64,000 nucleotides of DNA, taken from an uncultured Candidatus Rokubacteria bacterium. GTDB lineage: Bacteria > Methylomirabilota > Methylomirabilia > Rokubacteriales > CSP1-6. Under the pieces are notes generated by a model. That model searched no databases, was not told where the DNA came from, and saw only the letters and a list, made by a program, of their open reading frames with translations. The position numbers and the translations under genes were made by a program. Positions within the stretch are counted from its first letter, which is position 1, and each line of letters starts with the position of its first letter. Shown here piece after piece: positions 1-64,000 of the stretch. The DNA is taken from assembly GCA_963758635.1 (NCBI GenBank), contig CAVWWD010000003.1:288001-352000 (forward strand), given 5' to 3'.

Positions 1-420
1 ACCCTCGACGTGGCGGCGCGGGCGACGCGTGGCTACCCGGAGATCGTGCTCCTGCACGCCGACGCCCTCGCGCTCCCGCTGGCGCCGCGCTCGGTGGACG
101 TGGCCATCTCCGCGCTCACGCTCCACCACCTGGAGCCGTCGGCGGCCGCCGCCGTCCTCGCCGCGATGGACCGGACGGCCCGCGTGGGCTTCGTCGTGAA
201 CGACCTCTACCGGAGCCGCGCCGCCTACGCGCTCGTGTGGCTCGCCACGCGCGTGCTGGCGCGAAACCGCATGTCGCGCCACGACGGCCCGCTGTCCGTG
301 CTGCGCGCCTACACCCCTCAGGAGGTGCGCGCCCTCTGCGCGCGCGCCGGGCTCGCCGGCGTGCGCATCCGCCGCTACGCGCTGCTCCTCAGGCAGTGCG
401 CCGTGCTGGTGAAGCCGTGA
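1..420 (+). CDS. SAM-dependent methyltransferase, 5' truncated by window edge
   Basis: ORF with DALALP...VDVAISALTLHH and VNDLYRS...HDGPLSVLRAYT motifs, typical of methyltransferases found beside type III PKS and FAD-oxidoreductase genes. Confidence 0.8.
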   Translation, partial: TLDVAARATRGYPEIVLLHADALALPLAPRSVDVAISALTLHHLEPSAAAAVLAAMDRTARVGFVVNDLYRSRAAYALVWLATRVLARNRMSRHDGPLSVLRAYTPQEVRALCARAGLAGVRIRRYALLLRQCAVLVKP

Positions 421-1643
421 GCGGCGCCCCGAGCGCCCGCGCCGCCGACGTGGTGGTGGTCGGCGGCGGGCCGGCGGGGAGCGCCATCGCCATCCTCCTC
501 GCCGAGCGCGGTTGGTCGGTGCGGCTCATCGACAAGGCGTCGTTCCCCCGGCCCAAGATCTGCGGCGAGTACCTCTCGCCCGAGGCCGCGCGCATCCTCG
601 ACCGGCTCGGCGTGCTCAAGGACGTGGACGCGGCGGGCGCCCAGCCCCTCTCGGGCATGCGCATCGTGGCCCCCGACGGCACCGTGCTCGACGCCGCGTA
701 CCCAACGTCCGGGCCGTGGCGCGGCTACCGCGACCATGCGCTCGCCGTGGAGCGCGAGCGCCTCGACGCGATCCTCCTCGATCGGGCGCGCGGCGCGTTC
801 GTCGACGTCCGTGAGCGGCACCGCGCGGTGGATGTCGTGCAGGACGGCGACCGCGTGATCGGAGTTCGGGCCGAGGACGCCGATGGCCGGCCCTTCGAGG
901 CGCAGGCCCGCCTCGTGGTGGGCGCCGACGGCCGCGCCTCGATGGTGGCGCGCGCCCTCGGCCTCGTCCGGCCGCATCGCCTCGCGCGGATGGCCCTGGT
1001 CCAGGACGTCGAAGGCATCGACGGCCTCGCCGGCCGCGGCGAGATCTACGTGGACCCGCCCGACTACGCGATCCTGAACCCGGTCACCCCGACCCGCGTC
1101 AACCTGAGCCTGGTCGTCCCCCTGGCCCACGCGCGCCCCTACGCGGGTCGCCTCCCCACGTTCACCGCCGCCCGCGTCGCCCAGCTCCGGCACCTGGCCC
1201 CGCGCCTGGCCGGGATGCATCCCGTCGGCCCCCTCGCCGCGATGGGCCCGCTCGCCTACCGAGTGCGTGAGCCGCGCCATGGCGGCGTGGCCCTCGTCGG
1301 CGACGCCGCCGGCTTCTACGACCCGTTCACCGGCGAGGGGATCTACACCGCCCTCCGCTCCGCCGAGCTCCTCGCCGACGTGGCCCACGACGCCCTCCGC
1401 AAGGACGACCTCACCCGCCGCGCCCTCGCCCCCTACGCCGCCGCCCGCCGCCGCGCCTTCGCCGACAAGGCCCGCCTCACCCGCGCCCTGCAGCTCGTCA
1501 TCTCCCACCGCGCCCTCGCCAACCTCACCGCCCACACCCTGGCCAGACGCCCATGGCTCCTCCCCGTCCTCATGGGCGTCATCGGCGACTTCACCCCCCC
1601 ACGCGAACTGCTCCGCGCCTCGCTGTCCGGCCCCCGAACCTGA
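417..1643 (+). CDS. FAD-dependent oxidoreductase (geranylgeranyl reductase/FixC-like)
   Basis: GTG overlaps upstream stop; DVVVVGGGPAG Rossmann motif, KICGE, VVGADG, LVGDAAGFYDPFTGEGI. Confidence 0.85.
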   Translation: MSGAPSARAADVVVVGGGPAGSAIAILLAERGWSVRLIDKASFPRPKICGEYLSPEAARILDRLGVLKDVDAAGAQPLSGMRIVAPDGTVLDAAYPTSGPWRGYRDHALAVERERLDAILLDRARGAFVDVRERHRAVDVVQDGDRVIGVRAEDADGRPFEAQARLVVGADGRASMVARALGLVRPHRLARMALVQDVEGIDGLAGRGEIYVDPPDYAILNPVTPTRVNLSLVVPLAHARPYAGRLPTFTAARVAQLRHLAPRLAGMHPVGPLAAMGPLAYRVREPRHGGVALVGDAAGFYDPFTGEGIYTALRSAELLADVAHDALRKDDLTRRALAPYAAARRRAFADKARLTRALQLVISHRALANLTAHTLARRPWLLPVLMGVIGDFTPPRELLRASLSGPRT

Positions 1644-1784
1644 CTCCAGGGAAGTCCGAGAAGGGCGGCGACCAGCCCGAGGGCGTCCGCGTGCGGCGAG
1701 TGGGCACGCCGAGGACGAGGCGGGCCGACAGCGTGCGGCGGACGCAGCCGCTGAGGGCGTGCTGTCAACAGCGTGCGGCGAGGG

Positions 1785-1928
1785 GGCGGCGGGGAGGCAC
1801 CTGGGGTCGAGGCGGCCCTTCCCCTCCATCGGGATATCGGAACTCACCCGCCCGGATGGAGCCCAGCCGCAACGGGGCAGCGCACGCGTGCGGCGTGGTC
1901 CCGCGACCCCAGGTGCCTCCCCGCCGCC
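1785..1928. repeat. 25-bp perfect inverted repeat enclosing 94 bp (MITE-like or bidirectional terminator)
   Basis: GGCGGCGGGGAGGCACCTGGGGTCG (1785-1809) and its exact reverse complement (1904-1928), between convergent genes. Confidence 0.85.
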
Positions 1929-1980
1929 GGCACGCCGAGCGCCAGCGCACAGGGACGCGAAGCGCGAGGGACGAGGAGCG

Positions 1981-3405
1981 CTACGCCGGCCGGCGCGCGC
2001 GCTTCTTCGGGGCCGCGGGCGCCGCAGGCTCGGCCGCCGCCGGCTGGTCGGACTGCAGCAGCGGCACATTGGCCTCCCGGAGCGGGAGCCCGATGTGATC
2101 GCGGATCCACTTCGCGTCCCACCACTCGAGCCCCGTCACCGAGATCCCGTGGATCAGGACCTCGTAGTGCAGGTGGTCGCCGAGCGCGAGCCCGGTGGCG
2201 CCGCTCCGGCCCAGCTCCTGCCCGCGCTTCACCTCGTCGCCCGCCTTCACGTCGATGGACGAGAGGTGGGCGTACAGCGTCTGCAGGCCGAGCCCGTGGT
2301 CCAGCACCACCGCGTTTCCATATATGGTGAGGGGCCCGGCGAAGACGACCACGCCGCTGTTGGCCGCCGGTATCGGGCTCTGGCGGAGCGACGCCAGGTC
2401 GTAGCCGAGATGGACCTGGGTATCGATGTCCTTGCCGCCGAGACGGTACGCTCGCGTCTCGGCGAAATTGGAGAACACCTTGCTGTTGCGCGGCTGCACG
2501 AACGCGCCCTCCCAGAGCGGACGCGTCTGCGTCTTCGTGGCGAGCTCGCGCTTCGTCTGCTCGGCGGCGCGCCGCTGGTCGCGATTGACGACGAGGAACG
2601 CCTCGGCCATGCGCTCGGGGGGGATGGCGCCGCGGTCGGGCAGGAGCTCGGGCAGCTTCCGGGTCAGGAACTCCTCCTTCAGCTCGACGGTGCCCGAGGG
2701 GAAGCGCCGGCCCTTGATCTCGACCGGCACCGCCCGGGACACCGCGTTGCCCGCCTCGTCCTGCGCGTGCACGGCGATCGGCGTGTCGATCGGGAAGTCC
2801 CACGGCAGGCCGAACATGGCGGCGAGCATCCCGCCGTCGGGAGGGCCGACGGGATACGCGGGCAGGAAGAGCCCGCCGACGTTGACGCCCACACGGGACG
2901 CGCCCCGCGCGCGGAACACCACCAGCCCGCCGCCGCCCTGCGCGAGGTAACGGGTGTGCGAGAGCAGCTCGAGGGTCGGCGGCGTGAAGTCGAGCGTCAC
3001 CGGCACGCTCAGCGCCGGCCGGTCGTCCGTGCGGAGGGGCCGCCAGAAGCCGTCGCGCGCCACCACCTCGAGCGTGGCCGCGCCCTCCCGCAGCCCGAGG
3101 GCCCGCCCGTCGACGGTCACGTCGATCCGCTGCGCGTTGCCGCCGCCCGTGAACGACGGGCTGGCCACCGCGACCTTGCCCTGGTTCTGCACGAGGCGCA
3201 GCTCGGCGGACTGCACGCCCCCGCGGGCGGCGGCGAGCTGCACCGAGAGCGGCGTGCGCAGCCCGATGAAGCGCGGCGGCGGCGCGATCTCGGCGCGGAC
3301 GCCGGGCACGCTCTGGCGCCATCCGAGATAGACGGCGGCGGCCACCACGATCACGACGGGAATGGCGAGGACGACGATCCAGACCTTCAACGAGGAGCGG
3401 GTCAC
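1981..3405 (-). CDS. M23 family metallopeptidase with N-terminal membrane anchor
   Basis: HLGYDLA (HxxxD), YGNAVVLDHG, YAHL, HLHYEV motifs; probable GTG start at 3405 just before a hydrophobic helix. Confidence 0.88.
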   Translation of the reverse strand: MTRSSLKVWIVVLAIPVVIVVAAAVYLGWRQSVPGVRAEIAPPPRFIGLRTPLSVQLAAARGGVQSAELRLVQNQGKVAVASPSFTGGGNAQRIDVTVDGRALGLREGAATLEVVARDGFWRPLRTDDRPALSVPVTLDFTPPTLELLSHTRYLAQGGGGLVVFRARGASRVGVNVGGLFLPAYPVGPPDGGMLAAMFGLPWDFPIDTPIAVHAQDEAGNAVSRAVPVEIKGRRFPSGTVELKEEFLTRKLPELLPDRGAIPPERMAEAFLVVNRDQRRAAEQTKRELATKTQTRPLWEGAFVQPRNSKVFSNFAETRAYRLGGKDIDTQVHLGYDLASLRQSPIPAANSGVVVFAGPLTIYGNAVVLDHGLGLQTLYAHLSSIDVKAGDEVKRGQELGRSGATGLALGDHLHYEVLIHGISVTGLEWWDAKWIRDHIGLPLREANVPLLQSDQPAAAEPAAPAAPKKRARRPA

Positions 3406-3418
3406 GGCGCCATGATAC

Positions 3419-3561
3419 TGCAGTGCGAGCCGCAGCCGCGTGAAGTGCGAGCCGCAGCCGCAGGCGAGGCGAGCGTATATGGAAATGCAGTGGAACCGAC
3501 CGTCAAGCGCCGAAATGCAGTGGAAGCGACCGTCAGGAACTGCAGCGACCGACCGCCAACC
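3419..3561 (+). repeat. Family A palindromic element with partial tandem copies
   Basis: GCAGTGCGAGCCGCAGCCGC twice, then TATATGGAAATGCAGTGGAACCGACC and GAAATGCAGTGGAAGCGACC; matches copies at 27.0, 44.3, 57.3 and 58.3 kb. Confidence 0.85.
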
Positions 3562-3565
3562 TAGC

Positions 3566-4159
3566 ATGATGACGCGCGCGTGGCTCCTCGTGAGCGCGGC
3601 GGGGTTCGTGGCGAGCGGGCTGCTGCACCTGGGCACGTTCACGCCGGCGGCGTCGCGGCTGGGCGAGTCGTACGCCGCCGTCCTCTTCGCCGCGGCGTGC
3701 GTGCCGCTCGTCGCGATGGTGCGGCGGCTCCGCCGCCTGCCGCTGTCCGGCCGGCGATGGCGGCGCCTGCACGTCCTCGACTGGCGCGAGATCGTCGCGC
3801 CGGTGCCCCCGCCCGCGCGCGTCCTGATCTTCGGCGCCGCGCTCTACGTGCTCATGAACTCCGTGCTGTCCCTCGCCGTGATCGGGGGCGTGAGCGTGGA
3901 GGCGGGGGGCGGCGCGTACCACGCCGTCGAGCGCGGCGAGCGCCGGGAGATCTCGCGGGCGGAGTACGACGCCCACCGCGCCGCCGCTCTTCGCGGCCTG
4001 TCGGCCCCGCTGCTCCTGTTCTACCTGCTGCCCCTCGCCTACTTCGCGTTCGTCCCGCCGCCCCCGGCGCGGCGCGTCTGCCCGCATCGTTCGCGAACGG
4101 AGGCGGACCGTGAACGGCGTGGGCGTCCGGTGAGCCCGTTCATGAATAGTCCGCGCTAA
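3566..4159 (+). CDS. Hypothetical membrane protein (about 4 TM segments)
   Basis: ORF with several hydrophobic stretches and typical codon usage; no recognised family. Confidence 0.6.
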   Translation: MMTRAWLLVSAAGFVASGLLHLGTFTPAASRLGESYAAVLFAAACVPLVAMVRRLRRLPLSGRRWRRLHVLDWREIVAPVPPPARVLIFGAALYVLMNSVLSLAVIGGVSVEAGGGAYHAVERGERREISRAEYDAHRAAALRGLSAPLLLFYLLPLAYFAFVPPPPARRVCPHRSRTEADRERRGRPVSPFMNSPR

Positions 4160-4198
4160 GTCCGGGCGTTCATTGGCGTCTGCGCCGTCGCCGGCGCC

Positions 4199-4227
4199 TT
4201 GACACCCCGCGCCCCGCCCTATAAAGT
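4199..4227 (+). promoter_or_regulatory. sigma70-type promoter for nuoLMN
   Basis: TTGACA (4199-4204), 17 nt spacer, TAAAGT (4222-4227), 18 nt before the nuoL ATG. Confidence 0.65.
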
Positions 4228-4245
4228 GATGCGGGCTTTTTCCAC

Positions 4246-6120
4246 ATGTCGCGACTCGTCTGGCTCATTCCGCTCTTCCCGCTCGTCGGCTCGCTCGTCA
4301 ACGCGCTCTTCGGCCGGTCCATCGGGCGGCTCGCGCACTGGATCGCCGTCCCCGCGCTCGGCATGTCGTTCCTCACCGCGTGCGCGCTCTTCGCGCGCGT
4401 GTGGAACGGCGAGACCTACACCGGCGCGCTGTTCCCGTGGATCGTCGCCGGCACCTTCCACACCGCGATCACCGCCCAGGTCGACCAGCTCACCGCGGTG
4501 ATGCTCCTGGTCGTGACGGGGGTGGGCTTCCTCATCCACCTCTACTCGGCCGGCTACATGCACGGCGATCCGAGCTACGCCCGGTTCTTCACCTACCTGA
4601 ACCTGTTCGTGTTCTCGATGGTGATGCTCGTCCTCGCCGGCGACTTCCTCGTCCTCTACGTGTTCTGGGAGGCGGTGGGCCTGTGCTCGTACCTGCTCAT
4701 CGGCTTCTGGTACGAGAGGCCGGCGGCGGCGGAGGCGGGCAAGAAGGCGTTCATCGTGAACCGGGTGGGGGACTTCGGCTTCGGCCTCGGCGTGATGCTC
4801 ATCTGGACCACGTTCGGCACCCTCCAGTACTCGGAGGTCTTCGCCAAGGCCGAGGCCGGGCTCGCCGGCGGCACCGCGCTCGCCATCGCGCTCCTCCTGT
4901 TCACGGGCGCCACCGGGAAGTCGGCGCAGCTGCCGCTCTACACGTGGCTGCCCGACGCCATGGAGGGCCCCACGCCGGTGTCCGCGCTGATCCACGCCGC
5001 GACCATGGTCACCGCCGGCGTGTACATGGTGGCGCGCTGCCACGTGCTGTTCGAGAAGGCGCCGGTGTCGCTGGAGGTGGTGGCGTGGGTCGGCGGCCTC
5101 ACCGCCGTGTTCGCCGCCACCATCGGCCTCGTGCAGACCGACATCAAGCGCGTGCTCGCGTACTCGACGATCAGCCAGCTCGGGTACATGTTCGTCGCGG
5201 TGGGGGTGGGCGCGTACGCGGTGGGTATCTTCCACCTCGTGACGCACGCCTTCTTCAAGGCGCTGCTCTTCCTCGGCGCGGGCAGCGTCATCCACGGCCT
5301 CGGCGGCGAGCAGGATGTCCGGCGGATGGGCAACCTCGCCCCGAAGATGATGACGACCACGATCACCTTCGTGGTCGGAGCGGCGGGGCTGGCCGGGCTG
5401 TGGCCGTTCGCCGGGTTCTTCTCGAAGGACGCGATCCTCGCCGCCGCGCTCCACGAGGGCCACCGGGCGCTGTTCGTGCTGCTCCTCGCCGGAGCGTTCA
5501 TGACCGCGTTCTACACGTTTCGGCTGGTCGCCCTCGCGTTCTTCGGCAACTCTCGCATGTCGCACGAGGTGGCGCACCACGCGCACGAGTCGCCCGCGGT
5601 CATGACCATGCCCCTCGTGGTCCTCGCCCTCCTGACCATCGTCAGCGGGTTCGCGCTCGGCGTCCAGACGGCCGGCCAGACCCCCTTCGCCCGGTTCCTG
5701 AGCCCCGTCTTCCCCCTCGTCGAGGCCGAACACGGGTACTTCGTGCCCGTCCTCTCGCTGGCGGTGGCGGTGGCGGGCACGGTGCTCGCGTTGTTCATGT
5801 ACGGCTGGCGGCAGGTGCGGGCCGAGGACATCGGCGAGCCGCGCACCGCGCTTCACGCGCTCGTGCTGAACAAGTACTACGTGGACGAGATCTACGACGC
5901 CCTCGTCGTGACGCCGATCTACCGGCTGAGCCGCTGGTGCGCGGCGGTGTTCGACCTCGGGGTGATCGACGGCGCCGTCAACGGCGTGGGCGGGATCGTG
6001 ACCGCGGGGGCGCGCGGGCTGCGGCGCCTGCAGACCGGGTTCGTGATGAACTACGCCCTCACGATGCTCGTGGGCGCCGTCGCCGTCGTGGCCTACCTCC
6101 TGTCCCGGTCGCTCCGATGA
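4246..6120 (+). CDS. nuoL: NADH-quinone oxidoreductase subunit L
   Basis: FWEAVGLCSYLLIGFW, KKAFIVNRVGDFG, GKSAQLPLYTWLPDAMEGPTPVSALIHAATMV, HAFFKALLFL. Confidence 0.97.
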   Translation: MSRLVWLIPLFPLVGSLVNALFGRSIGRLAHWIAVPALGMSFLTACALFARVWNGETYTGALFPWIVAGTFHTAITAQVDQLTAVMLLVVTGVGFLIHLYSAGYMHGDPSYARFFTYLNLFVFSMVMLVLAGDFLVLYVFWEAVGLCSYLLIGFWYERPAAAEAGKKAFIVNRVGDFGFGLGVMLIWTTFGTLQYSEVFAKAEAGLAGGTALAIALLLFTGATGKSAQLPLYTWLPDAMEGPTPVSALIHAATMVTAGVYMVARCHVLFEKAPVSLEVVAWVGGLTAVFAATIGLVQTDIKRVLAYSTISQLGYMFVAVGVGAYAVGIFHLVTHAFFKALLFLGAGSVIHGLGGEQDVRRMGNLAPKMMTTTITFVVGAAGLAGLWPFAGFFSKDAILAAALHEGHRALFVLLLAGAFMTAFYTFRLVALAFFGNSRMSHEVAHHAHESPAVMTMPLVVLALLTIVSGFALGVQTAGQTPFARFLSPVFPLVEAEHGYFVPVLSLAVAVAGTVLALFMYGWRQVRAEDIGEPRTALHALVLNKYYVDEIYDALVVTPIYRLSRWCAAVFDLGVIDGAVNGVGGIVTAGARGLRRLQTGFVMNYALTMLVGAVAVVAYLLSRSLR

Positions 6121-7623
6121 TCCTGTCCGCGATCACGTTCCTGCCCGTCGCCGGCGCGGTGGCGGTGGCCTTCGTCCCGCGCGGCCAGGAGCGCATGGTC
6201 AAGATCCTCGCCTTCGTGGTGTCGCTCGCCGGCTTCCTCGCGTCGCTGCCGCTCTACCTGAGATTCGACCCGAGCCGGGCCGACTACCAGTTCGTGGAGT
6301 CCGCGCCGTGGATGCCCACCCTCGGGATCAGCTACCACCTGGGCGTGGACGGCATCAGCCTGCTCCTCGTGCTCCTCACCACGTTCCTGATGCCGCTGGC
6401 GCTGCTCGCCTCGTGGCACTCGATCGAGACGCGGTGGAAGGAGTTCGCGATCACGATGCTCCTCCTGGAGACGGGGATGCTGGGCGTCTTCGTGGCGCTC
6501 GACCTCTTCCTCTTCTACGTCTTCTGGGAGGCGATGCTGGTGCCGATGTACCTCATCATCGGCGTGTGGGGCGGGGCGCGCCGCGTGTACGCGGCCATCA
6601 AGTTCGTGCTCTACACGCTCGCCGGCTCCGTCCTCATGCTGGTGGCGATCCTCGCCCTCTACTTCCGGCACGGCGCGGCCACCGGCACCTACACGTTCGA
6701 CCTGCCCGGTGCTCGCGCAGTTCGTGCTTCCCGCCGGCCTCGCCCAGGACCTGATGTTCCTGGCCTTCGCGGTGGCGTTCGCCATCAAGGTGCCGATGTT
6801 CCCGTTCCACACCTGGCTGCCCGACGCCCACGTGGAGGCGCCCACCGCGGGCAGCGTGATCCTGGCCGGCGTGCTGCTGAAGATGGGCACGTACGGCTTC
6901 CTGCGCTTCTGCCTGCCCCTGTTCCCGCAGGCGAGCCTGCTCTTCGCGCCGTCGATCATGGTCCTCGGGCTCATCGGGATCGTCTACGGGGCCTGGGTCT
7001 CCACCGTGCAGCCCGACATCAAGAAGCTCGTGGCGTACTCCAGCGTGAGCCACCTCGGCTTCGTGATGGTGGGCCTGTTCACGCTCACGCCGCAGGGGCT
7101 GGTGGGCGGCATCATCCAGATGGTGAACCACGGGCTCAGCACCGGCGCCCTGTTCCTCCTGGTCGGCATGATCTACGAGCGGCGGCACACCCGGCTCATC
7201 GCCGACTTCGGCGGCCTCTGGTCGGTGATGCCCGCCTTCAGCGCGCTGTTCCTGATCGTGTCGCTGTCCTCGCTGGGGCTGCCCGGGCTGAACGGGTTCG
7301 TCGGCGAGTTCCTGATCCTGGTGGGGGCGTTCCAGTGGAGCCGGCCGGTGGCCGTCGTCGCCACCTCCGGCATCATCTTCGCCGCCGTGTACATGCTGTG
7401 GATGTACCAGCGCGTGGTGTTCGGGCCCGTCACCCGCGAGGAGAACCGCCGCCTCCAGGACCTGACGGGGCGGGAGTGGGCCGTCCTCCTGCCCGTCCTC
7501 GCGCTCATCGTGTGGATCGGCGTGTATCCGTCGGCGTTCACCGGCCTGACCGAGGCGAGCGTGCAGGCCCTGATCAGCCAGGTCCAGGCCAAGGCCGCCG
7601 CCGCCGCCCTCGCCGCCCGATGA
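6117..7623 (+). CDS. nuoM: NADH-quinone oxidoreductase subunit M (one apparent frameshift near 6705)
   Basis: [10 protein letters not shown] and [13 protein letters not shown] in first frame; [25 protein letters not shown] and [13 protein letters not shown] in second frame. Confidence 0.95.
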
Positions 7624-7699
7624 TCCGTTCACCCCGCGGCAGGGCGACGACGCTGGACGAACCACGAGTTAGGGAAGGGGCGAGCGTGTCGAGCCATGC

Positions 7700-7804
7700 G
7701 GTGGGGGGGAGTGGGGGCTGCTGTGCGAGGCGCAGCCGAAGGCGAGCCGAGCGAATCAGTAGTCGGTCCGAGCGGAAGCGAGGAGCGGCGCCGCTCCCCC
7801 CCAC
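7700..7804 (+). repeat. Inverted-repeat-bounded element with nested family A hairpin, between nuoM and nuoN
   Basis: GTGGGGGGGAGTGG ... CCGCTCCCCCCCAC arms around TGCGAGGCGCAGCCGAAGGCGAGCCGAGCG. Confidence 0.7.
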
Positions 7805-7810
7805 AGACGA

Positions 7811-9272
7811 ATGACGCCGGAGATCGTCTTTCCCGCCGTCAACCTCCGCGCCCTCGGGCCGATCCTCGCCCTCTCGGGCGCGGCGCTCATCGTGCTCCTC
7901 CTCGACCTGCTGCCGCCGCGCGAGCGCAAGGAGCACCTCGGCGCCGTCGGCCTCGTCGGCGCGCTCGCCGCCCTGTTCCTCACCGTGAGCCTCTGGGGCG
8001 GCGACGAGCGCGCCTTCGGCGGCATGGTCATCCTGGACCGCTACGCGCAGTTCTTCTACGTCGTCATCGGCTACGCGCTCGGCCTGGTCCTGCTCCTCTC
8101 GCTGGACTACGTCCGGCGGCAGGGGATCGAGTCGGGCGAGTTCTACCTCCTCGCCCTCTTCTCCGCGGTGGGCATGATGCTGATGGCCTCCGCGGGCGAT
8201 CTGATCATGATCTTCCTCGGCCTGGAGATCATGTCGATCACGCTCTACGTCCTCGCCGGCTTCTTCCGCAACCGTCTGGAGGCGGGCGAGGCCTCGCTCA
8301 AGTACTTCCTGCTCGGGGCCTTCGCCTCGGGCTTCCTCCTCTACGGCATCGCCCTCGTGTACGGCGCCACCGGGGCCACCAACCTGGACCGGATCGGGGC
8401 CGCGGTGGCGGGCGGCGCCGCGCGTGACCCGCTCCTCGTCATCGGCTTCGGCCTCCTGCTCGTGGGCTTCGGCTTCAAGATCGCCGTCGTCCCGTTCCAC
8501 ATGTGGGCGGCCGACGTGTACCAGGGGGCGCCGACGCTCGATCACCGCGTTCATCGCCACCGGCTCGAAGGCCGCGGCCTTCGCCGCCCTCGTGCGCGTG
8601 CTCCTCTCCGCGCTCCCCGGCGCCCCCATCGACTGGGCGCCCCTCCTGTGGGTGCTCGCCGCGCTCAGCATGACCATCGGCAACGTGGTCGCCATCGCCC
8701 AGCAGGACCTCAAGCGGATGCTCGCGTACTCGTCGATCGCCCACGGCGGCTACATGCTGATCGGCGTGGTGGCGGGCGGCTCGCTGGGCTACGGCGCGGT
8801 GCTGTTCTACATGCTCGTCTACACGTTCACCACGGTGGGGGCCTTCGGGGTCCTGCTCCTCCTGGAGCGCGAGGGTGGGGAGTCAGTCGACGTCCGCCAG
8901 CTCTCCGGCCTCTCCGCGCGTCATCCGCTGCTCGCCCTGGTCCTGTCCGTGTTCCTGCTGTCGCTCATCGGCATCCCGCCCACCGCCGGCTTCGTGGGGA
9001 AGTTCTACCTGTTCGGTGGGGCGGTGCAGGCCGGGTACATCTGGCTCGCCGTGGTCGGCGTGCTCAACTCCGCGGTGGCCGCGTACTACTACCTCCGCGT
9101 GATCGTCTACATGTACATGCGCGAGCCCGAGGCGCAGCCGGCGACCCTCACGCCGTCGTTCTCCGGGGGCCTCGCGCTCGCCGTCGCGGTGTGGGGCGTG
9201 ATCCACCTCGGCATCCTGCCCGCGTCCTTCCTGGACCGGGCCCGGGCCGCGCTCGCCCCGCTGCTGCGGTAA
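7811..9272 (+). CDS. nuoN: NADH-quinone oxidoreductase subunit N (apparent frameshift near 8540)
   Basis: EASLKYFLLGAFASG, GFKIAVVPFHMWAADVYQGAP, then KRMLAYSSIAHGGY and GIPPTAGFVGK in shifted frame. Confidence 0.95.
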
Positions 9273-9365
9273 GTCTTCGGAGGGTTGGCGGTAGGTTCCA
9301 CTGCCTGATCATGTCCCCCCTCACCCAACCCTCTCCCCCCGGCGGGGAGAGGGCTTCGGAGGTTA
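9273..9365 (-). repeat. Family B palindromic element (CCCTCTCCC...GGGAGAGGG hairpin plus GGCAGTGGAAC end)
   Basis: Reverse complement is nearly identical to the 78-bp unit at 20138-20288; begins directly after the nuoN TAA. Confidence 0.88.
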
Positions 9366-9379
9366 GCGGCGAAACCCAC

Positions 9380-10177
9380 ATGTCTTCTGTGACGGGCGTG
9401 CCGCTCCGCTTTCCGTACCGCGGCTGGCTCCTCGACCTCGACGGCACCGTGTACCTGGGCGACCGCCTCCTGCCCGGGGCGGACACCGCCATCGCCGCCC
9501 TGCGCGCCGCCGGACGCCGCGTGGCGTTCTTGTCCAACAAGCCGCTCGAGACGCGCGCCGACTACGCGCGGAAGCTCTCCCGCCTCGGCGTGCCCGCGCG
9601 CGAGGACGACGTCGTCAACTCCTCGCTGGTCCTCGCCCGCCACCTCCGCGGGCTCGACCCGGGCGCCCCGGTGTTCGTGATCGGCGAGCCGCCCATGATC
9701 GCCGAGATGCGCGCGCACGGCTTCGAGGTGCGCGAGGACGAGCGCGTGCGCTGGGTGGTGATCGCCTTCGACCGCACGTTCTCCTACGCCAAGCTCAACA
9801 CCGCGCTGCAGGCGGTGCGGGGCGGCGCGCGCCTCATCGCCACCAATCCCGACCGCACGTGCCCGGTGGACGGGGGCGAGATCCCGGACTGCGCGGGCAT
9901 GATCGCCGCGGTGGAGGCGGTCACCGAGCAGCGCGTCGAGGCCATCGTGGGGAAGCCCTCGCCCATCATCCTCGAGGTGGCGCTGTCCGTCCTCGGCGTC
10001 CCCGCGGCGGACGCGGTCATCGTGGGCGACCGCCTGGAGACCGACATCGCGATGGGACGACGCGCCGGACTCGGCACGATCCTCGTCCTGTCCGGCGTCA
10101 CGCGCGCCGACGACCCGCGAATCGCCGAGGCGCGTCCGGACCACGTGTTACGATCGATCGCGGAGATCGTCGTGTGA
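9380..10177 (+). CDS. HAD-IIA hydrolase (NagD-like phosphatase)
   Basis: DLDGTVY, LSN, ATNPD, GKPS, VGDRLETDI, VLSG motifs. Confidence 0.9.
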   Translation: MSSVTGVPLRFPYRGWLLDLDGTVYLGDRLLPGADTAIAALRAAGRRVAFLSNKPLETRADYARKLSRLGVPAREDDVVNSSLVLARHLRGLDPGAPVFVIGEPPMIAEMRAHGFEVREDERVRWVVIAFDRTFSYAKLNTALQAVRGGARLIATNPDRTCPVDGGEIPDCAGMIAAVEAVTEQRVEAIVGKPSPIILEVALSVLGVPAADAVIVGDRLETDIAMGRRAGLGTILVLSGVTRADDPRIAEARPDHVLRSIAEIVV

Positions 10178-11802
10178 CTCATCGGCTCGCGGGCATCGAC
10201 GAGATGGCCTTCGACGCCGTCGTGATCGGCGGTGGCATGGCGGGCGCGGGAGTGGCCCGGGACCTCGCCCTCCGCGGCGCCTCGGTGGCCCTGTTCGACA
10301 AGGGCGACTTCGCCTCCGGCACCTCCTCGAAGTCCTCCAAGCTGATCCACGGCGGCCTGCGCTACCTCGAGCTGGGCGACTTCAAGCTCGTGCGCGAGTC
10401 CCTCCGCGAGAAGAAGACGCTGGAGCGCCTCGCGCCCCACGTGGTGCGCCCGCTCCCGTTCCTCGTCCCCGTGTACCGCGGCTCCCGGCGCGGCCTCGTG
10501 ACCGTGCGCCTCGGGATGTGGCTCTACGACCTCCTCACTCCCGGCAAGACGACCGAGCGCTATCGCGTCGTCGGCCCCGCCGAGGTGCTCCGGCTGGAGC
10601 CCGCGGTCAACGCGGACGGGCTGCGGGGGGCCGGCTACTACTTCGACGACCTGCTGGTCTTCCCGGAGCGCCTCTGCCTGGAGACGGTGCTGTCGGCGCA
10701 GCGCCACGGCGCGCGCGTCCACAACTATTGCCAGGTCGAGGAGGTCACGCGCGGCGCGCAGGGGTTCGAGGGGGTTCGCGTCCGCGACCTCCTGACCGAC
10801 CAGGTCCACGCCGTCCGCGCGCCCGTCATCGTCAACTGCGCGGGCCCCTGGGTGGATGGGCTGCGCGAGCGCGCGGGCCTCACGGACGCCCGGGCCCGCG
10901 TGCTCCGGACCACCAAGGGGATCCACTGCCTCCTGCCCCGCATCACCGATCGCGCCGTCTACGTGTCGGGCGAGGACGAGCGCATGGTCTTCGTGATCCC
11001 GTGGCGCGAGTTCTCGCTGATCGGCACGACCGACACCGATTTCACGGGCGATCCCGACCGCCTGTGGGCGACGCGCGACGAGGTCACGTACCTGCTCGCC
11101 GCGGCGCAGCGGGCGCTGCCCGACCCTCGCGTGACGCTCGACCGCGTCGTCTACACCTACGCCGGCGTGCGCCCGCTGTCGTGGGAGGCGGGGAGCCGCG
11201 CCTCCCGCGTGTCCCGCCAGCACAAGGTGATCCCCGAGGGGCCGGGCGGACGGTTCCTCTCCGTGACCGGCACCAAGCTCACGTGCTTCCGGAGCCTGGC
11301 CGAGGAGGTGGGCAACCGCGTCATGGAAGCGCTGGGGCGGCGCGCCGCCTCCACCAGCGCGCGGTTCACGCTGGACGGCGTGGACGACGAGGCCGGGCGG
11401 GTCGAGGCGCGCGCGTGGATGGACGTGTCGGACGAGATGGCGGCGACGGGGCTCCCCCGCGAGACGCTGGAGCGCCTGGTGGAGACGTACGGGCGCGGCT
11501 ACGGGCGTGTCCTCGACCTGGCGCGGAAGGTGCCCGAGGGCCTGGAGCGCCTCTGCCCGACGAACCCGGACCTGGTCGCGCAGCTCCACCACGCCGTCCG
11601 CGAGGAGATGGCGGTGTCGCTCCAGGACGTGCTGCTCCGTCGCACCGGTATCGGCCAGAGCCGCTGCCTGGGCCTCGACTGCGCGGAGGCGATCGGGCAG
11701 CGCATGGCCGACCTCCTCGGGTGGTCCTCACGCCGGCTCGACGCCGAGCTCGGCGCCTACCGCCACGAGGCGGAGAAGAGCCTGCGCTTCCGCGAGAAGT
11801 AG
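10174..11802 (+). CDS. glpD: Aerobic glycerol-3-phosphate dehydrogenase
   Basis: IGGGMAGAGVARDLALRG, DFASGTSSKSSKLIHGGLRYLE, KGIH, IGTTD, YAGVRPL, DVLLRRT. Confidence 0.93.
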   Translation: MTHRLAGIDEMAFDAVVIGGGMAGAGVARDLALRGASVALFDKGDFASGTSSKSSKLIHGGLRYLELGDFKLVRESLREKKTLERLAPHVVRPLPFLVPVYRGSRRGLVTVRLGMWLYDLLTPGKTTERYRVVGPAEVLRLEPAVNADGLRGAGYYFDDLLVFPERLCLETVLSAQRHGARVHNYCQVEEVTRGAQGFEGVRVRDLLTDQVHAVRAPVIVNCAGPWVDGLRERAGLTDARARVLRTTKGIHCLLPRITDRAVYVSGEDERMVFVIPWREFSLIGTTDTDFTGDPDRLWATRDEVTYLLAAAQRALPDPRVTLDRVVYTYAGVRPLSWEAGSRASRVSRQHKVIPEGPGGRFLSVTGTKLTCFRSLAEEVGNRVMEALGRRAASTSARFTLDGVDDEAGRVEARAWMDVSDEMAATGLPRETLERLVETYGRGYGRVLDLARKVPEGLERLCPTNPDLVAQLHHAVREEMAVSLQDVLLRRTGIGQSRCLGLDCAEAIGQRMADLLGWSSRRLDAELGAYRHEAEKSLRFREK

Positions 11803-11861
11803 CCGGGGCCGCGCCGATCCAGCGCCGCCGCGGAGTTATATACTGCCCCTGGAACCCGCCC

Positions 11862-14552
11862 ATGGACCGACCCCAGCCCGCGGCCGAGCCGGCGCCCCGC
11901 TTCGAGGTGTTCCCGCGCGCGGCCCTGGACCGGTCGATCCCCGAGCGCTTCGAGGAGATCGCGCGCCGTCACGCCCATCGACCCGCGGTCCGGTGCGGCG
12001 GCGAGGCGATCACCTACGGCGCTCTCGATCGCGCCGCCTCCCGCGCGGCGGCCGGGATCCGGGCGCGCGGCGACGTGGCCGGCGCGCCCATCGTGCTCCT
12101 CCTCGAGCGCGACATTCCCCAGGTGGTGGCGACGTTCGCCGTGCTCAAGGCCGGCCGGATCTACGTGCCGCTCGACGCCGCCTTCCCGGAGGATCGGCTG
12201 CGCGTCGCCGTCGCCGACGCACGCCCCGCCGCGCTGATCGTGGACGCCGCCACCGCCGGCCTCGCCGCCCGGGTGGCGCCGTCGTCCGTCCCCGTCCTGC
12301 GGCTCTCGGAGCTCGACGCGGAGCCCGTGGCCACGCCGCCTTCGGCCGCGCTGGCCTCGATCACGTACACCTCGGGCTCCACCGGCGCGCCCAAGGGCAT
12401 CGTGCAGAGCCATGAGAACCTCCTCCACGACGTCCTGGTCCGCGCCAACCATCTCCAGCTCCATCCCGCCGATCGCGTCGGCGGCCTGTCGTCGCTGGCG
12501 TTCAGCGCCGGCGCGAAGAGCGTGCTCCTCGCCCTCCTGAACGGCGCCACCTTCTGCATGTTCGATCCGCGCGCCGACGGGCTGCACACGCTGGCGCCCT
12601 GGCTCGCGCGCGAGGGCGTGACGATCCTCGACTCGGTGGCGAGCGCCTTCCGGCACTTCGCGGGCGCGCTGACGGGGAGCGAGCGGTTCCCCGCCCTCCG
12701 GATGATCTGGACCAGCTCCGAGCACGTCACCGCGCACAACGTCCGGCTCTACCAACGTCACTTCCCTCCCGAGACCGGGATGGTGATCAGGTACTCGGCG
12801 AGCGAGGCGGGGGTGATCTGCCAGCTCCGCGTCGACCGAGAGAGCCCGGTCGGGGACGACTTCAGCGACGTCGGCTACCCCGTGCCGGACAAGGAGCTCC
12901 TGCTCCTGGACGACGCCGGCCGCCCCGTCCCCGCGGGCGAGGTCGGCGAGATCGTCATCCGGAGCCGGTACCTCGCGGTGGGCTACTGGCGCCAGCCGGA
13001 GCTGACCGCGCGGGCGTTCGCGCCGGATCCCGCCGGCGGCCCCGCGCGCGTCTACCGCACTGGCGACCTCGGTCGCCTCCGGCCGGACGGCTGCCTCCAG
13101 CACCTCGGCCGCAAGGACTTCCAGGCGAAGGTCCGCGGCCAGCGCGTGGACCTGGGCGTGCTGGAGCAGGCACTCTTCGCGGCGCCCGGCGTCAAGGAAG
13201 CCGCGGTGGTGGTCCGCGAGGATCGGCCGGGCGACCAGCGGCTCGTGGCGTACGTGGTGCCGGCCGAGTCCCCCGGCCCCGGTGAGGCCGCGCTCAGGCA
13301 GGCGCTGGGCGCCCGCTTCCCCTACGGCCCGGTGCCCGCGGCGTACGTGAGCCTGGCCGCACTGCCGCGGACCCCCACGGGGAAGGTCGATCTGCGCGGG
13401 CTGCCCGCGCCCGGCGGGGACCGCGGGGGCGTCCGCGTGGAGGCCGCGCGCGACGCCACGGAGGCGCGGCTGATCGAGCTCTGGGAGGAGGTCCTCGACG
13501 TGAGGCCGATCGGCGCGCGCGACAACTTCTTTGCCCTGGGCGGCCACTCGCTGCTCGCGGCCCGGCTCCTCGCGGAGATCGCGGACCGTTTCGAGCGCCG
13601 GCTCCCGATGGCGACGATCTTCCGCGCCCCGACCATCGACCGTCTGGCTGCCGTGCTCCGCGGGGAGAGCCCGCCGGAGGGCGAGTCGTCGCTGGTGCCG
13701 ATCGCGCGGGGCGAGAGCGGCGCGCTCCCCATCTTCTGCGTGCACGAGCACACCGGCGAGCTGTTCTGTTACCTCGCGCTTGCCCGTCATCTCGGGCCCG
13801 ACCAGCCAGTGTGGGGGCTGGTGCCACGCGGGCTCGACGGCGGCGCGGCGCCGCTCCGCACGATGGAGGCGCTCGGCGCCGCGTACGTGGACGAGATCCG
13901 CCGCGTCCAGCCGCGCGGCCCCTACGCCCTCGTCGGCTATTGCTTCGGCGGGATCGTGGCCTTCGAGATGGCGCGCCAGCTTGCCGCCGCCGGCGACGGC
14001 GTCCGCCTGCTGGCGCTCCTGGAGCCGCCCCGGGAGGGCGGACGGGCGCCGGTGCGCCGCGCGCTCCGGCGGGCGCGCCGCCGCGTGGCGTTCGAGTGGT
14101 CCCGCCTCCGGGCCCGCTCCGGCGCGGCCCGCGTCGGCTACGCGCTGGGGCGCGCGGTGGTGCTCGCGCGCGACCAGGCGGATCGCGCGCGGCGGGCGGG
14201 GGCGGCGTGGCGGGTCGACAGGAGCGGGGAGACCCTTCTCGAGCGGGCGGTGCGCGAGGTGACAGCGGCCAACGGTGAGGCCCTCCGCCGCTATGCGCCG
14301 GGCGTGTATCCGGGACGCCTGACCCTCTTCCGCCCGCTCGAGCTGCCGGCGCGGTTCCACGGGGACCCTCACCTGGGGTGGGCGGGGCTCGCGGCGGGCG
14401 GGATCGCGATCGAGCAGATCCCGGGCCGCTACCGGGCGATCATCGAGGACGAACCGGCACGGCGCGTCGCGGAGCGGATCAGACTCCACCTGGCCGCCGA
14501 GGCCGACGAAGCCCGGCCGGGGCGCGGCCACGGTCGCCCCACGGTGACGGAG
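11862..14552 (+). CDS. NRPS-like protein, A-T-TE architecture, no condensation domain; no in-frame stop before the CoA-transferase
   Basis: A domain: YTSGSTGAPKG, GEIVIRS..LAVGYW, YRTGDLG, KVRGQRVD, LPRTPTGKVD. T domain: DNFFALGGHSLLA. TE: PYALVGYCFGG. Confidence 0.9.
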
Positions 14553-15758
14553 ATGGAGCAGGCCCTCGACGACGTGACGGTGCTCGACCTCGGCCAGGTC
14601 ATCGCCATGCCGTTCTGCACGATGCTCCTCGCCGACCTCGGCGCGCGCGTGATCAAGGTCGAGTCGCGCGAGCGCGGCCGGGAGCGGATGTCGCTCGGGG
14701 TCAAGCGCGTGCGCGACGGCGTGGAGGAGCGCGTGCCCGCGGCCCAGTACCGCGAGCGGAACAAGCTGGCCGTCACCCTCGAGCTGAAGACGCCGAAGGG
14801 CGCCGAGCTCTTCCGCGAGCTCGTGAAGCGCGCCAACGTCGTGACCGAGAACTTCAGCGTGGGCACGATGGAGCGGCTGGGCCTCGGCTACGAGGACCTC
14901 CGCACGGTGAACCCGGCGATCGTCTACGCCTCGATCACCGCGTTCGGCCAGCACGGGCCGTACGCGCGCCAGCGCGGCTACGATATCCTCGCCCAGGCCA
15001 TCAGCGGCTACATGAGCATCACCGGCTTCCCCGACCAGCCGCCGATGCGCTCGGGCCAGTCGATCTCCGACTACTACGCGGGCATGCTCTGCGCGTTCAG
15101 CGTGGTCTCCGCGCTCCACTACCGGCGGCGCACGGGCAAGGGGCAGCGGATCGACCTCGCGCTGCTGGACAGCCTCGTGGTCGCGCTCGACAACCTGGGC
15201 GAGCGTTACACCGTGGGCGGCGAGGTCCTCACGCGCGCCGGCAACGTCTCGTTCAGCGGCTCGAGCTCGGGCGTGTACCCGACCACGGACGGCCACGTCG
15301 CCATCGCGGCAGGGGCGAGCACCGCGGTGTGGGGACGGTTCTGCGAGGTGATCGGCCGGGCCGACCTCGTCCGCGACGTGCGCTACGCGACGACGGCGGC
15401 CCGCCGCGACCGCCGCGACGAGATCGCCGCCATCATCGCGGGCTGGACGGGGGCGCGGCCCAAGGCCGAGGTCGTGCGCCTGCTCGCCGGGGCCGGCGTG
15501 CCCGCCGCGCCCGTCAACGACGTGGCCGAGATGGTGGCCGATCCGCAGGTGCAGGCGCGCGAGATGTTCGTGGAGGTCGATCATCCCGTGTACGGCCCGG
15601 TGAAGGCCACGGGCACCCCGCTCAAGCTGTCGGAGACGCCCGGCCGCGTGCGCTGGCTGGCGCCGGCGCCGGGCGAGCACAACGAGGAGATCTTCGTGGG
15701 CCTGCTCGGCCACTCGCGCGAGGACCTGGCGCGCTGGCGCGAGGAGGGCGTCGTCTGA
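14553..15758 (+). CDS. CoA-transferase family III (CaiB/BaiF)
   Basis: ALDDVTVLDLGQVIAMPFCTMLLADLGARVIKVE, RNK, ENFSVGTMERLGLGY, SITAFGQHGP, GYD, catalytic Asp in SISDYYAG. Confidence 0.93.
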   Translation: MEQALDDVTVLDLGQVIAMPFCTMLLADLGARVIKVESRERGRERMSLGVKRVRDGVEERVPAAQYRERNKLAVTLELKTPKGAELFRELVKRANVVTENFSVGTMERLGLGYEDLRTVNPAIVYASITAFGQHGPYARQRGYDILAQAISGYMSITGFPDQPPMRSGQSISDYYAGMLCAFSVVSALHYRRRTGKGQRIDLALLDSLVVALDNLGERYTVGGEVLTRAGNVSFSGSSSGVYPTTDGHVAIAAGASTAVWGRFCEVIGRADLVRDVRYATTAARRDRRDEIAAIIAGWTGARPKAEVVRLLAGAGVPAAPVNDVAEMVADPQVQAREMFVEVDHPVYGPVKATGTPLKLSETPGRVRWLAPAPGEHNEEIFVGLLGHSREDLARWREEGVV

Positions 15759-15787
15759 TGACGCGCCCGCAGGGCGCCTCCACATGT

Positions 15788-15822
15788 CCCTCTCCCCCCT
15801 GGGGAGAGGGCAGGGTGAGGGG
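15788..15822 (+). repeat. Partial family B element
   Basis: CCCTCTCCCCCCTGGGGAGAGGGCAGGGTGAGGGG. Confidence 0.75.
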
Positions 15823-15862
15823 CGGTCGCACGACCACGCGGCCCGCCGGGAACGGAGAGACC

Positions 15863-16735
15863 ATGAGCGACCCGCTGAGCGCGATCCTCGCGACCACGAC
15901 GGCCGAGCGGCTGGCCACGGGGTTCGTCTTCACCGAGGGCCCGCTCTGGCACCCGGACGGCTTCTACTACTTCGTCGACGTGCGGGCGAGCATGCTGTAC
16001 CGGCTGACGCCGGGCGCGGCGCCCGAGGTCGTGCGCGAGCGGACGGGCGGCGGGAACGGCACCACGTTCGACCTGGACGGACGCCTCGTGCTGTGCGAGG
16101 GCGACAACCGCCGCGTCACCCGCGCCTCGGCGGACGGGCGCATCGAGGTGCTCGCGGACCGGTTCGAGGGCAAGCGCCTCAACCGGCCCAACGACGTGGT
16201 CTGCCGCTCCGACGGGAGCATCTACTTCACCGACCCCGGCCTGCGCGTGCCGCTCGCCGAGCGCGAGGTGCCCCACGCCGGCGTGTACCGCATCGCGCCC
16301 GACTCCGCCATGAGCCTCGTGGCCGATTGCGAGTACCCGAACGGGCTGGCCTTCTCGCCCGACGAGCGCGTGCTCTACGTGGCCAACACCCGCTGGGCGC
16401 AATACATCCACGCGCTCGAGCTGGACGGAGCAGGCCGGCTGCTCCGGCGGCGCATCTTCGCCGACATGTCCTCCGACGAGACCGAGGGCGTGCCCGACGG
16501 GATGAAGGTGGACGTGGAAGGCCGCGTGTACTGCACGGGGCCGGGCGGCACGTGGGTCTTCGCCCCCGACGGGGCCCGTCTCGGCGTCATCCGCACGCCC
16601 GAGGTGCCCGCCAACCTGGCGTTCGGCGGCCCCGACCTCCGCACGCTCTTCTTCACCGCGCGCACGTCGGTCTACACGCTCCGAGTCCAGGTCCCGGGCC
16701 TTCCGCACCCCTGGCACCGGCCCCGGTCGAGCTGA
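15863..16735 (+). CDS. SMP-30/gluconolactonase/LRE family protein
   Basis: GFVFTEGPLW, LNRPND, YFTDP, PNGLAFSPD, PDGMKVD, NLAFGG. Confidence 0.92.
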   Translation: MSDPLSAILATTTAERLATGFVFTEGPLWHPDGFYYFVDVRASMLYRLTPGAAPEVVRERTGGGNGTTFDLDGRLVLCEGDNRRVTRASADGRIEVLADRFEGKRLNRPNDVVCRSDGSIYFTDPGLRVPLAEREVPHAGVYRIAPDSAMSLVADCEYPNGLAFSPDERVLYVANTRWAQYIHALELDGAGRLLRRRIFADMSSDETEGVPDGMKVDVEGRVYCTGPGGTWVFAPDGARLGVIRTPEVPANLAFGGPDLRTLFFTARTSVYTLRVQVPGLPHPWHRPRSS

Positions 16736-16762
16736 CCGAGCGCGCACTCCGGGAGGATCGCC

Positions 16763-18553
16763 ATGACGACGCCTCACGACCCCGCGCGACCGATCTCGGC
16801 CGAGACGCCGCTGCCGTCGCCCGGCGACGGCCCGAAGTTCGGCAGCGACGCCGTGGCGCGCATGCTCCGCGCGCTCGACCTCCCGTACCTGGCGCTCGTG
16901 CCGGGGGCGAGCTTCCGCGGGCTGCACGACAGCCTGGTCAACGAGCTCGGCAACGAGCGGCCCCAGATGCTCACGTGCATCCATGAGGAGAGCGCGATCG
17001 CCATTGCGCACGGCTACGCCAAGGCGAGCGGGCGCATGATGGGCGCGGTCGTGCACTCGAACGTGGGGCTGCTCCACGCGAGCATGGCCATCTTCAACGC
17101 GTGGTGCGACCGGGTGCCCATGCTGATCCTGGGAGCCACCGGGCCGTGGGACGCGGCGAAGCGGCGGCCCTGGATCGACTGGATCCACACGGTCTCCGAC
17201 CAGGGCGCGCTGATCCGGAGCTTCACCAAGTGGGACAACCAGCCCGGCTCGGTCGCCGCGGCCTACGACGCGCTGCTGCGGGCGGCGCAGATGGCGCGGA
17301 CGGCGCCGCACGCGCCCGTCTACGTGAACCTGGACGCCGCGCTCCAGGAGGAGCGGCTCGACGCGCTGCCGCCCATCCCCGACGCCTCCCGATTCGCGGC
17401 GCCCGAGCCGCCCCGGGCATCCGCCGACGCCATCCGGCGAGCCGCCGATCTCCTCGGCGCCGCCGCCGCCCCCGTGATCCTCGTCGGGCGCGTGGGGCGG
17501 TCCGAGGCGGGCTGGCGCGAGCGGGTGACCCTCGCCGAGAAGCTGGGCGCGCGCGTGATCACGGACGCCAAGACCGCGGCGTCCTTCCCGACCCGGCATC
17601 CGCTCCACGTCGGCCCGCCGGCGAACGTCCTCTCCGAGCCGGCGCTCCGCGCGCTGCGCGAGGCCGACGTCGTTCTCGCCCTGGACTGGATCGACCTTGC
17701 CGGGACCCTCGCCCAGGCCGCGGTCGACGGTCCGGCGCCGAGAGTCATCTCGGCCTCCTCGGACGTGCACCTGCATCGCGGCGCGGGCATGGAGTACTTC
17801 GGCCTCCCGCCGGTCGACGTGTACCTGCTGGCCGCGCCCGACGTGGTGGTGCCCGCGCTGCTCGAGGCGTGTCCGCAACGGGCAGGCGTGCCCGCGGCGG
17901 CCACGCCCGCGCCCAGCCCGGCCGTTCACGAGGCCATGAGCCTGCGGGCCGTCGCCGACGCGTTCAACGACGCCGCCGACGGCCTCGACGTCTGCGTCAC
18001 GCGCCTGCCTCTCGGCTGGCGGAGCGGGGCGCGCGACTTCGCGCATCCGCTCGACTACCTGGGCGGCGACGGGGGCGCCGGGGTGGGCTCGGGCCCCGGC
18101 ATCGCGGTCGGCGCCGCGCTGGCGCTCCGAGGGTCCGGCCGGCTACCCGTCGCGTTTCTGGGCGACGGGGACTACCTGATGGGCGTGACCGCGCTCTGGA
18201 CGGCCACCCACTACGGGATCCCGTGCCTCGTGATCGTCTGCAACAACCGGTCCTTCTACAACGACGAGGCGCACCAGGAGCGCGTGGCCCGGATGCGCGG
18301 GCGGCCCGTCGAGAACAAGTGGATCGGGCAGCGGATCGGGGACCCCGACATCGACCTCGCCCGCATGGCCACGGCGCAGGGGGCCCGGGGCATCGGACCC
18401 GTCACGCGGCCCGATGCCCTGTCCGCGGCGATCAAGGACGGGCTCCGCGCGGTGATGGACGGGGAGGTCTGCGTGATCGACGCGCGCGTGCCGCCGGGGT
18501 ACGAGGCCGACGTGAGCGGCGAGCGGCGCCCGGAGCGGCCCGACCGCGCCTGA
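16763..18553 (+). CDS. Thiamine pyrophosphate-dependent enzyme (acetolactate synthase/benzoylformate decarboxylase-like)
   Basis: PGASFRGLHDS, HEESA..IAHGYAK, GDGDY...NN TPP-binding motif. Confidence 0.9.
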   Translation: MTTPHDPARPISAETPLPSPGDGPKFGSDAVARMLRALDLPYLALVPGASFRGLHDSLVNELGNERPQMLTCIHEESAIAIAHGYAKASGRMMGAVVHSNVGLLHASMAIFNAWCDRVPMLILGATGPWDAAKRRPWIDWIHTVSDQGALIRSFTKWDNQPGSVAAAYDALLRAAQMARTAPHAPVYVNLDAALQEERLDALPPIPDASRFAAPEPPRASADAIRRAADLLGAAAAPVILVGRVGRSEAGWRERVTLAEKLGARVITDAKTAASFPTRHPLHVGPPANVLSEPALRALREADVVLALDWIDLAGTLAQAAVDGPAPRVISASSDVHLHRGAGMEYFGLPPVDVYLLAAPDVVVPALLEACPQRAGVPAAATPAPSPAVHEAMSLRAVADAFNDAADGLDVCVTRLPLGWRSGARDFAHPLDYLGGDGGAGVGSGPGIAVGAALALRGSGRLPVAFLGDGDYLMGVTALWTATHYGIPCLVIVCNNRSFYNDEAHQERVARMRGRPVENKWIGQRIGDPDIDLARMATAQGARGIGPVTRPDALSAAIKDGLRAVMDGEVCVIDARVPPGYEADVSGERRPERPDRA

Positions 18554-18597
18554 CCCCGCGCTCGCAGCCCGCCCCGGACATGGGGGCGCGCGCTTTC

Positions 18598-18607
18598 GTG
18601 CTATAGT
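18598..18607 (+). promoter_or_regulatory. Putative extended -10 promoter for ugp operon
   Basis: GTGCTATAGT (TGnTATAGT), rare in this GC background. Confidence 0.4.
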
Positions 18608-18662
18608 CTGGCCGCCCAAACGGGCGGTCACCCGATCGTCATCCGCATGAAACGCACGTCAC

Positions 18663-18740
18663 CGAGCCCCGCGCATCAGACCAATGCCGAGCGGTGGGAC
18701 TGTAGAGGCCCGTGGCCGCTCCCGCATTCTGCGGGGGTCA
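18663..18740 (-). mobile_element. Family C MITE-like element (about 78 bp)
   Basis: Reverse complement aligns with 43749-43827 and 47541-47619 (core GCCACGGGCCTCTAC...TCCCACC); terminal inverted repeats. Confidence 0.8.
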
Positions 18741-18790
18741 CTAGCGTGGCGCGGAGCCGCATCATCCCCCTTCGGAACGGAGGTTTCACC

Positions 18791-20124
18791 ATGCGTCGAG
18801 CATCGTCGCCGTCGCACCGCGTCCTCGTCGCGCTCGTCGTCCTCGGCGCGGCGCTCCTCGTGGCCGGCCCCGCCGCCGCCCAGAAGACGGAGATCCACTT
18901 CTGGCACGCGATGGGCGGGCAGCTCGGGGAGACGGTGAACGAGCTGGTCCGGCAGTTCAACGCCAGCCAGCAGTCGTACGAGGTCAAGGCGCTGAACAAG
19001 GGCACGTATCCCGAGGTGCTCACCTCGGCCATCGCCGCGTACCGCCAGAAGAACCCGCCCCACCTCGTGCAGTTCTTCGACGTCGGGACGCAGACGATGC
19101 TGATGTCGGGGGCGATCTACCCCGTCTACCAGCTCATGAAGGAGCAGGAGGTCCCGATCAACTGGGGCGACTTCATCAAGCCGGTCTCGGCGTACTACTC
19201 GAAGGACGGGAACCTCTACTCGATGCCGTTCAACTCGTCGAGCCCGATCCTCTACTACAACAAGGAGATGTTCAAGAAGGCCGGGCTCGACCCGGCCAAG
19301 CCGCCGGCGACGTGGAAGGACGTCGGGCGAGCTACTCGAAGAAGATCCTCGCCGCCGGCGCGGCCAAGTGCGGCTTCACCACGTCGTGGCCGTCGTGGAC
19401 GATGCTCGAGAACACGTTCCCCTGGCACGACCAGCCCTTCGCCACCAACGGAAACGGCTATTCGGGGCTCGACACCAAGCTCCTCATCAACGGCGAGTTC
19501 GGGGTCAAGCACATCGGCCAGCTCGCGGCCTGGCAGAAGGACAACGTGTACTCCTACGGCGGCCGCATGGGCCAGCCCGATCCCAAGTTCATCAACGGCG
19601 ACTGCGCCATGCTGATCCAGTCCTCCGCGGTCATCGGCGGGTTCAAGAAGTCGGTGAAGTTCGAGTGGGGGACGGGCCAGCTCCCGCACTGGGGCGCGCC
19701 GTACAAGAAGCAGAACGCCATCGTGGGCGGCGGCACGCTCTGGGTGATGAAGGGGCAGAAGGCCGCCGACTACAAGGGCGTCGGCCAGTTCCTGAAGTTC
19801 GTCTCCGATCCCCACCAGCAGATGTGGTGGAGCGTCACCACCGGCTACGTGCCGATCACGCAGACCGCCATCAAGAACCTCGAGGCCGGCTACCACTTCA
19901 AGAAGAACCCCGAGCAGTGGACGGCCCTGTCCCAGCTGAGCGGCACGCCCACCGCCAACAGCCGCGGGCATCGCCTCGGCAACATGGCGCAGATCCGCGA
20001 CGCGATCGAGCCGGAGCTCGAGCAGGTGTTCGCGGGCAAGAAGTCGGCCAAGGAAGGCCTGGACGCCGCGGTGGCCAAGGGCAACGAGATCCTGAAAGAG
20101 TTCGCGGCCGCCAACAAGCCGTAG
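18791..20124 (+). CDS. ugpB: sn-glycerol-3-phosphate ABC transporter substrate-binding protein (frameshift near 19325)
   Basis: Signal peptide, IHFWHAMGG, FNASQ, SMPFNSSSPILYYNK, GGGTLWV, TGYVPIT. Confidence 0.9.
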
Positions 20125-20137
20125 GAACAGCCACGCA

Positions 20138-20288
20138 CCCTCCGAAGCCCTCTCCCCGCGAGGGGAGAGGGTTGGGTGAGGGGGGACATGGTCAGGCAGT
20201 GGAAACAACCGCCACCCCTCCGAAGCCCTCTCCCCGCGAGGGGAGAGGGTTGGGTGAGGGGGGAGATGATCAGGCAGTGGAAACAACC
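20138..20288 (+). repeat. Family B element, two tandem copies, period 78 bp
   Basis: CCTCCGAAGCCCTCTCCCCGCGAGGGGAGAGGGTTGGGTGAGGGGGGA(C/G)ATG(G/A)TCAGGCAGTGGAAACAACC; TCCGAAG at 20141 and 20219. Confidence 0.93.
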
Positions 20289-20322
20289 GGAACCTAACCG
20301 TGAACCTCCGAACGGCAGACGC

Positions 20323-21204
20323 ATGAAGCGGAGCGTCTTTCCGAACCGGGTGCTCCCCTACCTGCTCGTGCTGCCCCAGATCGCGGTGACCGTCGTCTTC
20401 TTCTTCTGGCCGGCGTGGGAGTCGCTCCGCCTGTCCGTCTACCGGACCTCGGCGTTCGGCGACAAGGTCACGTTCGTCGGCTTCGACAACTTCGCCCGGC
20501 TTCTCGCCTCCGCCGACTACTACCAGTCGGTGGTCAACAGCTTCGTCTTCGCGTTCGGCGTCACCGCCATCGGGGTGGGGGCGGGGCTGTTCGTGGCCGC
20601 CCTCGCCACCCAGAAGATCCGCGGCCTCGCCGGCTACCGGGCCGCGGTGCTGTGGCCCTACGGCATCGCCGCGCCCATCGCCGGCATCATCTTCCTGTTC
20701 ATGTTCCACCCCTCCTACGGCGTGCTGCCCTACTGGCTGTCCTTCGTCGTCGCCTACGAGTTCAACTGGCTCCTCAAGGGCTGGATCGCCATGCTCCTCG
20801 TGATCGTGGCCACCGCGTGGACCCACGTGGGCTACAACATCGCGTTCTTCATCGCCGGCCTCCTCGCCATTCCCGCCTCGGTGCTGGAGGCGGCGAGCGT
20901 GGACGGGGCGGGGCCGATCACGCGCTTCCGCGCCATCGTGTTCCCGCTGCTGTCGCCGATCACGTTCTACCTCGTGGTCGTCAACCTGATCTTCTCGTTC
21001 TTCGGCTCGTTCGGCATGATCCACGCCGTGACGCAGGGCGGACCGGGCAACGCCACCGAGATCATGGTGTTCAAGGTCTACAAGGACGGCTTCATCGGGC
21101 TGAACATGGGCTCGTCGGCCGCCCAGTCCGTGGTGCTGATGCTGGTGGTGATCGGGCTCACCGCGCTGCAGTTCAGGTTCCTCGAGAAGAAGGTCACGTA
21201 TTGA
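20323..21204 (+). CDS. ugpA: Glycerol-3-phosphate ABC permease
   Basis: LPYLLVLPQ..FFFWPA, EAASVDGAG loop, FPLLSPITFY, TQGGPG. Confidence 0.9.
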   Translation: MKRSVFPNRVLPYLLVLPQIAVTVVFFFWPAWESLRLSVYRTSAFGDKVTFVGFDNFARLLASADYYQSVVNSFVFAFGVTAIGVGAGLFVAALATQKIRGLAGYRAAVLWPYGIAAPIAGIIFLFMFHPSYGVLPYWLSFVVAYEFNWLLKGWIAMLLVIVATAWTHVGYNIAFFIAGLLAIPASVLEAASVDGAGPITRFRAIVFPLLSPITFYLVVVNLIFSFFGSFGMIHAVTQGGPGNATEIMVFKVYKDGFIGLNMGSSAAQSVVLMLVVIGLTALQFRFLEKKVTY

Positions 21205-22097
21205 GCCCCGACGGCGCCGTCGCCGCCCCCGCCCGCGTCGCCACCCTCCCCGTGGCCGCGGAGCGGCGCCGCCGGCCGCTGGACTGGGGCTCGATCGTCG
21301 TGCACGCCCTCCTCATCGCGTGCGTCGCCGTCATCGCGTTCCCGCTCTACTACGCCTTCGTCATCTCCACCCAGACGGTGGACCAGGTCATCGCCCGGCC
21401 GCCGCTGCTCCGGCCGTCCGACCACGCGCTCGACAACTACGTCGACGCGTGGACGCGCGCCAAGATGGGCCGCCTGCTCGTCAACAGCGCGATCGTGGCC
21501 GTGGTGTCCGCGGTGGGCAAGATCGTCATCTCCATGCTCTCCGCCTTCGCCATCGTGTACTTCGACTTCCGCGGCAAGGCGGTGGCGTTCTGGATGATCT
21601 TCGTGACCCTGATGCTGCCGGTGGAGGTCCGCATCATGTCCACCTACGAGGTGATCGGCAACCTCGGGTGGCTGAACAGCTACGCCGGCCTCACCGTGCC
21701 CCTCATGGCCTCGGCCACCGCGACGTTCCTGTTCCGCCAGTTCTACCTCACGATCCCCAACGAGATGGTCGAGGCGGCCCAGCTCGACGGGGCGGGGCCG
21801 ATGCGCTTCCTGTGGTCGTTCCTGGTGCCGCTGTCGTGGGCGAACATGGCCGCCCTCTTCGTGGTGCTGTTCATCTTCGGCTGGAACCAGTACCTGTGGC
21901 CGCTCATGATCACCAACACCGAGGCCATGCGGGTGGTCGTGATCGGGCTCCAGGACCTGATCCCGCGCACGGGCACCCACGTCCCCGAGTGGAACGTGAT
22001 GATGGCGGCGGCCATGATGGCGCTGCTGCCGCCGGTGGCGGTGATCGTGTTCATGCAGCGCTGGTTCGTGAAGGGCCTGGTGGAGACCGAGAAGTGA
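21201..22097 (+). CDS. ugpE: Glycerol-3-phosphate ABC permease
   Basis: TLMLPVEVRI, PLMASATATFLFRQF, EAAQLDGAG, WNQYLWPL, MQRWFVKGLVETEK. Confidence 0.92.
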   Translation: MSPDGAVAAPARVATLPVAAERRRRPLDWGSIVVHALLIACVAVIAFPLYYAFVISTQTVDQVIARPPLLRPSDHALDNYVDAWTRAKMGRLLVNSAIVAVVSAVGKIVISMLSAFAIVYFDFRGKAVAFWMIFVTLMLPVEVRIMSTYEVIGNLGWLNSYAGLTVPLMASATATFLFRQFYLTIPNEMVEAAQLDGAGPMRFLWSFLVPLSWANMAALFVVLFIFGWNQYLWPLMITNTEAMRVVVIGLQDLIPRTGTHVPEWNVMMAAAMMALLPPVAVIVFMQRWFVKGLVETEK

Positions 22098-22932
22098 CCC
22101 GCTGGGTCCTCGTCAGCCTCGCCCTCGTCGCCGTCGCCGCCCTCGTGGGCCCGCCCGCCTCGGCGGGCCGTCCGGTCGTCCGTGGCCGCCCATCGCGGAG
22201 GGGCGCTCCTCTGGCCGGAGAACAGCCGGCTCGCCTTCGAGAGCGCGGTGAAGCTCGGCGCGGACTTCCTCGAGCTCGACGTGCACCTCTCGCGCGACGG
22301 CGAGGTGATGGTGATCCACGACCCGACGCTCGAGCGGACGACGACGGGCACGGGCCCCGTGCGCGAGCGCACCGCGGCCGAGCTGCGGGCCCTCCACCTC
22401 AAGGACCAGGCCGGCGCGGTGACACGGGAGGTCGTGCCCACGCTCGACGAGGTGGTCCAGGTCGCGGCGCGCGGCCGCCGGCAGCTCCTCCTCGAGATCA
22501 AGGTGGACGACCGGCGGCAGCGGTACCCGGAGATCGAGGAGAAGACGCTGGCCGTGCTGGACCGCCACGGCATGGGGCCGTCCACGATCGTGATGGCCTT
22601 CGAGGCCGAGACCTGGCGGCGGATGCGCGAGCTCCGCCCCGGGCAGCGCGCGGGGGCGCTCTACTCGGGGCGCACCCTCGCCGCGCTCGCCTCCGACGCC
22701 CCGCGCGAGATGGAGGCGGCCCACAAGGCCGGCGTGGCGTTCGTCGGCCTCCAGCACGCGCTGGTGACGCCGGCCACCGTGGCCCTCGCGCGGCGGCTCG
22801 GCCTCACGCTGGGGGCCTGGACGGTGAACGACGCGCCGGGGATCGAGCGCGTGATCCAGCTCGGCGCCGACGTGGTGATCTCCGACCGCCCTGACCTTGC
22901 CGTTGCGCACACGCGGGAGGAAAACCGAATGA
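22094..22932 (+). CDS. Glycerophosphodiester phosphodiesterase with signal peptide (frameshift near 22170; stop probably the ATGA overlap at 22929-22932)
   Basis: AHRGG..PENS, ELDVH..DG..VIHD, PTLDE, EIK, WTVND, ISDRP. Confidence 0.85.
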
Positions 22933-24056
22933 GACGGTTCACGATCGCGACGCTGCTCGTCGCCGCCCTGGTGGCGGCGCTTGCCCTGGTCCCGGTGGAG
23001 GCGCAGGCCCCCATCGAGAGCGAGCTGGCCCTGATCACGCCGGTGTCGAAGTTCATCCACGACGCCGCGCTCAAAGCCTTCGCGGACTACGCGAAGGAGC
23101 GGTGGGGCGTGACCGTGAAGGTGAACGCGATCCCCGCGGGCACCCCGGTGGCCTACGGGCGCATCACGGAGTGGAAGGGCAAGCCGGACGTGGACATCTT
23201 CTGGGGCGGGGAGTCGGCGCTGTTCGAGAAGCTCGCCGAGCAGAAGCTCCTGCAGAAGGTCGAGATCTCGAAGGAGGCGTGGGAGTCGATCCCCGCGTCC
23301 ATCGGCAAGCCCAAGCCCATCCCGCTGAAGGACAAGGACGGGTACTGGGTGGGCACGGCGCTCGAGCCCTACGGGCTCGTCTACCATCCCCGGCGGCTCC
23401 AGCGCCTCGGCGTGCCGGAGCCGAAGGACTGGGAGGACCTGCTGCACCCCAAGCTCAAGGGCGAGGTCGCCCAGTGCGCGCCCACGCGCTCCTCGTCGTC
23501 GAACGCCACCTACGAGGTCATGCTCTCCGTGCACGGCGAGGAGAAGGGCTGGGACTGGCTCCGGCGCCTCGCCGGCAACACCGGGCACTTCACCGCGCGG
23601 AGCCGCGACGTGCCGACGGTGGTGGCCAAGGGGGAGTTCGCCGCGGGCTTCGCCGTGCCCTCGTACATGGCGTTCGAGGAGAAGCTCGCCGGGTTCGACA
23701 TCAAGTTCGTGGCGCCGAGGAACTCCTTCGTGACGCCGGAGCCGATGGCCATCCTCGCCGGGGCCCGCAACCCGAAGGCGGCGCGCGCCTTCATCGAGTT
23801 CCTGCTCACCGAGCGCGGCCAGCGGGTGTTCATGGAGCGCGGCCTCTTCCCCATCACCCCGAAGTACAAGGTGCAGGGGCCGGCCGGCTCCACCGCCGAG
23901 CTTGCCGTGCAGTTCACCGGGGGCGTTCGCTCGTACTTCGATCAGGAGGTCGCCAACGTCTACGACGAGGACGTGGCGACCAAGCGCTCCGAGGCGCTGA
24001 AGACGAAGTTCCGCTCCGACATCGAGGCGAAGTGGGAGGAGCTGAAGAAGAAGTAG
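22929..24056 (+). CDS. ABC transporter substrate-binding protein (Fe3+/2-aminoethylphosphonate/polyamine class)
   Basis: Own SD (GGGAGG) and signal peptide MRRFTIATLL..VEAQ; DIFWGG, PKDWEDLL, ARNPKAARAFIEFLL. Confidence 0.85.
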   Translation: MRRFTIATLLVAALVAALALVPVEAQAPIESELALITPVSKFIHDAALKAFADYAKERWGVTVKVNAIPAGTPVAYGRITEWKGKPDVDIFWGGESALFEKLAEQKLLQKVEISKEAWESIPASIGKPKPIPLKDKDGYWVGTALEPYGLVYHPRRLQRLGVPEPKDWEDLLHPKLKGEVAQCAPTRSSSSNATYEVMLSVHGEEKGWDWLRRLAGNTGHFTARSRDVPTVVAKGEFAAGFAVPSYMAFEEKLAGFDIKFVAPRNSFVTPEPMAILAGARNPKAARAFIEFLLTERGQRVFMERGLFPITPKYKVQGPAGSTAELAVQFTGGVRSYFDQEVANVYDEDVATKRSEALKTKFRSDIEAKWEELKKK

Positions 24057-24087
24057 TGGCGGCCGCCGCCGCGCCGGGGCCGGCCTG

Positions 24088-25161
24088 ATGGACATCACCG
24101 TGGCCGCGGTCACCAAGCGCTTCGGCGCGGTCACCGCGGTGGACGCGGCCGACCTCGTCGTGGGCGACGGCGAGCTGTTCACGCTCCTCGGGCCCTCGGG
24201 CTGCGGCAAGACCACGCTCTTGCGGCTCCTCGCCGGCTTCTACCAGCCCGACGCCGGATCGATCCGCTTCGGCGAGCGCGTGGTGAGCGGGCTGCCGCCG
24301 TACGAGCGCAACATCGGCATGGTGTTCCAGAACTACGCGCTCTGGCCCCACATGACGGTGGCGGGCAACGTCTCGTACGGCCTCCGGCTCCGGCGCCTGC
24401 CCGCCGCGGAGATCGCGGCGCGCATGGACGAGGGGCTCCGCAAGGTGAACCTGGGCGGCTTCGAGGGGCGCTACCCCGGGCAGCTCTCGGGCGGCCAGCA
24501 GCAGCGGGTCGCCCTCGCCCGCGCCCTCGTGCTGAACCCGGACATCCTGCTCCTCGACGAGCCGCTCTCCAACCTCGACGCGAAGATCCGGGTCCAGGTG
24601 CGCGCGGAGATCCGGAAGCTCCAGCGCGAGCTGGGCATCACGACCGTGTACGTGACCCACGACCAGGAGGAGGCCCTGTCGCTCTCCGACCGGGTCGCCG
24701 TCATGCGGGACGGCAAGGTGCTCCAGATCGGCGTCCCGCGGGAGCTCTACGAGCGTCCGCGCACGCGCTTCGTCGCCGACTTCGTGGGGACCAACAACCT
24801 CCTGCCCGGCCGCGTGGCCGAGCGGCGGAACGGCGCGCTCACGGTGGACACCGAGCTGGGGCGTCTCGAGGCCATCGCGGGCGGCGACACCGCGTCGGGG
24901 CGATGCGTCCTCGCCATCCGCCCGGAGAACGTCCGGATCGCCCCCGATGGGGGGCCGCCCGCCGGAGGCAACCGCGTCGCCGGACGCGTGGCTCTCGTCT
25001 CGTACCTCGGCAACACGCTGCGGTACGACGTGGAGACCGATCGCGGACCGGTGATCAAGGCGGACATCCGGGACCCGTGGCACCACGACCCGCTCCCGCC
25101 GGGCCGTCCGGTCGAGGTCAGCTTCCCCGCCTCCGTCACCCTCGCCATCGCCGACGACTGA
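24088..25161 (+). CDS. ABC transporter ATP-binding protein (PotA/FbpC-like, TOBE domain)
   Basis: GPSGCGKT, VFQNYALWPH, LSGGQQQR, LLDEPLSNLD, YVTHDQEEA. Confidence 0.93.
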   Translation: MDITVAAVTKRFGAVTAVDAADLVVGDGELFTLLGPSGCGKTTLLRLLAGFYQPDAGSIRFGERVVSGLPPYERNIGMVFQNYALWPHMTVAGNVSYGLRLRRLPAAEIAARMDEGLRKVNLGGFEGRYPGQLSGGQQQRVALARALVLNPDILLLDEPLSNLDAKIRVQVRAEIRKLQRELGITTVYVTHDQEEALSLSDRVAVMRDGKVLQIGVPRELYERPRTRFVADFVGTNNLLPGRVAERRNGALTVDTELGRLEAIAGGDTASGRCVLAIRPENVRIAPDGGPPAGGNRVAGRVALVSYLGNTLRYDVETDRGPVIKADIRDPWHHDPLPPGRPVEVSFPASVTLAIADD

Positions 25162-25170
25162 GGCGACCGC

Positions 25171-26961
25171 GTGACGCCCCCGAGCCGATGTCGCAAGGTG
25201 CGGGCGGGCGAAGGGAGCCCGGGTGCCCGCACCTGGAATCAGGGCGGGCAAGCCCGGGCGCCCGCAGTCGGAATCGCCCGGGGCGCCCGCGCCTGGTATC
25301 CGCGCGTGGGGTTCTGGATCGGGGTGGCGGCGATCTGGGCCTTCCTGCTCCTGTTCCTCGTCTACCCGCTCTGCCGCATCTTCTACGACGCGGTGACCGA
25401 CGGCGCCGGGCGGTTCACCCTCGCCAACTTCCACGACTTCTTCACCGACGCGTTCTACCTGCGCTCGCTCTGGAACTCGCTCGTCCTGGGCGTGGCCACC
25501 GTCGTCACCAGCTCGATCCTGGGCATCGCCGTCGCCTTCCTCCTCGTGCGCTTCGACTTCCGGGGCCGCGCGCTCTTCAGCTACCTGACGATCATCCCGA
25601 TCATCTCGCCGCCGCTGGTCGGCGTGCTCGGCTTCACGTTCATCCTCGGGCGGGCGGGCACGGTGAACGTGCTCCTGATGGACTGGCTGGACATGCTGAA
25701 GCCGATCAACTTCCTGTACGGGGTCCACGGCGTGGTGCTGGTGGAGACGCTCCACCTCTTCCCGATGATCACGCTCAACGTGGTCGACGCCCTCGGCAAG
25801 ATCGACCCGTCGCTCGAGGAAGCGGCGGAGAGCGTGGGCGCGCGCGGCTGGCGGAAGCTCTGGACGGTGACGCTCCCGCTGACCACGCCGGGCTACGTGG
25901 CGGGGGCCCTCCTGGTCTTCATCTGGACCTTCTCCGACTTCGCGACGCCGCTCGTGCTCGGCGTCCAGGATCTGCTCGCCGCCCAGGCCTACCTGAACAT
26001 CGTGCAGTTCGTGGACAAGCGCATCTTCCGGATGGGCATCGTGATCTCGGCGCTGATGGTGGCGCTCGCCGTGCTGTTCCTGCTCGCCGCCCGCCACTAC
26101 GTGAGCCTCAAGGACTACTCGTCGCTGTCCTACTCGCGCATCGCGCGGCGGCGCCTCACCGGCGCGCGACAGGCGCTCGCCGTGGCCTTCCTGTCCGCGG
26201 TGCTGCTGTTCTCGTTCATCCCCTACGTGGGCGTGGCGCTGGCGTCGGTCGGCAAGGGCTGGTCGCTGACGCCGCTGCCCGTGGCCTACACGCTGCAGTA
26301 CTACGAGCGGGTCATCGTGGAGACGCCGAAGTACATCCTGAACAGCCTGCTCTACTCCGGCATCGCGGTGGCCCTGTGTATCGGCGTCGGCGTGCCGATC
26401 GCGTGGCTCCTCGGGCGCTCGACGGTGCCGGGGCGCGGCGCGCTCGACGCGCTCAACACGCTGATCCTCGCCATCCCCGGCACCGCGATCGGCATCGCCT
26501 ACATCCGCGCCTTCCACTTCGACCTGCCCGGGTTCGACCGGGGGCTCACGTCGTTCTGGATCGTCATGCCGCTGGTGCTGGCCGTCCGGCGGCTCCCGTA
26601 CACCGTGCGGGGGTCCTACGCGTCGCTCCTCCTCGTGCACCCCTCCATGGAGGAGGCGGCGGCGAGCGTCGGGGCCACCGGGCTGCGCTCGTTCCGGGAC
26701 ATCACGCTGCCCATGATCTGGAAGGGCGTGCTGGTCGGGAGCCTCTTCTCGTTCATGACCTCGCTCCAGGAGGCCTCCGCGGTGCTCTTCCTCGCGCTCG
26801 GCGGCTGGGAATCGATCACCAACGGGATCTTCGCCTTCTACATCGCGGGCAGCGCCAACGAGGCCGCGGCCCTCGGCGTGATCCTGATCGTGGTCGCGGC
26901 GTGCGCCACCATCGTCATCAACCGCGTGGCCGGCACTCGCATGGGGGGCGTGTTTGGCTAG
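25171..26961 (+). CDS. ABC transporter fused permease (FbpB/ThiP-like); true start uncertain
   Basis: Two EAA loops (SLEEAAESVGA, SMEEAAASVGA) and about 12 TM segments. Confidence 0.88.
   Translation: MTPPSRCRKVRAGEGSPGARTWNQGGQARAPAVGIARGARAWYPRVGFWIGVAAIWAFLLLFLVYPLCRIFYDAVTDGAGRFTLANFHDFFTDAFYLRSLWNSLVLGVATVVTSSILGIAVAFLLVRFDFRGRALFSYLTIIPIISPPLVGVLGFTFILGRAGTVNVLLMDWLDMLKPINFLYGVHGVVLVETLHLFPMITLNVVDALGKIDPSLEEAAESVGARGWRKLWTVTLPLTTPGYVAGALLVFIWTFSDFATPLVLGVQDLLAAQAYLNIVQFVDKRIFRMGIVISALMVALAVLFLLAARHYVSLKDYSSLSYSRIARRRLTGARQALAVAFLSAVLLFSFIPYVGVALASVGKGWSLTPLPVAYTLQYYERVIVETPKYILNSLLYSGIAVALCIGVGVPIAWLLGRSTVPGRGALDALNTLILAIPGTAIGIAYIRAFHFDLPGFDRGLTSFWIVMPLVLAVRRLPYTVRGSYASLLLVHPSMEEAAASVGATGLRSFRDITLPMIWKGVLVGSLFSFMTSLQEASAVLFLALGGWESITNGIFAFYIAGSANEAAALGVILIVVAACATIVINRVAGTRMGGVFG
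25190..25300 (+). repeat. Family D element plus two degenerate copies
   Basis: GTCGCAAGGTGCGGGCGGGCGAAG..GCCCGGGTGCCCGCACCTGGAATC, homologous to 29727-29829. Confidence 0.8.
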
Positions 26962-26966
26962 CCTGC

Positions 26967-27052
26967 CTTGCGAAGCGAGCCGGCATGCTTTGCGGAGCGA
27001 GCCGAAGGCGAGCGGAGCGCATATGGAAATGAAGTGGAAACAACCGCCAACC
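26967..27052 (+). repeat. Family A element
   Basis: TGCGGAGCGAGCCGAAGGCGAGCGGAGCGCATATGGAAATGAAGTGGAAACAACC just after the permease stop. Confidence 0.88.
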
Positions 27053-27188
27053 GTCCCCGGTGGCCCTCAACAAACCCTTGGAAACAAAAGTCTTGTCCGC
27101 CCTTGTGGAGCCCTGGAGCCTGTGCTAGTGTTCGGATTCACATGGAGCCGGAAGCGGCTCCCGTCTGCAAGGTGGAAGAGCCTCGAGC

Positions 27189-27416
27189 ATGAAGGAACCG
27201 TCGGCCTGGCGCGCGCTCGGGGCCCTCGCCACGGTCGGGTTGACGTTCGTCGTCGCCACGGCCGGGGCGACCCTCGCCGGGTACTTCGCGGACAGGTGGC
27301 TGGGCTCGTCACCGTGGCTCACCCTGGCCGGCCTGGCCGTGGGGATCGCCGCAGGGTTTCGCAACCTCTTCCGTTCGATCAAGCAGGTGGAAGGACAGGA
27401 GCGCGATGGACTGTGA
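27189..27416 (+). CDS. AtpZ/AtpI-family small membrane protein
   Basis: GYFADRWLGSSPWLTLAGLAVGIAAGFRN signature; first gene of the F0 cluster. Confidence 0.82.
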   Translation: MKEPSAWRALGALATVGLTFVVATAGATLAGYFADRWLGSSPWLTLAGLAVGIAAGFRNLFRSIKQVEGQERDGL

Positions 27417-27774
27417 CCTGGTCAGGCGCGTGACGAGCCTCACCGCGATCGTCGCGGTGGCCGCCGCGAGCCTCGCCGCGATCATCGCCGGAGGCGCGGG
27501 CGCGCTCGGCGTGGGCGCGGGCGCTGGCGTCGGGCTGGCGAGCTTCCGCTGGATCGCCCGCGGGGCCCGGCGGGCCGCGGTGGTCTTCGCCGGGGGCCGG
27601 CCGGGCGCGCTGTGGATGCTCGGCCTCGGGCTCCGCCACCTCGTGCTCTTCGGGGTCATCGCGGCCTGCCTGGCCAGTGGCGCCGCGCATCCGCTGGGGG
27701 TCGTCGCCGGCCTGTCGCTGCTGCCCCCTGTTCTCATCTTCTCGGGCCTTGTCGCGGCCGGGCGCGCCGCATAG
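27406..27774 (+). CDS. atpI: ATP synthase I chain-like membrane protein
   Basis: Four hydrophobic helices, located between the atpZ-like gene and atpB. Confidence 0.65.
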   Translation: MDCDLVRRVTSLTAIVAVAAASLAAIIAGGAGALGVGAGAGVGLASFRWIARGARRAAVVFAGGRPGALWMLGLGLRHLVLFGVIAACLASGAAHPLGVVAGLSLLPPVLIFSGLVAAGRAA

Positions 27775-27784
27775 CGAGCCGCGC

Positions 27785-28546
27785 ATGGACGCGATCGAGC
27801 ATCCACCGATCCTGAGCCTGGCCCCGCTGGGCATCCCTGATCACGTCTTCTACACGTGGCTGGTGATGGGCGTCCTCGTGGTGCTTTCGGTGGTGGCGAG
27901 CCGCAACATGGCGCTCGTCCCTCGCGGCACCCAGAACTTCATGGAGGTCGTGCTCGAGCAGTTCCTCACCCTGCTCGACGACGTGATCGGCCACGGCGGC
28001 CGGCGCTTCCTGCCCCTCATCGCCACCCTCGGGCTCTTCATCCTCGTGTCGAACCTGATGGGCCTCATCCCGGGGATGGTCGCTCCGACCGGCAACCTCA
28101 ACACCACCGCGGCGTGCGCGCTGATCGTGTTCTTCTACTACCACTACGTCGGGATCCGGACGCAGGGGTTCGTCAACTACCTCAAGCACTTCTGCGGGCC
28201 GGTGCCGGCGCTGGCCCCGCTCATGTTCCCGATCGAGATCGTGAGCCATTTCGCCCGCGCGCTGTCGCTGTCCCTCCGGCTCTTCGGCAACATGGCGGCG
28301 GGCCACATCCTGCTCGCGATCATCTTCCTGCTCACCGGCCTGGACGGTCTGCTCGGCTGGGCGCTGTCGGGCAGCCTCGGCGGGGTCCTCATGGGCATCC
28401 CGGGGGGCGCCATCCTGATCGCCTTCACCACGGGGTTCCTGCTCCCGCTGAAGATCCTCGTCGCCTTCCTCCAGGCCTTCATCTTCTGCATGCTGTCGAT
28501 GCTCTACCTGGCCGGGGCGGTCGAGGAGGCCGAGCACCACCACTGA
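27785..28546 (+). CDS. atpB: F0 ATP synthase subunit a
   Basis: VPRGTQNFME, NLMGLIP, PTGNLN, LSLSLRLFGNM, LQAFIFCMLS. Confidence 0.96.
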   Translation: MDAIEHPPILSLAPLGIPDHVFYTWLVMGVLVVLSVVASRNMALVPRGTQNFMEVVLEQFLTLLDDVIGHGGRRFLPLIATLGLFILVSNLMGLIPGMVAPTGNLNTTAACALIVFFYYHYVGIRTQGFVNYLKHFCGPVPALAPLMFPIEIVSHFARALSLSLRLFGNMAAGHILLAIIFLLTGLDGLLGWALSGSLGGVLMGIPGGAILIAFTTGFLLPLKILVAFLQAFIFCMLSMLYLAGAVEEAEHHH

Positions 28547-28599
28547 ACCGCTGCGACGAAATGGCTCCTGGCGTTCACACTCATCAAGGAGGCACGGTC

Positions 28600-28926
28600 G
28601 TGCGACGGACACTGCTGCTGACGCTGCTCACGTGGTCTGTGGTTTCCATCCCGGGGATGGCCTTCGCGGCCGACGCGCCGACGGGCAGCTGGGTCGGGCC
28701 CTTCGCCGTCCTCGCCGCCGGTCTGGGCATGGGCCTGGCATCCGGACTGTGCGGACTGGGGCAGGGCAGGGCGGCGGCGTCCGCGGTCGACGCCATCGCG
28801 CGGCAGCCCGGCGCCGCGGGCCGGATCCAGACGGTGATGATCATCGGGTTGGCCCTCATCGAGTCGCTGGCGCTGTACGTGTTCGTCATCGCCGCGATCC
28901 TGCTCTTCGTCCAGCCGGTGAAGTAG
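28600..28926 (+). CDS. atpE: F0 ATP synthase subunit c with N-terminal signal-like extension
   Basis: SD AAGGAGG then GTG; GLGQG, IARQPGA, LALIESLALY. Confidence 0.95.
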   Translation: MRRTLLLTLLTWSVVSIPGMAFAADAPTGSWVGPFAVLAAGLGMGLASGLCGLGQGRAAASAVDAIARQPGAAGRIQTVMIIGLALIESLALYVFVIAAILLFVQPVK

Positions 28927-28940
28927 GCGCCCGGTCGGCC

Positions 28941-28992
28941 CGTCCCTCTCATCGGGGCCGCGACCGAGCCCGATGGGAGGGACGCCTTTTTT
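28941..28992 (+). terminator. Intrinsic terminator after atpE
   Basis: CGTCCCTCTCATCGG ... CCGATGGGAGGGACG stem followed by TTTTTT. Confidence 0.75.
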
Positions 28993-29028
28993 GACGCGAA
29001 GGGAGACGCGCCGCGTGAGAGCCCGCGC

Positions 29029-29676
29029 ATGACGCCACGCTCGCCGTTCAAGATCCCGAAGATCCCGGAGATGACGGTGCGGCGCCTGTCCGTGTACACG
29101 CGCTGCCTGCAGCAGCTCGAGGAGGACGGGGTCAAGACGGTGTCCTCGCAGGAGCTGGCCGAGCGCTTCAACTTCAACTCGGCGCAGGTGCGCAAGGACC
29201 TCGCGTACTTCGGCGAGTTCGGCGTCCGCGGCATCGGCTACTACGTCTCGGGGCTGAAGGCGGAGCTGCAGAAGATCCTTGGGCTCGACCGGGAGTGGCA
29301 GGTGGCGCTGGTGGGCCTGGGGAACCTGGGGGCGGCCCTGTTCCACTACAAGGGGTTCGCGCGGCAGGGCTTCCGGATCTCCGTCATCTTCGACGACGAT
29401 CCGGCGAAGGTCGGCAAGACGGAGGACGACGTCCCGATCCTGCCGCTCCGCGACCTGGCCCGCGAGGTCAAGGCCCGGAACCTGCAGATCGCCATCGTGG
29501 CCGTTCCCGCCGAGTCGGCGCAGGCGGTGACGACGCAGATCGCGGCGGCGGGGATCAAGGCCGTCCTGAACTTCGCGCCCGGGCGCCTCCGCGCGGCCAA
29601 GGACGTGCGGCTCAAGAACGTGGACCTGTCCATCGAGCTCGAGTCCCTGAGCTTCTACCTCGCCCAGGGACGCTAG
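29029..29676 (+). CDS. rex: Redox-sensing transcriptional repressor Rex
   Basis: IPEMTVRRLSVY, SSQELA, QVRKDLAYFGEFGVRGIGY, VGLGNLG, LNFAP. Confidence 0.97.
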   Translation: MTPRSPFKIPKIPEMTVRRLSVYTRCLQQLEEDGVKTVSSQELAERFNFNSAQVRKDLAYFGEFGVRGIGYYVSGLKAELQKILGLDREWQVALVGLGNLGAALFHYKGFARQGFRISVIFDDDPAKVGKTEDDVPILPLRDLAREVKARNLQIAIVAVPAESAQAVTTQIAAAGIKAVLNFAPGRLRAAKDVRLKNVDLSIELESLSFYLAQGR

Positions 29677-29726
29677 GGACGCTCGGGGGGGGCGTCGGCC
29701 CGCTCGCCGGCAACGCAACGGGAAGG

Positions 29727-29829
29727 GTCGCAGGGGCCGGCGGGCGAAGCCCGGGCGCCCGCACCTGGCAACCTAAGGAGAGGGTCGCAAGGTGCGGGCG
29801 GGCGAAGCCCGGGCGCCCGCACCTGGAAC
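29727..29829 (+). repeat. Family D element, two 46-bp copies, period 57 bp
   Basis: GTCGCA(G/A)GG..CGGGCGAAGCCCGGGCGCCCGCACCTGG(C)AAC at 29727-29772 and 29784-29829. Confidence 0.88.
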
Positions 29830-29830
29830 C

Positions 29831-32800
29831 ATGACTTCGTTCCGACGCCTCTGGCGCGCTGGGGCGCCTTCGACGAGCTGGCCCGCGCCCTCGCCACGGG
29901 AGACGTCTGCGTCGAGGCCCACGGCCTCTGGGGGTCGGCCCGCGCGTTGACGGTGGCCGGCCTCGCCCGCGCCACCCGGCGTCCGACGCTGGTGGTGGCG
30001 GCGGGTCCCGCGCAGGCTCACGCCCTCGCTCTCGACATCGGCTTCTTCCTCGGCACCCTCGGTGCAGCCCCGGCGCCGCGCGTGCTCGAGTTCCCGCCCG
30101 GTATGGCGTGGCGGGGCGGCCGCCGGTCCGAGCACGACGCCGAGCGCGCGCTCGTCTGCCACCGCCTGCTCGCCGGCGACCCCGCCGTGGTCGTGGCCAC
30201 GGCCGGAGCGCTCTCCGCGGGGGTGCTCGCGCCCGAGACCTTCCGCTCCCGCGCGTTCCGCATCGGCCTCGGTGACACGTTCGAGCGGGACGCCCTCGGC
30301 GCGCGGCTCGAGGCCGCCGGCTACGAGCGCGTGGAGAGCGTCGTGGAGGTGGGGCAATGGAGCGCGCGGGGCGGGATCGTCGACGTCTTCTCGCCCGCGC
30401 GCGACCGTCCCGTCCGCGCGGAGTTCTTCGGCGACGAGGTGGAGTCGCTCCGGCCGTTCGATCCGACGACCCAGCGCTCGGTGGACGAGACCGACGAGAT
30501 CGACATCGTGCCCATCGGCGGCCCCGACGACACGGGAACCCTCGTCGGCTACCTGCCCTCCGCGACGCTCGTCGTGCTCGACGATCCCGCCGAGCTCGAG
30601 GCGCCCCACGAGGACGCGCCGGCCGGCGAGCCGCTCGCCCAGCTCCTGGGCGCGTTCCAGCGGCTCGAGCTGCCGCTCCTGCCCGGCGGGCCGGCGCGGA
30701 CGCGGGTCGCCATGGGCGCCCGGTCCGTCGGCGGGTTCAGCGGCCAGTTCAAGACGCTCGCCGCCGAGGTGCAGAACTGGCGGCTCGAGGGGTTCACGGT
30801 GCGTCTCGTCGTCAACGACGACGCCCAGGCCGGGCGCGTCGGCCGCATCCTGTCCGAGCACGGGCTCGAGGCCTGGCCGGATGCCCAGGCTCTGGAGCGC
30901 GGAGGGGCTCGGCGTGCTCGTCGGCGACTGCGCCACGGGGTTCCAGCTCCCCGCGCTCGGCCTGGTCGTGCTCGCCGAGCAGGAGGTGTTCGGCGCGCGC
31001 CGCCGGCGGCTGCGCCGGCCTGTCTTCGCGCGGGGCGCGGCCATCGCCTCCTATACCGACCTTTCCCCGAGCGACCTCGTGGTGCACGAGTCGCACGGCG
31101 TGGGGCGCTACCACGGCCTGGCCACCCTGGACGTCGAGGGCCGGGCCGCCGACTTCCTGTTGCTGGAGTACGGCGAGGGCGGGCGGCTGTACCTGCCCGT
31201 CGATCGGCTCGACCTGATCTCCAAGTACATGGGGGCGCCCGAGGGCGCGGCCCGCCTCGATCGCCTGGGCGGGTGGCGCCTGGCAGCGGGTCAAGGAGTC
31301 GGTGCGGGCCGCCCTCCGGCAGATGGCCGAGGAGCTCCTGCGCCTGTACGCCGAGCGTTCGGTGGCCGAGCGCGTCCGCCTTCGGCGCCGACTCCGCGTG
31401 GCAGCGGGAGTTCGAGGCCGCCTTCCGCTTCGAGGAGACGCCGGACCAGCTCCGCGCGATCGAGGAGGTCAAGGCCGACCTCGAGCGTCCCCGGCCCATG
31501 GACCGGCTCGTGGCCGGCGACGTGGGCTACGGCAAGACCGAGGTCGCGCTCCGCGCCGCGTTCAAGGTCGTGGGCGAGGGGCGGCAGGTCGCGGTGCTCG
31601 TGCCCACCACCGTCCTCGCCCAGCAGCACTGGAACACCTTCACCGAGCGCTTCGCCCCGTTCCCGGCGCGGGTCGAGCTCCTGTCGCGGTTCCGGAGCCC
31701 GCGCGAGATCAAGGCGGTCATCGGCGGGCTCGCGAGCGGCGCGGTGGACGTGGTGGTGGGGACCCACCGGCTTCTGTCGAAGGACGTTGCGTTCAGGGAC
31801 CTGGGCCTGCTCGTGGTGGACGAGGAGCATCGCTTCGGCGTCACCCACAAGGAGCGCATCAAGCAGCTCCGGGCCAGCGTGGACGTGCTCACGCTGACCG
31901 CCACGCCGATCCCGCGCACCCTGCACATGGCGATGTCCGGCGTGCGCGACCTCACCGTGATCGAGACCCCCCCGCTCGACCGCCTCCCCGTCGAGACCGT
32001 GGTGACGCGCTTTTCCCGGACCACGATCAAGGACGCGATCGACCGGGAGCTCGCCCGGGGCGGGCAGGTCTTCTTCGTCCACAACCGCGTCCAGTCGCTG
32101 CCGTCCATGACCGCGTTCATCCAGAAGCTCTGCCCGGACGCGCGCGTGGTCATGGGGCACGGTCAGATGGGCGAGCGGGAGCTCGAGTCGGTGATGGTGA
32201 AGTTCGTGGACGGGCAGGCCGACGTGCTCGTGTCCACCGCCATCGTGGAGTCCGGCCTGGACATCCCCACCTCGAACACCATCGTCATCAACCGCGCCGA
32301 CCGCTTCGGGCTCGCCCAGCTCTACCAGCTCCGCGGGCGGGTGGGGCGCGAGCGGCTGCAGGCCTACGCGTACCTCCTCGTCCCCGCCGACGGGCGCATC
32401 GACGAGACGGCCCAGCGGCGGCTCCGCGTCATCGAGGAGTTGACGGAACTGGGAGCGGGGTTCAAACTCGCGCTGCGCGATCTCGAGATCCGCGGCGCCG
32501 GCAACCTCCTCGGCGCCGAGCAGCACGGGCACATCGCCGCGGTCGGCTTCGACCTCTACACCAAGTTGCTCGAGGAGGCGGTGCGCGAGCTCAAGGGGGA
32601 GCCGGCGGCGCCGGGCATCGATCCGACGGTAACGGTGGAGGCGGAGGCGCTCCTGCCCGAGGACTATATTCCGGAGGTCAACCAGCGCCTGGCCTTCTAC
32701 CGCCGGCTGGGCGACGTGGCGGGTGACGAGGCGATCGAGGAGATCCGCGACGAGATCGCGGACCGCTTCGGTCCACTCCCACCCGCGGTGGACGCCCTCC

Positions 32801-33051
32801 TCGACGTGGTCGGGCTCCGGGTCAGGGCGCGCGCGCTCGGCATCGAGCGCCTGGAGGCCAGGGAGGGGCGGGCCCGGCTGACGTTCGCGCGCGAGACGCC
32901 GGTGACGCCCGAGCGCATCCTCGCCGTCATCCGCGGCAGCGGCGGACGCATCGCGATGCGGAAGGAGTACACCATGGAAGCGACGGTCAGCAGCGGGCCG
33001 TGGGCCACCGTGCGGACCGACCTCCTCGCCTTGCTGGGGAAGCTCGCGTGA
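29831..33051 (+). CDS. mfd: Transcription-repair coupling factor (apparent frameshifts near 29840, 30885, 31270, 31375)
   Basis: RGGIVDVF, LVVHESHGVGRY, FEETPDQ, DRLVAGDVGYGKT, DEEHRFG, TATPIPRTL, QLRGRVGR, RDLEIRGAGNLLG. Confidence 0.96.
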
Positions 33052-34174
33052 CCGCTCGGCGGCTGATCCTCCTCGGCGCCATCCTCGCCCTCGCCGGCTG
33101 CAGCACGCTCAGCTCGATCACCATCCCGTCGGTCGCCGTCCCGTCGTGGGTGCCCTTCCTGGGCGACAGCGGCAAGCCGCAGGCTCGCGCCGCCGCGCCC
33201 ACGCCCGCGGAGCCGCCGAAGAACGCCCCGCTCCTGCCCGGCACCGCCGAGCGCCCGCGCCCCGCCGAGGACGCGGAGGTGATCGATCGCGTGGTGTGCG
33301 TCGTGAACAACGACGCGATCACGCAGTACGAGCTGGACGAGGCGGGAGTCCTTCTACCTGTACGAGCAGAAGCTCGCCGCCCCGCCGGAGGGCGAGGCGC
33401 GGCGCGCGCTGCGCGACCAGCTCCTCGCGCGGATCATCGACGAGCGCCTGCAGCTCCAGCAGGCGGAGCGGGAGCGCATGACGGTGGAGGACGCCGAGGT
33501 CGCCGAGCAGATCGCGCGAGGTCATGAAGAGGGTCGGGGCGAAGACCGAGGCCGAGCTGGAGATCGCCCTCAAGCCCCAGGGCGTGACCGTCGACGGCAT
33601 CAAGCGGCGGATCCGGGAGACGCTGATGGTCCAGAAGGTGGTGCGGCGCAAGGTGGCCCTTCGGATCTCGGTGACCGAGGAGGAGATCGATCGCTACCTC
33701 CGGGACAACCGCGAGAAGCTCGAGACCGGGCTCACCTTCGAGGCCCGCCACATGCTGTTCCTCGCCGAGCCCGGCCGCGGCGAGGACGGCTGGGAAGAGG
33801 CCAAGCGCCGGGCCGAGGAGGTGCACGGCCGGCTGCTCGCGGGCGGAAGCTTCGCCGACCTCGCCCGGCAGCACTCGGAGGACGGGTCGCGCAACGAGGG
33901 CGGGGCGCTGGGCGCGCTCAAGCGCGGCGAGCTCGCGCCGGAGATCGAGGCCGCCATCCTCGCGCTTCCGGTCGGCGACGTGTCCAAGCCGTTCCGGTCC
34001 GAGGTCGGCTACCACCTCTTCAAGCTGGAAAAGCGCGAGTCGCTCGCCGGCGAAGGGCTCGCGCAGGCCCGCAACCAGATCCGCGAGATCCTGTTCCGCG
34101 AGAAGTACCAGGTGCGCCTCAAGGACTGGCTCGCGGAGATCAAGCAGCGGGCGATGATCGACATGCGCCTGTGA
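33048..34174 (+). CDS. SurA/PrsA-like peptidyl-prolyl isomerase lipoprotein (frameshifts near 33345 and 33520)
   Basis: Lipobox LAGC, IDRVVCVVNNDAIT, ARHML, FADLARQHSED, GGALG, GYHLFKL. Confidence 0.85.
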
Positions 34175-34442
34175 TCGAGGCGCTCGCGGCCCGGGAGCTC
34201 GCCCCGTTCGGCGGTGCGCTCCACCCGCGGCCGGAGGGCGTGGCGACGGCCTCCACCGGCAAAAAACAATTGACAGTCCTCCGCGCGCTGTGGGAAAGTG
34301 ACTGTCGTTACGTGGTTTGACCCCTCAGACACACTAGAACCCCCCGGAGATCGCCATTTCGCAGCGTATTCCCAAGCGCAGCTCGCCGAGGCCGTCCCCA
34401 GCAGGTGCTCACACTGCGTCGGAAGGTGGAGGGGGAGGAGGC

Positions 34443-35702
34443 ATGAGGATGAATCTGTCCGACCTGAAGGACAAGACCATCACCGACCTGAACCAGGTCG
34501 CCAAGGATCTCGGCGTCCAGGGTGTCAGCGGTCTTCGCAAGCAGGAGCTGATCTTCAAGATCCTCCAGGGACAGGCCGAGAAGGACGGGCTCATCTTCGC
34601 CGAGGGCGTGCTCGAGGTGCTGCCGGACGGATTCGGCTTCCTGCGGGCGCCCGACTACAACTACCTCCCCGGTCCCGATGACATCTACGTCTCGCCGTCG
34701 CAGATCCGTCGCTTCGACCTCCGTACCGGCGACACCATCTCCGGCCAGGTACGGCCCCCGAAGGACAGTGAGCGCTACTTCGCCCTCCTCAAGGTCGAGG
34801 CGATCAACTTCGAGACGCCCGAGCAGTCGAAGGACAAGACGATCTTCGACAACCTCACCCCGCTCTACCCCATGGAGCGGCTGCGGCTCGAGCACGACAC
34901 CGACAACCTCACCACCCGCGCGATGGACCTCCTGTGCCCGATCGGCAAGGGGCAGCGCGGCCTCATCGTGGCCGCGCCACGCACGGGCAAGACCGTGCTC
35001 CTGCAGAACCTCGCCAACGCCATCGCGAAGAACCACCCGGAGGTGTACCTCATCGTCCTGCTCATCGACGAGCGGCCCGAGGAGGTCACCGACATGCAGC
35101 GCTCGGTGAAGGGCGAGGTCATCTCCTCGACGTTCGACGAGCCGCCCCAGCGCCACGTGCAGGTGGCGGACATGGTGATCGAGAAGGCCAAGCGCCTCGT
35201 CGAGCACAAGCGGGACGTCGTCATCCTGCTCGACTCCATCACCCGGTTCGCGCGCGCCCACAACGCGGTCATCCCGTCCTCGGGAAAGGTGCTGTCGGGC
35301 GGCCTCGACGCCAACGCGCTCCAGCGCCCTCGGCGCTTCTTCGCGGCGGCGCGCAACATCGAGGAAGGCGGCTCGCTCACGATCATGGCCACCGCCCTCA
35401 TCGACACCGGGTCGCGGATGGACGACGTGATCTTCGAGGAGTTCAAGGGCACCGGGAACATGGAGGTGCACCTGGACCGTCGCCTGATGGACAAGCGCAT
35501 CTTCCCCACCATCAACATCGAGCAGACGGGGACGCGGAAGGAAGAGCTGCTGCTGGAGAAGGACGAGCTGCAGAAGGTCTGGCTGCTGCGCAAGGCGCTC
35601 TCGCAGCTCAACCCCGTCGAGGCCATGGAGCTCCTGCTCGACAAGCTCAAGATGACGAAGTCCAACCGGGACTTCCTCAATCAGATGAACCAGCTGAGCT
35701 GA
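34443..35702 (+). CDS. rho: Transcription termination factor Rho
   Basis: [57 protein letters not shown]. Confidence 0.98.
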
Positions 35703-35779
35703 GCCCGGAGGGCGCGCGCGAGCGCGCGGTCGAGGTGTCCCGCTGAGCTGAGTTGGTCCGCCCCGCTTCGGTGCGATTC

Positions 35780-35807
35780 TTGCGGCCTCTCCCGCGCGTG
35801 ATATAGT
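35780..35807 (+). promoter_or_regulatory. Putative promoter for rpmE
   Basis: TTGCGG, 16 nt spacer, TATAGT with TGn extension; followed by SD GAGGAGGTG. Confidence 0.5.
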
Positions 35808-35833
35808 AGTGGCTCTTTTTGAGGAGGTGCGCC

Positions 35834-36049
35834 GTGAAGGCTGGCATTCATCCCGAGTACGTCGACACCACGGTCACGTGCAACTGCGGCGAGGTCATTC
35901 AAACCCGCTCGACCCGTCCGGCCATCCGGGTCGAGGTGTGCTCGAAGTGCCATCCGTTCTACACCGGTAAGCAGCGCTTCATGGACACGGAGGGGCGGGT
36001 CGAGCGCTTCCAGCGGAAGTACAACAGGAAGCCCCTCACGGAGGGGTAG
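35834..36049 (+). CDS. rpmE: 50S ribosomal protein L31 (Zn-binding form)
   Basis: [28 protein letters not shown]. Confidence 0.96.
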
Positions 36050-36255
36050 GACCTCGGCGCTCGGCGCCCGAGGCGCCGCGTCGAACGCCCGTGTCGCGCC
36101 TCGCTTCGACTCCGCCGGGCTCGAGCCCCGGTGGGCCCATCCGCTGCCCGAGGAACCCACGCTTCGAGGTCTGGACGATTGAACAGTCGCCGCCCTGCTG
36201 CGCGTGAGCCTGACGGGACGGGTGCCGGCGGCGCGTCGGTCCTCGCCCCGGTTAG

Positions 36256-36348
36256 GTTGTGAAGGAATGCGGCTTTTGTCGTCGGCGAGCGGGCCAACAT
36301 TGCGATTCTGCGTACACGCGGAGCGCCGTCTCGCCATCGATTCACATT
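36256..36348 (+). mobile_element. Family E MITE-like element (93 bp)
   Basis: GTTGTGAAG...GCGGGCCAACA..GCGATTCTGCGTACAC..GCCGTCTC...TTCACA; homologous to 41568, 41671 and 51643 copies. Confidence 0.8.
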
Positions 36349-36367
36349 CTCAGGTGGTGACGCGCTG

Positions 36368-37434
<1,067 letters not shown>

Positions 37435-37438
<4 letters not shown>

Positions 37439-38349
37439 CGACCGCGGCTCCGTCCCGCTCGGCGGGCGCCGCGCTCCGCGACGGCTGGACGCGGCTGGCC
37501 GCGTGCGGCATCCCGACCGCGCGGCAGGACGCGGAATGGCTGCTCGCCGCCGTGCTCGGCGTGGAGCGGTTCGATCTCTACCGGGAGCCTGGACGCGAGG
37601 TGACGGACGCCGCCGCCCATCGCTACCAGGCGCTCCTCGACCGGCGCGCCGCGCACGAGCCGCTGCAGCACCTGCTGGGCTTCGAGGACTTCCGCGGCCT
37701 CCGGCTCCGGGTCGGGCCCGACGTGCTCGTGCCACGGCCGGAGACCGAGGGACTGGTCGAGTGGGCGGTGGAGGCCCTCGGGGATCGGCCGGACGCGGTC
37801 GTCGCCGACGTCGGCACGGGCAGCGGCGCCATCGCGTGCGCGCTGGCCGCGGCCCTTCCCCGGGCGCGGGTGCTCGCGGTGGACTGCTCTCCCCGGGCGC
37901 TCGCGGTGGCGCGGGCCAACGTCGGCGCGCTCGGTCTGGCCGATCGGATCACGCTCCTCGAGGGCGATCTGCTGGCTCCGCTGGCCCCCTGGCGCGGCGG
38001 CGTCGACGCGATCGTGGCGAACCCTCCGTATCTGCCCGCCGGCGTCATCGCGTCGCTCCCGCGCGAGGTCTCGGCCTTCGAGCCTCGGCTGGCGCTCGAC
38101 GGGGGCCCGGACGGCCTGAGGGTGCTGCGCCGGCTGGTGGCGGCCGCGCCCTCCCTGCTCCGGCCCGGCGGCTGGCTCCTCATGGAGATCGGCGAGGACC
38201 AGGCGGGCGCGCTCGCCTCGCTGATGGCCGCGGAGGGGTTCACGGCCATCGCGTCCCGCCAGGATCTCCGCGGCGTCGAGCGCTGCATCGGCGGGCGGCT
38301 GCCCGGGCCCGGCATCCCGGCGCCGTCGCCGCGACGGGTGTGCGGCTGA
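37435..38349 (+). CDS. prmC: Release factor glutamine methyltransferase
   Basis: [41 protein letters not shown]. Confidence 0.95.
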
Positions 38350-39608
38350 TGCCGACGCGTCTCGTCATCGAGGGCGGGGTGCCGCTGCGCGGTGAAGTGC
38401 CGGTGAGCGCGGCCAAGAACGCCGCGCTGCCCGCGCTGGCCGCCGCTCTCCTCACCGCGGAGCCGGTCGTGCTCGAGAACGTGCCCGCGCTCGCCGACGT
38501 GAGGACGATCCGCTCGCTGCTCGAGCGGCTGGGCGCCGAGACCACCGACGAGGCCGACGGCGCGACGCGGATCCGTGTCGCGCAGGTGACGAGCCACGAG
38601 GCGCCCTACGACCTGGTGTCGACCATGCGCGCGTCCGTGCTCGTGCTGGGGCCGCTGCTCGCGCGGACCGGCCGCGCCCGCGTCGCCCTGCCCGGCGGCT
38701 GCGCGATCGGTGTGCGGCCCATCGACCAGCACCTGAAGGGGCTGGCCAAGCTCGGGGCGGAGATCGCGATCGGGAACGGCTACGTGGAGGCGCGGGCGAG
38801 CCGGCTCAAGGGGGCGCGGATCACCGCCGACCTCGTCACCGTCACCGGCACCGAGAACCTGATGATGGCGGCGGCGCTCGCCGAGGGGGAGAGCGTCATC
38901 GAAAACGCCGCCCGTGAGCCCGAGGTGGCGGACCTCGCGCGGCTCCTCGTGGCGATGGGGGCCCGGATCGAGGGCGCGGGCACGGAGCGGATCGAGATCC
39001 AGGGCGTGCCCGAGCTGGCCGGCGCGCGGCATCGGATCATTCCCGACCGGATCGAGGCCGGGACGCTCCTGGTCGCCGGGGCCATCACCGGCGGCGACGT
39101 CACGGTGACCGCCGCCGCGCCCCGTCACATGACGGCGACGCTGGCCAAGCTCGAGGAGTGCGGCGCGGCCATCGAGGTGGTGGGCGACCGCGTGCGGTGC
39201 GCGGCGCGAGGCCGGCCCCGCCCCGCCGACGTGATCACGAGCCCGTTCCCCGGTTTCCCCACCGACATGCAGGCGCAGCTCATGGCGCTTCTGGGGCTGG
39301 CCGACGGCATGTCGCGGATCACCGAGACGATCTTCGAGAACCGGCTCATGCACGTGGCCGAGCTCAACCGCCTCGGGGCGCGCATCGAGGCGGACGGCTC
39401 CGGCGCGATCGTGCGCGGCGTGGAGGCGTACCAGGGCGCGCAGGTGATGGCGACGGATCTGCGCGCCTCGGCGTCGCTGGTGCTCGCCGGCCTCGCCGCG
39501 ACGGGCACCACCGAGGTGTCGCGCGTGTATCACCTCGATCGCGGCTACGAGCGCATGGAGGCGAAGCTCCAGGCGCTGGGCGCGCGCGTCCGGCGGGTGG
39601 CGTCGTGA
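38349..39608 (+). CDS. murA: UDP-N-acetylglucosamine 1-carboxyvinyltransferase
   Basis: [44 protein letters not shown]. Confidence 0.97.
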
Positions 39609-40279
39609 GCGCGGCGCTGACCCTGGCGCTGCCGAAGGGGCGGCTGCTCGAGCCGGCCCTGGCCCTCCTCGGCCGCCTCGGCGTCACCGGGCTCGACGCC
39701 GACTCGCGCCGGCTCCTCGTCGCCGACCCCGCGCGCGAGCTGCGCTTCATCTTCCTCAAGCCGGCCGACATCCCCACGTACGTCCAGTACGGCGCCGCCG
39801 ACCTCGGCATCGTGGGCAAGGACATCCTCGCCGAGCAGGGGCCCGACGTGTACGAGCCGGTGGACCTGGGCTTCGGGTTCTGCCGCCTCGTCGTGGCCGA
39901 GGCGCGCGAGCTCTGGGAGCGCGACGACCCCTCGCGGTGGTCGTGGGTGCGCGTGGCCACCAAGTACCCCGCGCTCACCGAGGAGTACTTCTCGGCGCGC
40001 GGGATCCAGGTGGAGATGGTCCGGCTCGACGGATCCATCGAGCTGGCACCGCTCGTCGGGCTCGCCGAGCGGATCGTGGATCTCGTCCAGTCCGGCGAGA
40101 CGTTGCGGGCCAACGGCCTCGTGGAGGTGGCGCAGATCATGACCTCCACCGCGCGGCTCATCGTGAACCGCGCGGCGCTGAAGACGGCCCACGCGCGGGT
40201 CAACGGCCTGATCGAGGCGATCCGCCGCGAGGTGGCCGCCGCCCCCGCGGCGACGGCGTCGGGACGGGCCGCGTCGTGA
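39605..40279 (+). CDS. hisG: ATP phosphoribosyltransferase (short form)
   Basis: [47 protein letters not shown]; no C-terminal regulatory domain. Confidence 0.95.
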
Positions 40280-41574
40280 TCCGCCGGCTCGACACGCGGA
40301 CCGCCGGCGTCGACGGCGTCGTGCGCGCCCTGGAACGGCCGCCCGCCGCGGTCGACCCGGGCATCCAGCAGCAGGTGGCGGAGATCCTGGCCGCGGTGCG
40401 CGAGAAGGGCGACGCCGCGCTCGTCGAGCTGACCGAGCGCTTCGACGGCGTCCGCCTCGAGCCGGCCGGCCTCCCGGTCACCGAAGCCGAGATGGACGCG
40501 GCGGCGCGCCAGGTCGCGCCCGAGACCATGGCGGCCCTGGCGTACGCGGCCGGGCGGATCGAGGCGTTCCATCGCGCGGCGATGCCGCGCTCCTGGTCCA
40601 TGACGGACGCCGCCGGCTCGCGCCTCGGGCAGGACGTGCGGCCGCTCGACCGCGTCGGCATCTACGTGCCGGGCGGCCGCGCCGCCTATCCGTCCACGGT
40701 CCTCATGACCGCCGTGCCCGCGCGCGTGGCGGGGGTCCGGGAGATCGTCCTCGTCTCGCCGCCCGGCCGCGACGGCGCGCTCTCGCCCGTCGTGCTCGCG
40801 GCGGCGCGGCTGGCCGGAGTCACCGAGGCGTACCGCGTGGGCGGCGCCCAGGCCGTGGCCGCGCTCGCCTACGGCACGGCCACCGTGCGCCGCGTCGACA
40901 AGATCGTGGGCCCGGGCAACGTGTACGTCACGCTCGCCAAGGCCCGGGTCTTCGGCGAAGTCGGGATCGACATGCTGGCGGGGCCCAGCGAGGTGCTGGT
41001 GATCGCCGACGAGGGCGCGGACCCGACGCTTGCCGCCGCGGACCTGCTCGCCCAGGCGGAGCACGACCCGATGGCGCGCGCCGTGCTCGTCACGCCATCC
41101 GAGCGCCTGGCCGATCGCGTGGTCGCGGAGACCCAGCGCCAGCTCGGCGACCTGCCGCGCCGGGAGATCGCGGCCGCCGCGCTCGCCGCGAACGGCGCCG
41201 TGGTCCTCGTGGCCGGGCTCGGCGAGGCCGTGGAGCTCGCCAACCGCCTCGCTCCCGAGCACCTGGAGCTGCTCGTGGCCGATCCGGAGGCGCTCCTGCC
41301 GCGCGTGCGGCACGCCGGCGCGGTGTTCCTTGGGGCGGCCACGCCGGAGGTGGTCGGAGACTACGTGGCGGGACCGGACCACGTGCTGCCCACCGCGGGC
41401 ACGGCGCGCTTCTCGTCGGCGCTCAGCACCGAGGACTTCGTCACGCGGCTCAGCGTGATCCGATACTCGGCCGAGGGGCTCGAGGAAGCGTGGCCGCACC
41501 TGGCCGAGCTCGCGAGGGTGGAAGGGCTGGCCGGGCACGCGACGGCCGCTTCGGTCCGCATGAAGAGGTTGTGA
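40276..41574 (+). CDS. hisD: Histidinol dehydrogenase
   Basis: GIYVPGGRAAYPSTVLM, GGAQAVAALAYGT, GPGN, AGPSE, QAEHD, APEHLE. Confidence 0.97.
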   Translation: MIRRLDTRTAGVDGVVRALERPPAAVDPGIQQQVAEILAAVREKGDAALVELTERFDGVRLEPAGLPVTEAEMDAAARQVAPETMAALAYAAGRIEAFHRAAMPRSWSMTDAAGSRLGQDVRPLDRVGIYVPGGRAAYPSTVLMTAVPARVAGVREIVLVSPPGRDGALSPVVLAAARLAGVTEAYRVGGAQAVAALAYGTATVRRVDKIVGPGNVYVTLAKARVFGEVGIDMLAGPSEVLVIADEGADPTLAAADLLAQAEHDPMARAVLVTPSERLADRVVAETQRQLGDLPRREIAAAALAANGAVVLVAGLGEAVELANRLAPEHLELLVADPEALLPRVRHAGAVFLGAATPEVVGDYVAGPDHVLPTAGTARFSSALSTEDFVTRLSVIRYSAEGLEEAWPHLAELARVEGLAGHATAASVRMKRL

Positions 41575-41773
41575 AGGGATGCGGATCTTGACTTCGCCAT
41601 GCGGGGCAACACCGCGAGTCTGCGTACACACGCGGCGCCGTCTCGCCATTCCTTCGGTCCGCATGAAGAGGTTGTGAAGGGATGCGGATCTTGACTTCGC
41701 CATGCGGGGCAACACCGCGAGTCTGCGTACACACGCGGCGCCGTCTCGCCATTCCTTCGGTCCGCATGAAGAG
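41549..41773 (+). repeat. Tandem 103-bp duplication carrying two family E elements
   Basis: TCGGTCCGCATGAAGAGG at 41551, 41654 and 41757; the two full units are identical. Confidence 0.95.
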
Positions 41774-41788
41774 GAGGGGGACAACGCC

Positions 41789-42409
41789 ATGACGGCATCG
41801 CGAGGAGCGTCGGAGCCCGCGACCCCGCGCCAGGCGCGCGTGGAGCGCAACACCAAGGAGACGCGGATCGTCATCGAGCTCTCGCTCGACGGGTCCGGCC
41901 GGGCCGACGTGGACACCGGCATCCCGTTCTTCAACCACATGCTGGAGGCGCTGGCCAAGCACGGCCTCCTGGACCTCGCCATCCACGCCAAGGGCGACCT
42001 CGACGTGGACCTCCACCACACCGTGGAGGACGTGGGGATCTGCCTCGGGCGCGCGGTGAAGGACGCGCTCGGCGACAAGGCCGGCATCGTGCGCTACGGA
42101 AGCTCGTACCTGCCGATGGACGAGGCCCTGCTCCACGCCGCCGTGGACCTGTCCGGACGCCCGTACCTCGTGTTCAACGTGCCGCTCACCCGGACGCGCA
42201 TCGGCAACTTCGACCTGGACCTGCTCAAGGACTTCTTCCGGGCGTTCGCGGTGGCCGCCGAGCTGACGCTGCACGTCAACATGCACTACGGAGAGAACCT
42301 CCACCACATCGCGGAGGCCGCCTTCAAGGCGGTGGCGCGGGCGCTCGCCGAGGCCACGCGGCTCAATCCGCGGATCGCCGGCGTGCTGTCCACCAAGGGA
42401 ACGCTGTGA
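41789..42409 (+). CDS. hisB: Imidazoleglycerol-phosphate dehydratase
   Basis: RNTKET, TGIPFFNHML, DLHHTVED, PMDEAL, NLHHIAEA, STKG. Confidence 0.97.
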   Translation: MTASRGASEPATPRQARVERNTKETRIVIELSLDGSGRADVDTGIPFFNHMLEALAKHGLLDLAIHAKGDLDVDLHHTVEDVGICLGRAVKDALGDKAGIVRYGSSYLPMDEALLHAAVDLSGRPYLVFNVPLTRTRIGNFDLDLLKDFFRAFAVAAELTLHVNMHYGENLHHIAEAAFKAVARALAEATRLNPRIAGVLSTKGTL

Positions 42410-43029
42410 TCGCTGTCGTCGACTACGGGCGGGGGAACCTGGGCAGCGTGAGCCAGGCGTTCGCCCGCCTCGGCCTGCCCGCGACCATCACCGAGGACCC
42501 GCGCGTGGTGGCCGACGCGGAGGCGGTGGTGCTCCCGGGCGACGGCGCGTTCCACGACGCCATGGACACCCTGTCGCGCATCGGGCTGGTCGAGCCGATC
42601 CGGGGATGCATCGACGAGGGGCGGCCGTTCCTCGGCATCTGCCTCGGCTACCAGCTCCTGTTCACGGAGAGCGAGGAGTTCGGCCACGGCAAGGGGCTGG
42701 ACGTGATCGCCGGCGCGGTGCGCCGCTTCCCGCCCGGGCCGAAGGTCCCGCACATGGGCTGGAACCAGGTCGAGCACGCGGGCGACGGCCCGCTCTTCGA
42801 CGGCATCCCGAGCGGCGCGTACTTCTACTTCGTGCATTCCTACTACCCGGAGATCGCCGACGCGTCCGTGCGCGTCGCCACGTGCGACTACGGGATCACC
42901 TTCCCGGCGGCGGTGAGCCGCGGCGCGCTGTACGCGACCCAGTTCCACCCGGAGAAGAGCCAGCGCTGGGGGCTCCGGCTCCTCGAGAACTTCGCGGCGG
43001 TCGTCCGCGACCGCCGGGGCCGCGCGTGA
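42406..43029 (+). CDS. hisH: Imidazole glycerol phosphate synthase glutaminase subunit
   Basis: DYGRGNL, LGICLG, VPHMGWN, YFVHSY, QFHPEKS. Confidence 0.97.
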
Positions 43030-43748
43030 CGTTCACGATCATCCCGGCCATCGACCTGCGCTCCGGCCGCTGCGTGCGCCTGCGCCAGGGCCGCGCGGAG
43101 GACGAGACGGTGTTCTCCGACGACCCCGTGGCGACGGCGCGGCGCTGGCAGTCCGAGGGCGCGGCGCGCCTGCACGTGGTGGACCTCGACGGCGCCTTCG
43201 CGGGCCGCCCGGCGCAGACGGAGCTGGTGCGGTCGATCATCGCGGCGCTCGGCGTCCCGGCGCAGGTGGGCGGCGGCCTGCGCGACGTCCCCGCGGTGGA
43301 GGCGGTGCTGGAGGCGGGGGCGCGCTGGGCCGTGGTGGGCACGCGGGCCGCGCTCGATCCCGCCTTCCTCGGCGAGGTCTGCGGCGCATTCGAGGACCGG
43401 ATCATCGTGGCCGTCGACGCCACCGACGGGCGCGTGGCGGTGGACGGCTGGCGGCGCGTCCTCGACCTCGACGCGACGGCGCTGGCCCGCGACGCGGCGG
43501 CGGCCGGCGCGGCGGCGATCCTCTACACGGACATCGCGCGCGACGGGACCGAGGCGGGGCCCAACCTGTGGAGCACCGAGGCGGTGGCGCGGGCCGCGGG
43601 CATCCCGCTCCTCGCCTCGGGAGGCGTGGGCTCGCTCGAGGACCTCCACCAGCTCGCCAATCTCCAGGGCGTGGAGGGCGTGATCGTCGGCCGCGCGCTC
43701 TACTCCGGGGCCATCGACCTCCGTCGCGCCCAGGCCCAGGTCGGCTAA
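43026..43748 (+). CDS. hisA: ProFAR isomerase
   Basis: [44 protein letters not shown]. Confidence 0.96.
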
Positions 43749-43827
43749 TGATCCTCGCGGAATATGGTAACCGCCACGGGCCTCTACCAATCCCACCGCT
43801 CGGCATGAGTCTAATGCGCGAGGCTTA
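43749..43827 (+). mobile_element. Family C MITE-like element
   Basis: TGATCCTCGC...GCGAGGCTTA ends, core GGTAACCGCCACGGGCCTCTAC, TA dinucleotides 1 nt outside each end. Confidence 0.82.
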
Positions 43828-43839
43828 CTAGGGGGCGCG

Positions 43840-44768
43840 ATGCTCGCCAAGCGCGTCATCCCCTGCCTCGACGTCCAGGGCGGCCGCGTCGTCAAGGGCG
43901 TCCGGTTCGTCGAGCTCCGGGACGCCGGCGACCCGGTCGAGGCGGCCCGCGCGTACGACGCGCAGGGCGCCGATGAGCTGGTGTTCCTCGACATCGCGGC
44001 CTCGCACGAGGGGCGCGCCACCATGCTCGACGTCGTGCGCCGGACCGCGGAGGGCGTGTACATGCCGGTGACGGTGGGCGGCGGCGTCGGGAGCCTGGAC
44101 GACGTCCGGACGCTGCTCCGCGCCGGCGCCGACAAGGTCTCGCTGAACACCGCGGCCCTCGCGCGTCCCGAGCTGATCATGGACGCCGCGCGCGCGTTCG
44201 GCAGCCAGTGCATCGTGGTGGCCATCGACGCCAAGCGCGAGGCTGTGGCAGTGCGAAGCGAGCCGAAGGCGAGCGGAGCGCACGTGGCAGTGCGAAGCGA
44301 GCCGAAGGCGAGCGGAGCGCACGTGGCAGTGCGAAGCGAGCCGAAGGCGAGCGGAGCGCACATGGAAATGCCGTGGAAACGACCGGCGGCCGAGGGGAGG
44401 GGCTGGAGCCGCCGCGCTGGGGCGTCTACACGCACGGCGGCCGGCGCCCCGCGGGCCGCGACGCGCTCGCGTGGGCCCGTGAGGTCGAGACGCTCGGCGC
44501 CGGCGAGATCCTGCTGACGAGCATGGACCGCGACGGCACCGGCGCCGGCTACGACCTCGAGCTGACGCGCGCGGTGTCCGAGGCGGTCGGCATTCCCGTG
44601 ATCGCCTCCGGGGGCGCGGGAACGCTGGCCCACCTGGCCGACGGCGTCACCGAGGGCAAGGCGGACGCCGTGCTCGTGGCCTCGATCTTCCACTTCGGGC
44701 AGCACACGGTGGGCGAGGCCAAGCGCTACCTCCGGGAGCGCGGCGTGCCCGTGCGGATCGACACATGA
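43840..44768 (+). CDS. hisF: Imidazole glycerol phosphate synthase cyclase subunit, with repeat insertion and one frameshift near 44395
   Basis: [36 protein letters not shown] in first frame; [34 protein letters not shown] in second frame. Confidence 0.95.
44245..44384 (+). repeat. Family A element, 3 x 39 bp tandem plus 3' end, inside hisF
   Basis: GTGGCAGTGCGAAGCGAGCCGAAGGCGAGCGGAGCGCAC at 44245, 44284 and 44323, then ATGGAAATGCCGTGGAAACGACC. Confidence 0.96.
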
Positions 44769-45424
44769 GCCTGCCCGTCGACCTCGCGTGGGGGCTCGAC
44801 GGGCTCATGCCCGCCGTGGTGCAGGAGGCCGAGACCGGCGAGGTGCTGATGCTCGCGTGGATGGACCGGGGCGCGCTCGAGGCCACGCTCGCCACCGGCG
44901 CCGCGCACTACTGGTCGCGGTCCCGCTGGGGCCCCTGGCGGAAGGGCGAGACGTTCGGGCACGTCCAGCACGTCGACAGCGTGTTCACGGACTGCGACCG
45001 CGACGCGCTGCTGCTCCAGGTCCACCAGGAAGGCGTCGCCTGCCACACCGGCGCCCGCGCGTGCTTCTTCGCGCGTCTGTCCGGCGGCGAGACGCCGGCC
45101 GCGGGCGCGCCGGGCCCCGCCACCCTCGAGGTGGTCGAGCGCGTGGTCCAGTCGCGCAAGGCCGAGCGCCCCCAGGGCTCCTACGTCGCGACCCTCCTCG
45201 AGCGCGGGGAGGCGGTGATCTGCCGCAAGGTCGGCGAGGAGGCCACGGAGGTGATCACCGCGGCGCTGGGCGGCGAGGGCGACGAGCGGCTCGTCTCCGA
45301 GGTCGCCGACCTCTGGTTCCACTGCATGGTCCTCCTCGGTGGCCGGGGCATCCCGCTGAGGCGGGTCTTCGCCGAGCTGGCTCGCCGTCACGCCACGCGC
45401 GGGCCTCACGGTGCCGCGGGCTGA
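44765..45424 (+). CDS. hisIE: Bifunctional PR-AMP cyclohydrolase / PR-ATP pyrophosphatase
   Basis: VLMLAWM, YWSRSR, KGET, DCDRD, ACHTG, then [16 protein letters not shown]. Confidence 0.94.
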
Positions 45425-45953
45425 CCTGGTCCGGGACAGGCGCCGGCGCGGCGTGGGGCTCGCGCTGGCGTGGGCGGCGCTCGTGGGCGTCGTGGGCTGC
45501 CAGTCGTCCCGGATCGAGGGCGGCGAGTTCCGCTCGGACAAGGGCTACCGCGTCACGCTGCCGGGACCCGCGTGGCGCCCCGACCCCGGCCGTCGCGGCG
45601 AGGCCGACCTCACGCTGACCCGCGAGACGCCGCGCGCGGGCATGCTGGCCGACGCCACGTGCGAGACGCGAGGGACCGACCGCCCCCTGCGCGTGCTCTC
45701 CCGTCAGCTCGTGTTCGGCCTCACCCACCGGAGCGTCGAGCCGCCCGAGCCGGTGACGATCGCCGGCCGCGAGGGCCTGCGCTCGGTGACGCGCGGCGCG
45801 CGCGACGGGACCGAGGTGCAGGTGGAGGCGGTGGTGCTCAAGGACGCGCGCTGCGTGTACGATTTCCTGTACGTGGCCCCGGTGGACGTGTTCGAGGCCG
45901 GCCGGCCGGATTTTCGAGCCTTCGTCGAGAGCTTCCGGAACGATCCACGATGA
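45411..45953 (+). CDS. Hypothetical lipoprotein
   Basis: Basic N-terminus, hydrophobic stretch, lipobox-like VVGC; coupled to mlaE. Confidence 0.6.
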
Positions 45954-46744
45954 GCGTGCCGTCGACGACCATGCTGGGCTACCTGCGTGCCCAGGGCCGC
46001 GAGGCGGTGGCGTGGTACGGAGGGCTCGCCCTCCTCTCCGCCCAGGTCGCCCGCAACCTGGCCCTGCCCCCGGCCTACCTCGAGCTGGTGGCCCGCCAGA
46101 TGGACGTGATCGGCGTGCGGTCGGTGGGCGTGGCCCTGGTCGCCGCGCTGTTCACCGGCATGGTCCTGGCCCTCCAGACCGCGGTGAACATGGCCCGGTT
46201 CGGCGCCGAGAACTACGTGGGGCCCGTGGTGGCGCTGTCGATCCTGCGCGAGCTGGGGCCGGTGCTGACCGCGATCCTGGTGGGCGGCAAGATCGCCTCG
46301 GGCATCACCGCCGAGCTGGGGTCGATGCAGGTCACCGAGCAGATCGACGCGCTGCGCGCGCTGGGCGTGAACTACGTCAAGCGGCTGGTGGTGCCGCGGA
46401 TCATCGCCGCGCTGATCGTGTTTCCCCTCGTCACCGTGCTCGCCGACGGCGTCGGGCTCCTGGGCGGCATGCTGGTCGTGGTGTTCGAGCGCGACGTGGA
46501 CCCGTACCTCTACTGGAACACCATCGCCTACTGGGTCGTCATCAAGGACTTCCTGATGGGGGTGGCCAAGAGCGTCGTCTTCGGGATCATCGTGACGCTG
46601 ATCGGCTGCCACAACGGGCTGGACACCGCGGGCGGCACGGAGGGCATCGGACGCTCCACCACCGACACGGTGGTCCAGGTGGCCATGGCCGTGATCATCT
46701 CGGACTTCTTCCTGACCAAGCTGCTCATCTTCCTCTTCTGGTGA
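45950..46744 (+). CDS. mlaE: MlaE-family ABC permease
   Basis: RELGPVLTAIL, AELGSMQVTEQIDALRALG, LVVPR, GGTEGIGRSTT. Confidence 0.92.
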   Translation: MSVPSTTMLGYLRAQGREAVAWYGGLALLSAQVARNLALPPAYLELVARQMDVIGVRSVGVALVAALFTGMVLALQTAVNMARFGAENYVGPVVALSILRELGPVLTAILVGGKIASGITAELGSMQVTEQIDALRALGVNYVKRLVVPRIIAALIVFPLVTVLADGVGLLGGMLVVVFERDVDPYLYWNTIAYWVVIKDFLMGVAKSVVFGIIVTLIGCHNGLDTAGGTEGIGRSTTDTVVQVAMAVIISDFFLTKLLIFLFW

Positions 46745-46745
46745 C

Positions 46746-47490
46746 ATGGCTCCCCTGGTCGAGGTGCGCGAGGTGTGGAAGTCGTTCGACGGCCGGCCCG
46801 TGCTGCGCGGGATCAGCCTCGACCTGGTCAAGGGCACGACGCTCGCGGTGATGGGCGGCAGCGGCAGCGGCAAGACCGTGCTCCTGCGCATCATCGAGGG
46901 CCTGATCCGGCCCGACGCGGGCACGGTGGCGCTCTTCGGCACGCGCATCGACAACATGCGGGAGGAGCAGATGCTCCCCGTGCGGCGGCGCACCGGGTTC
47001 GTGTTCCAGGGCGCGGCGCTGTTCGACTCGATGTCCGTGTTCGAGAACGTCGCCTTCCCGTTGCGCGAGCACACGCGCCTGTCGCTCGGCGAGATCACCG
47101 ACCGCGTGCACCGCTTCCTCGGGCTGGTGGGCCTCTCGGGCCGGGACGACGTGCTCCCCGCGGAGCTGTCCGGCGGGATGCGCAAGCGCGTGGGAATCGC
47201 GCGCGCGCTCGTCACCGAGCCGGAGGTCGTGTTCTTCGACGAGCCCACCGCGGGGCTCGATCCCACCAACGCGCGGCTCGTCGGCGAGCTCATCGCCGAG
47301 CTCCGCGCGGGCGTGGCCGACACCGCCATCGTCGTCACCCACGACATCGAGTTCGCGGACATGGTGGCGGACGCCATGGCCATCCTGTACCACGGCCAGT
47401 TCGCGGCCATCGGCACTCCCGGCGGAGATCCACGCCTCCGGCAACGACGCCGTCCGGAAGTTCCTCGCCGGGGAGCTGCGCGAAGGATGA
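46746..47490 (+). CDS. mlaF: MlaF-family ABC ATPase (frameshift near 47420)
   Basis: GGSGSGKT, FQGAALFDSM, LSGGMRKRV, DEPTAGLDP, VTHD; C-terminus ..VRKFLAGELREG* in shifted frame. Confidence 0.9.
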
Positions 47491-47540
47491 GCGGCGTGGC
47501 GACGCGACGGCCGACGGCCCGTGGGGCACGGGGACGCTGA

Positions 47541-47619
47541 TGAGTCTCGCAGAATACGGTAACCGCCACGGGCCTCTACAATCCCACCTGTGCGGCGTTC
47601 GTCTGACGCGCGAGGCTCA
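47541..47619 (+). mobile_element. Family C MITE-like element
   Basis: TGAGTCTCGC...GCGAGGCTCA terminal inverted repeats; same core as the 43749 copy. Confidence 0.82.
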
Positions 47620-47623
47620 ATAG

Positions 47624-48940
47624 ATGGAACGCGGCATCCTCGCGCTGCGGCTCCGCATCGGCGCCTTCGTGGTGGTGGCGATCGTGGTGTTCCTGGGCAT
47701 CATCTATCTCCTCGGCGCCCAGGCGCGGTACTTCGAGCGGAAGTACGACCTCGTCGCCGAGTTCCCCGAGGTCGGGGGCCTGATCGACGGCGCCACCGTC
47801 CGCCTCGCCGGGGTGCAGATCGGCCGTGTCACGGACGTGCAGCTCGCCCCGCAGGTGGGCGGCAAGGTCCGCGTGACGCTCACGGTGGCCCGCCGGTTCC
47901 AGGACCGGATCCGCAAGAACTCCGAGGCACGGATCGTGACCCAGGGCCTGCTCGGCGACAAGCTGGTCGAGATCAGCCCCGGGTCGCCGGAGTACCCGCC
48001 GCTCGCCCCCGGCAACGTCATCGCGAGCGAGGAGCCGGTCGAGACGAGCCGGATCTTCGGCGAGGCGGCGAAGACCCTGGCCACGGTCAACCGGCTCGCC
48101 GGCGCGGTCCAGGGGATGGTGGAGAAGCTCGAGAAGGCCGGGACGGCGGAGAACCTCGCCGCCACCGTCGAGTCGGCGCGGCGCGTGGCGGCGCAGCTCG
48201 ACGCGATGGGGCGTGACGGCACCTACGGCGAGCTGGCGGCGACCGTGCGATCGGCGCGGCGGATCGCCGAGGAGGTGGAGAAGGGCAAGGGCCTGCTCCA
48301 CGCCCTGGTGTACGACGAGCCGGAGACGCTCCGACGGCTCAACGCGTTGCTCGGGTCCGCCCAGGACGTCCTCGCGCGCACGCGCGACGGCCAGAGCGCG
48401 GTGGGGGTCCTCCTCTCCCCGGACAGCGCCCGGGCCGGACGCTCCCTCGTGATGGCCATGGAGGCGCTCGGCCGTGGGGCCGACAAGGCGAGCCAGGAGG
48501 GCGGGCTCCTGTCCGCGCTCCTGTACGACCCTCAGTACAAGACCGTGGCCGGCGACCTGCAGGTCGTCGCCCGGAACTTCCGCGACGTCTCCGAGCGGCT
48601 CGCCCGCGGGCAGGGGCTGCTCGGCGGGCTCCTGGCCGATCGCGGGGACGGGCCGATGGGCGAGGCGGGCGCCGACTTCGCGCGCGCCATGTCCAACCTG
48701 CGCGTCATCACCGACCGCCTGCGCGCGGGCGAGGGGACGATCGGCGGCCTCCTCGAGGACCCGACCGTCTACGAGAACCTGGCCGCGTTCCTCGAGGGCG
48801 CGCAGCGAAGCTTCCTGCTGCGCACGCTGATCCGCTCGAGCATCGGCGCCGGCGGCGCGCCCACGGGCGGCGCCTCCACCGGGAGCGCGTCGCCCGGGAG
48901 CGCCTCCCCCGGGGCCGCCCCGGGCGCGGGGAAGCAGTGA
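47624..48940 (+). CDS. MlaD/MCE-domain protein with long helical extension
   Basis: N-terminal TM, GGLIDGATVRLAGVQIGRV, TQGLLGDKLVEISPG, repeated G.G.L..L..D helical motifs. Confidence 0.88.
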   Translation: MERGILALRLRIGAFVVVAIVVFLGIIYLLGAQARYFERKYDLVAEFPEVGGLIDGATVRLAGVQIGRVTDVQLAPQVGGKVRVTLTVARRFQDRIRKNSEARIVTQGLLGDKLVEISPGSPEYPPLAPGNVIASEEPVETSRIFGEAAKTLATVNRLAGAVQGMVEKLEKAGTAENLAATVESARRVAAQLDAMGRDGTYGELAATVRSARRIAEEVEKGKGLLHALVYDEPETLRRLNALLGSAQDVLARTRDGQSAVGVLLSPDSARAGRSLVMAMEALGRGADKASQEGGLLSALLYDPQYKTVAGDLQVVARNFRDVSERLARGQGLLGGLLADRGDGPMGEAGADFARAMSNLRVITDRLRAGEGTIGGLLEDPTVYENLAAFLEGAQRSFLLRTLIRSSIGAGGAPTGGASTGSASPGSASPGAAPGAGKQ

Positions 48941-48962
48941 CCCGCGCTTCCGGTCGAGGCTG

Positions 48963-50324
48963 ATGCCCCGCGAGCGATCGGTCTATCGCTGCCAGACCTG
49001 CGGCTTTGCCGCGCCCAAGGCCGGCACCTGCCCGGACTGCGCTCGGCAGGGCAGCTACGTGGCGCTCGTGGAGGAGCGCGTCGCGCCTGCGCGCTCGGCG
49101 CGGCCCGTCGCGCCGACCCGCGAGCGGCCGATCCCGTTCGGCGAGCTCCCGATCGAGGCCGGCGACCGCGCGACCACGGGCATCGGCGAGCTGGACCGCG
49201 TGCTGGGCGGCGGAGTCGTGAAGGGCTCGCTGGTGCTGGTCGGCGGCGATCCCGGCGTGGGGAAGTCCACGCTGCTCCTCGCGGCGAGCCAGGCCCTCGC
49301 CTCGCTCATGGGGCCCGTGCTGTACGTCTCGGGCGAGGAGTCGGCGGGGCAGGTGAAGATGCGCGCGGACCGGCTGGGCGTCGGCGCGGCCACGCTCTAC
49401 TTCCTGGCCGAGACCGATCTCCGCGCGATCGAGGCTCACGTGGCGACGCTCGCGCCGCGCGCCGTCGTGATCGACTCGATCCAGACCATGTTCCTGCCCG
49501 ACCTCGAGTCCGCGCCGGGCAGCGTCAGCCAGGTGCGCGAGTGCGCGGCCCGGCTCATGACGCTCGCGAAGTCGCAGGGCGTGGCCACGTTCCTGGTCGG
49601 GCACGTGACCAAGGACGGGGCGATCGCGGGCCCGCGGGTGCTCGAGCACCTCGTGGACACGGTCCTCTACTTCGAGGGCGAGCGCCATCACGCGTACCGG
49701 GTGCTGCGGGCGGTGAAGAACCGCTTCGGATCGACCAACGAGATCGGCGTGTTCGAGATGGCCGAGAGCGGCCTCCTGGAGGTCCGGAACCCCTCGGGGC
49801 TGTTCCTTTCCGAGCGCCCGCGCGGCGCGCCCGGCTCGGTCGTCGTCGCGAGCCTCGAGGGCACGCGGCCGCTCCTCCTGGAGGTGCAGGCGCTGGTGGC
49901 CCCGTCGAACTTCGGGACGCCGCGGCGGACGGTGCTGGGCGCGGACTACAACCGCGTGTGCCTGCTGCTCGCCGTGCTCGAGAAGCGCGTGGGCCTGCCG
50001 CTCCAGTCGCAGGACGCGTTCGTGAACGTGGCGGGCGGCGGACGCATCACCGAGCCCGCCGCCGACCTCGGCGTGGCCCTGGCCGCGGCGTCGAGCTACC
50101 TGGACCGGCCGCTGCGGGGCGACCTCGTCGTGATGGGCGAGGTCGGGCTCACCGGCGAGGTGCGGGCGGTGACGGCGCTGCCGGCACGGCTGAAGGAGGC
50201 GGCGGCGCTCGGCTTCAGCGGGGCCGTGGTGCCGCAGAACAACCTCGTCGCCGGCGCCGCGTATCCCCTGGAGGTGCAGGGCGTGGCCACGCTCGACGAG
50301 GCGGTCAAGACCCTCCTTGGGTGA
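48963..50324 (+). CDS. radA: DNA repair protein RadA/Sms
   Basis: CQTC/CPDC zinc finger, GDPGVGKST, DSIQT, GHVTKDG, KNRFG, GEVGLTGEVR. Confidence 0.97.
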   Translation: MPRERSVYRCQTCGFAAPKAGTCPDCARQGSYVALVEERVAPARSARPVAPTRERPIPFGELPIEAGDRATTGIGELDRVLGGGVVKGSLVLVGGDPGVGKSTLLLAASQALASLMGPVLYVSGEESAGQVKMRADRLGVGAATLYFLAETDLRAIEAHVATLAPRAVVIDSIQTMFLPDLESAPGSVSQVRECAARLMTLAKSQGVATFLVGHVTKDGAIAGPRVLEHLVDTVLYFEGERHHAYRVLRAVKNRFGSTNEIGVFEMAESGLLEVRNPSGLFLSERPRGAPGSVVVASLEGTRPLLLEVQALVAPSNFGTPRRTVLGADYNRVCLLLAVLEKRVGLPLQSQDAFVNVAGGGRITEPAADLGVALAAASSYLDRPLRGDLVVMGEVGLTGEVRAVTALPARLKEAAALGFSGAVVPQNNLVAGAAYPLEVQGVATLDEAVKTLLG

Positions 50325-50444
50325 CCCCGAGCTCTGGGGCTGATCGGCGAACTCTGGGCGTGGCAAGGCGCGCGTGAACGATTACAATCTGGGCGGGTTG
50401 GCTTGGCTCGAGCGCGTGCCGGGAGTTCCCGCGGAGGGCTTTCG

Positions 50445-51137
50445 GTGACGGGGCGGCGAGCGCTCGCCGTCGCCGTCGTTCCCGCCGGGGGATCGGGCGT
50501 CCGACTCGGGGCCCGGACCCCGAAGCAATACCTCTCACTCCATGGGGTGCCGTTGCTCGTGCGCACGCTCAGAACGCTGGCCCGGACCCCGTGCGTGGAC
50601 GGTCTCGTGGTCGTGGTGCCGCGAGACCGCGTGGCGGCGACGCGCGCGCTCCTCGCGTCCTCCCGGGTGCCGCGCGTGATCGCGGTGGTGCCGGGCGGCG
50701 CGGAGCGGCAGGAGTCGGTGTGGGAAGGGCTCCAGGCCTGTCCGCCGGAGGCGGAATGGATTCTGGTGCACGACGCGGTCCGTCCGTTCGTCACGCCGGA
50801 CCTCGTCGAGGACGTCCTCGCCGCGGCCCGTGAGACCGGCGCCGCCACGTGCGGCCTTCCCGTCCGCGAGACGGTCAAGCGCGCCCGGGACGGCGTCGTG
50901 GAGTCCACGCTCGACCGCGAGGGCCTCTGGCTGATCCAGACGCCGCAGGCGTTCCGGCGGCCGCTCCTCCGGGAGGCCCACGAGCGCGCGCGCCGCGAGG
51001 GGTATCGCGGCACCGACGACGCCGTGCTCGTGGAGCGGCTGGGGAGGCCGGTGGGCATCGTGCCGGGCTCGCCGCAGAACCTGAAGGTCACGACGAGGGA
51101 CGACCTGCGGGTCGCCCGGCTCTGGGCGCGCGGATGA
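50445..51137 (+). CDS. ispD: MEP cytidylyltransferase
   Basis: PAGGSGVRLG..PKQY, GGAERQESV, VHDAVRP, QTPQAF, TDDA, NLKVTT. Confidence 0.95.
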   Translation: MTGRRALAVAVVPAGGSGVRLGARTPKQYLSLHGVPLLVRTLRTLARTPCVDGLVVVVPRDRVAATRALLASSRVPRVIAVVPGGAERQESVWEGLQACPPEAEWILVHDAVRPFVTPDLVEDVLAAARETGAATCGLPVRETVKRARDGVVESTLDREGLWLIQTPQAFRRPLLREAHERARREGYRGTDDAVLVERLGRPVGIVPGSPQNLKVTTRDDLRVARLWARG

Positions 51138-51622
51138 GCCGGATGGGGCTGGGCTTCGACGTGCACCCGTTCGTGGCCGGGCGGCCGCTGGTCCTGGGCG
51201 GCGTCACGGTGCCGTCGCCGCGGGGACTCGACGGGCACTCCGACGCCGACGTGCTCACGCACGCGGTGTGCGAGGCGCTCCTCGGCGCGCTCGCCCTCGG
51301 GGACCTGGGCCGGCTCTTCCCCGACACCGATCCGCGGTACCGCAACGTATCGAGCCTGGCCCTGCTCCGCTCGGTGATCGAGATCGTGCGCGCCAACGGC
51401 GGAGCGCTCGTGAACGTGGACGCCACCGTGGTGTGCCAGTCGCCGCGGCTGGCTCCGTTCCTCCCCGAGATGGCCGTGCGCCTGGCCGAGGCGCTCGGCG
51501 AGGCGCCGGGGCGCGTGAGCGTGAAGGCGAAGAGCCCCGAGCACCTCGGGGCACTCGGGCGTGAAGACGGCATCGCGGCGATGGCGATCGTGTCGGTGCA
51601 CGTCGGCGACCCCGGCCGCTGA
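51134..51622 (+). CDS. ispF: MECDP synthase
   Basis: RMGLGFDVH, LVLGGV, GHSDADVLTHA, GDLGRLFPD, VSVKAK. Confidence 0.95.
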   Translation: MSRMGLGFDVHPFVAGRPLVLGGVTVPSPRGLDGHSDADVLTHAVCEALLGALALGDLGRLFPDTDPRYRNVSSLALLRSVIEIVRANGGALVNVDATVVCQSPRLAPFLPEMAVRLAEALGEAPGRVSVKAKSPEHLGALGREDGIAAMAIVSVHVGDPGR

Positions 51623-51642
51623 CGAGACGGCTTCACCGAGGA

Positions 51643-51735
51643 GTCGTGGATCGACGTTGAGACGGCCGCGCATGTGGACGCTGAATCGCGGTGTTGGCCC
51701 GCACGGTGAGGTCAAGGTCCGCGCTGCTTCACAAC
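51643..51735 (-). mobile_element. Family E MITE-like element (93 bp)
   Basis: Reverse complement GTTGTGAAG..GCGGACCTTGAC..GCGGGCCAACACCGCGATTCAGCGTCCAC..GCCGTCTC..TCCACGAC. Confidence 0.8.
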
Positions 51736-51751
51736 GTCGGAGGAGAGGCTC

Positions 51752-53182
51752 GTGGCGCTCAAGATCTTCAACACGCTGACCCGCAAGAAGGAAGACTTCG
51801 TTCCCCTCGTCGCCGGCGAGGTGAGCATCTACTCGTGCGGGGTCACGGTGTACGACTTCTCGCACGTCGGCCACGCGCGCAAGGAGATCGCCTTCGACGC
51901 GGTCGTCCGCTACCTGCGGTTCAAGGGCTACCGCGTGCGCTTCGTGCGGAACTTCACCGACGTGGACGACCGCATCATCAAGAAGGCCGGGCAGGAGGGC
52001 GTGACCGCGCGCGACGTGTCCGGGCGCTACATCGAGGCCTTCACGCGGGACATGAAGACGCTCGGCGTGATCCCGGCCGACGTCGAGCCCAAGGCCACCG
52101 AGCACGTGCCGCAGATGGTGACGCTGATCGAGGGCCTGGTTCGCGGCGGCTTCGCCTACCCGGTCGACGGCGACGTCTACTACGAGGTGCGGCGGTTCGC
52201 GGAGTACGGCAAGCTCTCGGGCAAGAACCTCGAGGAGCTCCTCGCCGGCGCGCGCGTGGAGGTGGACGAGCGCAAGCGCGACCCGCGCGACTTCGCGCTC
52301 TGGAAGGCGGCGAAGCCGGGGGAGCCGTCGTGGGTGAGCCCGTGGGGGCCGGGGCGCCCGGGCTGGCACATCGAGTGCTCGGCGATGGCCATGCAGTACC
52401 TCGGCAAGACGCTGGACATCCACGGCGGCGGGGAGGACCTGATCTTCCCCCACCACGAGTGCGAGATCGCCCAGTCGGAGGCGGTGACGGGCGAGCCGTT
52501 CGCCCGGGTGTGGATGCACAACGGCATGGTCAACCTGGGCGCCCAGAAGATGTCGAAGTCGCTGGGCAACACCCTCACGATCGAGTCGCTCGCCGCGCGG
52601 CACGATCCCGAGGCCATCCGGCTCTACTTCCTCGGCACGCACTACCGCCACCCGCTGGACTTCGCCGAGGACCGGATCGGCGAGGCGACGCGGGCCCTCG
52701 GCCGGCTGCGCGGGCTCGTCGAGGAAGCCGAGCGCATCGGGGCCCGTGGCACGCCGCCCCCCGGGCCGGACGGCGGCATCTTCGATGAGTGCGCCACCCA
52801 GCGCGCCCGCTTCGAGTCGGCCATGGACGACGACTTCAACACGCCCCAGGCCCTCGGCGTCCTCTTCGACCTGACGCGCCAGCTCCAGACCGCGCGCGCC
52901 GCCCTCGGCGCGGGCCAGGTGGGAGCCGGCGCGTTCCTGATGGGCGTGGGCGAGCTGGTGACGCTGGGCCGTGCCCTCGGCCTGTTGGAGCCGAAGACCC
53001 GGGACGCCGCGCCCGTGGATCCCCAGCTCAAGGCGAAGGTCGAGTCGCTCGTCTGGCTCCGCCAGGAGGCGCGGAAGCAGCGGGACTTCAAGGAAGCGGA
53101 TCGGCTGCGCGAGGAGCTCACCCGGCTGGGGGTCGTGCTCGAGGACACGCGCGACGGCACGACCTGGAAGCTCGGTTCTTGA
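51752..53182 (+). CDS. cysS: Cysteine--tRNA ligase
   Basis: CGVTVYD, HVGH, NFTDVDD, DFALWK, GRPGWHIECS, DIHGGG, KMSKS. Confidence 0.98.
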   Translation: MALKIFNTLTRKKEDFVPLVAGEVSIYSCGVTVYDFSHVGHARKEIAFDAVVRYLRFKGYRVRFVRNFTDVDDRIIKKAGQEGVTARDVSGRYIEAFTRDMKTLGVIPADVEPKATEHVPQMVTLIEGLVRGGFAYPVDGDVYYEVRRFAEYGKLSGKNLEELLAGARVEVDERKRDPRDFALWKAAKPGEPSWVSPWGPGRPGWHIECSAMAMQYLGKTLDIHGGGEDLIFPHHECEIAQSEAVTGEPFARVWMHNGMVNLGAQKMSKSLGNTLTIESLAARHDPEAIRLYFLGTHYRHPLDFAEDRIGEATRALGRLRGLVEEAERIGARGTPPPGPDGGIFDECATQRARFESAMDDDFNTPQALGVLFDLTRQLQTARAALGAGQVGAGAFLMGVGELVTLGRALGLLEPKTRDAAPVDPQLKAKVESLVWLRQEARKQRDFKEADRLREELTRLGVVLEDTRDGTTWKLGS

Positions 53183-53943
53183 GCGAGCGGGACGCCGCGC
53201 CCCTCTTCGGCCGGAACCCGGTGCTGGAGCTGCTCCGGGCCGACAGCCGCCGCGTGGAGGAGATCGCGATCCTCGCCGAGGGCCGGGGCCCCGCGCTCCA
53301 GACGCTGCTCACCCTGGCGCGCCAGCGCGGCGTCAAGGTGTCCTACCGGACCCGGGACCAGCTCTCGGCCATCGCCGGCACCGTCCACCACCAGGGCGTG
53401 GTGGCCCGGGTGGCCGAAGCGGCCTACGTCCCCCTGGCCGATCTCCTGGGCCTGCCCGCCGAGAAGAAGGAGCAGGCGCTCTTCCTGGCCCTCGACCGGA
53501 TCCAGGACCCGCGGAACCTGGGCGCGGTCCTCCGGACCGCGGAGGCCACGGGCGTCCACGGGGTGGTGCTCCCGACCCACCACGCCGTGGGCCTCACGGC
53601 CGCGGTCGCGAAGTCGGCGATGGGCGGGATGGAGCACGTCCCCGTGGCTCGAGAAGCCAACCTGGTGAACGTGCTCGAGGCCATGAAGCAGGAGCAGATC
53701 TGGGTGATGGGCGCGGCCCTCCGGGGAGGCGAGGCGCCGTGGGACGTGGACCTGGCCGTGCCCCTCTGCCTGGTGCTGGGGGGAGAGGGGGAGGGGCTCC
53801 GGCCCCTGGTGGCCCGGACCTGTGATCGCCTCCTGACCTTGCCGATGCGGGGCAAGCTCGGGTCGCTGAACGTGTCGGCGGCGGCGGCCGTCCTCTGTTA
53901 CGAGGTGCTGCGGCAGCGATCAGGTAGGAGAATTTCCTCTTGA
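53179..53943 (+). CDS. rlmB: 23S rRNA (G2251-2'-O)-methyltransferase
   Basis: GRNPV, HQGVVA, LDRIQDPRNLGAVLRTA, VLGGEGEG, SLNVS (SPOUT fold). Confidence 0.92.
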   Translation: MSERDAAPLFGRNPVLELLRADSRRVEEIAILAEGRGPALQTLLTLARQRGVKVSYRTRDQLSAIAGTVHHQGVVARVAEAAYVPLADLLGLPAEKKEQALFLALDRIQDPRNLGAVLRTAEATGVHGVVLPTHHAVGLTAAVAKSAMGGMEHVPVAREANLVNVLEAMKQEQIWVMGAALRGGEAPWDVDLAVPLCLVLGGEGEGLRPLVARTCDRLLTLPMRGKLGSLNVSAAAAVLCYEVLRQRSGRRISS

Positions 53944-53968
53944 CTATGCGTAACCTCGAAACTAATGT
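53940..53968 (+). promoter_or_regulatory. sigma70-type promoter of tRNA-tuf operon
   Basis: TTGACT, 17 nt spacer, TAATGT in an AT-rich patch, 14 nt before the first tRNA. Confidence 0.7.
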
Positions 53969-53982
53969 GAAGTTTTGCGACT

Positions 53983-54057
53983 GCTGGCGTAGCTCAGGGG
54001 TAGAGCAACTGCCTTGTAAGCAGTGGGTCGGGGGTTCAAATCCTCCCGCCAGCGCCA
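53983..54057 (+). tRNA. tRNA-Thr(TGT)
   Basis: Acceptor GCTGGCG/CGCCAGC, anticodon loop CTTGTAA, GGTTCAAATCC, CCA. Confidence 0.95.
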
Positions 54058-54091
54058 GCTTTTCCGGGAGGTTAGCCGTCGGGCACGGGCC

Positions 54092-54177
54092 GGGGAGATA
54101 CCCAAGTGGCCAAAGGGGGCAGACTGTAAATCTGCTGGCGGACGCCTTCGGGGGTTCAAATCCTCCTCTCCCCACCA
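54092..54177 (+). tRNA. tRNA-Tyr(GTA)
   Basis: Acceptor GGGGAGA/TCTCCCC, loop CTGTAAA, long variable arm, CCA. Confidence 0.95.
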
Positions 54178-54213
54178 GCCCAGCTCGGGGGCGTGATGGC
54201 GGCTCGGGGGCGA

Positions 54214-54288
54214 GCGGGAATAGCTCAGCGGTAGAGCGCCAGCCTTCCAAGCTGGGGGTCGCGGGTTCGAATCCCGTTTCCCGCTCCA
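54214..54288 (+). tRNA. tRNA-Gly(TCC)
   Basis: Acceptor GCGGGAA/TTCCCGC, loop CTTCCAA, GGTTCGAATCC, CCA. Confidence 0.95.
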
Positions 54289-54347
54289 TCGCCGCCTCGT
54301 GGCCACGAGGCGGGCGCTCGCTCACGACGACGACGATCGACATTCGG

Positions 54348-54423
54348 GCCCATGTAGCTCAGTTGGCAGAGCGCGTCCTTGGTAAGGACGAGGTCTCCGG
54401 TTCAAGCCCGGACATGGGCTCCA
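54348..54423 (+). tRNA. tRNA-Thr(GGT)
   Basis: Acceptor GCCCATG/CATGGGC, loop TTGGTAA, GGTTCAAGCCC, CCA. Confidence 0.95.
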
Positions 54424-54450
54424 TTTCGCCGGACATGGGCTCCACTTCGC
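54408..54450 (+). repeat. Direct duplication of tRNA-Thr 3' end (period 21 bp)
   Basis: CCGGACATGGGCTCCA(T/C)TTCGC at 54408 and 54429. Confidence 0.9.
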
Positions 54451-54513
54451 TGGTTCGGCACGCGCGACCCTGGGCAGTCGAACGCACCACGTAGGACGGA
54501 GGAGGATTCTCGG

Positions 54514-55710
54514 ATGGCCAAGGCGAAGTTCGATCGGACGAAGCCGCACGTGAACATCGGGACGATTGGGCACATCGATCACGGGAAGACGACGTTGACG
54601 AGTGCGATTACGAAGGTGCTGCACACGAAGTACAGCGGGGTGGCGGTGCGGGACTTTGGGACGATCGACAACGCGCCGGAAGAGCGGGAGCGGGGGATCA
54701 CGATCGCGGTGTCGCACGTGGAGTACGAGACGGGGAACCGGCACTACGCGCACATCGACTGTCCGGGGCACGCGGACTACATCAAGAACATGATCACGGG
54801 GGCGGCGCAGATGGACGGGGCGATCCTCGTGGTGGCGGCGAACGATGGGCCGATGCCGCAGACGCGGGAGCACGTGTTGCTGGCGCGGCAGGTGAATGTG
54901 CCGAGCCTGGTGGTGTTCATGAACAAGGTGGACATGGTGGATGATCCGGAGATTTTGGACCTGGTGGAGCTGGAGGTGCGGGAGTTGCTGAAGAAGTACC
55001 AGTTCCCGGGGGACGACATCCCGGTGGTGCGGGGCAGCGCGCTGGGGGCGATGGAGAAGCCGGAGGACGCGACGGCGTCGAAGTGCATCTGGGAGCTGAT
55101 GGAGGCGGTGGACAGCTACATTCCGACGCCGCCGCGGCCGGTGGACAAGCCGTTTTTGATGCCGATCGAGGACATATTCACGATCACGGGGCGGGGGACG
55201 GTGGTGACGGGGCGGGTGGAGCGGGGGATCGTGAAGGTGGGGGAAGAGATCGAGATCGTGGGGATGCAGGAGGCGACGCGGAAGTCGGTGGTGACGGGGG
55301 TGGAGATGTTCCGGAAGCTGCTGGACGAGGGGCGGGCGGGGGACAACATCGGGGCGTTGCTGCGGGGGGTGGACAAGGACGAGGTGGAGCGGGGGCAGGT
55401 GCTGGCGAAGCCGGGGTCGATCAAGCCGCACAAGAAGTTCAAGGCGGAGGTGTACGTGCTGGGGAAGGACGAGGGGGGGCGGCACACGCCGTTTTTCAAC
55501 GGGTACCGGCCGCAGTTCTACTTTCGGACGACGGACGTGACGGGGGTGTGCACGCTGCCGAGTGGGGTGGAGATGGTGATGCCGGGGGACAACGTGACGA
55601 TGGCGATCGAGCTGATCCAGCCGATCGCGATGGAGAAGGAGCTGCGGTTCGCGATCCGGGAGGGGGGACGGACGGTGGGAGCGGGCGTCGTGGCGGAGAT
55701 CGCGGAGTAG
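54514..55710 (+). CDS. tuf: Elongation factor Tu
   Basis: [57 protein letters not shown]. Confidence 0.99.
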
Positions 55711-55713
55711 GTC

Positions 55714-55863
55714 ATGCGCGACGGCATCTCCTTGGCGTGCACGACATGCCAGCGACGCAACTACGCGACCACCAAGAACCGGCGCACGCATCCCGATCGC
55801 CTGGAGCTCAAGAAGTTCTGCAAGTGGTGCCGTAAGCACACTCCCCACCGGGAGTCGAAATAG
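55714..55863 (+). CDS. rpmG: 50S ribosomal protein L33 (Zn-binding form; below ORF-track cutoff)
   Basis: Hand-translated: [49 protein letters not shown]. Confidence 0.95.
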
Positions 55864-55915
55864 ACAACGCGGGCGCTGGCCCATTGTCCTAAGGGCCAAT
55901 TGTCCGAACGTTTCT

Positions 55916-55992
55916 AGGCGTGTAGCTCTAACGGCTAGAGCACCGGACTCCAAATCCGGGGGATGGGGGTTCGAATCCCTCCACGCCTGCCA
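55916..55992 (+). tRNA. tRNA-Trp(CCA)
   Basis: Acceptor AGGCGTG/CACGCCT, loop CTCCAAA, GGTTCGAATCC, CCA; canonical position between rpmG and secE. Confidence 0.95.
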
Positions 55993-56071
55993 GTTCCGCC
56001 GCCGCGTGCCGGGGGACCGGCCGCGGCGAGCGGTGGAGTAAACGCTTCGAGGGTGTCTTGACGGGAGCGGA

Positions 56072-56263
56072 ATGGAGTTCCTGAGACGTACCCAGCAGTT
56101 CTTCCACGAGGTGATGGCGGAGTTCCGGCGCGTCAGCTGGCCCAGCCGCACCGAGGTGGCCAACTCCACCGTGGTCGTCGTGGCGGTGGTGTTCGTGCTC
56201 GCCTTCTTCCTCGGGGGGGTCGACGTCGCCCTGTCCAAGATCGTGGAGAGGATCCTCCGATGA
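56072..56263 (+). CDS. secE: Preprotein translocase subunit SecE
   Basis: FFHEVMAEFRRVSWPSRTE plus one TM; precedes nusG. Confidence 0.93.
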   Translation: MEFLRRTQQFFHEVMAEFRRVSWPSRTEVANSTVVVVAVVFVLAFFLGGVDVALSKIVERILR

Positions 56264-56820
56264 GCGAGAGCGAAACGGCGACAGGGACGCGGCCGAAGCA
56301 GTGGTTCGTCGTGCACACGTACTCGGGCTTCGAGAACAAGGTGGCGTCGGCCATCGAGTCGCGGGCCAAGATCTTCAACCTCCAGGACATGTTCGGCCGC
56401 GTGATCGTGCCCACCGAGAAGGTGCGGGAGATCCGGCGGAGCAAGAAGATCGAGATCGAGCAGAAGTTCTTCCCGGGCTACCTGCTCGTGGAGATGGAGT
56501 TGACCGACGACACGTGGCACCTCGTGCGCTCGACGCCGAAGGTCACGGGCTTCGTCGGCTCGGGGGCGCGGCCGGTCGCGCTGCCGCCCGACGAGGTGGA
56601 GGGGATCCTCAAGCAGATGGAGGAGGGCGCGGAGAAGCCCAAGCTCAAGTCCACGTTCCAGCGTGGCGACAAGGTGCGGGTCATCGAGGGGCCGTTCGTG
56701 AACTTCCAGGGCGCCATCGACGACCTCAACCCCGAGCGCGGGAAGCTCAAGGTCATGGTGGCCATCTTCGGGCGCATGACGCCCGTGGAGCTCGAGTACT
56801 ACCAGGTGGAAAGGCTCTGA
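56260..56820 (+). CDS. nusG: Transcription termination/antitermination factor NusG
   Basis: [57 protein letters not shown]. Confidence 0.98.
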
Positions 56821-56821
56821 C

Positions 56822-57256
56822 ATGGCGAAGAAGGTCCAGGCGATGGTGAAGCTGCAGATCCCCGCGGGCAAGGCCAACCCCTCGCCCCCGGTGGGACCCG
56901 CGCTCGGCCAGCACGGGGTCAACATCATGGAGTTCTGCAAGGGCTTCAACGCCCAGACGAACTCGCAGGAGGGCCTGATCCTGCCCGTGGTGGTCACGAT
57001 CTTCCAGGACCGGTCGTTCACCTTCGTGGTGAAGACGCCGCCCGCCGCGGTGCTCCTGAAGCGCGCGGCGGGGATCGCCAAGGCGTCGGCGGTGCCCCAC
57101 AAGGACAAGATCGGCCAGGTGACGCGCGCCCAGGTCCGCGAGATCGCCCAGACCAAGCTCGTCGACCTGAACACCGACTCCATCGACTCCGCCATGCGCA
57201 CCGTCGAAGGCACCGCCCGCAGCATGGGGATTGATGTGGTCGGTGCTGTGAGGTGA
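56822..57256 (+). CDS. rplK: 50S ribosomal protein L11
   Basis: [43 protein letters not shown]. Confidence 0.98.
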
Positions 57257-57491
57257 GCGCGAAGCGCGAGCCGAACGAACATGGAAATGCAGTGGAAACG
57301 ACCAGAACCCGACGAGAGCCGGCGCGATCGAGAGCCGGCCGTGGCAGTGCGAGGTGAGCGCGAAGCGCGAGCCGAGCGAACATGGAAATGCAGTGGAAAC
57401 GACCGAGAGCCGCGACGAGAGCCGGCCGTGGCAGTGCGAGGTGAGCGCGAAGCGCGAGCCGAGCGTATATGGAAATGCAGTGGAAACAACC
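57243..57491 (+). repeat. Family A array: three about 60-bp repeats with 41- and 27-bp related spacers
   Basis: GTGGCAGTGCGAGGTGAGCGCGAAGCGCGAGCCGAGCG(AAC/TAT)ATGGAAATGCAGTGGAAAC at 57341-57400 and 57428-57487, plus a 5'-degenerate copy ending 57299. Confidence 0.95.
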
Positions 57492-57520
57492 GAAACGCGG
57501 CCTGAGAGGAGCGCACTGAC

Positions 57521-58228
57521 ATGCCGACCATGACCAAGCGCGAGAAGGCGGCGAGCGCCGCCTACGACCGGGAGAAGGAATATCCGGTCGAAGAGGCGCT
57601 CGGCGTCCTGAACCAGCTGCCGAAGGCGAAGTTCGACGAGACGGTCGATCTGTCGATGCGGCTCGGCGTCGATCCCAAGCACGCGGACCAGATGGTCCGC
57701 GGCGCCATCGTCCTGCCCCACGGCATCGGCAAGGCCGTGCGCGTGGCGGTGTTCGCCAAGGGCGAAAAGGAGCGCGAGGCGCGCGAGGCCGGCGCGGACG
57801 TGGTCGGCGCCGAGGATCTCGTCGAGCGGATCCAGGGGGGCTGGCTCGACTTCGACTCGGCGGTGGCCACCCCGGACCTCATGGGCCAGGTGGGCCGACT
57901 CGGCAAGGTGCTCGGTCCGCGCGGGCTCATGCCCAACCCGAAGCTCGGCACGGTGACGTTCGACGTCGGGCGCGCGGTGCGCGAGGTGAAGGCGGGCAAG
58001 GTGGAGTTCCGGGTGGACAAGGCCGGCAACGTGCACGTGCCCATCGGGAAGCGCTCGTTCACGCCGGAGGCCCTCGTGGACAACGCCCTCGCCCTCCTCG
58101 AGGCGGTCGTCCGGGCCAAGCCCTCGGCCTCGAAGGGCACGTACCTGCGGTCGATCACGCTGTCCTCGACCATGAGCCCCGGCATCAAGGTCGACGCCCA
58201 GCGCATCGCCGCGCAGTTCAAGCGGTAG
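57521..58228 (+). CDS. rplA: 50S ribosomal protein L1
   Basis: [46 protein letters not shown]. Confidence 0.98.
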
Positions 58229-58392
58229 TGCGCAGCGAGCCGAAGGCGAGCGGAGCGCATATGGAAATGCAGTGGAAGCGACGCAGCGCCGAGCGCACAT
58301 GGAAATGCAGTGGAAACGACCGCAGCGCCGCCGGACGCGTTGCGGGGACGGCAGTGGAAACAACCGCAGCGCCGTCGAACGCGTTGCGGGTC
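58229..58392 (+). repeat. Family A element with progressively truncated tandem copies
   Basis: GCAGTGGAA at about 58269, 58307 and 58351; CGCAGCGCCG and ACGCGTTGCGGG linkers repeated. Confidence 0.9.
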
Positions 58393-58454
58393 GCTCGGAA
58401 CGCTGAGCAGCTGAACGAGACGCAGGGTCCGCGGACCGCATAGAGGAGCCACAC

Positions 58455-59202
58455 GTGCCGAACGCAGCGAAGGCCGAGACGATCGAGTCGCTGAAGCAGC
58501 GGCTCGACGGCGCGCACAGCGCCGTGCTGACCGACTACCGCGGACTGACCGTCCGCCAGATCTCCGACCTGCGGAAGCAGCTCAAGGGCGCGGCCGCGGA
58601 GTACAAGGTGGTCAAGAATCGCCTGGCCGCCCTCGCCGTCCGAGGGGGCGCTCTCGACGCCATCGCGCCGCACCTGAAGGGCCCCGTCGGTCTGGCGTTC
58701 ACCAAGCAGGACCCGGTGGCGGTGGCCAAGGCGCTCCAGGTCTTCGTTCGCGCGAACCCGACCTTCACGATCAGGCTCGGCCTGGTCGAGGGGAAGGTGG
58801 TGCCGCCCGAGGGACTCCGCTCGCTCGCCGAGCTGCCGTCGAAGGAGGCGCTCCGGAGCCAGCTGGTCGGCGCCCTCGAGGGCCCGATGTCGCAGATCGT
58901 GAGCCTGCTGCAGGCCCCGATGCGCGACCTGGCCTACATCCTCTCCGAGCGGAGCAAGCAGGAGGGGGCCGCGCCGGCCGCACCGGCGGCGGAGCCGGTG
59001 GCCGCTGCGGCCGCGAGCGCGGAGCCGGCAGCAGAAGCCGCGGCCGCGCCGGCCGCGAGCGCGGAGCCGGCAGCGGAAGCGCCGGCCGAAGCGGCGCCGA
59101 GCGCGGAGCCGCCGAGCGCGGAGCCAGGCGAGCGCAGGCAGCCGCGAGCGCGGAGCGGCGAGCGCGGAGCCCGCGGGCGAGGCGCCCGCGACGAGCGCGT
59201 AG
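58455..59202 (+). CDS. rplJ: 50S ribosomal protein L10 with Ala/Glu/Pro-rich tail (frameshift within tail)
   Basis: DYRGLTV, LRKQL, VVKNRL, LKGP, LAELPS; probable end [13 protein letters not shown] at TAG 59200-59202. Confidence 0.93.
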
Positions 59203-59259
59203 CAAGGGACAGGACCGAGTCGATCACGCAGTCGAACCAATTCACTGGAGGCTCAGGAC

Positions 59260-59644
59260 ATGGCGACGAACATCGAGGAGATTGCCGAGAAGCTGGACTC
59301 GCTGACCCTGCTGGAGGCGTCCCAGCTCTCGAAGCTCTTGCAGGAGAAGTGGGGCGTCTCGGCGGCGGCGGCGGTGGCGGTGGCCGCTCCGGCGGCGGGC
59401 GGCGGCCGCGGGTGCCGCGGTGGCCGAGGAGAAGACGGAGTTCGACGTCATCCTGTCCGCGGCCGGCGAGAAGAAGATCCAGGTCATCAAGGTGGTGCGC
59501 GAGCTGACGGGCCTCGGTCTGAAGGAGGCGAAGGACCTCGTCGACGGTGCCCCGAAGGCCGTGAAGGAGAAGATCGCGAAGGCCGAGGCCGCGGACGTCA
59601 AGAAGAAGCTCGAGGAGGTCGGCGCCGTCGTCGAGGTCAAGTAG
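59260..59644 (+). CDS. rplL: 50S ribosomal protein L7/L12 (frameshift in the hinge near 59400)
   Basis: [20 protein letters not shown], then [34 protein letters not shown]. Confidence 0.96.
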
Positions 59645-59789
59645 CCTCCGCCCTGAATCGACCGGGAGCCAGCGGCACCGGCTTCCGGCGGGAACGCATC
59701 GTCCGAAAGAGGCGGTTCTTTCTTTCAGGGGCCTCGCCCGCGAGGGCGGGAGTGAGCACCCGGCGTGCGAGCCGGGGCGCGGAGGGTGT

Positions 59790-63793
<4,004 letters not shown>

Positions 63794-63808
63794 CAGGAGA
63801 TCCCGAGA

Positions 63809-64000
63809 ATGCTGACGGACCGGTCATTCGGCAGCCTCGTACGCGAGGAGAAGCCCACCAAGGACCTGTGGGGCATCCTCGATCGGCATCCGAAGCCCAT
63901 GACCTTCGGCGCCATCCGGATCAAGCTGGCCTCGCCCCAGAAGATCCGCGAGTGGTCGCACGGAGAGGTGAAGAAGCCCGAGACCATCAACTACCGGACC
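63809..64000 (+). CDS. rpoC: RNA polymerase beta' subunit, 5' part
   Basis: Hand-translated: ..[32 protein letters not shown], open to window end. Confidence 0.96.

What the first reader, a model, noticed from the sequence alone, without database searches (positions are those of the whole stretch)
3419..58392. Family A: dispersed about 60-bp element with GNA-triloop hairpins and a fixed ATGGAAATGCAGTGGAAAC end
Seen at six loci: 3419-3561, 7722-7755 (partial), 26967-27052, 44245-44384, 57243-57491 and 58229-58392, all on the + strand. The central hairpin covaries (GCC-GAA-GGC, GCC-GCA-GGC, GCGC-GAA-GCGC). It is flanked by GA/GA dinucleotides that could form tandem sheared G.A pairs, while the AT-richer 3' end is nearly invariant. 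Known: d(GCGAAGC)-type GNA mini-hairpins are unusually stable in single-stranded DNA, and REP elements are ssDNA hairpins handled by HUH (RAYT) enzymes. Inference: a non-autonomous element with a structure-conserved body and a sequence-conserved recognition end, mobilised or amplified in trans. I do not recognise it as a named family.
Basis: partly seen in the sequence, partly recalled or inferred. Interest (0 to 1): 0.75.

Follow-up and report, generated by a model that had tools for sequence, protein, structure and literature searches.

The report
Sense-strand DNA hairpin repeat of Rokubacteria
A roughly 60-base repeat found at 124 places in this uncultured bacterium's genome, with its core in about half of its family, conserves an unusual hairpin predicted to fold on one DNA strand only and lies mostly right behind genes, facing their way; it is likely a tiny parasite copied as single-stranded DNA by an enzyme not yet found.

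Summary
The repeat is real. All six loci check out, and the genome holds 162 hits at 124 loci (reversed control: 1). Its core is a 29-nt hairpin with a GNA triloop and two tandem GA/GA mismatches. The "fixed end" is not fixed: it is exact in 11 of 106 canonical copies and absent from 250 other genomes of the phylum. The hairpin occurs in 87 of 251, followed by a hypervariable purine-rich linker and, in several genera, a second GNA hairpin. Copies face the direction of transcription (54:20 here; 13:1 and 56:5 elsewhere), hug stop codons, insert after TAG/TG without duplication and stack head-to-tail. Some insert in frame. No RAYT was found in the genome, and no IS91, IS110, GIY-YIG (Ssn) or DUF559 gene is flanked by copies. 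Best reading: a REP-like, non-autonomous single-stranded-DNA element, likely inserted by HUH-type strand transfer into the non-template strand; the enzyme is unknown. The scan noted similar GA/GNA hairpin families on other DNA, but not this family. New variant of a known kind.

The parts
3419..3439 (+). 3'-truncated partial copy (flank plus 5' arm) stacked upstream of the full copy
   Evidence: sequence
3441..3503 (+). full copy: hairpin 3446-3475 (GCA loop, 3x2 internal loop variant), purine-rich tail 3476-3503
   Evidence: E 2.5e-14
3511..3561 (+). two degenerate repeats of the tail
   Evidence: sequence
7717..7784 (+). two-hairpin form (large hairpin, linker, small GA-flanked hairpin) nested in another palindromic repeat in the gap behind a nuoM-type gene
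   Evidence: contigs of runs X1 and X3 skip 7717-7779 (only 21 letters on the short side, may come from other copies or organisms)
20135..20290 (+). two tandem copies of a different palindrome, each carrying the distal half of the family-A tail; shows the tail is a separable module
   Evidence: (D2)
26965..26982 (+). 3'-truncated partial copy just behind a TAG stop
26985..27047 (+). full copy: hairpin 26991-27019, tail 27020-27047, upstream of atpZ/atpI-like genes
   Evidence: (E 1.2e-16)
44246..44385 (+). three head-to-tail 39-bp units plus tail, inserted inside hisF in frame with its 5' half
   Evidence: (D3)
43840..44768 (+). hisF host gene; its two halves lie in different frames just behind the insert (probably an assembly indel, not checked)
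   Evidence: PF00977 positions 1-147 and 134-227 in two frames
57244..57492 (+). three tandem copies (periods 101 and 87) with the longer GCGC-GAA-GCGC inner stem between rplK and rplA; the rplK stop lies inside the first copy
   Evidence: (D1)
58225..58282 (+). full copy starting at the rplA stop codon
   Evidence: E 6.5e-15
58288..58392 (+). tail repeats with duplicated flanking DNA, upstream of rplJ
   Evidence: (D2)

Best explanation
This is a gene-less repeat family whose hairpin, predicted to fold only on the strand that reads like the mRNA, is likely copied and inserted as single-stranded DNA by a nick-and-join (HUH-type) enzyme acting in trans, most often where a gene ends. Shown: a 29-nt hairpin (GNA triloop, two tandem GA/GA mismatches) kept by compensatory changes across a bacterial family; a variable purine-rich 3' linker; insertion right after a target G (TAG, TG, TGG) with no duplication seen; sense-strand orientation; stop-codon hugging; head-to-tail stacking; reuse of the same sites in different lineages. 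Inferred: the fold is DNA rather than RNA; the substrate is the non-template strand exposed by transcription, for example in an R-loop where ribosomes leave the message; local arrays arise by nick-primed re-synthesis or slippage at the hairpin; the enzyme is an unrecognised HUH protein or one that visits on mobile DNA.
For: Covariation: 95.2% of cells paired, score 0.150, 0 of 500 shuffles, slid controls at most 45% paired (53 sequences); 104 of 106 outer pairs complementary in non-own loci; second hairpin closed by complementary dinucleotides in 59 of 62. G-C exchanges with A.G at one pair, which only the purine-rich strand can form. GNA mini-hairpins are far more stable in DNA than RNA (PMC13037366, passages). 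RNA folds of three copies on both strands are no better than shuffles (z -0.3 to +1.4). Filled and empty sites against metagenome contigs at 71-89% flank identity. Same hisF site filled in another frame in L164. Opposite orientation behind the same gene in L063 versus L079/L102. Orientation 54:20 (p 1e-4), 13:1 and 56:5. 13 of 14 copies in convergent gaps lie within 30 nt of their own-strand stop, 7.8 expected. The REP model allows cleavage 5' or 3' of the hairpin, variable units, tandem amplification and R-loop DNA as substrate (PMC3333891, PMC8266576, passages). A GT[AGT]G word sits at one fixed place 5' of the stem in 92 of 240 non-own and 30 of 105 own copies.
Against: No mobiliser found. 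No Y1 in this genome by Pfam, NCBIfam or a 32-sequence custom profile (genome 87% complete). None in 8 of 8 genomes of high-copy genus g53, some 96-100% complete. No copy (no hit below E 1) next to the Y1 loci examined. Only 1 close inverted pair in 124 loci, unlike REP dimers. Nearest-neighbour DNA folding gives no stability over shuffles (the model may lack the sheared-GA and GNA terms). Sense bias and stop hugging could come partly from selection after insertion. No replication-strand bias remains once transcription is accounted for (12 of 25 antisense, 21 of 34 neutral), whereas IS200/IS605-type enzymes favour the lagging-strand template (PMC6006769, abstract).
Confidence: 0.5

Rival explanations
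1. No transposase is needed. The hyperstable hairpin protects short single-stranded fragments or stalls polymerase, or is cut by a non-HUH single-strand nuclease, and host repair pastes the piece in at short homologies; slippage builds the arrays.
For: Unit lengths in relatives range from 39 to 79 bp. Junctions often fall on short shared words. 16 of 124 loci have stacked 5' partials (control 1.9%) and 23 of 124 have extra tail pieces (control 1.3%). No Y1 in this genome or in genus g53. SsnA is a precedent for a hairpin-specific single-strand nuclease (PMC11893778, passages).
Against: The 5' edge is sharp (G at -5 in 95% of 155 copies), and hairpin and linker length (17-19 nt in 56 of 62) are conserved across genera, which suggests a specific protein. 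The SRM motif overlaps 0 of 124 loci. No copy lies beside 30 top GIY-YIG loci and one lies near 1 of 20 more, not flanking it.
Confidence: 0.2
2. The element is kept by the host as an RNA-level cassette (3' stabiliser, or ribosome-binding and start signal for the next gene), and its orientation reflects that job.
For: Strong sense orientation. It sits in operons for ribosomal, ATP synthase, nuo and his genes. A start-like RTG lies 9-13 nt behind the hairpin in 81 of 97 own and 81 of 240 other tails (45.5 expected).
Against: Presence is patchy between close relatives. RNA folding is unremarkable. A GNA triloop is a DNA motif. Copies also hug stops in convergent gaps with no downstream gene, interrupt coding sequence and lie antisense at 25 loci.
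Confidence: 0.14
3. The element is a miniature relic of an IS91-family element: hairpin plus tail is a ter-ori junction moved by a Y2 transposase.
For: IS91 elements make no duplication and form single-stranded circles with a ter-ori junction (PMC13181058, introduction). The top de novo motif behind 28 Y2 genes of this order resembles the start of the tail (column-permutation p 0.017 and 0.022). Y2 genes are in 77 of 183 genomes; four fragments lie in this genome.
Against: The test is post hoc and weak. No hairpin in 30 Y2 loci or 20 longer stretches. The fragments lie 7.8 kb or more from any copy. 6 of 8 g53 genomes lack Y2. Transposase integration would split the junction to the two ends, yet it sits intact in the middle.
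Confidence: 0.1
4. The tail is a remnant of protein-coding sequence read on the minus strand.
For: One minus frame has only 1 stop in 116 distinct tails and many third-position changes.
Against: The best-of-six-frames synonymous fraction is not above a column-permutation null (p 0.15). Pyrimidine-rich strands read as S/L/F/P in any frame. Tails of relatives differ in length and frame.
Confidence: 0.03

Closest known systems
GTAG-tagged REP / BIME / REPIN elements with RAYT (TnpA_REP, Y1 HUH) (PMC3733652, PMC8266576, PMC3333891)
   Same: Small, high-copy, mostly extragenic hairpin with conserved mismatches; a tag-like word 5' of the stem; tandem reiteration with flanking DNA; in-frame copies in genes; nesting in other palindromes; no terminal repeats or duplication.
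   Different: GTAG itself is rare at the tag position (0 of 105 own, 11 of 240 other copies) and part of the word comes from the target. Arrays are head-to-tail, which is under-represented among REPs. No RAYT is linked. The fold rests on a GNA triloop and two tandem GA/GA mismatches. Strong sense-strand polarity. The consensus figures of PMC3733652 could not be seen, so identity with one of its 24 families is not excluded by direct comparison.
CGTC repeats / Neisseria NTS / SRM with Ssn GIY-YIG single-strand nucleases (PMC3733652, PMC11893778)
   Same: Orphan-prone hairpin repeat read as single-stranded DNA; in-frame insertions in proteins.
   Different: No CGTC tag; the SRM search pattern overlaps none of the 124 loci; no GIY-YIG gene examined is flanked by copies.
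GNA mini-hairpin signals of single-strand origins and promoters (RSF1010 ssiA, phage N4 promoter; PMC13037366 section 4.2)
   Same: The inner CCGAAGG mini-hairpin is the one named for ssiA. The core also occurs once, among other GNA hairpins, in Rhizobium, Sinorhizobium and haloarchaeal plasmids.
   Different: Here it is a dispersed chromosomal repeat with filled and empty sites; no Prim-Pol gene was found in the genome.
IS91/ISCR ori and ter ends (PMC13181058, PMC13023784)
   Same: No duplication; a hairpin next to a purine-rich word that resembles the motif behind local Y2 genes.
   Different: The hairpin is not found at IS91-family loci, there is no linked Y2 gene, and the resemblance is only p about 0.02.

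Membership tests
GTAG REP / REPtron | 20-50 nt palindrome, many copies, mostly extragenic | tested here: met
   29-nt hairpin; 108 of 124 loci between predicted genes
GTAG REP / REPtron | conserved GTAG-type tetranucleotide at the foot | tested here: not met
   GTAG 0 of 105 own and 11 of 240 other copies; GT[AGT]G 30 of 105 and 92 of 240; at filled/empty pairs the TAG/TG belongs to the target
GTAG REP / REPtron | inverted dimers (BIME/REPIN) | tested here: not met
   1 close inverted pair in 124 loci; 26 loci with two or more same-strand hits
GTAG REP / REPtron | RAYT gene flanked by cognate copies | tested here: not met
   none in G000 (87% complete); Y1 in 32 of 159 family genomes, 0 of 8 in g53; no copy beside the Y1 loci examined
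GTAG REP / REPtron | strand-specific cleavage at CT by the enzyme | not testable with these tools
   needs a biochemical assay
CGTC / NTS / SRM with Ssn | match to the published SRM pattern | tested here: not met
   64 genome matches (28 in reversed control), 0 overlap family A
CGTC / NTS / SRM with Ssn | small GIY-YIG gene flanked by the repeat | tested here: not met
   0 of 30 loci; 1 of 20 has a single copy some hundred bases away; many further GIY-YIG matches not examined
MITE | terminal inverted repeats and target-site duplication | tested here: not met
   the two ends are unlike; flank and tail trinucleotides agree in 6 of 104, 9.4 expected; no duplication seen at filled/empty pairs, whose 3' edges are ragged
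IS91-family derivative | oriIS-like end | tested here: inconclusive
   p 0.017 and 0.022, post hoc
IS91-family derivative | hairpin matches a terIS of a family member | tested here: not met
   no hit in 30 loci or 20 longer stretches
CRISPR repeat | regular array with unique spacers | tested here: not met
   dispersed; tandem units repeat their flanks; only an E 4.3 Rfam hit; cas genes not searched

The most novel reading that the evidence does not exclude
A transcription-coupled single-stranded-DNA replicator. The GA/GNA hairpin is read on the displaced non-template strand at the point where translation ends, and is moved by a nick-and-join enzyme that belongs to no known Y1, Y2 or Ssn family. 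It would be the type member of a broad class of GA/GNA hairpin repeats that recur across phyla without a recognised partner.
Probability: 0.17. Interest if true: 0.8.

Novelty: new variant of a known kind. Interest (0 to 1): 0.44.

Why it matters
How REP-like repeats spread in living cells is still open (PMC8266576, abstract). This family gives unusually clean material: a fold defined by covariation that includes non-canonical pairs, a mapped 5' edge, a replicated transcription polarity, and high-copy genomes up to 100% complete with no detected RAYT. If a partner is found it would be a new single-strand DNA processing enzyme. If none exists, it shows that such repeats can spread on host functions alone. 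In practice the copies rewrite gene ends and insert peptides into core proteins such as HisF, which misleads annotation.

Tried and rejected
Rfam: only tRNAs in the window at gathering score; nothing meaningful by E-value. Exact tail pattern in genome contigs: 0. Hairpin pattern in viral contigs: 0. Phage collection: only weak chance-level hits. Candidate partners in the own genome: Y1 none; four-helix bundle none; GxxExxY none; Prim-Pol none; Y2 none by Pfam (43, whose control rang nowhere) but four fragments by custom profile; GIY-YIG 2, DUF559 1, IS110 2 and RT 2 loci, none next to a copy (28, 29, 89, 90 against the list in 18). 67 proteins around 20 paired or extended loci gave only housekeeping Pfam families or none. 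An inverted pair in G229 turned out to lie in and at the end of an ordinary membrane-protein gene. Coding-tail idea rejected. Flank/tail duplication rejected (38; a first version had a wrong index). Independent replichore bias not found (78; skew is weak, 12 contigs). Vienna folding gave no signal as DNA or RNA (36, 37). One translation was in the wrong frame (106, 110; the right one is 109). Contigs laid on window 2500-8500 were too fragmented to show presence or absence of the 3441 copy. The hisF frame break could not be checked against reads and stays open. Literature searches found no description of this family; the library lacks most subscription papers, and figures and supplements were not seen. 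ISfinder and R-scape were not available.
Full report
Setting. The window is C3:288001-352000 of a 6.17-Mb, 71% GC genome in 12 contigs, 87% complete. Record titles of most hairpin hits name Methylomirabilota/Rokubacteria, and earlier notes call this genome Rokubacteria. Gene positions come from my own hexamer model (77% coverage, starts often truncated), so stop codons are more reliable than starts.

Observation. All six loci exist. A profile finds 162 hits at 124 loci at E<0.01, against 1 in the reversed genome. Of the 162 hits, 106 have an ungapped 29-nt body; the other 56 (gapped, tail-only or diverged) were left out of the pair counts. The body reads stem, GA/GA, 3-bp stem, GA/GA, GCC-GNA-GGC. 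The loop is GNA in 102 of 106. The middle stem switches G-C 63 / C-G 36; its outer pair switches G-C 74 / A.G 29; the basal stem has C-G 98 / T-A 6. On 53 sequences from fetched loci and metagenome contigs the structure beat 500 of 500 shuffles, and slid pairings reached at most 45%; relatedness is not controlled by the shuffles. In 106 non-own copies the middle pair was complementary in 104. Longer inner stems with paired insertions on both sides also occur. Standard folding does not rank the element above shuffles as DNA or RNA. The case for a DNA fold rests on the GNA loop and GA pairs, and on PMC13037366 (passages, section 4.2), which reports such mini-hairpins as much more stable in DNA than RNA.

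The tail. It is not fixed: exact in 11 of 106 copies, with variable columns. A degenerate tail pattern hits 68 places here and none in 250 other phylum genomes, but the tail is in several of 15 metagenome stretches. The hairpin, in contrast, is in 87 of 251 phylum genomes and 84 of 158 other family members, with 0 hits for the reversed pattern; copy numbers are highest in genera g51, g53, g17, g4 and this one. In 155 distinct non-own copies the tail starts N-A-T-A-Y followed by purines (A 97%, T 83%, A 79%; 41% GC), and 141 differ in their first 14 bases. In 20 of 159 family genomes a second GA-flanked GNA hairpin follows, after a 17-19-nt linker in 56 of 62, with complementary closing pairs in 59 of 62. 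The window's 7717-7784 copy is of this kind. The own tail also rides on another palindrome at 20135-20290. So the conserved unit is hairpin plus a short purine-rich linker, predicted to stay unpaired; the rest is lineage-specific.

Where it inserts. Of 124 loci, 54 lie sense and 20 antisense in co-directional gaps, 19 in divergent and 15 in convergent gaps, and 16 inside predicted genes (p 1e-4). The polarity repeats in G229 (13:1, from 30 of 42 matches) and in the 80 of 123 scan loci that came with flanks (56:5) (some are the same site in several genomes, so not independent). In convergent gaps 13 of 14 lie within 30 nt of their own-strand stop, 7.8 expected (one 3-kb gap dropped). An overall lean to the G-rich strand (78 of 124) vanishes in antisense (12 of 25) and neutral (21 of 34) contexts. 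Filled and empty pairs put the 5' edge right after a target G: after TAG in L191, after TGA or TG in L190 and L178, after TAG/TGG in L186; G at -5 is 95% conserved. No duplication is seen, and 3' edges are ragged. Sites are reused: hisF carries the element in another frame in L164, one gene end has it in both orientations, and one shared site has different body subtypes (L180), which fits re-insertion or conversion. In-frame inserts include 3 x 63 bp in a gene of G003 and 2 x 57 bp in an own glycosyltransferase. Arrays are head-to-tail: 26 loci have two or more hits, 16 have stacked 5' partials, 23 have extra tail pieces, and only 1 close inverted pair exists.

Partner search. No Y1/RAYT in this genome. 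Y1 genes occur in 32 of 159 family genomes, including 12 of 21 in g51 but 0 of 8 in g53, and none of those fetched has a copy beside it. IS91-type Y2 genes are common (77 of 183) but lack the hairpin. A motif behind them resembles the tail's start at p about 0.02, found post hoc. GIY-YIG genes examined are not flanked, and the Ssn motif does not overlap. IS110, RT, DUF559 and others are unlinked or absent. The hairpin core occurs singly in 55 plasmid records at loose thresholds, in three cases inspected as one intergenic copy, two of them among other GNA hairpins.

Mechanism. Shown: structure conservation on one strand, mobility, polarity, 5' edge, lack of duplication. Inferred: a single-stranded DNA intermediate, the non-template strand as substrate, and an HUH-type enzyme. 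The published REP model offers each step: cleavage on either side of the hairpin, circles, nick-primed tandem growth, and R-loop DNA as possible substrate (PMC3333891, PMC8266576, passages). I give this 0.5. Host repair or a non-HUH nuclease gets 0.2, an RNA-level host role 0.14, an IS91 relic 0.1. The link between R-loops and the end of translation is my recall, not from a call.

Comparison and novelty. It works like a REP but fails the membership tests for tag, inverted dimers and RAYT linkage; it also fails those for SRM/Ssn and MITE. Papers seen: PMC3733652 (parts 1-2 of 8, passages; figures not visible), PMC8266576 (part 1, passages), PMC3333891 (passages), PMC6006769 (abstract, part 3), PMC13037366 (passages, section 4.2), PMC13181058 (introduction, passages), PMC13023784 (passages), PMC11893778 (passages); no supplements. 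Eight searches found no description of this family. The scan's notes hold no look-alike sequence but several GA/GNA hairpin repeat families in other genomes, so the design recurs and is not unique to this lineage. Verdict: real, apparently undescribed, a new variant of REP-like elements with an unidentified partner; interest 0.44.

Noticed in passing
window 43840-44768; also 18647-20124: hisF is split over two frames right behind the insert, and a solute-binding protein gene is split likewise; assembly indels are the likely cause.
   Followed up: partly
window 20135-20290; G000 C3 near 103950: A second palindrome family of the type I recall as associated with DUF559 genes; in the window it carries the family-A tail.
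   Followed up: partly
window 7690-7810; L057, L104, L159: A third palindrome family with G-run and C-run ends hosts the family-A hairpin in its loop in several genomes.
   Followed up: partly
   Followed up: no
window 41549-41754 and 36237-36339: 103-bp repeat, two identical tandem copies plus a 72% copy (D4).
   Followed up: no
window 58967-59111: 42-bp coding repeat giving an Ala/Pro/Glu-rich extension of the L10 reading frame (D15).
   Followed up: no
L267-L285, L044: A single-copy Y1/RAYT-like protein of about 295 aa in genera g51, g5, g17 and g49, not linked to this hairpin.
   Followed up: partly
L412-L415 (G245): G245 has 15 GIY-YIG matches; the copies read are near-identical small genes with a shared upstream end, so probably a mobile GIY-YIG element.
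   Followed up: no
L207-L236: IS91-family genes of this order share a conserved 14-base motif about 200 nt behind the stop, often followed by an attC-like inverted repeat (the attC reading is from recall).
   Followed up: partly
L054, L056, L059, L061, L064: Records titled Verrucomicrobiia, Acidoferrum, Nitrosotalea, Limnocylindria and Nitrosocosmicus have flanks 75-87% identical to this genome, so the titles are probably wrong.
   Followed up: partly
G000 C8:547130-547170: A copy lies inside what looks like a DnaE-type polymerase gene (identification from recall); REP inserts in dnaE2 are reported in PMC3733652.
   Followed up: no
L286-L288: The hairpin core occurs once in Rhizobium, Sinorhizobium and haloarchaeal plasmids, in one case next to a ParB-domain gene.
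   Followed up: partly

Follow-up and report, generated by a model that had tools for sequence, protein, structure and literature searches.

The window—the whole 64,000-nt stretch of DNA analysed here (G000:C3:288001-352000)—belongs to a 6.17 Mb assembly in 12 contigs (G000), with 71% GC and 87% completeness, which is the sole member of its own genus among the genomes searched. We take it to be a Rokubacteria genome: NCBI assigns a HisF that is identical over the N-terminal 132 residues to Candidatus Rokuibacteriota, and in the comparison with 80 mostly distant genomes the two closest named loci are Rokubacteria. Its contig sizes (12 contigs for 6.2 Mb) suggest that the assembly was made from long reads. 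The gene of interest, hisF, has neighbours that we read as hisH, hisA, and hisIE; the names hisH and hisIE are presumed from the translations, and the hisA neighbour matches PF00977. A Pfam profile search of the assembly finds this one hisF and no second. A repetitive insert divides the gene, and related copies of the repeat lie elsewhere in the window; the coordinates are collected in Table 1.

Table 1. The hisF gene, its insert, and related repeat copies in the window (window positions).
Feature	Position	Strand	Remarks
hisF 5' part, codons 1-135	43840..44244	+	carries the AIDAK motif (Asp130); the insert is preceded by two extra codons
Repeat unit 1	44245..44283	+	39 nt: head and GA-mismatch hairpin; 13 codons
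Repeat unit 2	44284..44322	+	exact copy of unit 1
Repeat unit 3	44323..44361	+	exact copy; unit 3 and tail make one whole 63-nt element
Element 3' tail, MEMPWKRP	44362..44385	+	conserved, non-palindromic, 24 nt
Remainder of hisF loop	44386..44417	+	includes G-run 44392-44402; assembly likely one base short here
hisF 3' part, 116 codons from WGVY	44418..44768	+	other frame in assembly; 96% identical to empty-site allele P0009
Dispersed element copy	3444..3502	+	
Dispersed element copy	26984..27049	+	
Three tandem variant copies	57242..57492	+	the upstream ribosomal protein gene (read as rplK) takes its stop codon from the first copy
Element copy and repeated tail	58222..58335	+	stop codon of the upstream gene (read as rplA) falls within the head

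The insert follows the AIDAKR motif and consists, as the initial annotation described it, of three exact 39-bp units and a MEMPWKRP tail, stop-free in the hisF frame throughout 44245-44385. The open frame in itself is no evidence: none of the three sense frames of the insert contains a stop, and of 5000 shuffled versions of these 147 nt, 43% likewise lack stops in any one chosen frame. In the assembly hisF is spread over two frames, with matches to the Pfam family His_biosynth (PF00977) at positions 1-147 and 134-227. The distance from the Arg codon after AIDAK to the Trp codon of WGVY is 182 nt; by arithmetic, one more base gives the 309-aa HisF that had been proposed. Within the insert, the first 10 nt of the tail are identical to the unit head at 7/10 positions, 39 nt apart. 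A five-base direct repeat flanks the insert; we do not call it a target duplication, since the family to which the insert belongs has no duplication signal.

That family was defined with a profile built from 71 seed copies, which gives 162 matches at 122 loci in G000 against 1 in the reversed genome. The element is 63 nt long, with a hairpin between a short head and an unpaired tail; its full pattern is present 74 times in G000. The copies first noted at 3.4, 27.0, 57.3, and 58.3 kb are real (the last two at 57.2-57.5 and 58.2-58.3 kb), and their description as intergenic breaks down for those at 57-58 kb, which supply stop codons of genes that we take, from their translations, to be rplK and rplA. 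The full pattern was found in 0/250 other genomes of the phylum and weak partial matches, mostly to the hairpin half, in 11/60 relatives, which together point to a recent, narrow expansion of a wider hairpin type. The family is thus a genus-restricted hairpin-plus-tail repeat, and it is new—a literature search on Rokubacteria and Methylomirabilota repeats, intragenic palindromic repeats in hisF, and GA-type single-stranded DNA motifs, covering few subscription journals, found no report of it.

Covariation in the hairpin was followed in 70 copies, chosen by a pattern that fixes the GCC-GNA-GGC tip, the GA dinucleotides, and part of the tail. Among these the free middle pair of the 3-bp arm is G-C in 46 and C-G in 23, with 1 exception, and the middle base of the loop is free. 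The mutual information of the middle pair was reached by 0/1000 shuffles, a figure that is overstated because the copies are related. We read the hairpin as holding two tandem G-A mismatches and as forming on one strand only; tandem G-A motifs are stable in single-stranded DNA. Of the selfish palindrome originally proposed, the dispersed repeat stands; the palindrome is imperfect, and the standard folding energy of the element is no better than that of shuffles (z 0.5 to 1.5 for 5/5 sequences). The tail also occurs after a different, perfect hairpin in 3 of the 82 tail matches in the genome (window 20115-20302, plus strand, and 9275-9346, minus strand), and it looks like a swappable module.

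Searches for the usual marks of mobility gave little. Terminal inverted repeats were not found, the longest head-tail complement being only 3-5 nt in 66/66 copies, and apparent target-site duplications (14/66 copies) match the shuffle mean of 14.9. The Y1 transposase profile PF01797 (Y1 HUH, RAYT) has no match in the 87% complete G000, and a control search matched 6/14 genomes. Two IS110-type transposase matches are present in G000; no link was made between these and the element.

Most of the copies follow closely after genes of the same strand. Where a coding frame lies just upstream (72 loci), the element is on the same strand in 59 and on the opposite strand in 13; the other 50/122 loci have no close upstream coding frame by a crude codon score. 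The gene's stop codon lies inside the element at 13 loci; besides the 3 clearly gene-internal loci, ~24 overlap or extend 3' ends on the same strand. A strand bias that goes with local GC skew (77/122 loci) may only reflect gene orientation. Local tandem duplication is seen at 34/122 loci against 1/122 random stretches, and exact tandem arrays of the element reach ~7 units elsewhere in G000; the tandem period is a multiple of three in 16/34 loci, not much more than one third. An ATG is present in the tail in 37/42, and one mini-frame of an element ends 1 nt before the next start codon; tail frames stop near the downstream start in 8/25, against 9/31 and 7/28 for the other frames, and so show no excess coupling.

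These observations could be read differently, with the repeat as a host-serving RNA element—a 3' end hairpin or a MIRU-like translational bridge—spread by recombination, and the hisF copy as a by-product. The same-strand excess behind genes, the ATG in the tail, and the mini-frame that stops just short of a start codon would fit such a role; however, no coupling signal is seen, Rfam finds only tRNAs and two sub-threshold matches on tRNAs in 40-60 kb, where 5 or more copies lie, and the absence of the full element from the 250 other genomes fits a recent burst better than a conserved function. We consider this reading rather unlikely; it concerns the role of the family and is compatible with the explanation of hisF that we prefer. 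A bolder proposal would make the element the first-seen member of a class of mobile hairpins of single-stranded DNA, each held by two tandem G-A mismatches and a GNA loop and ending in a swappable 3' tail. Lacking terminal repeats, a target duplication, and a REP tag, such hairpins would insert where short homology to the target guides them. They would keep adding new peptide to the HisF loop, whichever of the three frames is read, with the unit number as a fast contingency switch beside the catalytic Asp; the proposal as a whole strikes us as distinctly improbable.

Other alleles are found among homologous proteins. Queried with the insert region, a protein search gave 543 HisF-like proteins; the best 120 were taken and 110 parsed, a set biased toward the query; the loop is 7-13 aa long in 101 of them and 18-46 aa in 9. 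The element is present in four of these nine. P0003 has one unit in a 33-aa loop and is a full-length, intact protein of 281 aa with its frame open; P0002 has two units in frame in a 46-aa loop, in a partial record that diverges near the C-terminal end and is perhaps a chimeric contig end. One unit in a second frame is found in P0004 (32-aa loop), which is in frame through the loop and broken further on. In P0015, with a 33-aa loop and an N-half that is 88% identical, the peptide matches the third frame, as known from the protein alone. P0002, P0003, and P0004 are single-member clusters, known as protein records.

The empty site is represented by P0009, which has 0 units in a 9-aa loop and is identical to the window hisF at 98.5% over the N-half and 96% over the 3' part; alleles of the 0/1/2-unit series share 97-100% identity over the N-terminal 132 residues. 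Loop lengths of 33, 46, and 61 aa correspond to 13 per unit, with two extra codons in the window (46+13+2; 61 with one more base). The initial annotation had suggested looking for empty-site alleles in close relatives and had proposed a unit number varying in 13-aa steps, and both are found: 0 units in P0009, 1 in P0003, 2 in P0002, and 3 in the window with one more base. No intact three-unit allele was found. A search with the second-frame peptide among longer proteins gave P0004 only, which is weak evidence. Pattern scans for sequences that link hisF to the element found a single chance match in metagenome contigs (L055, which is not hisF), none in genome contigs, and none in 158 other genomes of the family.

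The same loop has received other repeats. Among the relatives' loci (n=29: the best 30 of 60 matching genomes, minus its own), 26/29 have loops of 5-12 aa (24 parsed, 2 read by eye), and in G003 the frame is broken in the loop, which has no insert. G023 (27 aa) and G033 (63 aa), from two related genera, have long loops in frame, and their inserts are dispersed repeats of their own genomes, with 93% and 77-88% matches elsewhere; the G023 repeat has its head and GA design in common with the window family. Repeats of several kinds in one HisF loop suggest a tolerant landing site that has been used repeatedly, and the tolerance of length variation assumed at the outset is borne out by loops of 5-63 aa across relatives and records. 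A further 80 mostly distant genomes gave 72 parsed loops, of which 70 measure 5-11 aa; the other two, of 31 and 35 aa, come from Nitrospirae (L126, L168) and are related loops at the same site, distinct from the window repeat. The other five of the nine long loops found in the protein search are local duplications of host sequence. All five (P0014, P0037, P0067, P0097, P0113) have a loop grown by a 5-residue tandem duplication of the host DAKRE, and clusters of 11 and 6 members include lengths of 255, 266, and 271.

The excerpted text of PMC11350729 gives catalytic roles to Asp11 and Asp130 in HisF and places the catalytic Asp130 of the Thermotoga enzyme on strand 5. Both residues are invariant in 32/32 aligned proteins, and the insert begins three residues after Asp130. 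PDB matches to P0003 are split at residues 135/166. An AlphaFold2 model of P0003 (one unit; 32-row alignment) has a mean pLDDT of 81 and a pTM of 0.82, and two of the five models scored only 62 and 56; residues 137-160, between strands 125-133 and 166-170, have pLDDT <50, and the barrel is kept. The insert is accordingly predicted to form a disordered surface loop on an intact barrel, in a model of the one-unit rather than the three-unit allele.

In P0002 and P0003 the last part of the loop reads E-G-x-G-x-E-P-P-R, a register that the window shares only if one base is added in 44389-44410. The initial annotation had placed the break as a missing G in the G-run at 44392-44402; the homologue register does need exactly one more base there, but the window alone could not place the break, and short-read contigs miss 44390-44399. 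The short-read evidence consists of Logan contigs of 4 runs, the best DNA runs of which may be the source sample. A 60-nt record over the unit-unit junction has 0 differences in 2/4 runs, and a 63-nt record from hisF into unit 1 has 1 substitution and no gap in 1/4 runs; both supporting contigs have 30 letters on the shorter side, one below the bridging rule. Gap-free records resume at 44411 and 44414, and 44390-44399 is covered by no contig in 4/4 runs, which is not evidence either way.

The junction contigs, coming from separate short-read contig sets, make it unlikely that the insert is a misassembly—the outcome that the initial annotation had named as refuting it—and confine the break to ~44353-44410. 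The short-read check of 44385-44405 that had been suggested supports the insert and the unit junction and leaves 44390-44399 uncovered. Empty-looking joints in the short-read contigs, probably from other species, were left out, and the insert was not seen in the listed RNA-run pieces.

As an assembly control, 289 ORFs taken from 20 stretches of relatives were set against G000. Sixty conserved genes remained after filtering; over their 22,748 codons there are 13 frame breaks, which fall in 10/60 of the genes (11 breaks in 8 genes once two doubtful queries are left out). Genes that we take to be mfd, nuoM, and citrate synthase are among those broken. With at least 8/60 conserved genes carrying frame breaks, an assembly error is likely in hisF as well. 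At the average of 0.16-0.19 breaks per kb, an error would fall in a given 60-nt stretch with a chance of only ~1%, barring a higher local rate. Of the control breaks, 3/11 are close to a run of at least 4 equal bases, against a background of 29%, so homopolymers are not special in the errors of G000. The frame is also broken at the same HisF loop, in the absence of the insert, in three other long-contig records (L003, P0031, and P0059), and both halves of the window hisF are without stops or decay relative to P0009. On these sequence comparisons, the one-base break is likely an assembly error.

The insertion could instead be real, and in frame in relatives, with the hisF of the window strain truly broken where the G-run has lost one base, which would make it a pseudogene or the OFF state of a phase-variable gene. 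The assembly does show the break, the short-read contigs leave the G-run uncovered, G-runs beside unstable repeats can slip, and a copy in a dnaE2-like gene is also broken in or beside the element; however, that gene has a second, unrelated break, 8-10/60 conserved genes are frame-broken in G000, there is no second hisF, and halves so close to the intact P0009 (96-97%) show no stops or decay. A true break is, we judge, very unlikely. That the three units are an assembly or consensus artefact of a mixed population, in which cells carry one or two, is hardly credible: the intact alleles found do have one or two units, the three units are exact, and the junction contig has only ~1.4-1.5x flank depth in runs X1 and X2 (a depth that is not a copy number), but the junction occurs in separate contig sets, exact arrays of up to ~7 units exist elsewhere in G000, and a long read, if long reads were indeed used, would span 170 nt.

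Clearly gene-internal copies are rare, with 3/122 loci: hisF, an ArnT-like gene, and the dnaE2-like gene. In the ArnT-like PMT_2 gene the frame stays open through two tandem 57-nt copies, and the insert is absent from the 7 closest of 11 aligned relatives. At this site (L051:2120-2240; G000:C5:85120-85237) several relatives have a native MPWR, VPWR, or VPWG that resembles the MEMPWK tail, a hint of homology-guided insertion or a coincidence. The dnaE2-like gene, which we presume to be such from its sequence (the fragment has no Pfam match), contains a single copy, and its frame is broken by one base in or next to the element; 8/9 relatives were parsed, and the element is absent from 8/8. This gene (L053:1340-4933, on G000:C8), where the second, unrelated frame break lies, presumably also holds an intein-like segment (C...HN ends). 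An antisense match in a CrtC-like gene is weak and was not counted as an invasion. The wider search for invaded proteins suggested earlier thus yielded the ArnT-like and dnaE2-like genes within G000, and little beyond it: a HMMER profile of the repeat peptide against 1.84 billion representatives gave 11 matches, none with a Pfam match. These are mostly short spurious ORFs, with two apparently fused to the start of real-looking genes; 50%-identity representatives would hide invaded alleles, and the 11 are no count of invaded families.

Several known systems offer points of comparison. The MIRU of mycobacteria lie at gene junctions, vary in tandem copy number, and hold an internal ATG; the window family is similar in these respects and in size, and differs in that overlap of its stop with the start of the following gene is not in excess. 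Bacterial MITEs (RUP, Correia, ERIC) are, in the excerpts of PMC3184786, small non-coding dispersed repeats able to fuse to ORFs. The window family is likewise small, non-coding, dispersed, and ORF-fusing, but has neither terminal inverted repeats nor target duplication above shuffles.

The closest precedents are the Rickettsia palindromic elements (RPEs) and the GTAG/CGTC REPs. As excerpted in PMC10969869 and PMC3184786, RPEs (RPE-1 and others; Ogata et al. 2000, 2002) are palindromic and occur both between genes and in frame inside unrelated housekeeping genes; the precedent invoked in the initial annotation, of non-coding repeats as in-frame inserts, is therefore in print. The window family is likewise a dispersed, lineage-restricted palindromic repeat, found between genes and in frame in unrelated housekeeping genes in a way predicted to be compatible with the fold. 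The host frame is open in P0003, P0002, and the ArnT-like gene, and the window hisF is one base short in the assembly. The differences are in length (63 nt here against ~105-150 nt in the excerpted RPEs of PMC3184786, a comparison of length), in the share of clearly internal loci (3/122 here against nearly half of RPEs in that material), in form (an imperfect GA-mismatch hairpin with an unpaired tail and 39-nt stacking steps), and in host, which here is a free-living soil lineage.

GTAG/CGTC REPs, in the excerpts of Di Nocera et al. (2013, PMC3733652), lie mostly just behind genes, with ends that often give the stop codon, and are sometimes wholly inside ORFs, singly or in groups, contributing 20-82 aa, with dnaE2 among the targets. 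The window family shares the short hairpin repeats mostly behind genes, the stop codon inside the element, and the invasion of dnaE2. In contrast, a GTAG-like head (GTAGT) is found in only 3/70 copies and CGTC is absent from the 12 commonest heads, and head-to-head dimers are nearly lacking (1/122 loci with both strands). A Y1 tyrosine transposase was not found in the 87% complete G000. By analogy, the HisF repeat would work like RPEs and intragenic REPs; the repeat family is new, and in-gene repeat insertion is a kind of event already known.

Taken as a whole, our preferred reading is that a 63-nt repeat entered the HisF loop, was stacked by slippage, and is translated in a working 309-residue enzyme, the break being a sequencing error; we hold this to be probable, and translation of the insert is likely. 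The element would have landed in the β-hairpin loop after HisF strand 5. Copies may land at many sites, those inside genes persisting only if they change the length by a multiple of three and lie in a tolerant loop; mobilisation by a trans-acting enzyme that recognises the single-stranded hairpin is our guess. The three hisF units were likely stacked by slippage: the similarity of unit head and tail start would provide a route by slipped-strand mispairing between similar 10-mers flanking the hairpin, in 39-nt steps that keep the frame. The repeat peptide may be a floppy surface loop carried as neutral cargo.

What makes the locus valuable is an unusually clean natural series—0, 1, 2, and 3 units, in at least two, probably three, reading frames—in which non-coding DNA appears to become part of a model enzyme's protein sequence, three residues past a catalytic one. 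Since an E. coli hisF mutant can be complemented with HisF (excerpt of PMC4565649), the neutrality of such inserts, often assumed and rarely tested, is directly testable. The locus also serves as a warning, as gene callers cut the window hisF to 225 aa.

The window has other features of note. A second repeat family of ~85-100 nt (43733-43831, 47525-47623, and 18665-18747) starts at a stop codon and ends in CTAG or similar, and one of its copies fills part of the gap from hisA to hisF. An exact 103-bp tandem duplication (41549-41754) separates the genes read as hisD and hisB, with diverged copies at 36237-36339 and 51646-51738. Two further frame breaks are probable: one in an ABC ATPase near its end (46746-47540), and one where the gene read as rplJ runs into rplL after an Ala/Glu/Pro-rich 42-nt repeat (58455-59507). 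Five tRNA genes (Thr, Tyr, Gly, Thr, Trp) at 53983-55992, around a gene read as tuf, are ordinary.
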